Origin: an uncultured Deinococcales bacterium
GTDB taxonomy: Bacteria > Deinococcota > Deinococci > Deinococcales > JAAFIG01
Direction: 5' to 3'
NCBI GenBank assembly: GCA_964247135.1
Contig: CAXTTL010000011.1
Coordinates: 1 to 41,709 of the forward strand
Length of the DNA stretch: 41,709 nucleotides
The notes under the pieces are model-generated. The model was not told the origin of the DNA. It saw nothing but the letters and a program-made list of their open reading frames with translations, and did not search any database. This document shows positions 1 through 41,709 of this stretch, piece by piece. Position 1 is the first letter of the stretch, and each line of letters opens with the position of its first letter. A program made the position numbers and the translations under genes.

Positions 1-609
1 TAAGGCGCCTGGCAGCACAACAGCATCGACCCCGAGCGCGAGGTAGCGCAGCACGTCTGCGCCGTTGCGAACCGCGCCTTTGGCAAACAGCAGGGTGTCT
101 CCAACGGCGTCGCGCAAGTCTGGCACGAGGGCGACCAGACTTGGACCGCCGAGCCAGGCACTGAGGCTCGAGCTGGCAATGATGGCGTCTGCACCGGCTT
201 CGGCGGAAAGTTCGGCATCTCGAGGGTCGAGCAGTCCGGCGACCACGAAGGGCAGTCCGCAGGCGCTTTTGAGTTCGGAGAGTTCACCGGCGCTGCGTGG
301 GCGCGTCTCGAGGTCGGCGGCGAGGGCGCTGAAGTCCACACCGGCGGCAATCGCGCCCAAGTCTCGGGCTTCGCGCATCATGGGCACGAGCAGTTTCATT
401 TTGACGGGTGGCGCGAGCCAGATTGACCCCAGGGCGTCTTCGCGGCGGCTGGTGATGCGTCCAGTCCAGTTGGCGGGGACTTCCGCCCAGAGCGGTCCTG
501 GCAGCTCGAGGTCGAGTCCTGACCAGCTTGGGTTGACCTCGTCGGAGTCGTGGATCACCCTTGGCAGCAACTCGAGGTTGTCAAGGGCGATGATGTCTTT
601 GGCGTACAT
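1..609 (-). CDS. FMN-dependent alpha-hydroxy-acid oxidase-like protein, catalytically degenerate; 3' end outside window
   Basis: Not in the ORF track because it runs off the edge. Hand translation from ATG 609: MYAKDIIALDNLELLPRVIHDSDEV...LPFVVAGLLDPRDAELSAEAGADAII...KGAVRNGADVLRYLALGVDAVVL, matching glycolate/lactate oxidase-family segments. TAGGCT lies 6 nt before the ATG. Confidence 0.7.
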   Translation of the reverse strand, partial: MYAKDIIALDNLELLPRVIHDSDEVNPSWSGLDLELPGPLWAEVPANWTGRITSRREDALGSIWLAPPVKMKLLVPMMREARDLGAIAAGVDFSALAADLETRPRSAGELSELKSACGLPFVVAGLLDPRDAELSAEAGADAIIASSSLSAWLGGPSLVALVPDLRDAVGDTLLFAKGAVRNGADVLRYLALGVDAVVLPGAL

Positions 610-624
610 GGGTTTAGCCTAGCA

Positions 625-1302
625 CTAAGCTTCGTTGTTTTCGGCGCGAAAGCTCGAGCTGTAATTGTGCTCGAGGTGCGCCGAGTCGTTGTATGCAAGC
701 ATCGTGCCGCGCAGGGTGGCGTCTTGGTTGCTTAGAATTCTAAACCTGGTGATGCTGGTGTTTTCCAGACCGCCAAAATTGAGTTTTTGATCAAAGTCGC
801 CCAGCAACACGCTGGTGGCGGCGCGGATGCTGCCGCCGTGCGAGAACACGATCACGCGTCCGTCGGGGTGACGGCGTATCAATTCTTGCAAGCCGAGTTT
901 AACGCGTTCCATCAGTTCCGCTCGAGATTCGGCGTCGGGGTAACGTTCGGTGACCAGCACGGGTCGGGTTGCGCCACGCGCCTCGAGCATGGCGGCGACC
1001 TCGTTGGTGCTCAAGCCCTGCAATGCGCCGAGCATTTGTTCGCGCCAACGGGCGTCCGCCAAAACTTGGGTGCGTCCGCCCAGGTTGCTGTTGACAATTC
1101 TGGCGGTCTCGAGGGCGCGTGAGAGGTCGGAGCTGTAAATGGCATCGAAACTTGTGCCACGCAATCGGTGCGCCAACATGGTGGCTTGGTCGCGCCCGAG
1201 GCTCGAGAGTGGCACGTCGAGGTGTCCCTGGGCGCGGCGTTCGGTATTCCAGGTGGTTTCGCCGTGGCGCACCAGCCAGAGTTTGAGGGTCGGTTCAACC
1301 AT
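625..1302 (-). CDS. Histidine phosphatase (phosphoglycerate mutase family)
   Basis: LVRHGETTWN, SSDLSRALETA and FSHGG motifs. Start moved to ATG 1302 because the track's longer N-terminus overlaps the divergent gene. Confidence 0.9.
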   Translation of the reverse strand: MVEPTLKLWLVRHGETTWNTERRAQGHLDVPLSSLGRDQATMLAHRLRGTSFDAIYSSDLSRALETARIVNSNLGGRTQVLADARWREQMLGALQGLSTNEVAAMLEARGATRPVLVTERYPDAESRAELMERVKLGLQELIRRHPDGRVIVFSHGGSIRAATSVLLGDFDQKLNFGGLENTSITRFRILSNQDATLRGTMLAYNDSAHLEHNYSSSFRAENNEA

Positions 1303-1528
1303 GAAGCATCCAGTTTGGCAGGACTGCCCTTCCAGCCAGGGCGGCTCGAGTTGAGGGTGGTGTTTGGCGCACAGGGTGCATCCCACCATCATGCTATGGA
1401 TTTCATTTTGGGCGCGTGAAAATCCGCCATGTGCGTTTATTGAAAGGTCGTGGCAGTATCCTAAGCTCAGACGGTTTCTAAGATTTAAGCTGCACCAACA
1501 CAGACCTGATTTTCCAAGGAGTGACCCA

Positions 1529-2500
1529 ATGACGCAAAAACACAAAAATCCACAACGACTGAAGCTCGACATGACCGCCGGGCGCGAAGCCAGCCTCGAG
1601 CGTACCGAACAATCCGAATACACAACCCCTGGCACAAATGGTGTGGAGTTCGCCACGCCCAGGGCAAAATTGATCGAGGAGGCAGACCATGCCATCCGAG
1701 CCGACCTCTCGGATTTCCCCAAGGCGCTTGCGGCATATGAAGCCTTGTCGCACGACATCGAGGCGCTGGCAAATTGGGACATGGCAAATTACATCACGGT
1801 GCGCAAACTGGGTTACAACGATCACGGACGGGTTCATGCCTGGGTGACGGGCGCGGCGAGCCTGGCAATCCTCGAGTTGCTTTTAGAGACCGGTTTGCGC
1901 GGCGATGTGCTCGAGTCGGGCACGGGCGACATCGACGACACCTACCTGGTGGTGCTGATTGGCACAATGTTGCACGACATCGGCAATCAGGTGCACCGCA
2001 ACGCCCACGAGGCTTTTGGGGTGATGCTTGCCATGCCGATTCTCGAGCGACTGCTGACGCCGATTTATGCCGATGTGGCGCTGCGCACCAAAATTCGGGG
2101 TTTTATTCTGCATTCGATCAACTGTCACGACCTCAATCCTGCGCCTTTAACGTTCGAGGGTGGTATCACGGCGGTTGCCGATGGTACGGACATCACCAAA
2201 GGTCGTGGGCGCAAGGCGTTTGCGCTGGGCAAGGTGGACATTCACAGCGTCGGGGCTTTGGCGGTCGATCAGGTGTTGATCTCGAGGGGAACCGACAAAC
2301 CCATCGAGATCAATGTCAGCATGAACAACAGCGCCGGAATCTTTCAGGTCGAGGAGACGCTGGCAAAAAAGGTCATCAATTCTCCGATAGGCAAGTACGT
2401 CAATCTGACCGCCACCACCGAAAACGGTTCGAGCCAAGACCACCGCATCGTGCATCAGGTCAGGCTCGAGGGCAAAGGTTTTGTCAAGCTCGAGGGTTGA
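1529..2500 (+). CDS. HD-domain metal-dependent phosphohydrolase
   Basis: LGYNDHGRVH, LHDIGN and VADGTD motifs; AAGGAG RBS before ATG 1529. Confidence 0.85.
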   Translation: MTQKHKNPQRLKLDMTAGREASLERTEQSEYTTPGTNGVEFATPRAKLIEEADHAIRADLSDFPKALAAYEALSHDIEALANWDMANYITVRKLGYNDHGRVHAWVTGAASLAILELLLETGLRGDVLESGTGDIDDTYLVVLIGTMLHDIGNQVHRNAHEAFGVMLAMPILERLLTPIYADVALRTKIRGFILHSINCHDLNPAPLTFEGGITAVADGTDITKGRGRKAFALGKVDIHSVGALAVDQVLISRGTDKPIEINVSMNNSAGIFQVEETLAKKVINSPIGKYVNLTATTENGSSQDHRIVHQVRLEGKGFVKLEG

Positions 2501-2593
2501 AAACCTAGCGATGGGTACGTTCAGAACTTTTGAAATTTGAGGCTCGGGTTAGAATTTTTGCCATGACGTTGTTTTGTAGGCTCGAGGTTTTAC

Positions 2594-3307
2594 ATGGCTG
2601 AGGTCAGCCCGGTCACGGCGCTGCTTCAGATCATTGGGTCTGACTTGGTGCTCTCTGGCGACAACGCGGTGGTGATTGGTTTGGCGGTGCAACATCTGCG
2701 TCAACCGCTGCGGCGGCGTGCGGTCTTGTTCGGCACGCTCGGCGCGGTCGTGTTGCGGGTGTTGTTCACGGTTTTTGCCACTTTTTTGCTTAAAATTCCG
2801 CTGCTCTCGGCGCTCGGTGGCATCACGTTGTTTTGGATCGGTTACCGTCTGCTGGCGGACGTTCAAGAAAACCACGACGAGGCGATTGAGGTTCAGGGCG
2901 GGTTTTTCAATGCAGTGCGCACCATCGTCATCGCCGATGCGGTCATGAGTCTGGACAACGCGCTGGCGGTGGCGGGCGCGGCGAAAGGCAATTTGGTCTT
3001 GCTTTTGATTGGACTTGCCTTGTCGATTCCGCTTTTAATGATCGGTTCTAATTTTGTCTCGAGCCTCTTCAACCGAATGCCGTGGTTGACCGTGGTCGGC
3101 GCGGCGCTGATCGCCTGGGTCGGTGCGGATTTGATTCACGGCGACCATTTGCTCGGGCAGTGGCTGCCGTTTCTCGAGTCTGGTCTGGCGCTCTGGGTCA
3201 TGCGGGTTGCGGCAATCGCTGGCGTGATTGGTTTGGGTTTGCGGGCGCAACGTGCCGCCCGTTTGCGCGAACTGACGGAGAACGCGGCGCGTCAACAAAC
3301 GCCTTAA
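2594..3307 (+). CDS. TerC/YjbE family integral membrane protein
   Basis: DLVLSGDNAVVI and IADAVMSLDNALAV motifs; multiple hydrophobic helices. Confidence 0.92.
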   Translation: MAEVSPVTALLQIIGSDLVLSGDNAVVIGLAVQHLRQPLRRRAVLFGTLGAVVLRVLFTVFATFLLKIPLLSALGGITLFWIGYRLLADVQENHDEAIEVQGGFFNAVRTIVIADAVMSLDNALAVAGAAKGNLVLLLIGLALSIPLLMIGSNFVSSLFNRMPWLTVVGAALIAWVGADLIHGDHLLGQWLPFLESGLALWVMRVAAIAGVIGLGLRAQRAARLRELTENAARQQTP

Positions 3308-4347
3308 TTTTGAGGGTCAATGCTGATGATCGGGCAGTTTTGAACGAATCCCGTGGCTCTCCAATTTGTGCCGTCGCTGGCGGTGATCGCGTGTTGTGCC
3401 GCCAAACTTGGCAGGCTCGAGAAGCTGGTTTGCAAGGTGTTGGTCTGGTCTTTCAGGGCTTGGCTCGACCAGACGCTGACGTGGGCGTCCATCAGCGGAC
3501 TGTATTTGGATGCAGGGTTTTTGTTGTCAGGTATGAACTCGAACACGTGCTGCGGGTCACCTTCGCCGTATAAAAAAGACAGTAAACCCTGGCGGTTTGG
3601 GTTCTCCAAACCCGATTGTCCGTTCACAAAAATGGCGATCCCGTTGCGGCTCGAGGTGGCGTCGCTCGCGCCCAAACGCGGCGCAAGGTTGAGTTTTGGT
3701 GTTAGCGTGGCAAACTCGAGCGTGGCGGGGATCGCGGCGGACGCTTCAAAGCAGGTGAACCACACTTTTGAACCTTCAAAAAATCCTTGACTGAAAAAAA
3801 GACTCACTTGATGTTTGACTGTGTCCAGTTCGATCACTCGGTCATGTACTCCAGTTTGGTTGGCGACTTGCGAGGCGTTCAAGACAATGCCGTTCGGTAG
3901 TTCGATCAACGGTGAATATTGACCTTTTGCGACGCTGCCAGGTTCGTAATTTTCGGGCGGGATGACGCTCGAGCCTGGGTTGAGAAACCAAGTCGCACTG
4001 AAATCGACGCCTGCCGAAACCTCCAGAATGCCGTCCACGAGTTTGGCTGGTTGAACGGCACTCGAGCCTCTGAGGTTAACCAATTTAGGCGCAAAATTGA
4101 CATGGCGTTTTAAAGCATCGTTTTGATCTGAAGATTCCGTGACCACGTACCAAAATGCTTGTCCATCGGCACGTCCCTGAAAAATCGGCAAGGTCACGGT
4201 TTTGAAATCTGGACTTTCAACTGCCGAAGGCATCAACAATTGGTGTTTTGATGCCAGCGCTGTGGTCTGCGCCAAGACGCCAAGACTCAGCAATGCGCAG
4301 GAAATCAGCAAGCTCGAGATGATGGCTAATTTTGCTTTGGTCTTCAT
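3304..4347 (-). CDS. Secreted hypothetical protein
   Basis: MKTKAK followed by a hydrophobic signal peptide from ATG 4347; TAGGCT 5 nt upstream; internal repeat of YSPL; stop overlaps the terC stop. Confidence 0.75.
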   Translation of the reverse strand: MKTKAKLAIISSLLISCALLSLGVLAQTTALASKHQLLMPSAVESPDFKTVTLPIFQGRADGQAFWYVVTESSDQNDALKRHVNFAPKLVNLRGSSAVQPAKLVDGILEVSAGVDFSATWFLNPGSSVIPPENYEPGSVAKGQYSPLIELPNGIVLNASQVANQTGVHDRVIELDTVKHQVSLFFSQGFFEGSKVWFTCFEASAAIPATLEFATLTPKLNLAPRLGASDATSSRNGIAIFVNGQSGLENPNRQGLLSFLYGEGDPQHVFEFIPDNKNPASKYSPLMDAHVSVWSSQALKDQTNTLQTSFSSLPSLAAQHAITASDGTNWRATGFVQNCPIISIDPQN

Positions 4348-4546
4348 GACCAAGCCTACAAGAATCCTAGGCTTGAATTTGCTTCCTGGACTCAATTTCG
4401 AGCTGTTCCGCCGTGAAATGGCGGAACAGCTCAAGTGAAACCATCAAAGGGACACGTCAAGGCGTCCGTTTCAGGGTGTAGAATCCCGATTGATGTGTTT
4501 TCGCTCGAGGCAGCAAAGCTTGCTCGAGCCGTAAAGGAGTCTGGTT

Positions 4547-5680
4547 GTGACCCAACCCGTTTTGGAAGGTTTAAGAGGCGTTGTTTTTACCGAATCCAAA
4601 CTCGCTTTTATCGACGGCGAGAAAGGCATTCTCAAGTACGTTGGCATTCCAATCCAAGAACTTGCCGAAAACAGCAGCTTCGAGGAAACCTCGTTTCTGC
4701 TCTTGAACGCAAGGCTGCCCAACAAACCTGAACTCGAGGAATTTGACGCGGCGCTCCGTTCGCGGCGGGTGGCACCTGCGGGTTTGATCGAATTGATGCG
4801 CATGTTCCCCAAAGACCTGCACCCGATGCACGCGCTGCGGACTGCCGTCTCGAGCCTTGCCATGTTTGACAAGGACGCCGACAACACCACTTTGGTAGGC
4901 AAACTCGAGAAAGCCTACAACCTGATCGCGCAGATGAGCACGATCATTGCGGCGCTCTACCGATTGCAACAAAACCTCGAGCCGGTCGCCCCGCGCAACG
5001 ATTTAACCCATGCCGCCAATTTCTTGTACATGATTCACAATGAAATCCCCAGCCCAGAACAGGCGCGGTTGTTCGACATTGCCCTGGTCTTGCACGCCGA
5101 CCACGGCATGAACGCCAGCACTTTCACGGGCATTGCGACCGCCAGCACGCTTTCGGACATGTACTCGAGCATCACCAGCGCGATTGGCAGCCTGAAGGGA
5201 CCACTGCACGGCGGCGCGAACGAGGCTGTTATGGACATGCTTGAAGACATTGGCGAGGTCGAAAAAGCCGAAAGCTACATCAGCGCCAAGCTCGAGCGCA
5301 AAGAAAAAGTCATGGGTGTGGGTCACGCGGTCTACAAGTTCTTTGATCCCCGCTCGAGGGTCTTAAAAGAGTACGCGGCGGTCGTGGCTGCCAAACACGG
5401 CGAGAGCAAGCAATACCAGATTTTATCCAAAGTCGAAGAGGTGGTCGTCGCCAGATTGTCCGCCAAAGGGATTTATCCCAACGTGGACTTTTATTCTGGC
5501 GTGGTTTACAGCGACCTCGGCATTCCAAAAGCCTTTTTCACGCCTGTCTTTGCTCTGGCGCGAATTTCGGGTTGGATGGCGAGCATCATCGAGTACACCC
5601 AACATAACAATCTGCTGCGCCCCACTGTCAATTACGTTGGACCCGACGAGTCGCACTGGATTCCGCTCGAGCAACGTTGA
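4547..5680 (+). CDS. gltA: Citrate synthase
   Basis: HADHGMNAST, GPLHGGANE, MGVGHAVYK and YPNVDFYSG motifs; AAGGAG RBS before the GTG start. Confidence 0.95.
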   Translation: MTQPVLEGLRGVVFTESKLAFIDGEKGILKYVGIPIQELAENSSFEETSFLLLNARLPNKPELEEFDAALRSRRVAPAGLIELMRMFPKDLHPMHALRTAVSSLAMFDKDADNTTLVGKLEKAYNLIAQMSTIIAALYRLQQNLEPVAPRNDLTHAANFLYMIHNEIPSPEQARLFDIALVLHADHGMNASTFTGIATASTLSDMYSSITSAIGSLKGPLHGGANEAVMDMLEDIGEVEKAESYISAKLERKEKVMGVGHAVYKFFDPRSRVLKEYAAVVAAKHGESKQYQILSKVEEVVVARLSAKGIYPNVDFYSGVVYSDLGIPKAFFTPVFALARISGWMASIIEYTQHNNLLRPTVNYVGPDESHWIPLEQR

Positions 5681-5834
5681 ATGGGTTTGTCTTGACCTTA
5701 AAAAATTGTGCGGTTTTGCAGTGATTTTGGCATTAAGCTGTACGCTCTAAGGAACAACGTTTTTAGCTTACTGCTTGAAGCTTATAGCTTATAGCCCTTT
5801 TGTCTGCTCGAGAATTCATACGTTAAACTCGAGC

Positions 5835-6902
5835 ATGAAGGTTTTAAAGATCAAAGATGTGGCGCTCGCGGCTGGGGTCAGCCCTGGAACGGCGTCCAAA
5901 GTTTTAACGGGCAATGGTGTGGCGTATCAGGTCAGCGCCAGCACCATCGAGCGCGTGCAACGGGTGGCGAAAGAATTGGGGTACGTGCCAAACATTGCCG
6001 CCCGCAATTTAAGGTTGCAACGCACGGGGCAAATCGGTGTGGTGCTCGAGGAGGTCATGGCGAACGAGGGTTCGGTCGACCTCGAGTTGGGTGATTTCAG
6101 GTTGTCGGCAATGGCTTCGGTGCGGCGAACCTTTGACGGCGCGATCATGGCGGGGCTGTCCGATGCGGCGCGTCAGCATCAACTCGAGGCGTTTGTGGTT
6201 TACCCAAAATTGAACTCGGCGGCGCACCTCGAGCCGAACCGATTTTTGGATGGTCGGATTGATGGGTTATTGATCGGGCGCAATCCTTTAAAGGCGAACG
6301 ATTTGATTTATCAGATCGATCCCGCGCGTTTGCCGCTGGTCGCACTGTGGACGCAAATCGTTCCCGAGGGTGTGGGTTATGCCGATGCCGATCAGTTTGG
6401 TGGCGGGGTCATGGCGGTGCGGCATCTGCTCGAGTTGGGACACCGCAAGATTGCGTTTTTTGGTTCGGGGATTCATTCTGGTATCGAGCATTTTGTCTTG
6501 CGACATCAAGGTTATCTCGAGGGTTTAAAAGCCGCAGGGATTGTCTCAAAACCAGAATGGCACGTCTCGAGTACCCAGAAATTGCTCGAGTTGTTGCGCG
6601 GTCAAGACCCTGTGACCGCCGTGTTTGCCGAAACCGATACCGAAGCCGCCGCCGTGGCTCGAGAGGTTCAGCGCTCGGGTTTGAGGATTCCCGAAGACAT
6701 TTCAATTGTTGGTTTTGACGATGTTTTTGGGGCAGATTTTATTGCGGGCGGCTTGACCACGATTTATCATCCAGCCCAGGAGATGGCGGCTGAAGGTGTG
6801 AAAAACCTGCTGGCGTTGTTGGCTGGCTCGGATGTTGAATTGTGTCGTTCAATCGTGTCGACTCGGGTTGTGAAGCGTCATACGACCGCGCCAGCAATTT
6901 GA
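5835..6902 (+). CDS. LacI family transcriptional regulator
   Basis: IKDVALAAGVSPGTASKVL HTH, YVPNIAARNL hinge and PEDISIVGFDD; TAAACT 5 nt before ATG 5835. Confidence 0.93.
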   Translation: MKVLKIKDVALAAGVSPGTASKVLTGNGVAYQVSASTIERVQRVAKELGYVPNIAARNLRLQRTGQIGVVLEEVMANEGSVDLELGDFRLSAMASVRRTFDGAIMAGLSDAARQHQLEAFVVYPKLNSAAHLEPNRFLDGRIDGLLIGRNPLKANDLIYQIDPARLPLVALWTQIVPEGVGYADADQFGGGVMAVRHLLELGHRKIAFFGSGIHSGIEHFVLRHQGYLEGLKAAGIVSKPEWHVSSTQKLLELLRGQDPVTAVFAETDTEAAAVAREVQRSGLRIPEDISIVGFDDVFGADFIAGGLTTIYHPAQEMAAEGVKNLLALLAGSDVELCRSIVSTRVVKRHTTAPAI

Positions 6903-6964
6903 GGGGGTAAGTTTCCTGTGCCAGGGTTTGTGATTCAGTACGGCTACACTTTTAACTCAAAAAA

Positions 6965-6981
6965 TGTTATACTCAGTTCAA
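6965..6981 (+). promoter_or_regulatory. Extended -10 (TGnTATACT) overlapped by a putative TetR-type FadR operator, TTATACTCAGTTCAA
   Basis: 15-bp imperfect palindrome at 6967-6981 fits the TTRNACYNRGTNYAA consensus I recall for Thermus FadR; it sits upstream of a beta-oxidation gene. Confidence 0.65.
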
Positions 6982-7017
6982 TAAAATTACAAACCCAAGA
7001 AGTCCGAGGAGGCAAGC

Positions 7018-8802
7018 ATGATCGCAGAACGCCCAGAACCCGTCACCAGCAAAAAAGGTGGCATGTTTTTGATCTCTCAAACCCCGCCCGACCAAACCCA
7101 CACGCCCGAAGATTTCTCGAGCGACGTGAAAGACATTTACAAAGCCGTGGACGAATTTGTGAAGGCTCGGGTCATGCCAAACATGGAAACGCTCGAGGCG
7201 CACGACAATGCGCTGTTAAAACAAATCTTGCACGAATGCGGCGACCAAGGTTTTTTTCAGGTCGAAGTGCCAGAGGCTTACGGCGGTCTGGACATGAGCA
7301 AAACCACCGCCACCTACGTCGGTGAAGCCCTGGCGCAGGCGGGCGGTTTTGCGGTGGCGTTCGGCGCTCATGCCAGCATCGGTATGCTGCCCTTGGTGTA
7401 CTTTGGAACGGAAGCTTTAAAAGCCAAATACCTCGAGCAGATGGCGGCAGGCAAATTGATTGGCGCCTACTGTCTGTCCGAACCAAGTTCTGGGTCGGAC
7501 GCCCAAGCCGCCAAAACCCGTGCCGTGCCAAGCGAAGACGGCTCGAGTTACAAGATTTCTGGCACCAAAATGTGGATTTCCAACGGCGGCATTGCCGACA
7601 TCTATACCGTGTTCTGCCAGGTCATCACCCCGCAAGGTCCAAAGTTTAGTGCGTTTTTGATCGAACGAAATTTTCCAGGCGTTTCCACCGGCAAAGAGGA
7701 ACACAAACTTGGAATCAAGCTTTCCAGCACCACGCAATTGATCCTCGAGGATGTGGTCGTTCCAGCCGAAAATTTATTGGGCGAGGTCGGTTGGGGCGCA
7801 AAAATTGCGTTTAATATTTTAAATATTGGGCGTTACAAACTCGGTTCTGGCGGTGTGGGCGGCAGCAAAGCGGTCTTGAACGCCAGCACCAAATACGCCA
7901 AAGAGCGCACCAGCTTCGGGCAACCGATTGCCAATTTTGGCGCGATTCAAGAAAAACTTGCCGAAATGTGCCTCGAGATTTACGCCGCCGAAAGTGTCAC
8001 CTACCGCGTCACGGGTTTGATCGACGAGATTGCCGACACCGCCAAAAGCAGTGCTGAGAAACTCAAAGCCATCGAAACCTACCGCGTCGAAGCCAGCATT
8101 GTGAAGGTTTACGGCACCGAAGTTTTGGCGTATTGCACCGACCAAGCCGTGCAGGTTTTTGGCGGTTATGGTTTCAGCGAGGAGTACCCGGTTGCTCGTG
8201 CGTACCGCGACGCCCGCATCAACCGCATTTTTGAGGGCACCAACGAAATCAACCGCATGATTATCCCAGGCGAACTCTTGAAAATGGGCATGAAGGGCGA
8301 AATTCCACTCATGCAAGCCGCCCAAAAACTTCAAGTGGAAATGCTCGAGCCAAGCTTTTCTGACGACACCGACGACGCGCCACTGGCGAATGAGACTCGA
8401 GTGGTCGAAGGGCTGAAAAAAGCGGCATTGCAGGTCGCGGGTTTGGCGGCACTGAAATTCAGCAATAAGCTGAGCGAACAACAAGAAATTTTGGCTCGGG
8501 TTGCCGACATCATCATCTCGAGCTTTGCAGGCGAAAGTGCGTTGTTGCGCACCCAGAAAATGATGGCGTCAGGTAAAAATGCTGACGTTCAAATTGCCAT
8601 GACCCAAGTGCTGGTGCATGACCTCGCCGAAAAATGCGCGGTCTGGGGACGTGAAGCCCTCTCGAGCTTTACCGAGGGCGACGATTTGCGACTAAACCTG
8701 GCAGCCATGAAACGCCTGACCAAACACGACAGCGTGAATGTCGTGGCGTTGCGCCGTCAGATTGCGGCGGCGGTCATCGAAGCCGACGGCTACCTGAATT
8801 AA
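7018..8802 (+). CDS. Acyl-CoA dehydrogenase (long, FadE-type with C-terminal extension)
   Basis: YCLSEPSSGSDA, GTKMWISNG, QVFGGYGFSEEY and RIFEGTNEINR motifs; GAGGAGG RBS. Confidence 0.95.
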   Translation: MIAERPEPVTSKKGGMFLISQTPPDQTHTPEDFSSDVKDIYKAVDEFVKARVMPNMETLEAHDNALLKQILHECGDQGFFQVEVPEAYGGLDMSKTTATYVGEALAQAGGFAVAFGAHASIGMLPLVYFGTEALKAKYLEQMAAGKLIGAYCLSEPSSGSDAQAAKTRAVPSEDGSSYKISGTKMWISNGGIADIYTVFCQVITPQGPKFSAFLIERNFPGVSTGKEEHKLGIKLSSTTQLILEDVVVPAENLLGEVGWGAKIAFNILNIGRYKLGSGGVGGSKAVLNASTKYAKERTSFGQPIANFGAIQEKLAEMCLEIYAAESVTYRVTGLIDEIADTAKSSAEKLKAIETYRVEASIVKVYGTEVLAYCTDQAVQVFGGYGFSEEYPVARAYRDARINRIFEGTNEINRMIIPGELLKMGMKGEIPLMQAAQKLQVEMLEPSFSDDTDDAPLANETRVVEGLKKAALQVAGLAALKFSNKLSEQQEILARVADIIISSFAGESALLRTQKMMASGKNADVQIAMTQVLVHDLAEKCAVWGREALSSFTEGDDLRLNLAAMKRLTKHDSVNVVALRRQIAAAVIEADGYLN

Positions 8803-8816
8803 GCTTTTTGCAACTC

Positions 8817-8853
8817 AAATCTCGAGTGAAATGGTTTCACTCGAGATTTTTAT
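8817..8853. terminator. Intrinsic terminator hairpin between convergent genes, with CTCGAG in each arm
   Basis: AAATCTCGAGTGAAA-tgg-TTTCACTCGAGATTT, a perfect 15-bp stem followed by T's. Confidence 0.85.
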
Positions 8854-9437
8854 TTCAGCAATTCTTGACCGAGCGCCAAATAATCCGCCCAGGCGAAAGC
8901 CGCTCGAGGGTCGCGCACATCGCGGACGATCAAACCGTTTGCCACGGCTTTCTCGAATGCGGCATAACGCCGAATGTTGGTGGCAAAATGCGGCAGGTTT
9001 AACGATTTGAGTTTTGCCAGCGCCAAACCCGCGTCTTTGGACGGGGGCGGCGGCGCGAGCGTCACCAGCACCCGAAACGGTAAACCTTCCAGGTCATCCG
9101 CCAGAGGCTCGAGGGTCGCCAGTGAAAGCGTGTTCGGGGCGGTTGGAACGATCAGCAAATCGGCTTTCTGGCTGAATTCGTCGAGCGTTTTGGCTTTGGG
9201 TTGCGCCCGAGTATCCACAATCACAAAATCAAACTTTTTTGGTCTGGCGTCTTTGGGCAAGCAAACCGTAAAATCCAAGCCCGTACCTCGAGCCGCCCAA
9301 GTCAGTGCGCCACCGGCAGGATCGGCATCGATCAACAGCGTTTTTCCTCGAGCCGATAAAACCGCCGCCAAATGAATGGCGGTCGTGGTTTTTCCGACGC
9401 CACCTTTGAGCGATGTGATGACAAAACGAACCGGCAA
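8850..9437 (-). CDS. Short ParA/Soj-family ATPase (orphan)
   Basis: Deviant Walker A KGGVGKTT, LLIDADP and IVDT motifs; AAGGAG RBS before TTG; TAGAAT upstream. Confidence 0.9.
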   Translation of the reverse strand: MPVRFVITSLKGGVGKTTTAIHLAAVLSARGKTLLIDADPAGGALTWAARGTGLDFTVCLPKDARPKKFDFVIVDTRAQPKAKTLDEFSQKADLLIVPTAPNTLSLATLEPLADDLEGLPFRVLVTLAPPPPSKDAGLALAKLKSLNLPHFATNIRRYAAFEKAVANGLIVRDVRDPRAAFAWADYLALGQELLK

Positions 9438-9519
9438 GAAATGCTCCTTTGTTGGTTTGATTCTAACGGATTTGCGTTTTGAATGGCGAACTCGAGATGT
9501 CTGCTCGAGCCTCGAGCCA

Positions 9520-10269
9520 TCAATTCAGTTTGGTCATGATTTCGCGCACCACAGCCCAGTCAACGCGCCTCAACGTGCCAACGCGCAACAACAACTCGAG
9601 CCGCATTTTGAGCATCAACTCGACGTCAATCTCTGACTTCCAACGTTTTAGCGCCAAATCCAGGGCAGGCTGCTCGAGTCGAGAGCATTCAAACTCAAGG
9701 CTGCTCCAACCCGCGCCGGTCCAATCGATCAAACCAGAGTACGCACCCTCAAACTCGAGCACGTTGTCTTGCCAGGCGTCGCCGTGAATAAAAGCATGGT
9801 TTTTGATGGCGTGTTTCGAGATGAGGATGTGCTCCAGCGTTTTGCGCTCAACCCCAGTCCAGTTTGCCATGTTTTGCGTGCGTTCAATCCAGACCTCGTG
9901 CGAAATCCACTCTTCGGGCAGGTCCTCGGGTGCAACCTCGAGCGGGTGGGCGTGAAGTTTCTCGAGGTCACCCAGCAGCGAATCCCAGAGTGTTGCGGGG
10001 CTGGTGTTGCGATTGCTGCGAACTCCAGGCAGGCGTTTCCAGATCGAATAATCCTGTCCAAAAGCCACACAGGCGGCGGTTGTCACCCCAAGCTTCAGCG
10101 CCGCTTGAGCCAGCCGAGCCTCACGCGCATGGTCGGCTAAAACAGTGTTCCTCGAGATTCTGAGCACGTACTCTTCGCTCATGAAAACATGATTGTCGTA
10201 ACCCGCGCCGGCTGGTTCAAAGGTCTTAAACTTCAGCTTGTGGCGCTCAAAAATGTCTTCTGGATTTAA
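9520..10269 (-). CDS. Aminoglycoside-phosphotransferase (APH/choline kinase-like) family protein; start codon uncertain
   Basis: HGDAWQDNVL (Brenner motif) and GLIDW. The frame stays open upstream of ATG 10182 and encodes PEDIFERH...GAGYDNHVFMSEEYVLRI. Confidence 0.8.
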   Translation of the reverse strand, partial: LNPEDIFERHKLKFKTFEPAGAGYDNHVFMSEEYVLRISRNTVLADHAREARLAQAALKLGVTTAACVAFGQDYSIWKRLPGVRSNRNTSPATLWDSLLGDLEKLHAHPLEVAPEDLPEEWISHEVWIERTQNMANWTGVERKTLEHILISKHAIKNHAFIHGDAWQDNVLEFEGAYSGLIDWTGAGWSSLEFECSRLEQPALDLALKRWKSEIDVELMLKMRLELLLRVGTLRRVDWAVVREIMTKLN

Positions 10270-10940
10270 AGCGTTGGTTGCGATATCGCACCCTCCACCC
10301 AGCGTTCACCCGACTCCGCGACCTCGAGTTTCCAGACGGGCAATCTGGACTTCGCCTCGTCCACCAACCACGGTACGGCGTCCAGGCAGGCACGGCGATG
10401 GCTGCTGCCGGCGCCGACAAAAATACTGATTTCGCCAGGCAGCACGATGCCGGTTCGGTGTGCAAGAACCACCGCGCCCAAATCCCATGTCGCCCTGGCT
10501 TCGAGCGCCAAATCGCGCATCACATTCCGGCAAAGCGCAGGGTACGCCTCGTACTCGAGCCTTAAAATGTCCAGGTTTTTGTTGGGTGTGCGGGTGCTGC
10601 CAGTGAACACGGCTTGCCCGCCCCAACCTGGGCGAATCAATTTGGCGTGAAGCTCAGCTATCGGTAGGGTTTCAGCGCTGACCAGAAAGAAATCCGGTTC
10701 GGCTTCGCCGCCAGCCACCGGCGGGATAAATGCCAGGGTATCACCAGGGTTCAAAATCACATCTGGCGTGGCGTACTCGTCGTTGACGGCAACCATCGAG
10801 CCAGCCAACTCGAGGTTGAATTTCAGTTCGACCAGACGCGCCGCCTCGCGCACGGTTGCCGCGTTTGCCAGCTCAAAAATGGTTTCAGAAATTCCAGCCG
10901 TTCGTTTGTGGCTGGCAAAGAAAAGCAATTTCACGTTCAT
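10266..10940 (-). CDS. Molybdopterin synthase MoaD-MoaE fusion
   Basis: ThiS/MoaD domain ending FIPPVAGG, then MoaE motifs LEYEAY, HRTG, SSHR and LPVWKLE; TAAACT 6 nt before the ATG. Confidence 0.92.
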   Translation of the reverse strand: MNVKLLFFASHKRTAGISETIFELANAATVREAARLVELKFNLELAGSMVAVNDEYATPDVILNPGDTLAFIPPVAGGEAEPDFFLVSAETLPIAELHAKLIRPGWGGQAVFTGSTRTPNKNLDILRLEYEAYPALCRNVMRDLALEARATWDLGAVVLAHRTGIVLPGEISIFVGAGSSHRRACLDAVPWLVDEAKSRLPVWKLEVAESGERWVEGAISQPTL

Positions 10941-11060
10941 GGGCTAAGTTTAACCGCCTTCACCTGGGAAGCATGAAATTCTGCCCCGCGCAAATCGTGA
11001 CATGTGAAACCAAAGTCGTTTTCGACCAGCCAAGGAATTTCAGGTCGGTAGACTAAAGAA

Positions 11061-11894
11061 GTGTTGTCCAGCCTGAAACCCGATTATTCACGGACACCCA
11101 TTTTGTCGGGACGGGTCAGGGGGGCGTACCTCCCAGCCTTTCTCGAGTTCATGAGCGCCACCGCGCACACGGGCACGCTCGAGGTTGAAGGACCAAACGA
11201 GGTTAAATCGCTGGTGGTTGTGATCGCTGGACTCGTCAAATTTGCCGAAACCGAATCCGAAGACGGCAACATCAGCATCGGCACCGAGGCATTGCGGGCA
11301 ATGTTGCGCTGGCGTTACGCCTTTTGCAATGTTTATGATGGTTATCTCGAGGTCGTGCCCAACATCAACGGTTCGATTATTGGGGTTTTGATCGAGGCGG
11401 CGCGGCTCGAGGACGAAGCCAGCCGAGAACGCAGCTTGCCGCCCAGCGCCAGAATTCGGGTGCGCAACAACGTCTCGGCTTACGAATCGCTCGGCGCCCC
11501 AGAAATGATGCTGCTCTCCAAAGCCCGCACCGGAATCACCGTTGGCGACTTGCGCAAGGTCTTGCCAGGAATGCCCGTGGACAGCGCGATACTCGAGCTT
11601 CACGGCCAAGGCATTCTCGAGGTTGAGGGTTTAAAAGCGCCGAGTTCCCTAAATGCCACCGCCGAATTTCGGGCGTTGTTGGTGATGGTCGTGCCGCGCC
11701 AAGTGCCAAAGCGCCCGATGGGACGCAACGCGCCGAGAACATCAACGCAAATGACCAGCTTGCACAAAACCGTGTTCGATCTGGTCAACGGCGAGCGCAG
11801 CGCCGAAAACATTCGCAACGAATTGCGGCTCTCGCCGGGTACAATGCGTGATATCTTGCAATCGCTGCGGAGTGCCTCATGGATCGAATACTAA
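11061..11894 (+). CDS. DUF4388 (PATAN-like) domain protein with C-terminal winged-helix-like repeats
   Basis: G-x-V...LPAFLEFM...HTGTLEV...GVLIEAARLEDE pattern; TAGACT 6 nt before the GTG. Confidence 0.7.
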   Translation: MLSSLKPDYSRTPILSGRVRGAYLPAFLEFMSATAHTGTLEVEGPNEVKSLVVVIAGLVKFAETESEDGNISIGTEALRAMLRWRYAFCNVYDGYLEVVPNINGSIIGVLIEAARLEDEASRERSLPPSARIRVRNNVSAYESLGAPEMMLLSKARTGITVGDLRKVLPGMPVDSAILELHGQGILEVEGLKAPSSLNATAEFRALLVMVVPRQVPKRPMGRNAPRTSTQMTSLHKTVFDLVNGERSAENIRNELRLSPGTMRDILQSLRSASWIEY

Positions 11895-12469
11895 AATTTT
11901 TGCTGTGCTTTGTGATGTTTGGTGCCGCTCGAGCCGAACTGAACGGCGCCGCGCTCGAGGCGTACCTGCAAGCCCAGCGTTTGTATACCCAAGCCATCGC
12001 AAGCAGTTTGGGCAGCACGGTTGCGAACCTGAAACTCGAGGTGTGGTTCAAGGTCATCGATGCGGCGGAAAAAGCTGTGACCCTCGCGCCCAAAGAACCC
12101 GAACCGTTGTTGTTGCGGGCGCAGGTCTTCACCAGAATTCAACTCTGGCAAAAAGCCGATGTTGCCTGGAAAGGCTACTTTGCCCTGACCGAAGGCTCGA
12201 GCGCATCCAGGGCACTGATGGCGAACGTTCAGTTCGAGCTTGCCTTAAAATCTCGAGATCAAAAGAAACTAAACGATGCTATTGGTTTTTTGGAGCAAGC
12301 CGTTTTTTACAACCCTCAAAAACAAAAAGCCTGGTCGCTGCTCGGACGCTCGAGGTACGAGGCGGGCAGGTTCGCCCTCGCCAGTGAAGCCTGCCTGCGG
12401 GCGCTCGAGTTAAACCCAAATGACCAAATGGCAACCTATTACCTCAAACTTGCCAGAGCCAAAATATAA
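11879..12469 (+). CDS. Exported tetratricopeptide-repeat protein
   Basis: Signal-like N-terminus (ARA); TPR-like A..A..L.P patterns, for example ACLRALELNPND. Confidence 0.75.
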   Translation: MDRILKFLLCFVMFGAARAELNGAALEAYLQAQRLYTQAIASSLGSTVANLKLEVWFKVIDAAEKAVTLAPKEPEPLLLRAQVFTRIQLWQKADVAWKGYFALTEGSSASRALMANVQFELALKSRDQKKLNDAIGFLEQAVFYNPQKQKAWSLLGRSRYEAGRFALASEACLRALELNPNDQMATYYLKLARAKI

Positions 12470-12502
12470 AACAAACCCTCGAGCTTTAAACTCGAGGGTT
12501 TG
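12465..12502. terminator. Hairpin with CTCGAG arms; U-tract on the minus strand
   Basis: CAAACCCTCGAG-ctttaaa-CTCGAGGGTTTG, a 12-bp stem at 12472-12502 with an A-run on its left. Confidence 0.75.
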
Positions 12503-12678
12503 CCTTGTGAGCAGCAGGTTTTCGGGAGGTTGAGTCAACAAGGGACGCTCACGGAATCCGGTATTGCTACAGGTATTGTGCACCTTAAAATTGCCGTTCG
12601 ATGTGCAAAATGCACACGGAAACCAGACGCGCATTTGAACCTCGAGAAAGCGCCAGGACTGGGTTACAATTTGCAACC

Positions 12679-13146
12679 ATGAGCACACGCAAAACAGTCA
12701 CCATTCACACCGACGGCTCGTGCCTGGGCAACCCAGGACCGGGCGGCTGGGCAGCCATCCTCGAGTTTAACGGCAAAACCCTGGAAGTCAGCGGCGGCGA
12801 ACTGGAATCCACCAACAACCGCATGGAACTGATGGCAGCCATCGGGGCACTCGAGGCGCTCAAAGAACCCTGCGAAGTGATTGTCGTGACCGACAGTAAG
12901 TACGTTCAGCAGGCTTTTGAAAAAAATTGGTTGAAAGGCTGGCAAAAAAACGGCTGGCTCACCGCTAGCAAACAACCCGTCAAAAACCGAGAACTCTGGG
13001 AACGGCTGCTGGCACTCACCAAAACCCACGAGGTGAAATGGTCATGGACCAAAGGACACGTTGGACACGCCCTGAATGAACGCGCCGATCAACTCGCCAA
13101 CCAAGCTCGAGATTTGGTGATGGGCAAGAAAACGAGCAAGCTTTGA
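12679..13146 (+). CDS. rnhA: Ribonuclease HI
   Basis: [27 protein letters not shown] and KGHVGH..NERAD motifs; TACAAT 8 nt before ATG 12679. Confidence 0.97.
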
Positions 13147-13222
13147 TGCCTCGAGATTTTTGTTACTCGGGACAAAGTCACGAACAGTTTCTCACCACGA
13201 ACCCGAGAAATCACTATCCCCA

Positions 13223-13248
13223 AGGGCGAACACGAGGTTCGCCCCTAC
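13223..13248 (-). repeat. GTAG-family REP-like palindrome
   Basis: The minus strand reads GTAG-GGGCGAAC-ctcgt-GTTCGCCC-T. Confidence 0.7.
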
Positions 13249-13281
13249 ATTTATTGTTGCGTTTTTTGTTATGCTTCCCCA

Positions 13282-14079
13282 ATGCTTTTTGAAGGTTACG
13301 AACTGCGCGACATCACCAACCCCAACGAACTCGAGTTGCTCGAGGAAGTCCAAAAAGCCGCCTGGGGTTACGATGACCGCGAGGTCACGCCAGGCTCGTT
13401 GATGGTCGCCAGCGTGCATTCTGGTGGCATTGTGGTGGCGGCTTTTCCCGGCAACTCGAGTACGCCCGTCGGTTTTGCCTTCGGCTTTCCTGCCGTGCGT
13501 GGCGGGCGTTTGCTGCACCATTCGCACCTGCTGGCAATTGCGCCCGCTCATCGTGGCACGGGTTTGGCTCGAGAACTTAAACTCATGCAACGCGCTCGGG
13601 CGCTCGAAGCTGGTTTTGACTTGATGACCTGGACGTTTGATCCTTTAATCTCGAGAAACGCGCGGTTAAACCTGGGCAAACTTGGCGCGAGAGCCGTCAG
13701 TTACCACGCCGATTGGTACGCGATTCGGGGCGGCATTTACGCGGGGTTGCCCGCAGATCGGTTCATGGTTCAATGGGATTTGCGCCGCGACTCGAGCGAG
13801 CATCCCGTCACTCGAGCCAGCGGCGAATTGGCACTGGAAGCCGTAAATGGCAATGTCAACCTTGGTGTCAACCCAAGCAACCTCGAGCTAAACAGTGATT
13901 CGATCCTCATCGAAGTTCCACGCGACATCGAAGCCTTGAAGCGCGACCACCTCGAAATCGCTCGAGCCTGGCGTTTGGCGCACCGTGAAGTGTTTCCCGC
14001 CTATTTCGCACGAGGTTATGCTGCCACCGACCTTGCCAGCATTGATACCCGTACTTTTTATGTGCTCAAAAAAACTTGA
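13282..14079 (+). CDS. GNAT-family acyltransferase (resembles the OSBS/NSAR-linked succinyltransferase group)
   Basis: HSHLLAI..AHRGTGLARELK, WTFDPL...NARLN..KLGA and PADRF motifs; TGnTATGCT 6 nt before the ATG. Confidence 0.85.
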   Translation: MLFEGYELRDITNPNELELLEEVQKAAWGYDDREVTPGSLMVASVHSGGIVVAAFPGNSSTPVGFAFGFPAVRGGRLLHHSHLLAIAPAHRGTGLARELKLMQRARALEAGFDLMTWTFDPLISRNARLNLGKLGARAVSYHADWYAIRGGIYAGLPADRFMVQWDLRRDSSEHPVTRASGELALEAVNGNVNLGVNPSNLELNSDSILIEVPRDIEALKRDHLEIARAWRLAHREVFPAYFARGYAATDLASIDTRTFYVLKKT

Positions 14080-14151
14080 GGGAACGATTTTAAACTTCGC
14101 ACCGTATTTTAACTCGAGTGAAGTAGATTCAAAACCCGAGAGGAATCAACC

Positions 14152-14568
14152 ATGAACGAAGAAAATTTTAAAGCCAAAGCCGCCAAAATCAGCAGTGAAG
14201 ACGCCAAGAAAGTGATCGACAGCGCCCAAATGATATTTGGTAAAGTGCTCGGTTCGGACATTCTTAAAGACCTGATTTCGGACGTGACCGCGCTGGTCGA
14301 AATGATCCGTGACGTTGTGACTGGCAAATACACCGCCGCACCTTGGGCAACAATCTCCGCCGCCGTGTTCGCACTTCTTTACCTGCTCAGTCCATTTGAC
14401 CTTATTCCCGACATCATTCCAGTTCTGGGCTTGACCGACGATGCCGCCGTGATTGCGCTGTGTTTGCGACTGACCCGCAACGATCTTGACAAATACCGCG
14501 TTTGGAAGCTCGAGCAGCAAAGTGACAAGGAAACCAAAACGGTGAATGCCGATTCAAAACCCAGCTAA
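14152..14568 (+). CDS. YkvA/DUF1232 family protein
   Basis: [21 protein letters not shown] motif; GAGAGGA RBS. Confidence 0.9.
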   Translation: MNEENFKAKAAKISSEDAKKVIDSAQMIFGKVLGSDILKDLISDVTALVEMIRDVVTGKYTAAPWATISAAVFALLYLLSPFDLIPDIIPVLGLTDDAAVIALCLRLTRNDLDKYRVWKLEQQSDKETKTVNADSKPS

Positions 14569-14582
14569 CAATCTGAGAATCT

Positions 14583-14627
14583 CGTAGGGGCGCTGCTCGA
14601 AAGGGCGCAGCAAGCAGCGCCCCTACG
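14583..14627. repeat. Inverted REP pair (one full and one truncated GTAG-family REP) between convergent genes
   Basis: CGTAGGGGCGCTGCT (14583-14597) and AGCAGCGCCCCTACG (14613-14627) form a perfect 15-bp inverted repeat. The minus strand carries GTAGGGGCGCTGCTTGCTGCGCCCT. Confidence 0.75.
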
Positions 14628-14637
14628 TCGTAATTGG

Positions 14638-15744
14638 TTACAGTGTCTCGAGTGCGTCGGTGACTGCAAGATTCAAGGCTTCGCCAACGCCCTTGTAGGT
14701 CAGTTTGCCATTGCGGGTGTTCAAACCTTTCAGCAACGCGCCGTCGTGTTTAAGCGCTTTAATGCCGTGATCTGCAAGTTTCAGGGCATAACCGATGGTT
14801 TGATTGGTCAGCGCAAACGTGCTGGTGCGCGGCACAGCCCCAGGCATGTTCGCCACGCCGTAATGCACCACGCCATCAACCACATACGTCGGGTCGTCGT
14901 GGGTGGTGGCATGAATGGTTTCGACGCAACCGCCCTGATCGACGGCAACGTCCACAATCACACTGCCTTCGGGCATGGTGGGCAGCATGTCTTTGGTCAG
15001 CAAATGTGGTGCTCGAGCGCCAGGAATCAGAACCCCGCCAACCACCAAATCCGCCAGTTGAATCACTTCGCGGATGTTGGCTTCGTTGCTCGCCATCGTT
15101 TGGACGCGTCCACCGAAAATATCATCGAGGTACGCCAGACGCCTGTGCGAAACGTCCATGATGATGACTCGAGCGCCCATGCCGACCGCAATTTTGGCGG
15201 CGTTCGTGCCGACCACACCGCCGCCGATAATCACCACGCGCCCTGGAATCACGCCAGGAACACCACCGAGCAGCACGCCGCGCCCACCGTTGGGCTTCAG
15301 CAGGCACGCCGCACCAACTTGCGGCGCGAGCCGACCTGCAACCTCTGACATGGGCGTCAAAAGCGGCAATGAACCATCCTCGAGTTGAACTGTTTCGTAA
15401 GCCACCGCCGTTGTGCCACTCGAGATGAGGGCTTCGGTCAGGTCTTGATCGGCTGCCAGGTGAAGGTAGGTGAACAGCAGCAAATCTGGGCGCAAGAATT
15501 TGTACTCTTCATGAATCGGTTCTTTGACCTTGACGACCATCTCGGCGTGCCAAGCCTCAACCGCGCTCGAGACAATTTCCGCCCCCGCTTTTTGATACTC
15601 GAGGTCGGTGATGCCCGAGCCGACACCCGCGCCCGTTTCGACCAGCACGGTATGCCCGCGTTTGAGCAGCGCCGCAACGCCGCCTGGGGTCATGGAAACA
15701 CGGTTTTCTTTGACTTTGATTTCTTTGGGAATGCCGACAATCAT
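14638..15744 (-). CDS. ald: Alanine dehydrogenase
   Basis: [32 protein letters not shown] and [15 protein letters not shown] motifs; GAGGAGG RBS before ATG 15744. Confidence 0.97.
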
Positions 15745-15867
15745 AATGTCCTCCTCGAGCAACTTGACTTGACATTTGTATTTTAGGAAGAGAAACCAAA
15801 CTCGAGAATGGGTTTTGACAGGCTGTTCGGATTTGTGGGTTTTGAAATTTTAAGTCAAAATGCATTT

Positions 15868-16338
15868 ATGGTTTACGATTCGCAATTGATTCCCGACGAA
15901 GCCGACAAAGCCATTTTGCGCGAACTGCAACTCGACGCCAGAATTTCTTATTCCGAACTTGCCAGACGTATTGGCAGAAGCACCCCCACGGTGATCGAAC
16001 GCATCCGTAAACTCGAGGATGCTGGCATCATTGTCGGTTCGAGCATACGCCTGAACCTCGAGAAACTCGGTTTTGGTGTGACTGCCCTGATTGAAGTCAA
16101 AACAGACCCGATGCGCTACGAAAAAGTGCTCGAGTTTGCCCGCAACCGCGAGGAAATCCGCGAGTGTTACTTCGTGACAGGGGAGAGCAGTTTTGTCTCG
16201 AGGGTGATTGCACCAAGCATCGCGCATTTGCAAGAATTGATTCAAACCTTTTCGCTGTATGGCAGCACCCGAACCAGCGTGGTGCTGTCCAGTCCGATCA
16301 TCAAAGATTTTTTTGACCTCGAGAAAATGAAATCCTAA
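15868..16338 (+). CDS. Lrp/AsnC family regulator divergent from ald (AldR-like)
   Basis: DKAILRELQLDARISYSELARRIGRS HTH and ECYFVTGE motif. Confidence 0.92.
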   Translation: MVYDSQLIPDEADKAILRELQLDARISYSELARRIGRSTPTVIERIRKLEDAGIIVGSSIRLNLEKLGFGVTALIEVKTDPMRYEKVLEFARNREEIRECYFVTGESSFVSRVIAPSIAHLQELIQTFSLYGSTRTSVVLSSPIIKDFFDLEKMKS

Positions 16339-16353
16339 AACTTGAGCTGCGAT

Positions 16354-16629
16354 TCAGTTGTATGCGCCATCGTGATCGGTAAAAATACCCAAAAATCGCA
16401 AGACGTTGCCATCACGCCTTGCCGCCAAGCGGACTTTTTGCGAAGCCCGCAGCGTGTAATAGTCTTTGTTTTCAAGCCATTCCCAGTTTAGACCGTTGTC
16501 TTGATAAACCTGTTCCCAGGTCATTCGCACCAACTTCCTTAAAGTGCTGATCACTTTGGTCAGATCGGATTTCTCGAGCGCAAACAGGTCTTTTTGGAAA
16601 TTGGCGTTGTTTAAATCAATTTCGATCAT
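16354..16629 (-). CDS. Small RelE/ParE-fold-like protein, putative toxin
   Basis: 91 aa; FQKDLFAL helix followed by YTLRASQKVRL and C-terminal DHDGAY; ATGA overlap with the upstream gene. Confidence 0.55.
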   Translation of the reverse strand: MIEIDLNNANFQKDLFALEKSDLTKVISTLRKLVRMTWEQVYQDNGLNWEWLENKDYYTLRASQKVRLAARRDGNVLRFLGIFTDHDGAYN

Positions 16630-16937
16630 GAACGCTGAACCTTGGATTTGCCGCGCTTGCGTTTTTCAGTGTTCTTCAGGGCTTTGTCAAACAGTGTTTC
16701 CATTTCTTCAGCCGTTGTGACTCGAGTGGCGGTGCTTTCGAGTTGCTTTAGACCCTCGTCAATTCGGGCAGCGTTTTGTGGTGTGTGCATCCAGAGTTCA
16801 TCGTGCGGAATGACCGATGCGGTTTTGATACGCCAAACGCCAGGTTCGGTTTGTGTGACCAGCACATGTTGCCCCGCAAATTCTTTGCCCAGATAAATTT
16901 GACCACCCGCACCGACGGTTTTGACTTGAGATTTCAT
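16626..16937 (-). CDS. Small AbrB/MazE-like protein, putative antitoxin
   Basis: VKTVGAGGQIYLGKEF swapped-hairpin-like N-terminus; TGnTACAAT 6 nt before ATG 16937. Confidence 0.6.
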   Translation of the reverse strand: MKSQVKTVGAGGQIYLGKEFAGQHVLVTQTEPGVWRIKTASVIPHDELWMHTPQNAARIDEGLKQLESTATRVTTAEEMETLFDKALKNTEKRKRGKSKVQRS

Positions 16938-16982
16938 GGTTTCATTGTAGCAATGTTTCAGTATTTTCAAAAACGACACCAT

Positions 16983-17873
16983 TCACTGCCATGCCCGAAC
17001 CACTTTCAACCTCGAGCCATCACCTTCAACCACCGCCACCAACTGCCCCGCCAGCGTCAGAACAACTTGCCCAACAGCCTCATGCTCGAGTTTTTTGCCG
17101 TCTCGAGCGTCTTTGGCTTGCTTGGGACTGACTTCAATTCTGGGCATCTCGAGCGCGTCCAATTCGGGAATTGGCGTTGTGCTGCCTAAATCCTCAAGTT
17201 CGACGGCTTGCTCGAGTTTAAATTTCCCAACCCGCGTGCGAATGAGACCTGACAAGTGCGCGGGAACTTTCAGCACCTCGCCAATATCCCGCGCCAAACT
17301 GCGCAAGTACGTGCCGCTTGAGACTGAAGCGAAGACCAGCAGCGTCGGAAAGTTGCCCAACGGTGTTGGCAAAGGGTGCGGAATGCCTTCAGTCACAGCC
17401 TCGAGATTTTTACCGTATTTAATCAGCTCGAGCTTGTGAATCGTAACGTTTCTCGGCTCGAGTTTCACCTCTTTGCCCGCCCGCGCAAGGTCGTAAGCGC
17501 GTTCGCCATTCACATGAATGGCGCTAAAAATCGGCGGCATTTGCTGTTGCGCCCCGACAAACCTCTCGAGTACCGTTTCAAGCTGCGCACTCGAGAATTC
17601 TGGAACGGCTTGTGTCTCAAGGATCGGACCTTCGGCATCGAGCGTCGGTGTGCTCGCGCCCAAACTGATGAACGCCAAATAATCCTTGGAATCGGCGGTC
17701 ATGAACTGCACCAATTTGGTGCTCGAGTCTGTGGCGATCACCAAAACCCCAGTTGCCAGCGGGTCGAGCGTGCCCGTATGCCCAACACTTTTCGTGCCAA
17801 GTTGCTTGCGGGCAATTGCCACCGCATCGAACGAAGTCTTGCCAAGCGGCTTGTTGACGATGTAAATACCCAT
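16983..17873 (-). CDS. truB: tRNA pseudouridine(55) synthase
   Basis: VNKPLG.TSFD, GHTGTLDPLATGVL and SSGTYLRSLARD motifs. Confidence 0.96.
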   Translation of the reverse strand: MGIYIVNKPLGKTSFDAVAIARKQLGTKSVGHTGTLDPLATGVLVIATDSSTKLVQFMTADSKDYLAFISLGASTPTLDAEGPILETQAVPEFSSAQLETVLERFVGAQQQMPPIFSAIHVNGERAYDLARAGKEVKLEPRNVTIHKLELIKYGKNLEAVTEGIPHPLPTPLGNFPTLLVFASVSSGTYLRSLARDIGEVLKVPAHLSGLIRTRVGKFKLEQAVELEDLGSTTPIPELDALEMPRIEVSPKQAKDARDGKKLEHEAVGQVVLTLAGQLVAVVEGDGSRLKVVRAWQ

Positions 17874-17917
17874 GCCAAGCATCCTGTCATGCTTTTTATT
17901 GGCGTGCAAGAAGCCGT

Positions 17918-18997
17918 TTAACTCATTTCCCGACAAGCACGGTAAATATCTTTCCAACCGTCGCGTTCTTTGACCACCGTCTCGAGGTACTCGAGCCAGA
18001 CCACACGGTCTTGCACTGGGTCTTTGATGACCGCGCCGATCAGCCCTGCGGCAACGTCGGCAGCTCTCATCGTGCCGTCGCCAAAATGCGCGGCGAGCGA
18101 CAAGCCCTGGTTCATGACCGATATGGCTTCGGCGGTGCTCATCGTGCCGGTTGGGGTTTTCAGTTTGGTTTTACCGTCTGTGGTCACACCGTCGCGCAAC
18201 TCTCGGAACACAGTCACCACCCTGCGGATTTCCTCGAGTGCAGGTGGAAGCGCGGGAATCTCGAGGGCGCGACCGAGCGATGCGACCCGGGTTTGGACAA
18301 TGTTGACTTCATCCTCGATGCTGTCTGGCACTGGCAACACCACGGTGTTGAAGCGTCGTTTGAGGGCGCTCGAGAGTTCATTCACGCCCTTGTCGCGGTT
18401 GTTGGCGGTGGCAATCAAATTAAAACCTTTGACCGCCTGCGCCTCGAGTCCCAGTTCTGGAATGGGCAGGGTTTTTTCGGACAGAATGGTGATGAGCGTG
18501 TCTTGCACATCGGCTGGAATGCGGGTCAGTTCCTCGAGTCTGGCGATTTTGCCTTGTCGCATGGCTTTGACGACCGGGCTTTCGACCAGCGCCGCGCTCG
18601 AGGGTCCGTCTTTCAAAAGCAGCGCGTAATTCCAACCGTAACGAATACTTTCTTCGCTGGTGCCCGCCGTGCCTTGCACCAGCATGGTGCTGTCGCCCGA
18701 AATTGCCGCCGAGAGGTGTTCGCTGACCCAACTTTTTGCCGTTCCTGGCACGCCCAAGAGCAGCAATGCGCGGTCGGTTGCCAGGGTTGCCACCGCAATT
18801 TCCATCAGGCGCGAATTGCCAACGTATTTGGGCGTGATCTCCACGCCATTACTGAGCTTCCCGCCCATCAGGTAGGTCAGCACCGCCCACGGCGAAAGTT
18901 TCCACATTGGCGGTTTTTGTTTGCTGTCAAATGTTGCCAGTGCCTCGAGTTCGTGGGCGAATTGATTTTCGGCGTGTTGGCGTTGAACTTCGCTCAT
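17918..18997 (-). CDS. MoxR-like AAA ATPase (YehL-type)
   Basis: GVPGTAKS Walker A, LEELTR Walker B, ATANNRDKGVNELSSALKRRF. Confidence 0.9.
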   Translation of the reverse strand: MSEVQRQHAENQFAHELEALATFDSKQKPPMWKLSPWAVLTYLMGGKLSNGVEITPKYVGNSRLMEIAVATLATDRALLLLGVPGTAKSWVSEHLSAAISGDSTMLVQGTAGTSEESIRYGWNYALLLKDGPSSAALVESPVVKAMRQGKIARLEELTRIPADVQDTLITILSEKTLPIPELGLEAQAVKGFNLIATANNRDKGVNELSSALKRRFNTVVLPVPDSIEDEVNIVQTRVASLGRALEIPALPPALEEIRRVVTVFRELRDGVTTDGKTKLKTPTGTMSTAEAISVMNQGLSLAAHFGDGTMRAADVAAGLIGAVIKDPVQDRVVWLEYLETVVKERDGWKDIYRACREMS

Positions 18998-20550
18998 GGG
19001 TGTTCTCCTTGAAAGGCTCGTTGGAGTTCGATTCGGAAACGTAACGTCTCGAGGGTTGTTTCCAGGTTTTCAAAATGGTTCTTGAGGTTGAGCGTACCAA
19101 GAATCTCGAGTGCCACGTTTGGGTTCATGCTTTGGCTGTAGGTTTTGAGGTGCGCTTGAAGTCGGTAATCGCCAGAATTGTATTTGTTCAGTTCGGCTTC
19201 GGTTTTTTTGTCGCGTTCAAGAAAATATTGTTTGACCCGCTCGCAAATTGCGCGGGTCAGTTCGGCACTCCAATCTTCAAAACCTGTGACCAGAAAGTAC
19301 GGGCTGTCTTCGTGCTCGAGTGGTGGTTGTGGCAGTTTTAATCGCAACAAGATAAATTGCTCGAGTTCGGTCGGGGTCATGACAAAGCTGTAATCGGAAA
19401 GTTGAAATTCGGCTTTGCCACTTTGTTTTAACGCGTCTGCCCAAGCCAGGTTGTAACGATAATGCTTTAAGCTCGAGCGCCAGGCTTCCAAAATCAATTT
19501 TTGGTATTCGTGCTTGTTGGTGGCAGACACCAGTTCTGCGGGTGTGGCATTCAAAGATTTTTCCCAAAACCCGAGCGGTGTGATCTCGAGCATTTGCTTT
19601 AACCAAAATGCTTTTTCACCAATTTTTTGCCAACTCGCTGGTTTGGGTTCAATCCCGTCGCGCTGCATGGCTTTGTCGCAGCTTTCGGGCAATATCACCT
19701 CGAGTTTGGCTGCCGTGCCTTTTTTCAGTCCCAGTAATCCAGCTTTGCCTTCGGGCGTGTATTTCAGCAACGGCGTCACTCGAGCTTTCATCCGTCCCAT
19801 CAACCTCGAGTCTGGAAGTTTGGTCAAAAGTTTGGCAGCGCTTTCGCGCACGTCTTTGCCTTTATCGTCCAGCGCATTCTCGAGAAAATCTTCGTCGGTC
19901 ATTGACAGATTGACCTCGAGCGTTGCAATCAAATCGTTGCGAACTTTGGCAGGTTCTTGCTTCCAGACCGCCTCGAGTTTTTGCAGGGCTTGTTGTGGGT
20001 CAGAACCGCGCAATGTGTACAAAAAATCGCGGCGCTGGGCAGGAAAACCCAATTCCCAAACGCTTTGGTCTAAACTCGAGCCAGAAACCCATGCGCCGTA
20101 CTCGAGGTGTTTGGCGAGCCATAAACCCCTCGCCCCGAGGATTGGCAGGACATGTTCCCGCAAGCTCGAGTCGAAATTGGCTTTTTGAATGACGCTTCCC
20201 AGCAGTTCAAACGGTGCGCGAAGTTTGGTTTTGGCGCAGAGCTTTAGGCATTCGGTCAGTTGTTCGCTTCGAGCATTCAGACACTCGAGCAACAGGCTTT
20301 GTTGTGCTCGAGAAAGTGCTGGAAGTATTTCAGTCTCGGCTTGTTCAAGTGTTGGCTCGAGTGTGCGATTCAGTTGCTGTCCAGCTTTTTTGTATAATGC
20401 CAAAGTCGCGCTGGCGCTGAGCAGCGCCGCCTCTGGATTGCCCGAGTCGATACCGTGTAAGAATTCCAATTCGAACAAATTTGGTTTTTGTCTTTCCGTG
20501 CCGAGCAAGGCGCTCGAAATCAGGCTTTGCCAGTTGGTTGCCAAGCTCAT
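18994..20550 (-). CDS. DUF5691-like alpha-helical protein
   Basis: ALLGTER, LGARGLWLA and DEDFLENALDDKGKDVR motifs; ATGA overlaps on both sides. Confidence 0.75.
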   Translation of the reverse strand: MSLATNWQSLISSALLGTERQKPNLFELEFLHGIDSGNPEAALLSASATLALYKKAGQQLNRTLEPTLEQAETEILPALSRAQQSLLLECLNARSEQLTECLKLCAKTKLRAPFELLGSVIQKANFDSSLREHVLPILGARGLWLAKHLEYGAWVSGSSLDQSVWELGFPAQRRDFLYTLRGSDPQQALQKLEAVWKQEPAKVRNDLIATLEVNLSMTDEDFLENALDDKGKDVRESAAKLLTKLPDSRLMGRMKARVTPLLKYTPEGKAGLLGLKKGTAAKLEVILPESCDKAMQRDGIEPKPASWQKIGEKAFWLKQMLEITPLGFWEKSLNATPAELVSATNKHEYQKLILEAWRSSLKHYRYNLAWADALKQSGKAEFQLSDYSFVMTPTELEQFILLRLKLPQPPLEHEDSPYFLVTGFEDWSAELTRAICERVKQYFLERDKKTEAELNKYNSGDYRLQAHLKTYSQSMNPNVALEILGTLNLKNHFENLETTLETLRFRIELQRAFQGEHP

Positions 20551-21896
20551 GCGTCCTCCGAACTGTGGGTTTGCGCAAAAATTCCGTCGCTCGAGTGGAT
20601 CATGAGTGGCAAGAGGGTTTGACCGTCGAATTCGCCAAAAACCGTGATCGGGTGCCCGCCAGAAACCGCCAGCAAGTTTGGCATCTGGTCGTGATTCGGA
20701 TGCAACGCCAAAACCTGGTCGCTCGAGTCACGCAACAGCCAGGTTTCAACAATTTTTTGCGGGGTCAAACCCGAGACGGTGATCGGAATTCGTTCCAGCC
20801 ACGGTTGAGCCGCAACTGACTTTGCGTATTTCTCGAGCATGGCTTCAAAATTCGGCAAGCCATCAAGTGTTTGGGTGACACGCCCCAGGTCACGTTCGGC
20901 TTTTTTGATGACGGCTCGGGTTGGATGGTTGCTCGGGAAAAACACCAATTCTCCAAGCAAAATACTGGTCGGCTCGAGAATTCGTTCAAAAGGCAGATTG
21001 CCGTGCGCAAAATCGAGCAGCATGGCGTACTGTCCAGATTTTTCGCCGTGCAGCCACGCCCGTCTCGAGCGTAAACGATCCTGGCGTTCTTCAACAATTC
21101 CAAGCACCTGCCAGTGGTCTTGAACCCCAGCTTGCTCGAGCAATTCGTCTTGGCTTTGGGTAAAACCGATGGCGCTGCGCACATCGGCTTGCACGGGTTC
21201 TGGCAATGATTCAAGCCTCGAGTACGCCTCGCAGAGCAAGTGAATTTTTGCCAGTCGCTCGAGCAGTCGTTCTGCCCAGCCTTCGCCGCCGCCGGCAATG
21301 CCCGCCAGTTCGCGCACCAGTCGCGCCGCGCCCGGAGCTTGGGCATCGATCAACCTTGCAGCCACGCCATCCCAAAACGAGTAGGGTTTATTTTGCACGC
21401 TCGAGAGTCCAGTCCGTATCAAGTCACGCAACCACACCGAGAGTTCCTCGAGTCCGGCGCTAACTTTTTTGCCCCTGGCGGCAATGCGTTTCTCACCAGC
21501 TTTCGGGTCGGCGGCAACCTCAGCTTTTTTGATTTCATTGGCGTCGCTGCGTTTTGTCCGCCCCTCGAGCCATTCTGTGACCCAGGCAGGTGGGGTGTCC
21601 TGGGTAAAAGCCCCAGCGTCACTTTGCAGCAGCAAAAACAGCCCCAAGCCGTGCTTGCACGGAAATTTTCGGCTCGGGCAGGAACACTTAAAAGCTGGCT
21701 CGAGCGGATCAATTCTGGTTTGATACGGGTTTTTACCGCTGCCCTGGCACTCGCCCCAAATGGCAGTGTCGGTTTTGCCCAAGCCCACCCAGTTTTTTTT
21801 GGCAGCCAAACCACGCCCTGCACTGGCAGAACTCGAGTCTGGAGCGAGAGCCAAGATGCGTTCGGGAGTCCAAGATTCGCTCATGATGGTTGTCAT
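20547..21896 (-). CDS. SWIM zinc-finger protein
   Basis: WGECQGSGKNPY and CSCPSRKFPCKH motifs; start at 21896 or 21884. Confidence 0.9.
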   Translation of the reverse strand: MTTIMSESWTPERILALAPDSSSASAGRGLAAKKNWVGLGKTDTAIWGECQGSGKNPYQTRIDPLEPAFKCSCPSRKFPCKHGLGLFLLLQSDAGAFTQDTPPAWVTEWLEGRTKRSDANEIKKAEVAADPKAGEKRIAARGKKVSAGLEELSVWLRDLIRTGLSSVQNKPYSFWDGVAARLIDAQAPGAARLVRELAGIAGGGEGWAERLLERLAKIHLLCEAYSRLESLPEPVQADVRSAIGFTQSQDELLEQAGVQDHWQVLGIVEERQDRLRSRRAWLHGEKSGQYAMLLDFAHGNLPFERILEPTSILLGELVFFPSNHPTRAVIKKAERDLGRVTQTLDGLPNFEAMLEKYAKSVAAQPWLERIPITVSGLTPQKIVETWLLRDSSDQVLALHPNHDQMPNLLAVSGGHPITVFGEFDGQTLLPLMIHSSDGIFAQTHSSEDA

Positions 21897-22013
21897 TCTA
21901 TTTTAGCTTTTTTGTCGTGAATGGCGTATGAGGCTCGAGGATTCAGTTTTGGCTGCAAAATTGTTCACTTTTGACTGGGATACTTTACAGCACGTCGCCA
22001 AACGACAAATGCT

Positions 22014-22047
22014 TGTAAGGATTCTGTAAGTACCCTTGATCTACACT
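22014..22047 (+). promoter_or_regulatory. Putative promoter of the peptide gene: direct repeat TGTAAG-N5-TGTAAG plus -10 TACACT
   Basis: Repeats at 22014 and 22025 (11-bp period) in place of a -35; TACACT at 22042-22047. Confidence 0.5.
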
Positions 22048-22079
22048 ACCTCCAGTTACCAATTTAGGGGGAACCAAAG

Positions 22080-22259
22080 ATGCTTAAAAAATTACTGATC
22101 GGATTGTTTTTACTGGGAATGTTGTGTGGTGCGGGTTCAATTAGCGCTGGTCCTCTTGGGGCACGTGCAGCAAATCCATCTGAAGACGGTGGTTCAGCCT
22201 CGATGACGGCGGATAGTCCAAAAGGCAAAACCATTTTGTGCAGTGGCGGAAACTGCTAA
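22080..22259 (+). CDS. 59-aa secreted peptide precursor, putative signalling peptide
   Basis: Hand translation: MLKKLLIGLFLLGMLCGAGSISAGPLGARAANPSEDGGSASMTADSPKGKTILCSGGNC*. AGGGGGA RBS, Sec-type signal peptide and own terminator. Shorter than any ORF in the track. Confidence 0.85.
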   Translation: MLKKLLIGLFLLGMLCGAGSISAGPLGARAANPSEDGGSASMTADSPKGKTILCSGGNC

Positions 22260-22278
22260 AAAAATCATAAATTTGATG

Positions 22279-22314
22279 AACCAGGCTTTGGTTTGACTGA
22301 AGTCTGGTTTTTTT
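22279..22314 (+). terminator. Intrinsic terminator of the peptide gene
   Basis: AACCAGGCTTTGGT-ttg-ACTGAAGTCTGGTT, a 14-bp stem with G-U pairs on the + strand, followed by a T-run. Confidence 0.85.
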
Positions 22315-22480
22315 GTGGTTCGATTTGCCAGATTTAAAAGTTCTTGATTTTTGACGGTCTTCATGATTTACAACCGAGTTTTGGGTTAAGTTGGTTTCAA
22401 TGTTCCAGGTAGAAGATGCTAGGAAAACTTCCACATAAAAATCTACTTTTGGGGAAATATATGAAGGTCAAGTTTTTATC

Positions 22481-24172
22481 ATGCAAAAAGTAATCAGTGA
22501 AACTCCAGCGACGCTAGAGCCGTATACCAAGTTAATTGAAGCTCTAACTTCGTCCAACATGATCGAATCAGACCCTCTTAAGGCACTCGATTCGATCTTG
22601 GTGGCTCGAGAATTGGCGTTTGAGTTAAATGATGTAGAGTCGGTCGCTAAATTTTATCAATTTGAAGGCAACTGTCTTTTTTATCTATCGCGTTTTCCAG
22701 AGGCACTTAAAGCAACTTACATTGCTCTGGATGTGTTTACCAAATCCGAGAATTATCCTGTGATTATTGCCTGTCAAATTGAAATCGGGCTTTGTTACAT
22801 GTATCTTGGAGATTTTTCAGATTGCATCGAGTGGCTTGAATTGGCTTTAACAAATTCCAAAACCCATAACAGACCCTTTGGCATCTATACCAGTTTAAGC
22901 AATATGCGTGATGCCGAGATAAAATTGGGAAATCTGGAGCAGGCACTTAAATATAGTGAAGATAGTCTCTCTCTAGCAAAAGAACTAAAAAGTGGTTATC
23001 GAATTGCCAATGAACAGTTAGAACTTGGCAATACACATGTCAAATTGGGGCAAAGAGATTTTCATATTGATCCAAAAGAATCTTTAAAACGATTTGAAGT
23101 AGGATACCAGCTATTTTGTCAAGCTCATGAAACACTAGAAAAAGACAAAATCTATGGTTTTGAGGTGGCTATTTTAAATGCAAAAACCACTGTATTGGCT
23201 GAATTGGGTCAAATTGAACAAGCATTCAGCACCAGTGAATTGGCTTTATTAGAAGCAAAGAATAACGATGATCCCTCACTTAGAGCAGATTGTGAAAAAA
23301 TCAGGGGTTGGCTCTACTTCAAAACAAATCAAAACACCAAAGCACTACATCACTATGAAAAAGCGCTCGAAATTTACGTTTCGATTGGTAAAAAAGATGA
23401 AGTTGCCAGCATTCACCGTGAATTGGCAAAAGTTTGCAAAGCAAATCATCAGTATATCGAAGCTTTAGAGCACCTCGAGAAATTTTATGCGTTGGACGCT
23501 CAACTTCGCTCCGATGCCGCCGAACGTCGGGCGCAGGCTTTGGCGGCAAAACTTGACCTCGAGAAAGCCCGTCACGATGCCGAAATGCACCGTGTGCGCA
23601 GTGAAGAATTGGCGGCGCTCAATTTGCAATTGCAAAATCAGGCGGTGCTGCTCGAAAAACTTGCCAGGGAAGATGAGTTGACGGGTTTGGCGAACCGGCG
23701 CAAGCTCGAGGAATTTGCGATTCAGGCTTTCGCCGAATCCAGGGTGAACCATTCGACGCTTTGCATGGCAATCGCCGATTTGGATTTTTTTAAGGGCGTC
23801 AATGATCGTTTTGGTCATGCCACGGGTGACAATGTCATGCGGGTTTTGGGTGCGATTTTGCGGGAGCATTGCCCAGAGGGCGCTTTGGCGGCGCGGTTTG
23901 GTGGCGAGGAGTTTGTGCTGATCTTGCCGTACACCAAAGCGGAGGATGCGTTTGTGTTGTGCGAGAATATTCGGATCAGTTTGCAAAATTACAACTGGAA
24001 ACAGCTTCATCCGAATTTGGCGGTGACCATCAGTTTGGGTTTGAGTGACTCTCATGAGGCTTCGACCCATGAACGTTTGCTGTCGCTGGCTGATTTGCGG
24101 CTTTACGAAGCCAAAAATGCGGGTCGCAATTGTACGCGACCTCAACTGTTGCAAACTTCAAATCAAGCCTAA
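22481..24172 (+). CDS. TPR-repeat diguanylate cyclase (GGDEF)
   Basis: N-terminal TPR array, coiled coil, DELTGLANRR, DLDFFKGVNDRFGHATGD, ARFGGEEF and AKNAGRN motifs; no TM segment or signal peptide. Confidence 0.93.
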   Translation: MQKVISETPATLEPYTKLIEALTSSNMIESDPLKALDSILVARELAFELNDVESVAKFYQFEGNCLFYLSRFPEALKATYIALDVFTKSENYPVIIACQIEIGLCYMYLGDFSDCIEWLELALTNSKTHNRPFGIYTSLSNMRDAEIKLGNLEQALKYSEDSLSLAKELKSGYRIANEQLELGNTHVKLGQRDFHIDPKESLKRFEVGYQLFCQAHETLEKDKIYGFEVAILNAKTTVLAELGQIEQAFSTSELALLEAKNNDDPSLRADCEKIRGWLYFKTNQNTKALHHYEKALEIYVSIGKKDEVASIHRELAKVCKANHQYIEALEHLEKFYALDAQLRSDAAERRAQALAAKLDLEKARHDAEMHRVRSEELAALNLQLQNQAVLLEKLAREDELTGLANRRKLEEFAIQAFAESRVNHSTLCMAIADLDFFKGVNDRFGHATGDNVMRVLGAILREHCPEGALAARFGGEEFVLILPYTKAEDAFVLCENIRISLQNYNWKQLHPNLAVTISLGLSDSHEASTHERLLSLADLRLYEAKNAGRNCTRPQLLQTSNQA

Positions 24173-24231
24173 ACCGTTGGTTACTCGAGTTCTGGTTTTA
24201 CGGCTGGCTTTATGCGTGTTAGTTTTTGAGG

Positions 24232-25287
24232 ATGAGCTTAACGCCAAATGAACTTGGTTTTTCAATGCCCGCCGAATGGTTGCCCCATGCGAGTGTCTGG
24301 ATGGCTTTTCCTGCCGATAATATTGAATGGCTTGGGCATCTCGAGGAGGTGCGGCAAGAGTTCGCGGCGTTTATCAAGACACTCTCGAGCTTTGAGTTGG
24401 TGCATTTGATCGTGCGCGATAACGAAACTGAAACCGATGCTCGAGCCAGGTTAACGGGGGCAAACGTGGTGTTTCATCGTCTTAATCACAATGATGTTTG
24501 GTTGCGGGATTGTGCCCCACTTTTTGTCACCAAAGGTTCCGAGGTCGCGGCTGTGGACTGGGAATTCAACGGTTGGGGCATGAAGTTTGATAGCGAGCTT
24601 GACAACAAGATTCCAGATTTTGTGGCAGGGTATCTCGAGATGCCCGTGTTTAAGACGGGCATCGTCATGGAGGGCGGCAGCCTCGAGCTGAACGGCGCGG
24701 GTGTGGCGCTGACCACGCGCCAATGTCTGCACTCCAAATTTCGCAACCCAAATTTGACTGAATCCGACCTCGAGAAAGCCTTAAACGATTACTTGGGCAT
24801 CAAAAAAGTTTTGTGGCTCGAGAATGGTTTGGAGGGCGATCACACCGACGGGCACATTGACACGATCACACGGTTTATCGGTGAAAACACGATCATCACC
24901 AGCGTTTGTGAAGACCCGTCCGACGCGAATTTTCAGACCATGCGGGACAACCTCGAGCGACTGAAAACCTTTAGGAATTTGGACGGTAACCCATTCAGGA
25001 TTCTCGAGTTGCCGCTGCCCAAAAACCGCCTCGAGCATGTCGGCGAGATCGCGCAAAGCGAGGGTTTGCTGGGTCAACGTTTACCGCCGACCTATGCCAA
25101 TTTTTACATCGCCAACGGCGCGGTCATTGTGCCCACCTATGGCGATCCGAACGACCAGCGTGCGCTCGAGATTCTGAGTCCGTTGTTTCCAGATCGGCAA
25201 GTGATTGGTTTAAGCTCCAGGGCGATCATCAATGGCGGGGGCAGTTTTCACTGCGTCACGCAACAACAACCCCTCGCTAAGGCTTAA
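24232..25287 (+). CDS. Agmatine/peptidylarginine deiminase family protein
   Basis: MPAEW, DVWLRD, EGGS, DHTDGHID and GGGSFHCVTQQQP motifs. Confidence 0.93.
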   Translation: MSLTPNELGFSMPAEWLPHASVWMAFPADNIEWLGHLEEVRQEFAAFIKTLSSFELVHLIVRDNETETDARARLTGANVVFHRLNHNDVWLRDCAPLFVTKGSEVAAVDWEFNGWGMKFDSELDNKIPDFVAGYLEMPVFKTGIVMEGGSLELNGAGVALTTRQCLHSKFRNPNLTESDLEKALNDYLGIKKVLWLENGLEGDHTDGHIDTITRFIGENTIITSVCEDPSDANFQTMRDNLERLKTFRNLDGNPFRILELPLPKNRLEHVGEIAQSEGLLGQRLPPTYANFYIANGAVIVPTYGDPNDQRALEILSPLFPDRQVIGLSSRAIINGGGSFHCVTQQQPLAKA

Positions 25288-26381
25288 AGCTTCAGGCGGT
25301 TCAAAAGCACCGATTTTGCGCCGTAACGTTTTTGCATTTCGATCAAATCCTCGGGTTGTTCGTCGCCGAAAGCCAGTTTGTTGGAGTGGTGCAGGCTGGT
25401 GAAAATATCGACAATTTTGGCGTCAAAATGCGTGCCGGCATTTTCGCGCAGGAACAAAAGCGCCTCGCGGGTGGACATCGGTTCGCGGTAAGGGCGTTTG
25501 CTGGTTAAAGCCTCAAAGACATCCAAAACCGTGAGGACTCGAGCCTCGACGGGGATGGTTTCGCCCTTGAGCTGATCTGGATAACCGCGTCCGTCCCAAC
25601 GTTCGTGGTGGCTGCGCACGGCTCTGGCAATTGGGGCAAAATCTGGGCTGGCATTTAAAAGCACCCGTTCGCCAATGATCGGGTGGCGTTGCATGTCCAG
25701 GCGCTCGGTTGGGGTTAAGGGTCCTGGTTTGTTGATGATTTGCTCACTGATTCCAATTTTCCCAAGGTCGTGCAGCACGCCGCTCCAGTACAAAGTCTCG
25801 AGGTTGTCCTGATTGATGCCAAGTTCTCGTCCGATGACCACCGCGTTGTATGCCACGCGTTCGGAATGGTCGGCGGTTTTGTCGTCGCGCTCTTGAATCA
25901 GTGACACCAGGGCGTGAAGGGTGCGTCCGTAGGTGACGGATAATTCTTGGGCGACACTCTCGATCATGCGCATCCGTTGGCGCAACAAGCTCGAGAGCAC
26001 GCCCGAAGAGCCGCCGATCAGGCAAAAAAATCCGGTGCGCACCATCCAGGAGAGCGTCGGTTGGGCAAGATTTTTTTCAACCTCGAGCGGCATGAACGGT
26101 CCGAGCAGGACACCGCCGATGATGGCGACGATCACCCCGCCGACTGAACCGAACAACAAACCGCCCAACATGACGGGCAGGTACATAAATTGCAGGTAAA
26201 CGTATTTTGTGCCGCCGGTGCTGTAAACGATTGCAGCAATGCCAAACTCGAGCAAAACCACGATCAATAAAATAATTCCAGAATCGCGCCGCCGCGAGAA
26301 CAAGGCGTCGGTGAGCCACAACGCAACCTTGGAGGTTTCCAGGGCGGTGGATTTGTCGCTCGAGATGGTGGTGTTGGTCAT
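25284..26381 (-). CDS. Membrane-anchored HD-GYP c-di-GMP phosphodiesterase
   Basis: About 4 N-terminal TM helices; HSERV, LHDLGKIG, HHERWDGRGYP and ALTSKRPYR motifs. Confidence 0.92.
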   Translation of the reverse strand: MTNTTISSDKSTALETSKVALWLTDALFSRRRDSGIILLIVVLLEFGIAAIVYSTGGTKYVYLQFMYLPVMLGGLLFGSVGGVIVAIIGGVLLGPFMPLEVEKNLAQPTLSWMVRTGFFCLIGGSSGVLSSLLRQRMRMIESVAQELSVTYGRTLHALVSLIQERDDKTADHSERVAYNAVVIGRELGINQDNLETLYWSGVLHDLGKIGISEQIINKPGPLTPTERLDMQRHPIIGERVLLNASPDFAPIARAVRSHHERWDGRGYPDQLKGETIPVEARVLTVLDVFEALTSKRPYREPMSTREALLFLRENAGTHFDAKIVDIFTSLHHSNKLAFGDEQPEDLIEMQKRYGAKSVLLNRLKL

Positions 26382-26576
26382 GAAAGAAATAAGTTTCCTT
26401 AATGTGCTTGGATTGGTGGAAGTAAATCATGACACAATTATTGGTTTTTTGCTTTTGGCATGGAGATTGTCTGTTCTTTTCTCGAGCCAGATCACGCTGC
26501 AATGGGCGCTTTTGACAAGTGAATGAATTAATTCTAAGAGTTTTTTGAAAAACCAAATGTTTAAATTTGGCACGCC

Positions 26577-27914
26577 CTAAACGCCGTTCATGCTCAACCA
26601 ATTTTGAAATGCCAAAAGTCCTCGCTCGAACAAAATCGGACGTTTTTCTTTGCGTCCCAATTTCTTGTTTTTGGCATGTTCTTCTGGGAATTCAGAGCGC
26701 TCGAGGTCGGGAATCAGCGCCCAGTTGGTGTTCATGGGTTGAAAATTTTTGGATTCGGCGGTCGCCAGAAAACGTACCAATCCGCCCAACATGGTCGTTG
26801 GCGGCGGCGTGACTGGTGTTAGACCTTTGGCAATTCGTGCGGCATTGACCCCAGCCAACCAGCCCGTGGCGGCGCTCTCGAGGTAACCTTCGGTGCCAGC
26901 CAAGACGCCGGCGGTCAAGACATTCGGGTGTTCTTTAAATTGCAGGCTCGAGTTCAGTAATTTTGGCGCATTTAAGTAGGTGTTGCGGTGCATCACGCCG
27001 TAACGGGCAACCTCGGCGTTTGCCAGCCCAGGGATCAATCGCACAATTTCTTTTTGGTCGCCCCACTTTAAGCCCGTCTGAAAGCCCACAATGCTCCACA
27101 GGCGCCCCTCGAGGTCTTCCTGGCGAAGTTGCGCCACGGCATAAGGTTCACGTCCTGTGCGAGGGTCTGGCAGCCCTTTGGGTTTTAACGGACCAAAGCG
27201 CGGCGTGTCCACCCCGCGACGCGCAATCTCTTCGATGGGCATACAACCCTCAAAAAACTCGAGTTTCTCCCAGTCGTGCGGCGTGTGCGAACGGGCTTGC
27301 TCGAGCGCGGCATAAAAAACCGCGTACTCTTCGCGGTCGAACGGGCAGTTCAAATAATCTGCCTCCTGCCCGTAACGTCCGGCGCGGTAAACAATCTCAA
27401 GGTCAATGCCCTCAAACTCGAGCACGGGCGCGGCGGCATCGTAAAACGCCAGACGTTCGTTGTGGGCAAAACGGTTAAGAATATCGTTTGCCAACCCGTC
27501 CGAGGTCAACGGTCCGGTGGCGATCACCACCACGCCCTCGGGGACTCGGGTCAATTCCTGGCGCAAGAATTCAATGTTTGGATGCGCATCGAGGGCGTGG
27601 GTAATGCTTTGGGCAAAACCTTCCCGTTCGACCGCCAAGGCGTTGCCGGCGGGCAATTTGTGCTCGAGAGCGGCTTGCATGACGTTGACGTTGGCGGCTT
27701 TCAGTTCGGCTTGCAACATGCCCTTGGCGTTGGTCTCACCCATGCCGCCCAAACTGTTACTGCACACCAGTTCGGAGGCTTTTGCCGATTGATGGGCGGG
27801 CGTCATTTTTTCGCCGCGCATTTCATACAATGTGACCCGCACGCCGCGATCCGCCGCAGCCAGTGCCGCCTGCGATCCGGCGAGTCCAGCGCCAATAACC
27901 GTAATTTCGTTCAC
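26577..27914 (-). CDS. trmFO: Methylenetetrahydrofolate-tRNA(uracil-5) methyltransferase
   Basis: GAGLAGS, ELVCSNS, FFEGCMPIEE, GVMHRNTY and FQPMN motifs; TAGACT 6 nt before GTG 27914. Confidence 0.96.
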   Translation of the reverse strand: MNEITVIGAGLAGSQAALAAADRGVRVTLYEMRGEKMTPAHQSAKASELVCSNSLGGMGETNAKGMLQAELKAANVNVMQAALEHKLPAGNALAVEREGFAQSITHALDAHPNIEFLRQELTRVPEGVVVIATGPLTSDGLANDILNRFAHNERLAFYDAAAPVLEFEGIDLEIVYRAGRYGQEADYLNCPFDREEYAVFYAALEQARSHTPHDWEKLEFFEGCMPIEEIARRGVDTPRFGPLKPKGLPDPRTGREPYAVAQLRQEDLEGRLWSIVGFQTGLKWGDQKEIVRLIPGLANAEVARYGVMHRNTYLNAPKLLNSSLQFKEHPNVLTAGVLAGTEGYLESAATGWLAGVNAARIAKGLTPVTPPPTTMLGGLVRFLATAESKNFQPMNTNWALIPDLERSEFPEEHAKNKKLGRKEKRPILFERGLLAFQNWLSMNGV

Positions 27915-27993
27915 GTCCAAAGTCTACCGCGTGAAAGCATTCAGCCAAAATGCAAACTGCTGTCACCTTGAAATGGAATGACTCGAGATTGAT

Positions 27994-29850
27994 TTATGGC
28001 GTTTCAGGCGTTGGCGGAATTGGCACAACCACAGGGCTTGTACTCACCTCGACCACTGTGCTGACAATTTTGGCGGCTGGTTTTGAGACCGATGCTCGAG
28101 CGCCAGTCGTGACCTTGCGACGGTTTGAAACCTTGTTGCTGACTCGAGCGATTGGGCGCGGCGCTGGTCCGACGGCGTACACGGCTTGCCAAGGGCGGTA
28201 ATTGGTTGAAAGTACATCTTTACGGGTACCGCTGGCATCAATGACCGTGCGGTTGACGCGCACGCCGTAACCGTCGGCGCTCCAGTCCACCTGTTTGCGT
28301 GTCCCTGGGCGCAGGCTGTAATCGACCTCGTTTTTTGAGGCTGGCGCGGGCGTGTGCCATAAAATTTGTGGGTTGGAAATCACGACTGTTCGTTTGCTGT
28401 TCACGCCGTACAGTTGCACCGTGGCGCTGAGTCCTCGGGCGCTGGCACGGACCAAAATTGGACCGCCCGTGTCGTTTTTCATGCGCAGGTTAAGGCTGGG
28501 TTGATAGACGGCGGCGTCCATGCCGATGATCGGGTCGTAATAATGCACGCGGTAGGCGTGTTGGTTGCGTTCAATGATCGGCAGACCGGCTTTGTACAAT
28601 GCCCTGAAGGCGGTGGTGCTGGCTTGGCAGACGCCGCCGCCAATGCCTTTAACGGTGCGTCCCTGGGAAATAATCAAGCCCTCGGCAAAACCATTCTCGA
28701 TGCCGATATCACCCACCGCGTCGTTAAAATTAAACTCTCCGCCCGTGGGCACCACATAACCGTTCAAATGCCCGATGGCGGTGTAAACATTTTGAATCCG
28801 TGCCGATGGAGAACCGTAAAACGTCGTGGTGGCGCTCGAGATTAAGCCAAACGATTTTGGGTCGGGCAAACTTGCGCTGGTGATGCTGGGTTTGTTGACA
28901 ATCACGGGCAGCACGATTTGCGTGGTTTCGGGGTTTAAAATTTCATTGGCGACCAGCTTCGCGGCAACCGTTTGATCGAGTTTAAAACCGAGTTGGTCTT
29001 TGGTTTTGACAAAACTCGCACCAGCGCTTTTGTACCTGGCATTGACGGGGTCGCGGTCAAACCTCGAGCTGACCTTGCCCAAGGTTTTTGCAATCGCAAT
29101 ATCGTCTGGAATTAGACCATCGCGTTTGATAAAAAACAAATTCCTGACCTCTTCGGCGTTTAAGCTCTGAACCAGATTTTTATCCGTACCTGGCGGTATG
29201 TACTGTAAAACCACCTTGCGCACCAACAAATTTGCTTTTTCGGCGACCGGCTCGAGGTCGGCTTTTTTCAGTGCCGCCGGAACGGCAATGGTTTGCAACT
29301 CGAGTTCTCTCAGGTTGGGGTTATTGACAAAATTTTTGATTGCGCCCGCGAAATCCAGGCTTTGACCGGTGGTATCGGTGCGAACCACGTATTGACCGCC
29401 GGCAACCACGATGGCGGCATTTTTGGCGGCAACAGTAAAGGGTTCTGATAGCTCCTTCAGCCGCGTTTGAAACTGTGCCGCGTCCACCTGGGCAATCAAG
29501 GGCACATTCACGCTCGAGAGGCGCTTGCCCAAATTCTCGAGCAGGTTGCCGTTGCGCCCGACATCAAAAGCGGCTTGGGCGGTGACTGCGGCGTTCGGTT
29601 GCCAACCCAATTCGTTGGCGGCGACCTCGAGTGACTTTGCGCCCGCCTGGACTTTGATGGTTGGCGGTATTTGGGTTTTAAAGCTGCCCTTCAGTTTTGT
29701 TTTGGCTTCAAACAGGGTTAAACCGCCCAGGCTCACGCCAGCGGCGCTAACAAGCGGCAAAATACGGCTGGCATTATAGGCTTCAAAGCCAGCCCAGCCA
29801 AGACCCAGCCCAGCCACAATTGAAATTGGAACGATCAATCTGTAATTCAT
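27994..29850 (-). CDS. VanW family protein with N-terminal membrane anchor and peptidoglycan-binding-type repeats
   Basis: FNFNDAVG, GIGGGVCQASTT.FRA and GLPIIERNQH motifs; start at 29850 or 29859. Confidence 0.88.
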   Translation of the reverse strand: MNYRLIVPISIVAGLGLGWAGFEAYNASRILPLVSAAGVSLGGLTLFEAKTKLKGSFKTQIPPTIKVQAGAKSLEVAANELGWQPNAAVTAQAAFDVGRNGNLLENLGKRLSSVNVPLIAQVDAAQFQTRLKELSEPFTVAAKNAAIVVAGGQYVVRTDTTGQSLDFAGAIKNFVNNPNLRELELQTIAVPAALKKADLEPVAEKANLLVRKVVLQYIPPGTDKNLVQSLNAEEVRNLFFIKRDGLIPDDIAIAKTLGKVSSRFDRDPVNARYKSAGASFVKTKDQLGFKLDQTVAAKLVANEILNPETTQIVLPVIVNKPSITSASLPDPKSFGLISSATTTFYGSPSARIQNVYTAIGHLNGYVVPTGGEFNFNDAVGDIGIENGFAEGLIISQGRTVKGIGGGVCQASTTAFRALYKAGLPIIERNQHAYRVHYYDPIIGMDAAVYQPSLNLRMKNDTGGPILVRASARGLSATVQLYGVNSKRTVVISNPQILWHTPAPASKNEVDYSLRPGTRKQVDWSADGYGVRVNRTVIDASGTRKDVLSTNYRPWQAVYAVGPAPRPIARVSNKVSNRRKVTTGARASVSKPAAKIVSTVVEVSTSPVVVPIPPTPETP

Positions 29851-30041
29851 ATCAGTCATAGTTTACCCGAGTTTTCTGATAATTTCTTCAGCCTAAATGC
29901 CTGACACAAACCATTAAATCATGAATTTTTAAAAGCAACGGTGCTGTGGACTACCTCAAGAAAAACGCGTCCATGACGGCTGATTCGAGCTTTACAAGCC
30001 GTGTCTCATGTTTTGGCGGTATTCTGAAAAGCCAGTCTTTC

Positions 30042-33000
30042 ATGAGCTTACCCTCGACTCAAATTCAGTCAATTCTCGCTCGGCGCTTTGGTGCAGTGTT
30101 GGCGAAGCGTGCCGGTTTGGCGCTCGCCGTCACCGGCGAGGCTGGCATCGGGAAAAGTTTTGGGGTCAATCGGGCACTCGAAGAAATTTCGGTTCAATTC
30201 CTTCAATTTCATGCCAATTCCAACCTCGAGCAGTGGCTGAAGACCATTCCAAAAGCAAAAAAACTTCCTGACTGGGCACTCAACATTCTTGAAAAGACGG
30301 ACGCCGAATTGCCTTGCAGCGAGGCTTTGATCAATGCCCTGATTGCCAACATGACGTTGCTTGCGCCGTTTGTCCTTTATCTCGAGGATGTCCATGAAGC
30401 CAAACCGGAGCGCCTGGCATTGATCGAAAAACTGGGGACAGCCGTGACCGCCATCAAGGGCGTGGCGTTGGTCGTGACCAGCCGTCGGGTCGTCCCAGCC
30501 GGATTCTCGGGTTTTCAACTGCTGCCACTCGAGTCAACCCAGTCCAGAGCACTGTTGGAACAAGCCTGCGGCGCGGTTTTGCCAAGCGAAAGTCTGGATT
30601 ATATTTTTGCCAGGGCGCAGGGCAACCCACTGTTCACGCTCGAGTTTTTAAAGTATTTAACGCGCCACGGATGTTTGTGGTTTGATGGCACACTCTGGCA
30701 TTGGCGGGCACCCGCAGGTGATGTTGTCCCAGTGACCGTCGAAGCCTTGATCGGGCAAATGATTGAGGGTCTACAGCATTCACCCGAGGTCAGGACCCTG
30801 CTCGAGGCGCGAGCGGTTTTGCCCATGCAAATGCTCGAGCCTGAAAAATCCTGGTTTGCGTTGAGCAAACTGAGCCGCCAAACGTTTGCCAGCACGCTCG
30901 AGCTGCTGGAAAACGAAGGCTTGTTGCGCGGTGGTGATTTTGCCCATCCGTTGATCCGTGAGGTGGTGCAAAATGGTATTTCTGGCATTCGCCGCGCCGA
31001 ACTGGCAAGAATGGTGCTGCAACACTTGGATGAATCGCAGCTTCAAGTCGCTGCCGGTTTTGTCGGTGATGCAGGCTTGCCCGTGGCGGAACAACTCGAG
31101 GTGCTCGAAAAAGCCATCGCCCAAGCCAAAGCCCAAAACAATCCCAGACTCGAGGCGGCTTGGTTGCTGCAATCGCTCGAATGCGCCATGCCTCAAGACC
31201 GAGCCGATTTGGCGGTTCGGGCGGCAAGGTTACTCAAAAAATTTGATTTGCCCCAAGCCATTCGGGTTGCCTCCATCGCCCTCAATTCAAAGCCAAATGA
31301 TGCTGAGGCGGTCTACCTGCTGGCAACCCTCAAAGCCACAGCGGGCAAATTGCTCGAGGCTGAGGACTTGATCGCCCAACTGCCAATCCCAACTCGAGCA
31401 TCCGAGTTTGGACTCAAACAGCATTTGATCGTTCGCAGCAACGGCGATGACCAGGCTGGAGCCTATTCGATCTGGCAGCAATTGCAGGCTGGCGGCTACC
31501 TGATCGATGCCGAAATTGCCAACCAGGCGGTACAGACCGTGTACCTGCACGGTGATATTGGGCAAGCACTCGGGTTGGCAGATTTTGCTTTTGAAAAGCT
31601 CCAGTTGCCAACGCACAACCGAGCCATGATGCTGATCGATTTTTATGCTCGCTATTATTTTGAACAGGGCGATTACGACCAAGCCGAGCAACGCATCTCA
31701 ATGGCAATCGAATTGCTCAGAACCCAGGATGATCCGCGCATTCTGGCGCTGGCAATTGGCAACCGTGGCATCGTCCGAGGTTCGCTCAACCGCGAATTGG
31801 AAGCCATCGAAGATTTCAAAGAGGCTGCCACCACGTTTGCGTCAATCGGCTTGACCCTCAAGTTCGCCGAGTGTTTAAACCAGTTGGGTACGACTTATTC
31901 CAACCTCGGTGATTTTGCCCAAGCCGAACGGGTGCTGCTCGAGGCGCGAGATATTTTGCGCCCATCCGAAATTGTTTACAGTTTGGCGAAATGTGAGAGT
32001 GCACTCGCCATGCTCTACGCCAATTGGTTGCCGCCCTACGGCGCGAGCCTCTGCCTCAAGCACGCCCGAGCCGCCCTAAATTACGCCAGAAACTTGAAAA
32101 ACCCAGTGGTGTTCGCCCATTATTTAGCCACCGCCGCCATTGCTGAAGCCGCCCACGGCGACCCGCTAAAAGCCTTGGACCATGCCCAAGAATTAATCGG
32201 TATCGCCCAAAACCTCGAGAATCCTCGGGTGCAGAAAATGGCGCAGCACGCCTATGGCATGGCTTTAAGTGCCAATGGTAAAACCGAACAAGGTTTGAGC
32301 GCCCTGAGAAAAGTGCTTGAAATCGAGCGTGAAAGCCAAACTTTTGAACTGAGCGACACTATTTTGCTCGAGATTGACCGCATCAGCCAAAATTTCCAGT
32401 CGGCACAAACCAGAATCGAGCACTACCGAAAAAACAACCAACGAATGCTCTTGACGCTTGCCGAACGATACTTTCCCAGCTTGGTTCAAGATCAAACCAA
32501 GACCGAGCTTCAAATGCCGCACACGCCAGCTTTGGGATTGTTGGTGCTCGGACCTTTTGGCTTAACCAAGCATGGTCAGACCGTGCCCTACCGTGGTCGC
32601 AAACGTGCCGAGTTCCTGCTGTACCTGCTCGAGACTCGAATCGCTGGACGCACTGAAGCCAGCACCGACGAATTGATCGAAGTGCTCTATCCAGACCTGC
32701 CTGACACGGATGCCAAAGCCTCGCTCAAGCAACTGGTGTACTTGGTGCGGCAACAATTTGGCAGCAACGTGATTCAAAGCACACCGAGCGGTTACGCCCT
32801 GGAAGATGCGGGAAGCGACATCGAAGCATTTTTTGCAAATGGTGACGCGAGCCTTTGGCGCGGCAAGTATTTGGCTGGCATCGGGGACGGTTGGATTCCG
32901 AGCGTCACGGATGCCGTGGTTCACGCCCTGCAAGCCAAAGTCGAAATGCTCTCAACCACCGACGTCAAAGAGGCGGGGCGCCTGGGTAAAATGTTGCTCG

Positions 33001-33197
33001 AGATGCAAACCTACGACCTGGACGCGCTCGAGTTGACGCTTCGGGCACTGATTGCCACCAAGGAGAACCCCAAGCGTTTGTACCTCGAGATGATTGAGCG
33101 TTTTCTTGAGGTCGGAGAAGAATTACCCGATACCATTGCGGCGTTTTTGGCAGGGCGCGAAGGCAAGCTCGAGACAAGGCTGAGACAGAAAACTTAA
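30042..33197 (+). CDS. STAND-type AAA ATPase with TPR sensor and C-terminal SARP-like wHTH/BTAD regulator
   Basis: GEAGIGKS, LEDVH, GNPLF and FAHPLIRE motifs; TPRs; C-terminal LLVLGPF...LLYLL...LYPD...LKQLVYLVR...GYAL and LWRGKYL. Start uncertain. Confidence 0.85.
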   Translation: MSLPSTQIQSILARRFGAVLAKRAGLALAVTGEAGIGKSFGVNRALEEISVQFLQFHANSNLEQWLKTIPKAKKLPDWALNILEKTDAELPCSEALINALIANMTLLAPFVLYLEDVHEAKPERLALIEKLGTAVTAIKGVALVVTSRRVVPAGFSGFQLLPLESTQSRALLEQACGAVLPSESLDYIFARAQGNPLFTLEFLKYLTRHGCLWFDGTLWHWRAPAGDVVPVTVEALIGQMIEGLQHSPEVRTLLEARAVLPMQMLEPEKSWFALSKLSRQTFASTLELLENEGLLRGGDFAHPLIREVVQNGISGIRRAELARMVLQHLDESQLQVAAGFVGDAGLPVAEQLEVLEKAIAQAKAQNNPRLEAAWLLQSLECAMPQDRADLAVRAARLLKKFDLPQAIRVASIALNSKPNDAEAVYLLATLKATAGKLLEAEDLIAQLPIPTRASEFGLKQHLIVRSNGDDQAGAYSIWQQLQAGGYLIDAEIANQAVQTVYLHGDIGQALGLADFAFEKLQLPTHNRAMMLIDFYARYYFEQGDYDQAEQRISMAIELLRTQDDPRILALAIGNRGIVRGSLNRELEAIEDFKEAATTFASIGLTLKFAECLNQLGTTYSNLGDFAQAERVLLEARDILRPSEIVYSLAKCESALAMLYANWLPPYGASLCLKHARAALNYARNLKNPVVFAHYLATAAIAEAAHGDPLKALDHAQELIGIAQNLENPRVQKMAQHAYGMALSANGKTEQGLSALRKVLEIERESQTFELSDTILLEIDRISQNFQSAQTRIEHYRKNNQRMLLTLAERYFPSLVQDQTKTELQMPHTPALGLLVLGPFGLTKHGQTVPYRGRKRAEFLLYLLETRIAGRTEASTDELIEVLYPDLPDTDAKASLKQLVYLVRQQFGSNVIQSTPSGYALEDAGSDIEAFFANGDASLWRGKYLAGIGDGWIPSVTDAVVHALQAKVEMLSTTDVKEAGRLGKMLLEMQTYDLDALELTLRALIATKENPKRLYLEMIERFLEVGEELPDTIAAFLAGREGKLETRLRQKT

Positions 33198-33266
33198 AAC
33201 TTGTGACCAAAATATAACCGAGCGGGCGCGATTCTGGGTTTGCCAATTGGCAGGAGGTAAACCTTT

Positions 33267-33677
33267 ATGAGGGCAATACAAGACTTTAAATTCTTAACCC
33301 ACACCAGCCTCAGTCTCGAGGGGCGTTTTAGGACCCAGATTGACCACTTCGAGTGCGAATTGCAATTGAAACTGAATTCAATCGGTTGTCTGGTCGGAGA
33401 GTTTCGAGCCGAAGGCGAACGTTTAGAGATTTACGGTGGCGTTCCCAGCCTGTACGGCGATGCTTACGGCTTGATGCGAGAAGGCACGCACCTGCAAACA
33501 ATTGCGGTCTTTCATGCCATTCCAGACCGAAACGGCGTGTTGCTCGAGCTTGACCTGCCAGGAGCGGGCGACCTGATGAAACTGGGCAATGCCACCAGAT
33601 TGGTCTTCACCCGCATCAGTCAGTCTCAGCAATCTTTGGGCGATTTGCCAGAACTGAGAACACTCGAGCTGTTGTGA
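33267..33677 (+). CDS. Hypothetical protein
   Basis: Strong AGGAGG RBS; fills the gap between known genes. Confidence 0.7.
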   Translation: MRAIQDFKFLTHTSLSLEGRFRTQIDHFECELQLKLNSIGCLVGEFRAEGERLEIYGGVPSLYGDAYGLMREGTHLQTIAVFHAIPDRNGVLLELDLPGAGDLMKLGNATRLVFTRISQSQQSLGDLPELRTLELL

Positions 33678-33692
33678 AAAACCCGAGCATCA

Positions 33693-34694
33693 TCACTTCA
33701 ACAACCCGACCCGCATCAGTTCCTTGCGCACTTCCTCGAGCAATTTTTCTTTGGCTTGGGGGAACGGCAGCATCAAGGTTGCGCCTGCGGCGGCGACATG
33801 CCCGCCGCCACCGCAAGCGATGGCAATGTTTTGCGCACTGGCTTGACCCCTCGAGCGCAAACTGAGCTTGGTGCGGTCTCCAAAGTCTTTCATGATGCAG
33901 GCAATCTGCGTGCCCTCGGCATTGCGGATGGACGCAATCATGCTTTCGACCTCTTCCCAGGTTGCCCCGACCCGCTCAAGCATCGCCTCGTTGACGTAAG
34001 CCGTCACCAGCAGCCCCTCGAGTGGGTAATCGATGGTGGACAGCACTTCGGCTTGCAATTTGTAGTACGAGCGCGGGTTGACCGCCAGGTACTCGTTGAT
34101 TTCGGTGATGTTCGCGCCGACGTTCATCAGTTCGGCGGCGGCGTGCAACACCTCGGCGCTGGTGTTCGAGAAACGAAAATTGCCCGTGTCGGTCAAGATT
34201 CCGGTCAAAACGGGCGTGGCAATGTCAACGTCCCAAGTCACGCCCAGGGCATTCACCAAATCTTGCACGATCAGGGCGCAGGCGGCTTTGTCTGGGCTGA
34301 CCAGGGCAATCTCGCCAAAACGCGGGTTAGAACCGTGATGGTCAATGTTGATGATTGGAACGCCAGCCTGATTCATCGGCACGCCGATGGTGCGATGCGC
34401 CTCGGCAGAATCCACCGACAAGATCAGCGCGTCATCGGGCAGCACCTCAAACGGTGCGAGCAACTCGCCAATTTTGGGCAGCCACTCGAGATACCGTGGG
34501 CTGGTCGCCACCGCTCGAGCATCAAGACCGAGTTTTTTCAGTGACCTCGAGCAACCCAGAACGCTGCCGATGGCGTCGCCGTCGGGGTCTTCGTGGGCGG
34601 CAACGAAAATCGGTCCTGTCCAAGATTTTAATTTTGCGGCAATCGCCTCTAATTTTTGGGCATATTGTGGGTCGCTGGCGTTGGGGTTCGACAT
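33693..34694 (-). CDS. DHH/DHHA1 phosphoesterase (NrnA-like nanoRNase/pAp phosphatase)
   Basis: HEDPDGDAIGS, NIDHH, DTGNFRFSNT and GGGGHVAAAG motifs; TAGAAT 6 nt before the ATG. Confidence 0.93.
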   Translation of the reverse strand: MSNPNASDPQYAQKLEAIAAKLKSWTGPIFVAAHEDPDGDAIGSVLGCSRSLKKLGLDARAVATSPRYLEWLPKIGELLAPFEVLPDDALILSVDSAEAHRTIGVPMNQAGVPIINIDHHGSNPRFGEIALVSPDKAACALIVQDLVNALGVTWDVDIATPVLTGILTDTGNFRFSNTSAEVLHAAAELMNVGANITEINEYLAVNPRSYYKLQAEVLSTIDYPLEGLLVTAYVNEAMLERVGATWEEVESMIASIRNAEGTQIACIMKDFGDRTKLSLRSRGQASAQNIAIACGGGGHVAAAGATLMLPFPQAKEKLLEEVRKELMRVGLLK

Positions 34695-34836
34695 GCCATG
34701 ATTCTACCGTGCCAACCTCGAGCCGCCAAGAAACACTTGAACTCGAGACCAAGAAAACCATGAAAAGCTGTTCCGCTTGAGGTGCAATATTGCCTTCATC
34801 AATTGGGGTTGGGCAATTCATTGGTAGACTCGAGTC

Positions 34837-35301
34837 ATGAAGCATTGGTTGATGAAATCCGAACCCGACGTGTTCGGCTTTGAAGATTTGCTGAAGGCAA
34901 AAGACCAAACCACCCCCTGGGAGGGCGTGCGCAATTATCAAGCCCGCAATTACATGCGCGACACCATGAAAACAGGCGATAAGGTGCTGTTTTACCACAG
35001 CAGCACCAAAATCCCTGGCGTTGCAGGTTTGGCGCAAGTGGCAAGCAAAGCCTACCCAGACCCAAGCCAATTTGATACGGGTGGTGATTATTTTGACCCC
35101 AAAAGCACGATTGACAACCCGCGCTGGATGATGGTCAACGTTCAAGCCGTCTCGAGCCTGGAATTTATCAGCCTCGAGACCCTGCGACAAGACCCCAAAC
35201 TGGAAGGTATGATGCTCTTGCAGCGCGGCTCGAGGTTGAGCATTCAACCCGTCAGCGCCGCGCATTTCAAACATATTCTTAAACTTGGAGGACGCAAATG
35301 A
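34837..35301 (+). CDS. EVE domain protein
   Basis: WLMKSEP, WEGVRNYQARNYM, FYHSS and RLSIQPV motifs. Confidence 0.93.
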   Translation: MKHWLMKSEPDVFGFEDLLKAKDQTTPWEGVRNYQARNYMRDTMKTGDKVLFYHSSTKIPGVAGLAQVASKAYPDPSQFDTGGDYFDPKSTIDNPRWMMVNVQAVSSLEFISLETLRQDPKLEGMMLLQRGSRLSIQPVSAAHFKHILKLGGRK

Positions 35302-35624
35302 ACGACATTGACAGTGTGATTCAAACCATGAAAGAGCGTATTTCGGGCGACACGATGACCCAAATCGACGCCGTGATCGGCGTGGACATTGGCGGCAAGG
35401 GCGCGTACACGATTGACGCTCGAGCCGTCGGCGGTCAAGGCATGATCGAAGGCGACCCCGCCAGCCACAACCTCGAGAGTCGCTTTAGTTTTGCGATTTC
35501 TCAAGATGATTTTGTGAAACTCATGAACGGACAACTGAACGCGATGGCAGCCGCCATGACCGGCAAACTCAAACTCAAAGGCGACATGGCATACGCCATG
35601 AAACTCGCGGCGCTGTTCAATTGA
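35298..35624 (+). CDS. SCP2 sterol/lipid-binding domain protein
   Basis: LMNGQLNAMAAAMTGKLKLKGDM.YAMKL motif; ATGA overlap. Confidence 0.88.
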   Translation: MNDIDSVIQTMKERISGDTMTQIDAVIGVDIGGKGAYTIDARAVGGQGMIEGDPASHNLESRFSFAISQDDFVKLMNGQLNAMAAAMTGKLKLKGDMAYAMKLAALFN

Positions 35625-35626
35625 GC

Positions 35627-35926
35627 ATGAAACTCGAGAAATTGACCCCAGCCAAAGCTGCCGATGAAGCGGTGCTGAACGCCGCTTTCGCCATTTTGCG
35701 CGAACACGGCGTGGGCGACGGAATGCTCGGCGTGTACTTCCGAGAACCCGTGAACAGTTACGTGTTGCAATTTGACGCCGAAAACTCGAGCTACTTTGAA
35801 TGGGTGCGGGTGGACCTCTCGAGCCTTGATAACCTGCCCGAAGACTTGCTGCTCGAGGCGGCAGGGCGACTTGCCACACGAATTGGGATCACCTATAAAC
35901 GGTTTTTGTTAACCAAACTCAATTGA
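35627..35926 (+). CDS. Hypothetical protein
   Basis: Abuts the SCP2 gene in the same operon; typical codon usage. Confidence 0.7.
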   Translation: MKLEKLTPAKAADEAVLNAAFAILREHGVGDGMLGVYFREPVNSYVLQFDAENSSYFEWVRVDLSSLDNLPEDLLLEAAGRLATRIGITYKRFLLTKLN

Positions 35927-36051
35927 ACTATATTGGTTTTTTGATGCTCGAGTATGAATCGTGGAAATGTCTCGTTTCTGGCATAACACTTGAATCAGCC
36001 TAAGCCTTTGCGCCCATGTGTTGAGTTCAACCTCCATGCCATACTTTTGGT

Positions 36052-36849
36052 ATGACCCGCGAATTCTGGCAAGAGATCATCAACAACAAATACGAAATCT
36101 CGAGCGACCCAAGCCCGCAAACCTTACTGCCCGAATTGCTCGAGATGCTGGCATCACCCGATCCAGAATTGCGCGACGGTTTTGCCTACCCAATTCTGGC
36201 AACTTGGATTGGGCGCGGCGCATTCTCGCAAGACGAATTGAAATCTGTTTTGGCAACGCTCGAGCAACGCCTCGAAGTTGGTCTGGGCGAAACTGAATCC
36301 GATTCCGTGTTCGCCCGAAGTTTTGCGGTGTTGACGCTGGCGGTCTTGGTCAACAATCAAACTTTAGCCCTCGAGCAATCCGAAGTTCGGCGTTTGCTCG
36401 AGGTGTTCTTGAATTATCTTGAACGTGAACAGGATTTACGCGGTTTTGTTCAACCTCAAGGTTGGGCGCACGCTGTGGCACACACCGCCGATTTGCTCGA
36501 CGAGTTTGCGGTCAATCCGCACGTCCAGAGCGTGGAACTCGAGAAAATATTGAACGCCATCAGTAACAAAATTCCAGCCAAAATCGTTTGGTTGTTCGAT
36601 GAAGAAGACCGACTCAGTTACGCTGCCACTCGGGTTATGGGGCGTGGATTGCTCTCGAGCGAAAGGATTTCAGAAATTTTGGACGCTCTGGTGTTACGCG
36701 TTACTCAAGCCGACGGGCAAAAATCAAACACCATTCCACGACACAATGCCAAAGCATTCTTGCGAAGCTTGTACTTTCAAATCTTAAAACTCGAGCCAGA
36801 TTCAAAACACCTCGAGTTGATTCTGGTGGCGCTCGAGAAAATCAATTGA
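36052..36849 (+). CDS. DUF2785 family protein
   Basis: SPDPELRD, VFARSF, DLRGFV..GWAHAVAHTADLL and EEDRL motifs. Confidence 0.85.
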   Translation: MTREFWQEIINNKYEISSDPSPQTLLPELLEMLASPDPELRDGFAYPILATWIGRGAFSQDELKSVLATLEQRLEVGLGETESDSVFARSFAVLTLAVLVNNQTLALEQSEVRRLLEVFLNYLEREQDLRGFVQPQGWAHAVAHTADLLDEFAVNPHVQSVELEKILNAISNKIPAKIVWLFDEEDRLSYAATRVMGRGLLSSERISEILDALVLRVTQADGQKSNTIPRHNAKAFLRSLYFQILKLEPDSKHLELILVALEKIN

Positions 36850-36853
36850 TCGT

Positions 36854-37537
36854 TCAATCGCTGCTGTCAGATCGAGCAAATCCGTGAGCGATGTCTTTCT
36901 CGAGTTGCGCCCAGCCTGCCGAATCCAAGTTTTGGTAATGGGCGTACATTTTTTTGATCGGTTGAAGCTCTGCCTTTCTCAAGGCATCCTTTCCGCTGTC
37001 GCTGAGACTCCAAACCGTGCCAAAAAGCTTTTTTTGCTTCTCGACCATTCCACGTTGCAATAGGTTGTTGCGCATCAAATCCACAACAACCACGGACGGA
37101 TATTGATTGCCAAACAATTCAAACACCAAGTCAGAGACTTCCAGGGGTTGATCTTGAGGCTTGTCAAGAATGGTTGCCTCGAACATGTTGTTGTGCCAAG
37201 GGTTGTGATTTTGCAGTCGTTGCAAATGCGACCTGGGTTTTTGAAGTCCAGCCACCGATTTTAAGATGCCGCCCATCAAGCTTCCGACTTTGCCCAAACC
37301 GTTCAATTGATCCAAAGTCTGTGCCATCCCCTTTGATTCCAGTTGCTTGAGCTGGAGCGTCTGAACCGCAAGGTTCGCCAAAATGCCAGCACGCACCAGT
37401 TCGATTGCCAAAAGCCTTCGGTTGACTTTGCGTTTGTTGGTTAACACCTCCAACGAACTGATTTCTGGCGAGGCTCGAGGTTGAACAAATTGATCGGCGT
37501 GTAAATAAACCAACTCACTTGGCGAGAGTCCACTCAT
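36854..37537 (-). CDS. Hypothetical protein
   Basis: Long ORF; TACACT 6 nt before ATG 37537. Confidence 0.7.
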   Translation of the reverse strand: MSGLSPSELVYLHADQFVQPRASPEISSLEVLTNKRKVNRRLLAIELVRAGILANLAVQTLQLKQLESKGMAQTLDQLNGLGKVGSLMGGILKSVAGLQKPRSHLQRLQNHNPWHNNMFEATILDKPQDQPLEVSDLVFELFGNQYPSVVVVDLMRNNLLQRGMVEKQKKLFGTVWSLSDSGKDALRKAELQPIKKMYAHYQNLDSAGWAQLEKDIAHGFARSDSSD

Positions 37538-37589
37538 TCCATGAGTGTAACGTTTCAGGCAGCCTATCCAGTGTCGAAATCGAACATGC

Positions 37590-38117
37590 TTAGTTTTTTT
37601 CAACCCGACCCACGTACCGAATCAAATCGAGCTGCGGCGGGTCAAAACCCAACTGCCGAGTCAGCAGCATGATTTGTGCGGTGTGTCTGACTTCATGTTG
37701 CATCACGTGCCAGAGCACCTCACCCACCGAAAAAAATTCTTGCCCTGTTTTTCGAGGCATTGAAATTTTAGCGTTCAGCATTTCAGGCTCAAGTTTTTCC
37801 AAGTATCCCAAGGTGCTTTTTTCGACCGCCACCCAGTACTCGAGCATCCAATCAAGGCTGTCGCTGGCATGGTTTGCCTTTTCAAAATCTTGTGGGAAAC
37901 CGCTGGTGATTTCCCAGATGGGCTGGTCTTTTAGAATATCCTCGTGAAGCCAGGAATCTTCGATGATCGGGATGTGAACCACCAAGTCCTTGATCGAACG
38001 AAAGCGCGTGCCAGGAATCACATCCCTCGAGATGGCTTCATCTGGCAATGACCGCAAGAACGTGAACAGATCGCGGCGTGAACGCACCAAATAATCATAA
38101 AAAATCTTTTCGGTCAT
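37590..38117 (-). CDS. DinB/YfiT family protein
   Basis: SIKDLVVHI and HVMQHEVRHTAQI His motifs. Confidence 0.88.
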   Translation of the reverse strand: MTEKIFYDYLVRSRRDLFTFLRSLPDEAISRDVIPGTRFRSIKDLVVHIPIIEDSWLHEDILKDQPIWEITSGFPQDFEKANHASDSLDWMLEYWVAVEKSTLGYLEKLEPEMLNAKISMPRKTGQEFFSVGEVLWHVMQHEVRHTAQIMLLTRQLGFDPPQLDLIRYVGRVEKN

Positions 38118-38216
38118 GAAAAACCCCAAACATCGCACAGCCAAAACCCGAGCGACCCACTCGAGACTGATGGATTTGAACGATTTTAGATTGAGTCAAT
38201 TGCGGTAAATCTTGCC

Positions 38217-38254
38217 AAAAAATGGTTGGTTGACCAATGATACAGCAACCAACC
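38217..38254 (-). terminator. Probable terminator downstream of the aldo/keto reductase
   Basis: GGTTGGTTG...CAACCAACC 9-bp stem followed by a T-run on the minus strand. Confidence 0.55.
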
Positions 38255-38295
38255 GCTTATTGGGTTTTGCGAGCCATTCTTGCCGTCAGCCAAGC

Positions 38296-39276
38296 TTAAA
38301 CGTGACCACTGATGTTGTGCGGTTGGTACAATTCCTCGAGCTTCACCACCTCTTCAGGGCTTAACTTCAACTCGAGCGCCGCAATCGCATCCTCGAGGTG
38401 ATTCATTTTGCTCGCGCCGACAATCGGTGCGGTGATAAATGGTTTCTCGAGCATCCAAGCCAGCGCCACCTGGGCATTTGACACGCCTCGAGCGGTGGCA
38501 ATTTCGGTCACACGATCCACAATGTCAAAGTCGCTGGCGCTGTAGAGCGTTTCCGCAAAGGCATCGCTGTTGGCTCGAGCCGAAAGTTTCTCGCCCTCTC
38601 GGGTGCGGTTGCCGGTCAGCGTGCCCCTCGCCAGCGGACTCCAGGGAATCATGCCCACGCCCATGTCCTCGAGTAGCCCAACCATTTCACGCTCTTCTTC
38701 GCGGTAGAGAAGATTGTAATGATTTTGCATCGAAACAAATTTTGTAAAGCCGTGTTTTTCGGCAATGTGCTGCATTTTGGCAAACTGCCAGGCGTACATG
38801 CTCGAGGCGCCGATATAACGAACCAAACCAGACTTGACCAGATCATGCAGCGCTTCCATCGTTTCCTCGACGGGCGTGTTCGGGTCAAAACGGTGAATCT
38901 GATACAAATCAAGATAATCCATCTCGAGGCGCTTTAAACTGTCATGCACCGCCTGAAAAATGTGCTTGCGCGATAAACCCTGCCCGTTGGGTTTGTTGCC
39001 GCCGACCGAAAAAAAGACTTTGCTGGCAACCACCACATCTTCCCGTGCGGCGTATTTTTTCAGTAACTTCCCCGTAATCACTTCGCTCGCGCCGGCGCTG
39101 TAGGCGTTGGCGGTGTCAAAAAAGTTGATGCCAGCCTCGATGGCGCGTTTGACGAACGGGTCGGACTCCGCAAGTGGCAATGACCACGCTCGAGACGCTG
39201 GATCACCGTAGGTCATCATGCCGAGGCAAATTCTCGAGACGCTCAAGCCAGAATTTCCGAGTCGTTTGTAATTCAT
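38296..39276 (-). CDS. Aldo/keto reductase
   Basis: GINFFDTANAYS, DLYQIHRFD, MQNHYNLLYREEE and PWSPLARG motifs. Confidence 0.96.
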   Translation of the reverse strand: MNYKRLGNSGLSVSRICLGMMTYGDPASRAWSLPLAESDPFVKRAIEAGINFFDTANAYSAGASEVITGKLLKKYAAREDVVVASKVFFSVGGNKPNGQGLSRKHIFQAVHDSLKRLEMDYLDLYQIHRFDPNTPVEETMEALHDLVKSGLVRYIGASSMYAWQFAKMQHIAEKHGFTKFVSMQNHYNLLYREEEREMVGLLEDMGVGMIPWSPLARGTLTGNRTREGEKLSARANSDAFAETLYSASDFDIVDRVTEIATARGVSNAQVALAWMLEKPFITAPIVGASKMNHLEDAIAALELKLSPEEVVKLEELYQPHNISGHV

Positions 39277-39388
39277 ATCAAAAGTTTAACGCTTCTGATT
39301 TCAAAACCATTGTCAGCTCGAGTACTTGTTTGATGAACCCTCGAAGACCTCACACGATTCTTGTTTAAATCTCGAGCATAATTTTTTC

Positions 39389-40498
39389 ATGAACGCCATT
39401 CGCGGTACAACCCAGCCAGAATCAAGAATCGAAAACAACACCCGAACTCGAGTTTCCTGGGGTGCCGATCTGGTCACGATTGTTCTGGGTTTGTGGTTGA
39501 TCGGTGGGGTTTTCGCCGATGGTTTCGCGCACAACAACTTAAGAAACACCCTTGACAGCTTTTTCTCGCCCTGGCACGCCATTTTATACTCTGGATTTAC
39601 CGCCACCGCACTGTGGATTGCTTGGCTGGTCGCCGGTCAAGCTCGAGCCGGCTTGCGTGGTCTGAATGCCCTGCCCATCGGTTACGAATGGGGCGCGTTG
39701 GGTATCATCGTGTTTGGTTTGGGCGGCGTTGGCGATCTGATCTGGCACAGCCTTTTTGGCATCGAAGTCGGTACGAGCGCCCTGCTCTCGCCAACCCATT
39801 TGATGCTGCTGGCTGGCGGGGTCATGATCCTGACCAGCCCAGTCCGTAGCGCTTGGAACTCGAGCATGGGTGCCAAACCGAAGTTCCTCGAGTTTCTGCC
39901 AGCGCTGCTGGGTTCGTTTGCCGCGTTTAGTTTTGTCACGTTCATGCACATGTACAACTGGGGGCTAACCAGCTTGCCCACGTCCAAATCGTTCATGGAC
40001 CGAATTTCTTACGGCAGCGATCACTTTATCGAATACCTGCACCGTGAGGCGGCGGGCGGCATTTTGTTCTCAAACGTGATTTTGGTCGGTGTGGCATTGC
40101 TCTTGTTGCGCCGCTGGCAGACTCCCTTTGGCACGTTCACCATCATTTACGGCGTCAACACGACCATCATGAGTTACATGCTCGGCGGTTCGACCAGTGG
40201 TCTGGTCGCGCCGATCATTGCCGGTTTTGGGGCGGGCATCATCACCGACATTCTGGTGCAGGTGCTTCAACCCAAACCAACTCGGGTTTTTGAATGGCGC
40301 TTGTTTGCGGCACTCGTGCCGCTGGTGACTTGGAGTTTGCATTTTATGACGGTTGCCTTTTTATCCGACGGCGGCATTGGCTTAAACCGCGAATTCTGGA
40401 CGGGGATTATTGTCATGAGTGCATTTTCTGGATTGGTTTTGAGTGTACTGTCAGTCCCAGGAACAACACCAGAAACGCCCTCTAAGCTCGAGCCTTAA
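39389..40498 (+). CDS. Polytopic membrane protein with two D-x3-H...SPxH motifs
   Basis: About 10 hydrophobic helices; DGFAH...FFSPWH and DLIWH...LLSPTH. Confidence 0.8.
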
Positions 40499-40868
40499 AA
40501 AAATCCGCCACTATTTTGGCGGTGAAAATCAAAGCCAGTAGCCAAATCACAATCATGAACGCCGCCGCAACATAACTGACGGGTTTGGATTCGGCTTTGG
40601 ACGCCTGCACTCGAGCGTCCTCGAGCACGTTTTTCGGCACGAGTTTCATGACCAACCAAATGCCGGCAGGCACCAGAATCAAATCGTCCAACAATCCCAA
40701 AACCGGAATGGCATCTGGAATCAAATCAAACGGCGAGAGCGCATAGCCCACCACCACAAACGCCAAACCTCGAGCGTACCAGGGCGTGCGGGTGTCTCGA
40801 GCCACAAAATAAAGGGTCATGACCTCGTGCTTGAGGCGTTTGGCGGCGGTTTTGAATTGCTCGAGCAT
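40482..40868 (-). CDS. YkvA/DUF1232 family protein
   Basis: RTPWYAR and [21 protein letters not shown] motifs. Confidence 0.9.
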
Positions 40869-40873
40869 CGGTT

Positions 40874-41709
40874 TTAAGCATCGCCAAGAAGCGCATCGAC
40901 AAATTCTTTGGCGTCAAACGGCTGCAAGTCCTCTTTGCTTTCACCGACCCCAATAAACTTGAGCGGTACGCCAAGTTCGCGCACAATCGGCACGACGATG
41001 CCGCCCTTGGCGGTGCCGTCGAGTTTGGTCACGATCACGCCAGTCAATCCCACCGCCTCATGGAACTTTTTGGCTTGCTCCAGACCGTTCTGCCCGGTGA
41101 CCGCGTCGAGCACCAACCAGATTTCGGCGGGTTCTTTGGGGTCGGCTTTGGTGATGGTGCGTTTGACTTTTTTCAATTCTTCCATCAGGTTGTGTTTGGT
41201 GTGCAGCCGCCCTGCGGTGTCCACGAACAACAAATCTGTCCCTCGAGCCAGTCTGGCACTGGCGGCATCGAACGCCACCGCCGCAGGGTCGCTGCCGTCG
41301 GCGCCTTGCACCACATGAATGCCCAGGCGTTCGCCCCAAACGCCCAGTTGCGCCCCCGCCGCAGCGCGGAAGGTGTCGCCCGCAGCAAACATCACGGTTT
41401 TGCCCGCGTTTTGGTAATACTCGCCCAGTTTGGCAATCGTGGTGGTTTTGCCCACGCCGTTCACACCGATCATCAAAATCACTTTGCCTTTAGGTTCGAG
41501 CAAGGATTTTTTGGCGTCGGGTGTAAAACCCGCCGCACGAATTTTAGCCCTGAACTTGTCAGGCTCGAGTTGCTGGGTTAACGCCTGCGCCAGCGCGTCG
41601 CGCAAATCTTTTTTGCCCGTTTCACGCATTTGGGCTTTGACATCTTCCAGAATGTCTTTGGCTGCCGCCCCGCCCACATCTGCGCCGATCAGGGCAAACT
41701 CCAAATCCT
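40874..41709 (-). CDS. ftsY: Signal recognition particle receptor (5' end outside window)
   Basis: [29 protein letters not shown] and [10 protein letters not shown] motifs. Confidence 0.97.

Follow-up and report, generated by a model that had tools for sequence, protein, structure and literature searches.

CTCGAG is a dense, HIP1-like iterated palindrome throughout the family of an uncultured Deinococcales bacterium

The palindrome CTCGAG is present in great excess in the genome of an uncultured Deinococcales bacterium. The excess is genome-wide, extends to the whole family and is as large in non-coding as in coding DNA; it prevails over codon choice and has led to a doubling of Leu-Glu dipeptides, and the sites are positionally conserved yet turning over. 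HIP1 (GCGATCGC) and the alternate highly iterated palindromes have been described from cyanobacteria (Elhai 2015, PMC4390886; Xu, Lawrence and Durand 2018, PMC5861425; PMC13756078), and CTCGAG is a second, denser and independent HIP1-like case, in another phylum. The complete double-stranded word appears to be maintained at individual sites by a bias resembling selection; as a low-confidence guess at its role, it may serve as a self-DNA tag in exchange or recombination.

Abundance and distribution of CTCGAG

CTCGAG occurs 298 times in the window (the whole stretch of 41,709 nt that was analysed), between a first copy at 167-172 and a final one at 41564-41569, a density of 7.14 per kb against 0.275 per kb from base composition. 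Dinucleotide-preserving shuffles of the window (n = 100) gave a mean of 7.95 and a maximum of 15 sites, and 0 of 100 reached 298. According to our own crude gene calls, frames 0, 1 and 2 hold 168, 37 and 61 sites, respectively, and 32 lie outside genes. A preliminary description of this DNA had estimated about 155 sites in the first 20 kb (156 were counted) and an enrichment of about 25-30 times, with sites in all frames, in housekeeping genes, in intergenic DNA and in tandem, and was accurate on these points. The features referred to are:

167-41569, unstranded: span holding all 298 CTCGAG, 7.14 per kb (word counts; shuffle expectation 7.95)
4547-5680, plus strand: citrate synthase gene, a housekeeping example with 8 CTCGAG (Pfam Citrate_synt, E 3e-134)
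8850-9437 and 9520-10182, minus strand: genes flanking the triple-site spacer (gene calls)
9491-9516, unstranded: three clustered CTCGAG (9491, 9504, 9511) in an 82-bp intergenic spacer
21940-23473, unstranded: sparsest stretch of the window, a single CTCGAG (22605) in 1.5 kb, local G+C about 48%
22481-24172: TPR-GGDEF gene (Pfam GGDEF/TPR)
26577-27920, minus strand: TrmFO/GidA-family gene, used as ortholog probe (Pfam GIDA, E 2e-88)

The sites of the citrate synthase gene are at 4733, 4849, 4904, 4976, 5164, 5291, 5353 and 5666. The sparsest stretch takes in intergenic DNA together with the 5' portion of the TPR-GGDEF gene, and the largest site-to-site gaps in the window are 671 and 869 bp. 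Because the word is self-complementary, a 6-bp stem can form between two copies in the triple-site spacer.

The whole assembly (386 contigs, 5.09 Mb) carries 33,925 sites, or 6.66 per kb, which is 24.7 times the base-composition expectation and places CTCGAG above all other hexamers for over-representation; the excess is thus no peculiarity of one contig. PMC5861425 sets the enrichment of highly iterated palindromes at well over 15-fold, a level that the 24.7-fold value exceeds. The mean interval between sites is about 150 bases. Of the two statistical corrections raised in the preliminary description, the codon-shuffle correction leaves the excess standing (see below), while under a maximal-order Markov model the ratio of observed to expected sites is only 1.24, because the 5-mers CTCGA and TCGAG are almost entirely the motif itself; such a model absorbs the signal without explaining it. 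Among 7- to 10-mers no other dominant long word lies behind the hexamer, and the sole extension is a mild preference for G at position -1 (38.6%).

Spacing is near-exponential (CV 0.96) with a deficit of close pairs, sites being scarce within about 60 bp of one another, and the longest CTCGAG-free gap is 2.6 kb in 5 Mb. Hairpin avoidance could equally give the close-pair deficit. A short-range test revealed no periodicity beyond the 3-base (codon) period. Genome-wide, the 30 nt that follow stop codons have twice the usual density (13.3 per kb), and consecutive pairs 13-20 bp apart make up 6.2% in non-coding versus 2.9% in coding DNA. Restriction-modification cassettes also hold 3-8 sites per kb. 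The most constrained sequences carry fewer sites, at 1.95 per kb for predicted tRNAs and 5.6 per kb for the top coding-score class. A universal-primer motif search detected no 16S gene in the assembly.

All 18 other sampled genomes of the family, from five genera, carry 4.3-6.8 CTCGAG per kb, and named MAG loci are enriched 12-32 times. The word is depleted in Deinococcus, intermediate in Meiothermus-like genomes (about 2-3.4 per kb, as in named Meiothermus loci), and in inferred Thermus genomes shows no excess over the reverse word GAGCTC. Given the lack of excess in the inferred Thermus genomes and the depletion in Deinococcus, the trait would have to be an innovation of the family and the Meiothermus-like genera. 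Three close CTCGAG were found in at least 120 stretches of viral contigs, mostly GC-rich phages where GAGCTC is equally common. Among the viral stretches listed, L182, L119, L125 and L159 have dense CTCGAG and no GAGCTC; eight stretches, including these four, showed no tblastx similarity to the genome, so no phage link is drawn. No published report of CTCGAG over-representation was found in the contexts of highly iterated palindromes, Deinococcus, Meiothermus or methylomes, and the string 'Deinococc' is absent from the main texts of PMC4390886, PMC13756078 and PMC5861425, whose supplements may include genome surveys.

Codon choice, protein sequence and site conservation

In 3,130 confident CDS there are 23,927 CTCGAG, a 7.3-fold excess over synonymous-codon shuffles (3,279; 10 replicates) and a 16.7-fold excess over codon-order shuffles (1,429), in agreement with the preliminary view that amino-acid bias alone is insufficient. 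Densities are 6.54 per kb in coding and 7.27 per kb in non-coding DNA; the gene calls are crude, so that some missed genes fall within the 16% of the genome counted as non-coding. Frame counts in CDS are 15,016, 3,363 and 5,548, the first (63%) being the Leu-Glu frame. Leu-Glu is the most over-represented dipeptide (19,210 versus 8,200 expected, 2.34 times), and 15,016 of these pairs (78%) are spelled CTCGAG. Codon choice follows the word: before GAG, 92% of Leu codons are CTC, as against 13% when the following codon begins with a base other than G, while CGA accounts for 82% of Arg codons in the context xCT-Arg-Gxx and 10-12% elsewhere. Only 11 of the 1,957 genes of at least 900 bp are free of CTCGAG. 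The TrmFO/GidA-family product of the window contains 8 Leu-Glu and 3 Glu-Leu dipeptides, and among orthologues Leu-Glu averages 8.6 per 447 aa in the CTCGAG-rich clade (n = 16), 4.5 in Deinococcus-like (n = 41) and 4.8 in Meiothermus/Truepera-like genomes (n = 22), with Glu-Leu at about 3 in all groups. These results are best explained by a maintaining bias that acts on DNA, not on proteins. That the word is a by-product of codon or amino-acid usage, to which the predominance of the Leu-Glu frame would lend itself, or else an assembly artefact, has almost no chance of being correct: usage is refuted by the excess over both kinds of shuffle, by a non-coding density equal to the coding one and by context-dependent codon choice, and an artefact by the same trait in independent assemblies of other family genomes, including a one-contig chromosome.

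Compared with three relatives at 82-83% DNA identity, 73-78% of CTCGAG sites are kept, against 37-40% for all hexamers, so that sites are conserved, a point that the preliminary description had put forward for checking. Conservation holds at the synonymous level, since CTC-GAG is unchanged at 193 of 217 conserved Leu-Glu pairs (88.9%), compared with 4,648 of 9,142 other conserved dipeptides (50.8%). CTC is retained in 92.6% of cases before GAG versus 55.8% elsewhere, and GAG in 94.5% after CTC versus 60.5% elsewhere, these figures pooling three relatives that are not independent. Synonymous positions within CTCGAG change 7-9 times slower than matched controls. The depletion of one-mismatch variants that had also been suggested was not observed: nine one-mismatch classes are near expectation (0.5-1.7 times), the exception being CTAGAG (0.08 times), which contains the avoided CTAG. 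Each class nevertheless lies 14-50-fold below its cognate CTCGAG. From this enrichment over every one-step neighbour, together with a synonymous loss of about 0.11-0.13 of control, a scaled advantage per site (S) of about 3 is obtained from counts, and the predicted S/(e^S-1) = 0.14 at S = 3.2 matches the observed loss. Selection and biased gene conversion are indistinguishable from these counts. The bias is alike at every position of the word, which points to a reader of the whole hexamer rather than a single-mismatch repair pathway; such a reader would most simply be a dimeric DNA-binding protein common to the family.

Possible readers and the forces behind the word

Restriction sites had been taken to be normally avoided, and this is amply seen here: 48 of the 64 hexamer palindromes lie below 0.5 times expectation and 28 below 0.1 times, and GAGCTC has 0 sites versus 1,371 expected in a genome that encodes a SacI-family nuclease. 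The proposed link of CTCGAG to a CTCGAG or TCGA methyltransferase found no counterpart among the families searched, although an unrecognised family is possible. In none of the 19 family genomes was a member of the XhoI endonuclease family (PF04555) detected. In a Thermus-like relative (G021), an XhoI-family nuclease adjoins an N6_N4 methylase, and 63%-identical methylases occur in two other non-family genomes; the 19 family genomes yielded no close homologue of this methylase, only local matches of 33-47%, and a tblastn search of the source genome gave no close match. XhoI-type restriction-modification was therefore rejected as the cause of the excess. A TaqI-type TCGA methylase was rejected as well (TaqI_C in 0 of 5 family genomes; TCGA outside CTCGAG at about 1.05 times, 20,685 versus 19,771), as was repair of the very-short-patch (VSP) type (Vsr in 0 of 5). 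Nor was a conserved orphan methylase detected in five family genomes across six Pfam methylase families (including Eco57I, N6_N4, N6_Mtase, C5 and D12). Repertoires are patchy: between the C5 methylases of four genomes identity reaches only 28-35%, and another family genome (G008) has none; the complete chromosome (G011) is without an N6_N4 methylase; and D12 and N6 methylases lie in cassettes that substitute for one another at a single locus, where two members of one genus differ in their cassette.

The near-total purge of palindromes and the swappable restriction cassettes indicate heavy DNA traffic past restriction enzymes. In such a lineage CTCGAG may be read as a self-DNA tag during the uptake or integration of DNA from kin, and it would spread by molecular drive of the kind put forward for Neisseria and Haemophilus uptake sequences and, lately, for HIP1. 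Passages of PMC5861425 describe HIP1 sites as under purifying selection, and passages of PMC13756078 give HIP1 a role in transformation or uptake. ComEC and DprA are present in 5 of 5 family genomes; they also match many control genomes, including some not known as transformable, so their presence only fails to refute a tag. No reader protein was identified for this candidate tag. Known uptake sequences are non-palindromic words of 9-12 bases that occur about once per kb, and DNA uptake in Thermus and Deinococcus is not known to be sequence-specific.

Other explanations appear less probable than a tag. A family-wide orphan methyltransferase could mark CTCGAG, the mark serving repair, replication, regulation or protection, or the word could be maintained through a methylation-directed mismatch-repair ratchet (Elhai 2015). 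This is rather unlikely, even though CTCGAG is palindromic like the targets of Type II methylases and specific systems exist in the phylum, such as the nuclease and methylase of G021 and the 63%-identical methylases. A hot-spring metaepigenome preprint (10.64898/2026.06.24.734251) has CTCGAG and TCGA methylation common to one host-virus subnetwork, in passages that do not give the phylum of the group, and passages of PMC13756078 report the transformation effect of HIP1 to be methylation-dependent. A methylation-centred function is at odds with the patchy and mutually replacing methylases, the divergent or absent C5 enzymes, the lack of an N6_N4 methylase in the complete chromosome, the absence of TaqI_C and Vsr from the five genomes and of a close homologue of the XhoI-linked methylase from the 19, and a ratchet working on one mismatch type would not yield a like bias at all six positions. 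A little less probable again is a selfish, motif-specific bias in gene conversion or repair, in which a restriction-enzyme-like protein favours the CTCGAG strand in heteroduplexes to no benefit of the cell. It would fit the uniform and modest per-site bias (S about 3), the occurrence of sites wherever they are tolerated (even in mobile restriction-modification cassettes), their lower density at the highest constraint and the near-exponential spacing with its codon period alone. Such an enzyme would, however, need to handle all mismatch types; no candidate was found (Vsr included), and the deficit within about 60 bp suggests that returns diminish, an effect not expected of a site-autonomous drive.

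On a par with gene conversion, and likewise unlikely, is that CTCGAG is bound by an abundant protein of the nucleoid or of chromosome architecture, as Xu et al. (2018) proposed for HIP1. A palindrome suits a dimeric binder, the trait is family-wide, and coverage is even, with a longest gap of 2.6 kb and close pairs under-represented, but there is no short-range periodicity besides the codon period and no candidate protein was found. Least probable of those considered in this section is that the AddAB helicase-nuclease reads CTCGAG as a palindromic self signal resembling Chi, by which resection of the cell's own DNA would stop within about 150 bases and word-free DNA would be degraded. The source genome has an AddA/AddB operon (G000 contig C24), and RecC was found in 0 of 5 family genomes. 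AddB tracks the word: of the family genomes 18 of 19 have it, as do 9 of 9 sampled from three other CTCGAG-bearing families, and it was found in 0 of 3 Deinococcus-like genomes, the sole group with CTCGAG depleted. Known Chi words are over-represented, as CTCGAG is. The correlation with AddB nevertheless rests on one evolutionary loss, genomes of Thermus size have AddB yet no CTCGAG excess over GAGCTC, and no known Chi comes anywhere near this density; moreover, Chi sites are described in passages of PMC5861425 as asymmetric, strand-biased and read as single strands. Were a Chi-like role true, CTCGAG would halt AddAB from either direction, sparing shattered chromosomes and destroying word-free DNA, in a family that kept the AddAB lost by Deinococcus and saturated its DNA, mobile genes included, with the word; an arms race with phages would have raised its density, and a bidirectional, dense Chi would be a new form of self/foreign discrimination and a testable model for HIP1-type words.

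Comparison with known systems

For three decades HIP1 has gone without an explanation, and it had seemed confined to cyanobacteria. A further case, in which the word differs, a conserved methylase to match it was not found and the advantage per site can be measured, turns the phenomenon into a class open to comparison. The doubling of one dipeptide across a proteome shows clearly how a force acting on DNA can rewrite proteins. If the Meiothermus-like carriers include cultured strains, the question is open to experiment. Together with the near-absence of other palindromes, CTCGAG also provides a compositional signature of the family for binning and for spotting imported DNA.

VSP repair, which reportedly shapes CCWGG-related words in E. 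coli (a result attributed to Bhagwat and McClelland, 1992), is similar in that biased repair can make the target word of a methylase more frequent; it differs in acting on one T:G mismatch, while CTCGAG is biased alike at all six positions and Vsr was absent from the five genomes searched. XhoI and PaeR7I share the same six-base word, and the Thermus-like relative carries such a system, but cognate restriction predicts avoidance, as of GAGCTC alongside a SacI-family nuclease, and CTCGAG is enriched 25-fold. The Chi words of RecBCD and AddAB are likewise over-represented short words that mark self DNA, and the AddAB operon is present here. Chi, however, is non-palindromic and strand-biased (PMC5861425) and is much rarer, and strand bias is impossible for a palindrome.

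The DUS of Neisseria and the USS of Pasteurellaceae resemble CTCGAG in several respects: they are in excess throughout the genome, within genes as well as spacers, are enriched directly downstream of genes (where copies can form hairpin stems), influence protein sequence, and can be explained by molecular drive with a small per-site bias. They are asymmetric, 9-12 bases long and present about once per kb, whereas CTCGAG is a palindromic hexamer at 6.7 per kb; passages of PMC5861425 put their length at about 10 bp. Preferential uptake through a dedicated receptor defines the class, and the genes found here are the general competence genes ComEC and DprA.

HIP1 itself differs from CTCGAG in being an octamer, in belonging to another phylum and in having the methylases DmtC and DmtA; a conserved orphan methylase to match CTCGAG was not found in the five family genomes searched. 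HIP1 is also far less dense, with over one motif per gene in some genomes (PMC5861425), and quasi-periodic spacing at 10-90 kb has been reported for it. The effect of CTCGAG on the proteome is strong (Leu-Glu 2.3 times). The likeness claimed in the preliminary description holds in the following respects: CTCGAG, like HIP1, is a short palindrome enriched tens of fold (here about 25-fold) across a lineage, lies in all frames and in intergenic DNA beyond what amino-acid or codon bias accounts for, has spread by substitution rather than insertion, is conserved in position between genomes, and is found in hosts that otherwise avoid palindromes and carry many restriction systems.

CTCGAG abundance, spacing and word boundaries

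A total of 298 CTCGAG sites, or 7.14 per kb, lie in the window (41,709 nt), where base composition predicts about 11.5, and dinucleotide-preserving shuffles of the window gave a mean of 7.95 and a maximum of 15, with none of 100 reaching 298. The preliminary description had put about 155 sites in the first 20 kb, and 156 were counted; the first site does begin at 167 and the last one ends at 41569. The reported cluster of three sites at 9491-9516 was also found, within an intergenic spacer, as were sites in housekeeping genes, with eight in the citrate synthase gene. Across the whole assembly (5.09 Mb, 386 contigs, G+C 52.7%), no hexamer is more over-represented than CTCGAG, whose 33,925 sites amount to 6.66 per kb, or 24.7 times what base composition predicts. 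Under a maximal-order Markov model the observed/expected ratio drops to 1.24, since nearly all occurrences of the 5-mers on which that model is built are parts of CTCGAG.

Gene calling with our own crude caller yielded 4,538 genes (84% coding), and site density was 6.54 per kb in coding DNA and 7.27 per kb in the remainder, which includes missed genes. The 3,130 confident CDS carry 23,927 sites, distributed over frames 0, 1 and 2 as 15,016, 3,363 and 5,548, compared with 3,279 expected when synonymous codons were shuffled within genes and 1,429 when codon order was shuffled. The enrichment does not disappear on codon shuffling, and the earlier claim that amino-acid bias is insufficient to explain it therefore stands; codon or amino-acid bias is excluded as the cause.

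Spacing between sites is near-exponential (mean 148, median 108, CV 0.96), no periodicity was detected besides the codon period, and no stretch without CTCGAG in 5 Mb exceeds 2,644 bp. Pairs less than about 60 bp apart are scarce (the two 30-bp bins in that range contain 4,254 and 6,228 pairs, and those at larger distances about 7,100 each), and close, potentially stem-forming pairs are twice as common in non-coding as in coding DNA. Neither gene starts nor gene ends alter the density, apart from the 30 bases immediately past stop codons, where it doubles to 13.3 per kb. Only 11 of 1,957 genes of at least 900 bp lack a site, and in predicted tRNA genes the density is 1.95 per kb. The following genes were also annotated in the window, and together with two further co-oriented ORFs (16983-18997) that precede them they form a putative operon.

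18994-21896, minus strand: DUF5691 protein gene (518 aa, E 9e-105) and adjacent SWIM zinc-finger protein gene (449 aa)

The flanks of CTCGAG show at most a mild preference for G at position -1 (38.6%), and the six bases alone matter. Depletion of one-mismatch variants had been suggested as a check, and was not seen: the nine classes occur at 0.5-1.7 times expectation, except for CTAGAG (0.08), which includes the avoided tetramer CTAG. Every one-mismatch class lies 14-50-fold below CTCGAG, and a one-mismatch repair pathway is thereby excluded. The dicodons CTCGAG and CTCGAA occur in a ratio of 15,016:965, against a background GAG:GAA ratio of about 1:2; by our own arithmetic the word is favoured about 30-fold, which corresponds to a scaled per-site advantage of the complete hexamer (S) of about 3.

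Codon choice changes sharply wherever the word can be completed. Before GAG, 92% of leucine codons are CTC, a share that falls to 13% where the following codon starts without G; GAG makes up 94% of glutamate codons after CTC but 32-34% elsewhere, and CGA makes up 82% of arginine codons in the xCT-Arg-Gxx context but 10-12% elsewhere. Of all dipeptides in the proteome, Leu-Glu exceeds its expectation the most (19,210 observed and 8,200 expected, 2.34-fold), with 78% of these pairs spelled CTCGAG, and Glu-Leu is at expectation (8,309). Among TrmFO orthologues, Leu-Glu pairs per 447 residues average 8.6 in the CTCGAG-rich clade (n = 16), 4.5 in Deinococcus-like genomes (n = 41) and 4.8 in Meiothermus/Truepera-like genomes (n = 22), while Glu-Leu is close to 3 in all three groups. 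The pressure operates at the DNA level and has altered proteins.

Site turnover and phylogenetic range

The closest relatives are found among uncultured 'Deinococcales bacterium' MAGs. In the nearest three (82-83% DNA identity over 13-21 kb), 73-78% of the window sites are retained, against 37-40% for all hexamers. Each genome of a pair also has sites of its own (40 and 26 when locus L003 is compared, for example), and an unshared frame-0 site lies opposite either Leu-Glu spelled with other codons (33 cases) or a different amino-acid pair, for instance Leu-Asp, Leu-Ala, Leu-Lys or Ser-Glu. When figures are pooled over these relatives, which are not independent of each other, conserved Leu-Glu pairs written CTCGAG keep both codons in 193 of 217 cases, compared with 19 of 52 for Leu-Glu pairs spelled otherwise and 4,648 of 9,142 for the remaining conserved dipeptides; CTC is retained in 92.6% of cases before GAG and 55.8% elsewhere, and GAG in 94.5% after CTC and 60.5% elsewhere. 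After a simple Poisson correction, losses within sites proceed at 0.11-0.13 times the control rate. Since taking S as ln 24.7 = 3.2 predicts a relative fixation rate of losses, S/(e^S-1), of 0.14, the enrichment and the loss rate fit a single mutation-bias-drift equilibrium, which we infer from this agreement rather than from a fitted model.

In samples of about 20 kb, the observed/expected ratio of CTCGAG was 12-32 in 17 Deinococcales MAG loci, 4-8 in named Meiothermus and 0-0.6 in named Deinococcus. All 18 other genomes of the family, from five genera, have 4.3-6.8 sites per kb (genome sizes rounded). A wider sample covered 150 genomes of the phylum. The word is depleted in the 82 genomes of a Deinococcus-like family (26-2,175 copies each), occurs at 0.7-1.5 per kb in 27 genomes of about 2.2 Mb (presumed Thermus), where it is not above the reverse word GAGCTC, reaches 2.4 per kb in a fourth family, and stands at 1.4-3.4 per kb in three genera of 2.4-3.9 Mb (presumed Meiothermus and kin), where GAGCTC is 2-43 times rarer. 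The source family is the extreme end of a graded trait. No published report of CTCGAG over-representation in Deinococcota was found, and 'Deinococc' is absent from the HIP1 papers PMC4390886, PMC13756078 and PMC5861425, supplements aside.

TCGA is scarcely present in two Deinococcaceae/Deinococcus MAG loci, L030 and L032 (0.04 and 0.07 of expectation), which suggests TaqI-type restriction pressure in these relatives. At least four IMG/VR viral contigs (L182, L119, L125 and L159) carry the family's double signature of 4-6 CTCGAG per kb and zero GAGCTC, and tblastx found no similarity between them and the source genome.

Palindrome avoidance and restriction-modification genes

The statement that restriction sites are normally avoided is borne out in this genome: 48 of the 64 hexamer palindromes fall below 0.5 of expectation and 28 below 0.1, with a median of 0.15 compared with 0.81 for the 2,016 words that are not palindromes. 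GAGCTC is absent (1,371 expected), GGGCCC has one site and GAGCCC/GGGCTC is at 0.003, which jointly spell GRGCYC, and GGATCC, AGATCT and AGATCC/GGATCT jointly spell RGATCY; the pattern matches these degenerate Type II sites. GGCC (0.016) and CTAG (0.07) are also purged. The window itself has no GAGCTC, GGATCC, CTGCAG or GGGCCC, and one GGCC. A gene pair in the source genome matches its total lack of GAGCTC.

Contig C320 (locus L099), 2152-2985, minus strand: D12-class adenine methylase
Contig C320 (locus L099), 1061-2155, minus strand: SacI-family endonuclease (PF09566, E 8e-7)

This methylase is 75-83% identical in G011 (a one-contig chromosome of the family) and G005 (a congener). The SacI family was found in six of 19 family genomes and none of 12 outgroups, and GAGCTC is limited to 25 copies or fewer in 16 of the 19, so avoidance outlives the enzyme. 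The family evolves under intense, shifting restriction, a setting that makes its tolerance of CTCGAG more striking. G011 also carries a BglII-family endonuclease gene (C1, 368533-369102), which agrees with AGATCT and RGATCY being avoided. The source genome has two genes for Type IIG restriction-methylases of the MmeI family, one of 844 aa (C21, L095 5623-8157), in which no match to the target-recognition and C-terminal domains was found, and one of 929 aa (C192, L096 4855-7644).

Restriction-modification cassettes with atypical G+C carry 3-8 CTCGAG per kb, except for one pair at 0-1.3 per kb that looks like a recent arrival. The two loci below, whose flanking genes are 88-97% identical, are a hot spot at which restriction-modification cassettes replace each other.

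L088 (source genome, C14), 6040-7936: ORF of unknown function and C5 methylase
L229 (G005, C6), 3808-4668: D12 methylase at the syntenic position

Candidate explanations

The data require a bias on the whole hexamer under which sites are both gained faster and lost more slowly; it must act on all DNA resident in these cells and be common to the family. A cognate XhoI-type system is excluded, the nuclease family being found in none of the 19 family genomes; it is present in one Thermus-like relative, adjoining an N6_N4 methylase that is 63% identical to enzymes of two further genomes outside the family but has only local matches of 33-47% within it. The proposed link to a DNA methyltransferase likewise found no fitting candidate among the XhoI, TaqI_C, Vsr and methylase families. 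TaqI_C and Vsr were not detected in five family genomes, across which matches to Eco57I, N6_N4, N6_Mtase, C5 and D12 families are patchy: the N6_N4 enzyme is missing from G011 and the C5 enzyme from another of the five, and the C5 enzymes are mutually only 28-35% identical. A methylase of some unrecognised family is conceivable; a function centred on methylation appears unlikely. Still more doubtful, and to the same degree, are a selfish conversion drive and a site for a nucleoid protein. Least probable is a Chi-like signal for AddAB, which would suit an operon in the source genome.

Contig C24 (locus L104), 8923-11784, minus strand: one gene of the AddA/AddB helicase-nuclease operon
Contig C24 (locus L104), 11748-14555, minus strand: the other gene of the AddA/AddB operon

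Of the 19 family genomes, 18 gave an AddB match, as did all nine sampled from three other families and none of three Deinococcus-like ones; RecC was found in none of five family genomes. The correlation of AddB with CTCGAG, however, hinges on a single loss, and Chi sites are asymmetric, unlike CTCGAG.

We tentatively favour, at less than even odds, a role of CTCGAG as a self-DNA tag, which would be recognised during DNA exchange or recombination and could spread by molecular drive. ComEC and DprA were found in all five family genomes searched, which at most permits transformation, and the self-tag reading draws on analogy with uptake sequences and with recent work on HIP1, the highly iterated palindrome of cyanobacteria (PMC13756078).

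Follow-up and report, generated by a model that had tools for sequence, protein, structure and literature searches.

Peptide signalling through TPR receptors is regarded as a trait of the Bacillota and of mobile elements, with control of transcription or of phosphatases as its output. RRNPP receptors carry either an HTH or a Rap-type domain and occur in Bacillota or their mobile elements, and in the Rap-Phr, NprR-NprX, PlcR-PapR and AimR-AimP systems the propeptide gene is not known to lie upstream of the receptor gene. In the hypervariable pherotype cassettes of Bacillus (comQXP) and staphylococci (agrBDC), divergence of the pheromone precursor is accompanied by divergence of the sensing portion of its receptor, and the output portion stays conserved. 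In AgrD-type cyclic thiolactone pheromones a recognition tail follows the ring, and a processing peptidase of the AgrB type is encoded next door. RpfR, a receptor of another kind, has the domain make-up PAS-GGDEF-EAL. In the main text of a survey of RRNPP systems, the signature of such pairs consists of five criteria: a propeptide of 10-100 aa, Sec secretion of that propeptide (SignalP), a receptor of 250-500 aa, TPRs in the receptor, and direct neighbourhood of the two genes (PMC10075063).

The window analysed here, a 41,709-nucleotide stretch of DNA from an uncultured Deinococcales bacterium, contains a small peptide gene followed by a gene for a cytoplasmic TPR-GGDEF protein. We consider the chances even that the two form an RRNPP-like propeptide/receptor pair with c-di-GMP synthesis as its output. 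As in RRNPP systems (Rap-Phr, NprR-NprX, PlcR-PapR, PrgX and AimR-AimP), a small gene for a putative Sec-type propeptide adjoins a cytoplasmic TPR gene, and the signal peptide is conserved while the C-terminal part, with the presumed mature peptide, is variable. Of the five features in the main text of the survey (PMC10075063), the locus shows four, one of them, Sec secretion, putatively and as judged by rule of thumb. The receptors, 549-567 aa in 14 orthologs, lie above the 250-500 aa range because the coiled coil and GGDEF domain add the excess. The original prediction of a peptide sensed by a TPR cyclase is partly supported: adjacency, architecture and host agree with it, receptor length departs from the RRNPP pattern, and the sensing itself is hypothetical. 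The locus also differs from RRNPP systems in its host (Deinococcales rather than Bacillota and their phages and plasmids), in an output that is a GGDEF domain reached via a coiled coil rather than an HTH or a Rap-type protein-binding surface, in a propeptide gene that lies upstream of the receptor with a hairpin between them, and in a tail with an invariant Cys-x3/4-Cys ring. RpfR, the receptor of the fatty-acid quorum signal DSF (PMC6361424), likewise receives a cell-cell signal in the cytoplasm and itself bears c-di-GMP turnover domains, with no kinase cascade in between. It differs in that its signal is a fatty acid made by an enzyme and not derived from a ribosomal propeptide, in that a PAS domain does the sensing, and in having no TPR. 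A literature search found no published peptide/TPR-GGDEF system of this kind, in keeping with the earlier statement that no characterised system has such an architecture; the main text of PMC10075063 contains none of the terms GGDEF, diguanylate, c-di-GMP or Deinococc, and a candidate may exist in its supplement.

The peptide gene (22080-22259, plus strand) encodes 59 aa between an ATG start and a TAA stop and has a single copy in the window's genome. Its homologs in public data are annotated as hypothetical proteins. Across codons 1-24 in six genomes of the window's genus (g1), change was purely synonymous at 11 of the 13 variable codons, with dN of 0-0.047 against dS of 0.27-1.05. Since the variable codons of the signal region are mostly synonymous, the small ORF is a genuine gene under purifying selection in that region, and the reading that it is not a gene is rejected. 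The ribosome binding site (RBS) that had been claimed for it is also real: GGGGG at 22067-22071 (plus strand) stands 8 nt before the ATG, and of 13 peptide genes inspected, 12 have a G-rich RBS 7-9 nt upstream (mostly GGGGG, once GGAGGG), none being seen at the G008 locus. Further upstream, a block at 22022-22048 (plus strand) is near-invariant in six same-genus loci while the sequence flanking it varies among the same loci. It may be a possible promoter region of the peptide gene. A promoter scan found no sigma-70 consensus within the block, and no consensus promoter before either the peptide gene or the cyclase gene. Database searches with the peptide gave no family in Pfam, a best E of only 0.11 in NCBIfam, and a top score of 0.80 in the ESM Atlas, which is under the level at which matches are meaningful. 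Rfam found no family over the whole window, hence no c-di-GMP riboswitch or known leader.

Peptides of 32 family members were aligned. All 32 are 49-60 aa long and are built alike: a Sec-type signal is followed by a pro-region that varies, in most cases by a K/R, and by a tail of 6-9 residues ending in C-x3/4-C-stop. The signal peptide of the window peptide occupies residues 1-23 (22080-22148, plus strand) and consists of MLKK, a hydrophobic core and ISA followed by G, with n-, h- and c-region features found in all 32 members. It has KK at the N-terminus and a best 10-residue Kyte-Doolittle mean of 2.74. By rule of thumb, every peptide has two or three K/R in its first 8 residues, a core hydropathy of 2.55-3.30 and small-x-small sites at residues 17-25. 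These features agree with the claim of a classic signal peptide, and the small ORF would accordingly read as a Sec-type signal-bearing propeptide whose export is putative. Of the two cleavage sites originally offered, ISA after residue 23 is favoured, and ARA is less likely because it sits in a non-conserved portion.

The signal-peptide sequence of g1 is fixed despite dS of up to about 1. Of 22 g1-type peptides, 18 agree at every one of residues 1-23 and four deviate by a single change each; between the five genera, by contrast, the signal sequence itself is not conserved. The constraint seen on the g1 signal peptides is far greater than what is usual for Sec export alone. Enterococcal sex pheromones originate in the signal peptides of lipoproteins and have PrgX, an RRNPP receptor, as their reader; an active signal that came likewise out of the signal peptide, and not out of the tail, would suit the near-identity of residues 1-23 in g1. 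We hold this version of peptide signalling to be very improbable. The features kept across the five genera are the Cys pair and the K/R and not the signal sequence, and the complex prediction presented below was scored on residues 24-59, outside the signal peptide. The Cys of the signal peptide argues in the same direction. A lipobox has G, A or S before an invariant Cys, whereas here L (g1) or F (g5) precedes it, and in the G011, G008 and G009 peptides the signal part lacks Cys altogether; a lipoprotein reading was rejected on these grounds.

The remainder of the window peptide consists of a pro-region at residues 24-50 (22149-22229, plus strand), which ends in PKGK and differs between species in length and sequence, and a putative mature tail, TILCSGGNC, at residues 51-59 (22230-22259 with the TAA, plus strand). 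A K/R is placed 6-9 residues from the C-terminus in 31 of the 32 peptides, and from the sequence we infer that the tail would be the mature product. Both tail Cys are invariant, and the stop codon directly follows the second Cys in all 32 peptides; the ring spacing is C-x3-C in 25 and C-x4-C in 7. Between these fixed points the tails vary, with 27 distinct tails among the 32 peptides, and pN/pS of pro-region plus tail is 0.16-0.94 within g1. A fixed signal, a variable pro-region and tail, and an invariant Cys pair match the evolution of a pheromone precursor. An AgrD-type thiolactone was considered, since C-x3-C with the terminal carboxyl would make a five-residue ring, and was set aside because the peptide lacks a leaving group at its C-terminus and an AgrB-like gene is missing. 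Unlike AgrD, none of the 32 peptides has residues past the second Cys.

The second gene (22481-24172, plus strand) encodes a cytoplasmic TPR - coiled coil - GGDEF diguanylate cyclase of 563 aa, as judged from Pfam, an alignment of 14 orthologs and an AlphaFold2 model with a mean pLDDT of 86. It is co-oriented with the peptide gene at the predicted distance of 221 bp, and the gap is 35-221 nt across loci. A TPR superhelix at residues 32-321 (22574-23443, plus strand), delimited by the model helices, is the presumed peptide-binding sensor; Pfam matches were TPR_12 (E 3.8e-19), TPR_2 and TPR_1. It is followed in the model by a long helix, the coiled-coil linker, at residues 325-397 (23453-23671, plus strand). 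The GGDEF domain at residues 397-550 (23669-24130, plus strand) matched PF00990 with E 2.1e-34 and 119 bits against a curated cut-off of 23.8, and its fold spans residues 403-550 in the model. By sequence, the catalytic motif GGEEF at residues 474-478 (23900-23914) is intact: G474, G475, E476, E477 and F478 are invariant in all 14 orthologs, as are D433, D435, N441, D450, K545 and R549, which we take to be the conserved metal- and GTP-binding residues of GGDEF domains. An RxxD I-site five residues ahead of the GGDEF motif is common in such domains and is not defining. This inhibitory site is missing from all six g1 orthologs including that of the window (PEGA or similar stands instead) and is found in 7 of 8 orthologs of other genera. 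The protein has no membrane segment, since no 19-residue window exceeds a hydropathy mean of 1.47 in any of the 14 orthologs. Pfam, model and hydropathy thus agree with the TPR, coiled coil and intact GGEEF without a transmembrane segment that had been claimed.

Conservation is unequal along the cyclase. Within the genus, identity is lowest in the TPR part (0.76-0.80, with 0.58-0.64 at residues 181-225) and highest in the coiled-coil helix (0.96), and the GGDEF output is conserved while the TPR sensor diverges. The composition of the cyclase gene shifts near residue 340, and the peptide gene and sensor region form a low-GC3, CTCGAG-poor island within the window. In these respects the locus resembles the pherotype cassettes comQXP and agrBDC, with tail and TPR diverging, coil and GGDEF conserved, and the shift in composition near residue 340. 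The cassettes differ in having membrane histidine kinases and dedicated modifying enzymes, and no such enzyme is linked to the pair here.

Between the two genes lies a hairpin followed by a T-run (22278-22317, plus strand), a putative intrinsic terminator or attenuator with a 15-pair stem-loop at 22278-22310. The terminator scan by itself was not above chance, with 2 sites against 2.8 expected in shuffles. The hairpin is kept in six of six same-genus loci with a compensatory change from GGCTTTG/CAAAGCC to GGCTCTG/CAGAGCC, so the terminator that had been assigned to the peptide gene does have a conserved terminator-like counterpart. A stable intergenic hairpin (dG -13.5 kcal/mol or lower) is present in 11 of 13 loci.

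The position of this hairpin bears on a rival explanation that takes the small ORF for a cis-acting leader. Its translation, or its export during translation, would control read-through of the hairpin or translation of the cyclase, so that cyclase expression would report secretion or translation status. Such leaders have precedents in SecM-secA, MifM-yidC2 and classic attenuation. The ORF is indeed upstream and co-oriented, and at 11 of 13 loci a hairpin with T-run stands between it and the cyclase gene. The ribosome site of the cyclase gene is poor, and in genus g5 the cyclase start immediately follows the T-run, leaving no space for a separate promoter. We nevertheless regard a leader as quite improbable. 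Motifs that cause arrest through the ribosome tunnel are conserved ones, and SecM, MifM and VemP precede genes of secretion or insertion components, whereas here the downstream gene is a cyclase, a conserved C-terminal arrest motif of the SecM/MifM/VemP type is missing, and the C-terminal part is the most variable portion of the peptide. The invariant features, the Cys pair and the K/R, are those of a processed and folded product. In addition, the g1 hairpins begin at least 19 nt past the peptide stop codon, and no alternative anti-terminator pairing was seen.

The association of the peptide with one cyclase was examined across genomes. The original prediction had proposed a search for small signal-peptide ORFs near TPR-GGDEF homologs, and such an ORF lies upstream of the orthologous cyclase in 15 of the 15 genomes that possess the ortholog; these represent five genera of one uncultured Deinococcales family, with one peptide cut by a contig end and one cyclase cut. 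The Deinococcota host that had been supposed was likewise supported, since 12 of 12 named related loci come from Deinococcales or Deinococcota MAGs. Both genes are absent from the four family genomes (4/4) without the cyclase ortholog. Among 19 family genomes, 14 gave full-length peptide matches; 344 other Deinococcales genomes gave no such match, their hits being weak and partial. None of six other TPR-GGDEF paralogs in the same genome has such a peptide ORF, and in a tree the 14 peptide-linked cyclases fall on one side of a branch with the paralogs apart (support 80/18; 82% of bootstrap trees). The flanking genes, which in the window are SWIM, DUF5691, agmatine deiminase and HD-GYP genes, differ from genus to genus, and no neighbour gene is common to different genera; the cyclase is the sole ORF of at least 100 aa common to loci between genera, with the separately found peptide gene adjoining it. 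Linkage of the peptide to one cyclase ortholog group is therefore strict and specific. A peptide profile run against 1.84 billion proteins gave 11 matches, of which 8 are small peptides of this family, and a metagenome scan for pairs gave four weak partial relatives (23-36% identity), with the peptide in none. Protein libraries supplied 29 peptide homologs and a further 4, all lacking genomic context, which confines the co-variation analysis to 15 pairs. Tail classes track the species tree in g1, and since the 15 pairs follow that tree they give no power to demonstrate peptide-receptor co-variation beyond shared ancestry.

Conserved adjacency is equally compatible with co-regulation. The peptide could be co-expressed with the cyclase in the transcription unit of one response and have an extracytoplasmic role of its own, for instance as a disulfide-looped antimicrobial or bacteriocin-like peptide, as a metal binder through Cys-x3/4-Cys, or as a matrix or surface factor, while the TPR binds another protein or ligand. 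No transporter, protease or modifying enzyme linked to the pair was found at the loci compared, and the absence of a linked importer suits this explanation, as do the weakness of the predicted complex described below and the occurrence of C-terminal Cys loops among antimicrobial peptides. Genome-wide, there are 26 SBP_bac_5 matches, permissive at most for re-import, and 4 DSBA matches, likewise permissive for the proposed pairing. Co-expression with a separate role seems unlikely, though less so than a leader function. The single-copy peptide occurs solely with one cyclase ortholog group and disappears with it, and the sensor of the cyclase diverges along with the peptide while the output is conserved. 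Immunity, export and maturation genes are absent beside the peptide, and the searches of Pfam and NCBIfam matched no bacteriocin or other family.

The proposed sensor was compared with known folds. In sequence, the TPR part scored best with LGN/Pins (E 2.6e-37 to 1e-31), followed by NprR (3.7e-15) and Rap (1.9e-10 to 2.3e-7). The nearest solved folds are also those of LGN/Pins (Foldseek E 8.5e-13; target-normalised TM up to 0.77; structures 3sf4, 4a1s, 3ro2, 4wnd and 5a6c). With the TPR domain scoring nearer to these eukaryotic proteins than to any RRNPP receptor, shared descent with RRNPP receptors would be conjectural. The eight-repeat TPR of LGN/Pins (GPSM2) holds an extended peptide (of Inscuteable, NuMA, Frmpd or afadin) in its inner groove, and the sensor resembles it in shape; LGN/Pins are eukaryotic scaffolds without enzymatic output. 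The likeness is one of repeat type and shape and not of function or descent. In WspR, DgcB, DgcR and the bacteriophytochrome cyclases, the register of the helix determines the productive GGDEF dimer. The present cyclase shares with them a long helix straight before the GGDEF domain (fold matches E 1e-11 to 4e-10; structures 3i5c, 6ttr, 6zxb and 6et7). These WspR-type cyclases differ in sensing through receiver, phytochrome or other domains, with no TPR array and no neighbouring propeptide.

The peptide without its signal part was modelled with the TPR domain, in line with a step proposed in the original prediction. A complex of TPR residues 1-345 with peptide residues 24-59 scored 0.36 (runs 0.43, 0.30 and 0.36) against 0.03 for the best of three controls, and at this level a passing score is misleading more often than it is correct, except for a pairing that was already probable. 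Of 80 solved complexes 58 passed the mark, as did 2 of 110 mismatched pairs, and scores at or under 0.60 comprised 7 of the 80 solved complexes and both passing mismatches. Contact agreement between runs was at least 71% and partner pLDDT at least 48, with the fold of the peptide itself uncertain. The predicted complex lends the pairing weak support.

We propose the following mechanism for the RRNPP-like pair. The small gene would give a Sec-exported propeptide of signal peptide, variable spacer and C-terminal tail, which is probably cut after the conserved K/R outside the cytoplasm. The cut would release a peptide of 6-9 residues whose two Cys can close a disulfide ring of 5-6 residues. This peptide may build up extracellularly and then be taken up again, the genome having many Opp/Dpp-type binding proteins, and could bind to the cytoplasmic cyclase encoded by the adjacent gene, in the groove on the concave side of its TPR superhelix. 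The long coiled-coil helix would relay this binding to the GGDEF domains, with a change in c-di-GMP synthesis as the result. The intergenic hairpin would keep peptide transcripts abundant and receptor transcripts scarce. Export, cleavage site, disulfide, re-import and binding are all inferred, as is whether the cyclase would be activated or inhibited. Some points weaken this mechanism: the cytoplasm would reduce a disulfide ring, and, as Deinococcus and Thermus have an outer envelope layer, the peptide would be expected to cross that layer twice. The extreme conservation of the signal peptide, beyond the needs of export, is not explained by it.

A pair of this kind would escape the published RRNPP survey tool by design, given the receptor length limit and the restriction to Firmicutes and viruses stated in its main text, and modules with other outputs may be under-counted because of these limits (PMC10075063). 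With just two genes and a 6-9-residue ligand, the module lends itself to in vitro work on synthetic peptides although its hosts have not been cultured, and such a module could serve as a compact peptide-controlled c-di-GMP switch. It may be, at less than even odds, that the locus represents the first peptide quorum sensing in the Deinococcota and the first ribosomal pheromone read directly by a diguanylate cyclase, with 6-9-residue, disulfide-ringed pherotype peptides matched to their own TPR sensors, and with peptide gene and sensor exchanged or diversified as a cassette while coil and GGDEF stay fixed. If the proposed pairing is true, RRNPP logic would extend to another phylum with a different envelope, in which the receptor is itself the c-di-GMP synthase, and in these bacteria a peptide passed between cells would act in a single step on the second messenger of biofilm and motility decisions.

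The 59-codon ORF at 22080-22259 (+), which runs from ATG to a TAA stop, lies 221 bp upstream of a 563-codon gene (22481-24172, +) whose product joins TPR repeats to a GGDEF domain (E 2.1e-34) with a GGEEF motif, hereafter the cyclase. A GGGGG ribosome site is found 8 nt ahead of the peptide start. The product consists of a signal peptide (residues 1-23; 22080-22148, +) with MLKK, a hydrophobic core and ISA/G in succession, a Gly/Ser/Pro/Asp-rich pro-region that ends in PKGK (residues 24-50), and a putative mature tail, TILCSGGNC (residues 51-59), followed by TAA. A hairpin of 15 pairs with a T-run (22278-22310, +) separates the two genes. The original prediction had described the ORF, its signal features, its terminator, the 221-bp gap and a TPR-GGEEF protein without transmembrane segments, and this description was correct on re-examination. 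The window was compared with five other genomes of its genus, in which cyclase identity to the window is 73-81%. Thirteen of codons 1-24 are variable, 11 of them by synonymous change only, and pairwise dN over these codons is 0-0.047 vs a dS of 0.27-1.05. The hairpin 3' of the peptide gene is kept at the same-genus loci, with a compensatory change, and a G-rich ribosome site precedes the peptide start at 12 of 13 loci examined (none was seen at the locus of genome G008). From the synonymous-change pattern, the ribosome sites and the compensated hairpin, the ORF is judged a real gene. It is single-copy in the genome, and its homologs elsewhere have been called by gene callers as 'hypothetical protein'.

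An alignment of 32 peptides (49-60 residues) defines the family. Common to all are two to three K/R at the N-terminus and a strong hydrophobic core, with small-x-small sites at residues 17-25. The spacer differs in length between members and, in one genus, is rich in Pro, and K/R occurs 6-9 residues ahead of the C-terminus in 31 of the 32. Two invariant cysteines, with three residues between them in 25 peptides and four in seven, mark the tail, and the stop codon immediately follows the second; there are 27 distinct tails. Pheromone precursors pair a fixed export signal and a free spacer with a short, diversified C-terminal piece that holds few fixed residues, and the peptide family displays the same pattern. 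In the window's genus, 18 of 22 sequences have the same residues 1-23 and the other four differ by one change each, and the rest of the peptide evolves faster (pN/pS 0.16-0.94 vs 0-0.10 for the signal part). The signal peptide is thus conserved far beyond the seeming need of export alone, despite dS of up to about 1. This invariance could reflect a dedicated partner or a second function. It would otherwise be explained if the signal derived from the signal peptide itself, an alternative that we rate as very improbable.

The original prediction called for small signal-peptide ORFs upstream of TPR-GGDEF homologs, and these were found. The window's family, the members of which are uncultured, comprises 19 species-level genomes, and the named relatives are all Deinococcales or Deinococcota MAGs. 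A homologous small ORF immediately precedes the cyclase ortholog, in the same orientation, in 15 genomes of five genera: six of the window's genus, G008, G009, G011, G012, G014, G016 and G018, together with G010, where the contig ends within the peptide gene (SISCGRQGC-stop still readable), and G017, where it ends within the cyclase gene. No peptide was found in G006, G007, G013 and G015 (completeness 74-94%), where the best cyclase matches have E 1e-48 to 1e-63 vs at most 2e-72 for complete peptide-linked genes; those of G006 and G015 were placed among paralogs in a tree. There, one side of a branch is made up of the 14 peptide-linked cyclases (support 80/18; 82% of bootstrap trees). When eight loci and the window were compared and an ORF had to match two or more other loci, the cyclase was the only ORF of at least 100 aa common to loci of different genera; the peptide gene, found separately, stays adjacent to it. 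The same genome has six other TPR-GGDEF paralogs, none with a comparable upstream ORF; a 77-residue ORF flagged beside one of them lacks the Cys tail. With a peptide profile, 14 of the 19 family genomes gave full-length matches, and the 344 other genomes of the order gave only nine weak partial ones (E 0.001-0.01), mostly within long ORFs. Against 1.84 billion proteins the profile gave 11 matches, eight of them small peptides like these and three long repetitive proteins. The evidence for linkage of peptide and cyclase genes is strong.

A genome-wide ORF filter in the window's genome was passed by eight ORFs, including one at locus L081 (G000:C13:2164-4110). This 61-aa ORF has a hydrophobic N-terminus, ends in KPCASNLC-stop and is followed after 79 nt, in the same orientation, by the gene for a 560-aa protein whose only Pfam matches are TPRs; a BTAD-AAA-TPR regulator is encoded nearby. 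Locus L081 is possibly another peptide-TPR pair. At locus L082 (G000:C358:2701-2838), on a short contig, a 45-aa ORF with a signal-like start ends in FQCSADC-stop near an AAA_22/AAA_16 ATPase gene. The window also encodes a 1083-aa AAA_16 and TPR protein resembling STAND regulators (29946-33197, +).

A stable hairpin separates the two genes at 11 of 13 loci, with a T-run after most. In another genus, g5, no more than 50-70 nt separate the two genes, and the T-run is followed immediately by the start codon of the cyclase. Since the hairpin lies between the genes, and the g5 start codon directly after the T-run, the cyclase is probably transcribed by read-through from the promoter of the peptide gene, which would leave peptide message abundant and receptor message scarce. 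It is improbable, in our estimate, that the small ORF is instead a cis-acting leader gating the hairpin. Directly upstream and divergent are genes for a MoxR-type AAA_5 ATPase, a DUF5691 protein and a SWIM zinc-finger protein (17918-21896, -), an operon with overlapping stop and start codons. An agmatine deiminase gene (+) lies downstream of the cyclase, and two genes downstream is an HD-GYP (HD_5) gene (25284-26381, -) whose product has a hydrophobic N-terminal half and is likely a c-di-GMP phosphodiesterase. In G006, of another genus, a paralogous TPR-GGDEF protein is fused to an HD-GYP-like N-terminus in a 731-aa frame.

The peptide gene, spacer and TPR-coding part of the cyclase form a compositional island (21934-23474) with GC of 0.40 vs 0.53 for the genome, and GC3 of 0.31-0.33 vs 0.56-0.59 in the coil and GGDEF part. 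The window has 298 copies of the palindrome CTCGAG, which is hyper-abundant in the genome, a density of about one in 140 bp; shuffles predict 7.95. The island holds one site vs about 11 expected from the window's density, and it spans two adjoining gaps that are among the window's three largest; of 22683 genome windows equal to it in length, only 117 hold one site or none. Depletion is milder in the other five same-genus genomes (4-7 sites per 1400 bp vs about 12 expected from the flanks). The composition of the island fits, and is not proof of, a cassette of ligand and sensor with a separate history of exchange or fast turnover, like those of comQXP and agr.

An AlphaFold2 model of the cyclase, built on 14 orthologs (mean pLDDT 86), comprises helix pairs (residues 32-321), a single long helix (325-397) and a GGDEF fold (403-550). 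No ortholog has a membrane-helix-like hydrophobic window (maximum 1.47). Within-genus identity is 0.63 in the first 60 residues, 0.76-0.80 in the TPR array, with dips to 0.58-0.64 around residues 181-225, 0.96 in the coiled coil and 0.87 in the GGDEF domain. All 14 orthologs share, unchanged, the catalytic motif and the residues that we take to bind metal and GTP. Seven of eight orthologs from other genera carry the RxxD inhibitory site; the six orthologs from the window's genus all have PEGA or a similar sequence in its place (23870-23914, cyclase residues 464-478, in the window), and this genus may have lost product inhibition. LGN/Pins domains, structures of which have been solved with peptides in the inner groove, come nearest to the TPR array in both sequence and fold; NprR and several Rap proteins also match it (E 3.7e-15 to 2.3e-7). 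The helix-GGDEF part matches WspR, DgcB, DgcR and phytochrome-linked cyclases.

One complex prediction was made, with TPR residues 1-345 and peptide residues 24-59 both entered as alignments. The median score was 0.36 (runs 0.43, 0.30 and 0.36) and that of the best of three controls 0.03, with at least 71% agreement in contacts between runs and partner pLDDT of at least 48; it was graded 'weak support'. In the benchmark, 58 of 80 solved complexes reached the scoring mark, as did 2 of 110 mismatched pairs; passes at scores of 0.60 or less came from only seven of the 80 and from both mismatches. The score moves the balance slightly towards binding and is not evidence of it. That peptide and cyclase are co-expressed with no ligand-receptor relation seems unlikely.

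If Sec export, predicted from sequence features, is counted, the pair shows four of the five features in the signature of RRNPP systems (Bacillota peptide/TPR-receptor quorum systems) in PMC10075063, the exception being receptor length (549-567 aa vs 250-500 aa). Since it departs from those systems in receptor length and gene order, in the phylum of its host, in its output domain and in having a Cys ring in the peptide, the pair is set apart from RRNPP membership. The main text of PMC10075063 contains no occurrence of GGDEF, diguanylate, c-di-GMP or Deinococc. A literature search for RRNPP, TPR or peptide-signal receptors with a diguanylate cyclase or c-di-GMP found no such system, nor did one appear, by title and abstract opening, among the matches listed for Deinococcus peptide quorum sensing with c-di-GMP.

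We consider the chances about even that the pair is an RRNPP-like signalling module with a c-di-GMP cyclase output, its function being predicted. In such a module, the propeptide would be exported by Sec and cleaved twice, behind the signal peptide and near the K/R. The small product might carry a disulfide ring (four DSBA-family matches occur in the genome). The peptide would be taken back up by the cell (26 Opp/Dpp-type binding-protein matches occur in the genome) and would bind in the TPR groove, and the effect of binding would pass along the coiled coil to the dimer of GGDEF domains.
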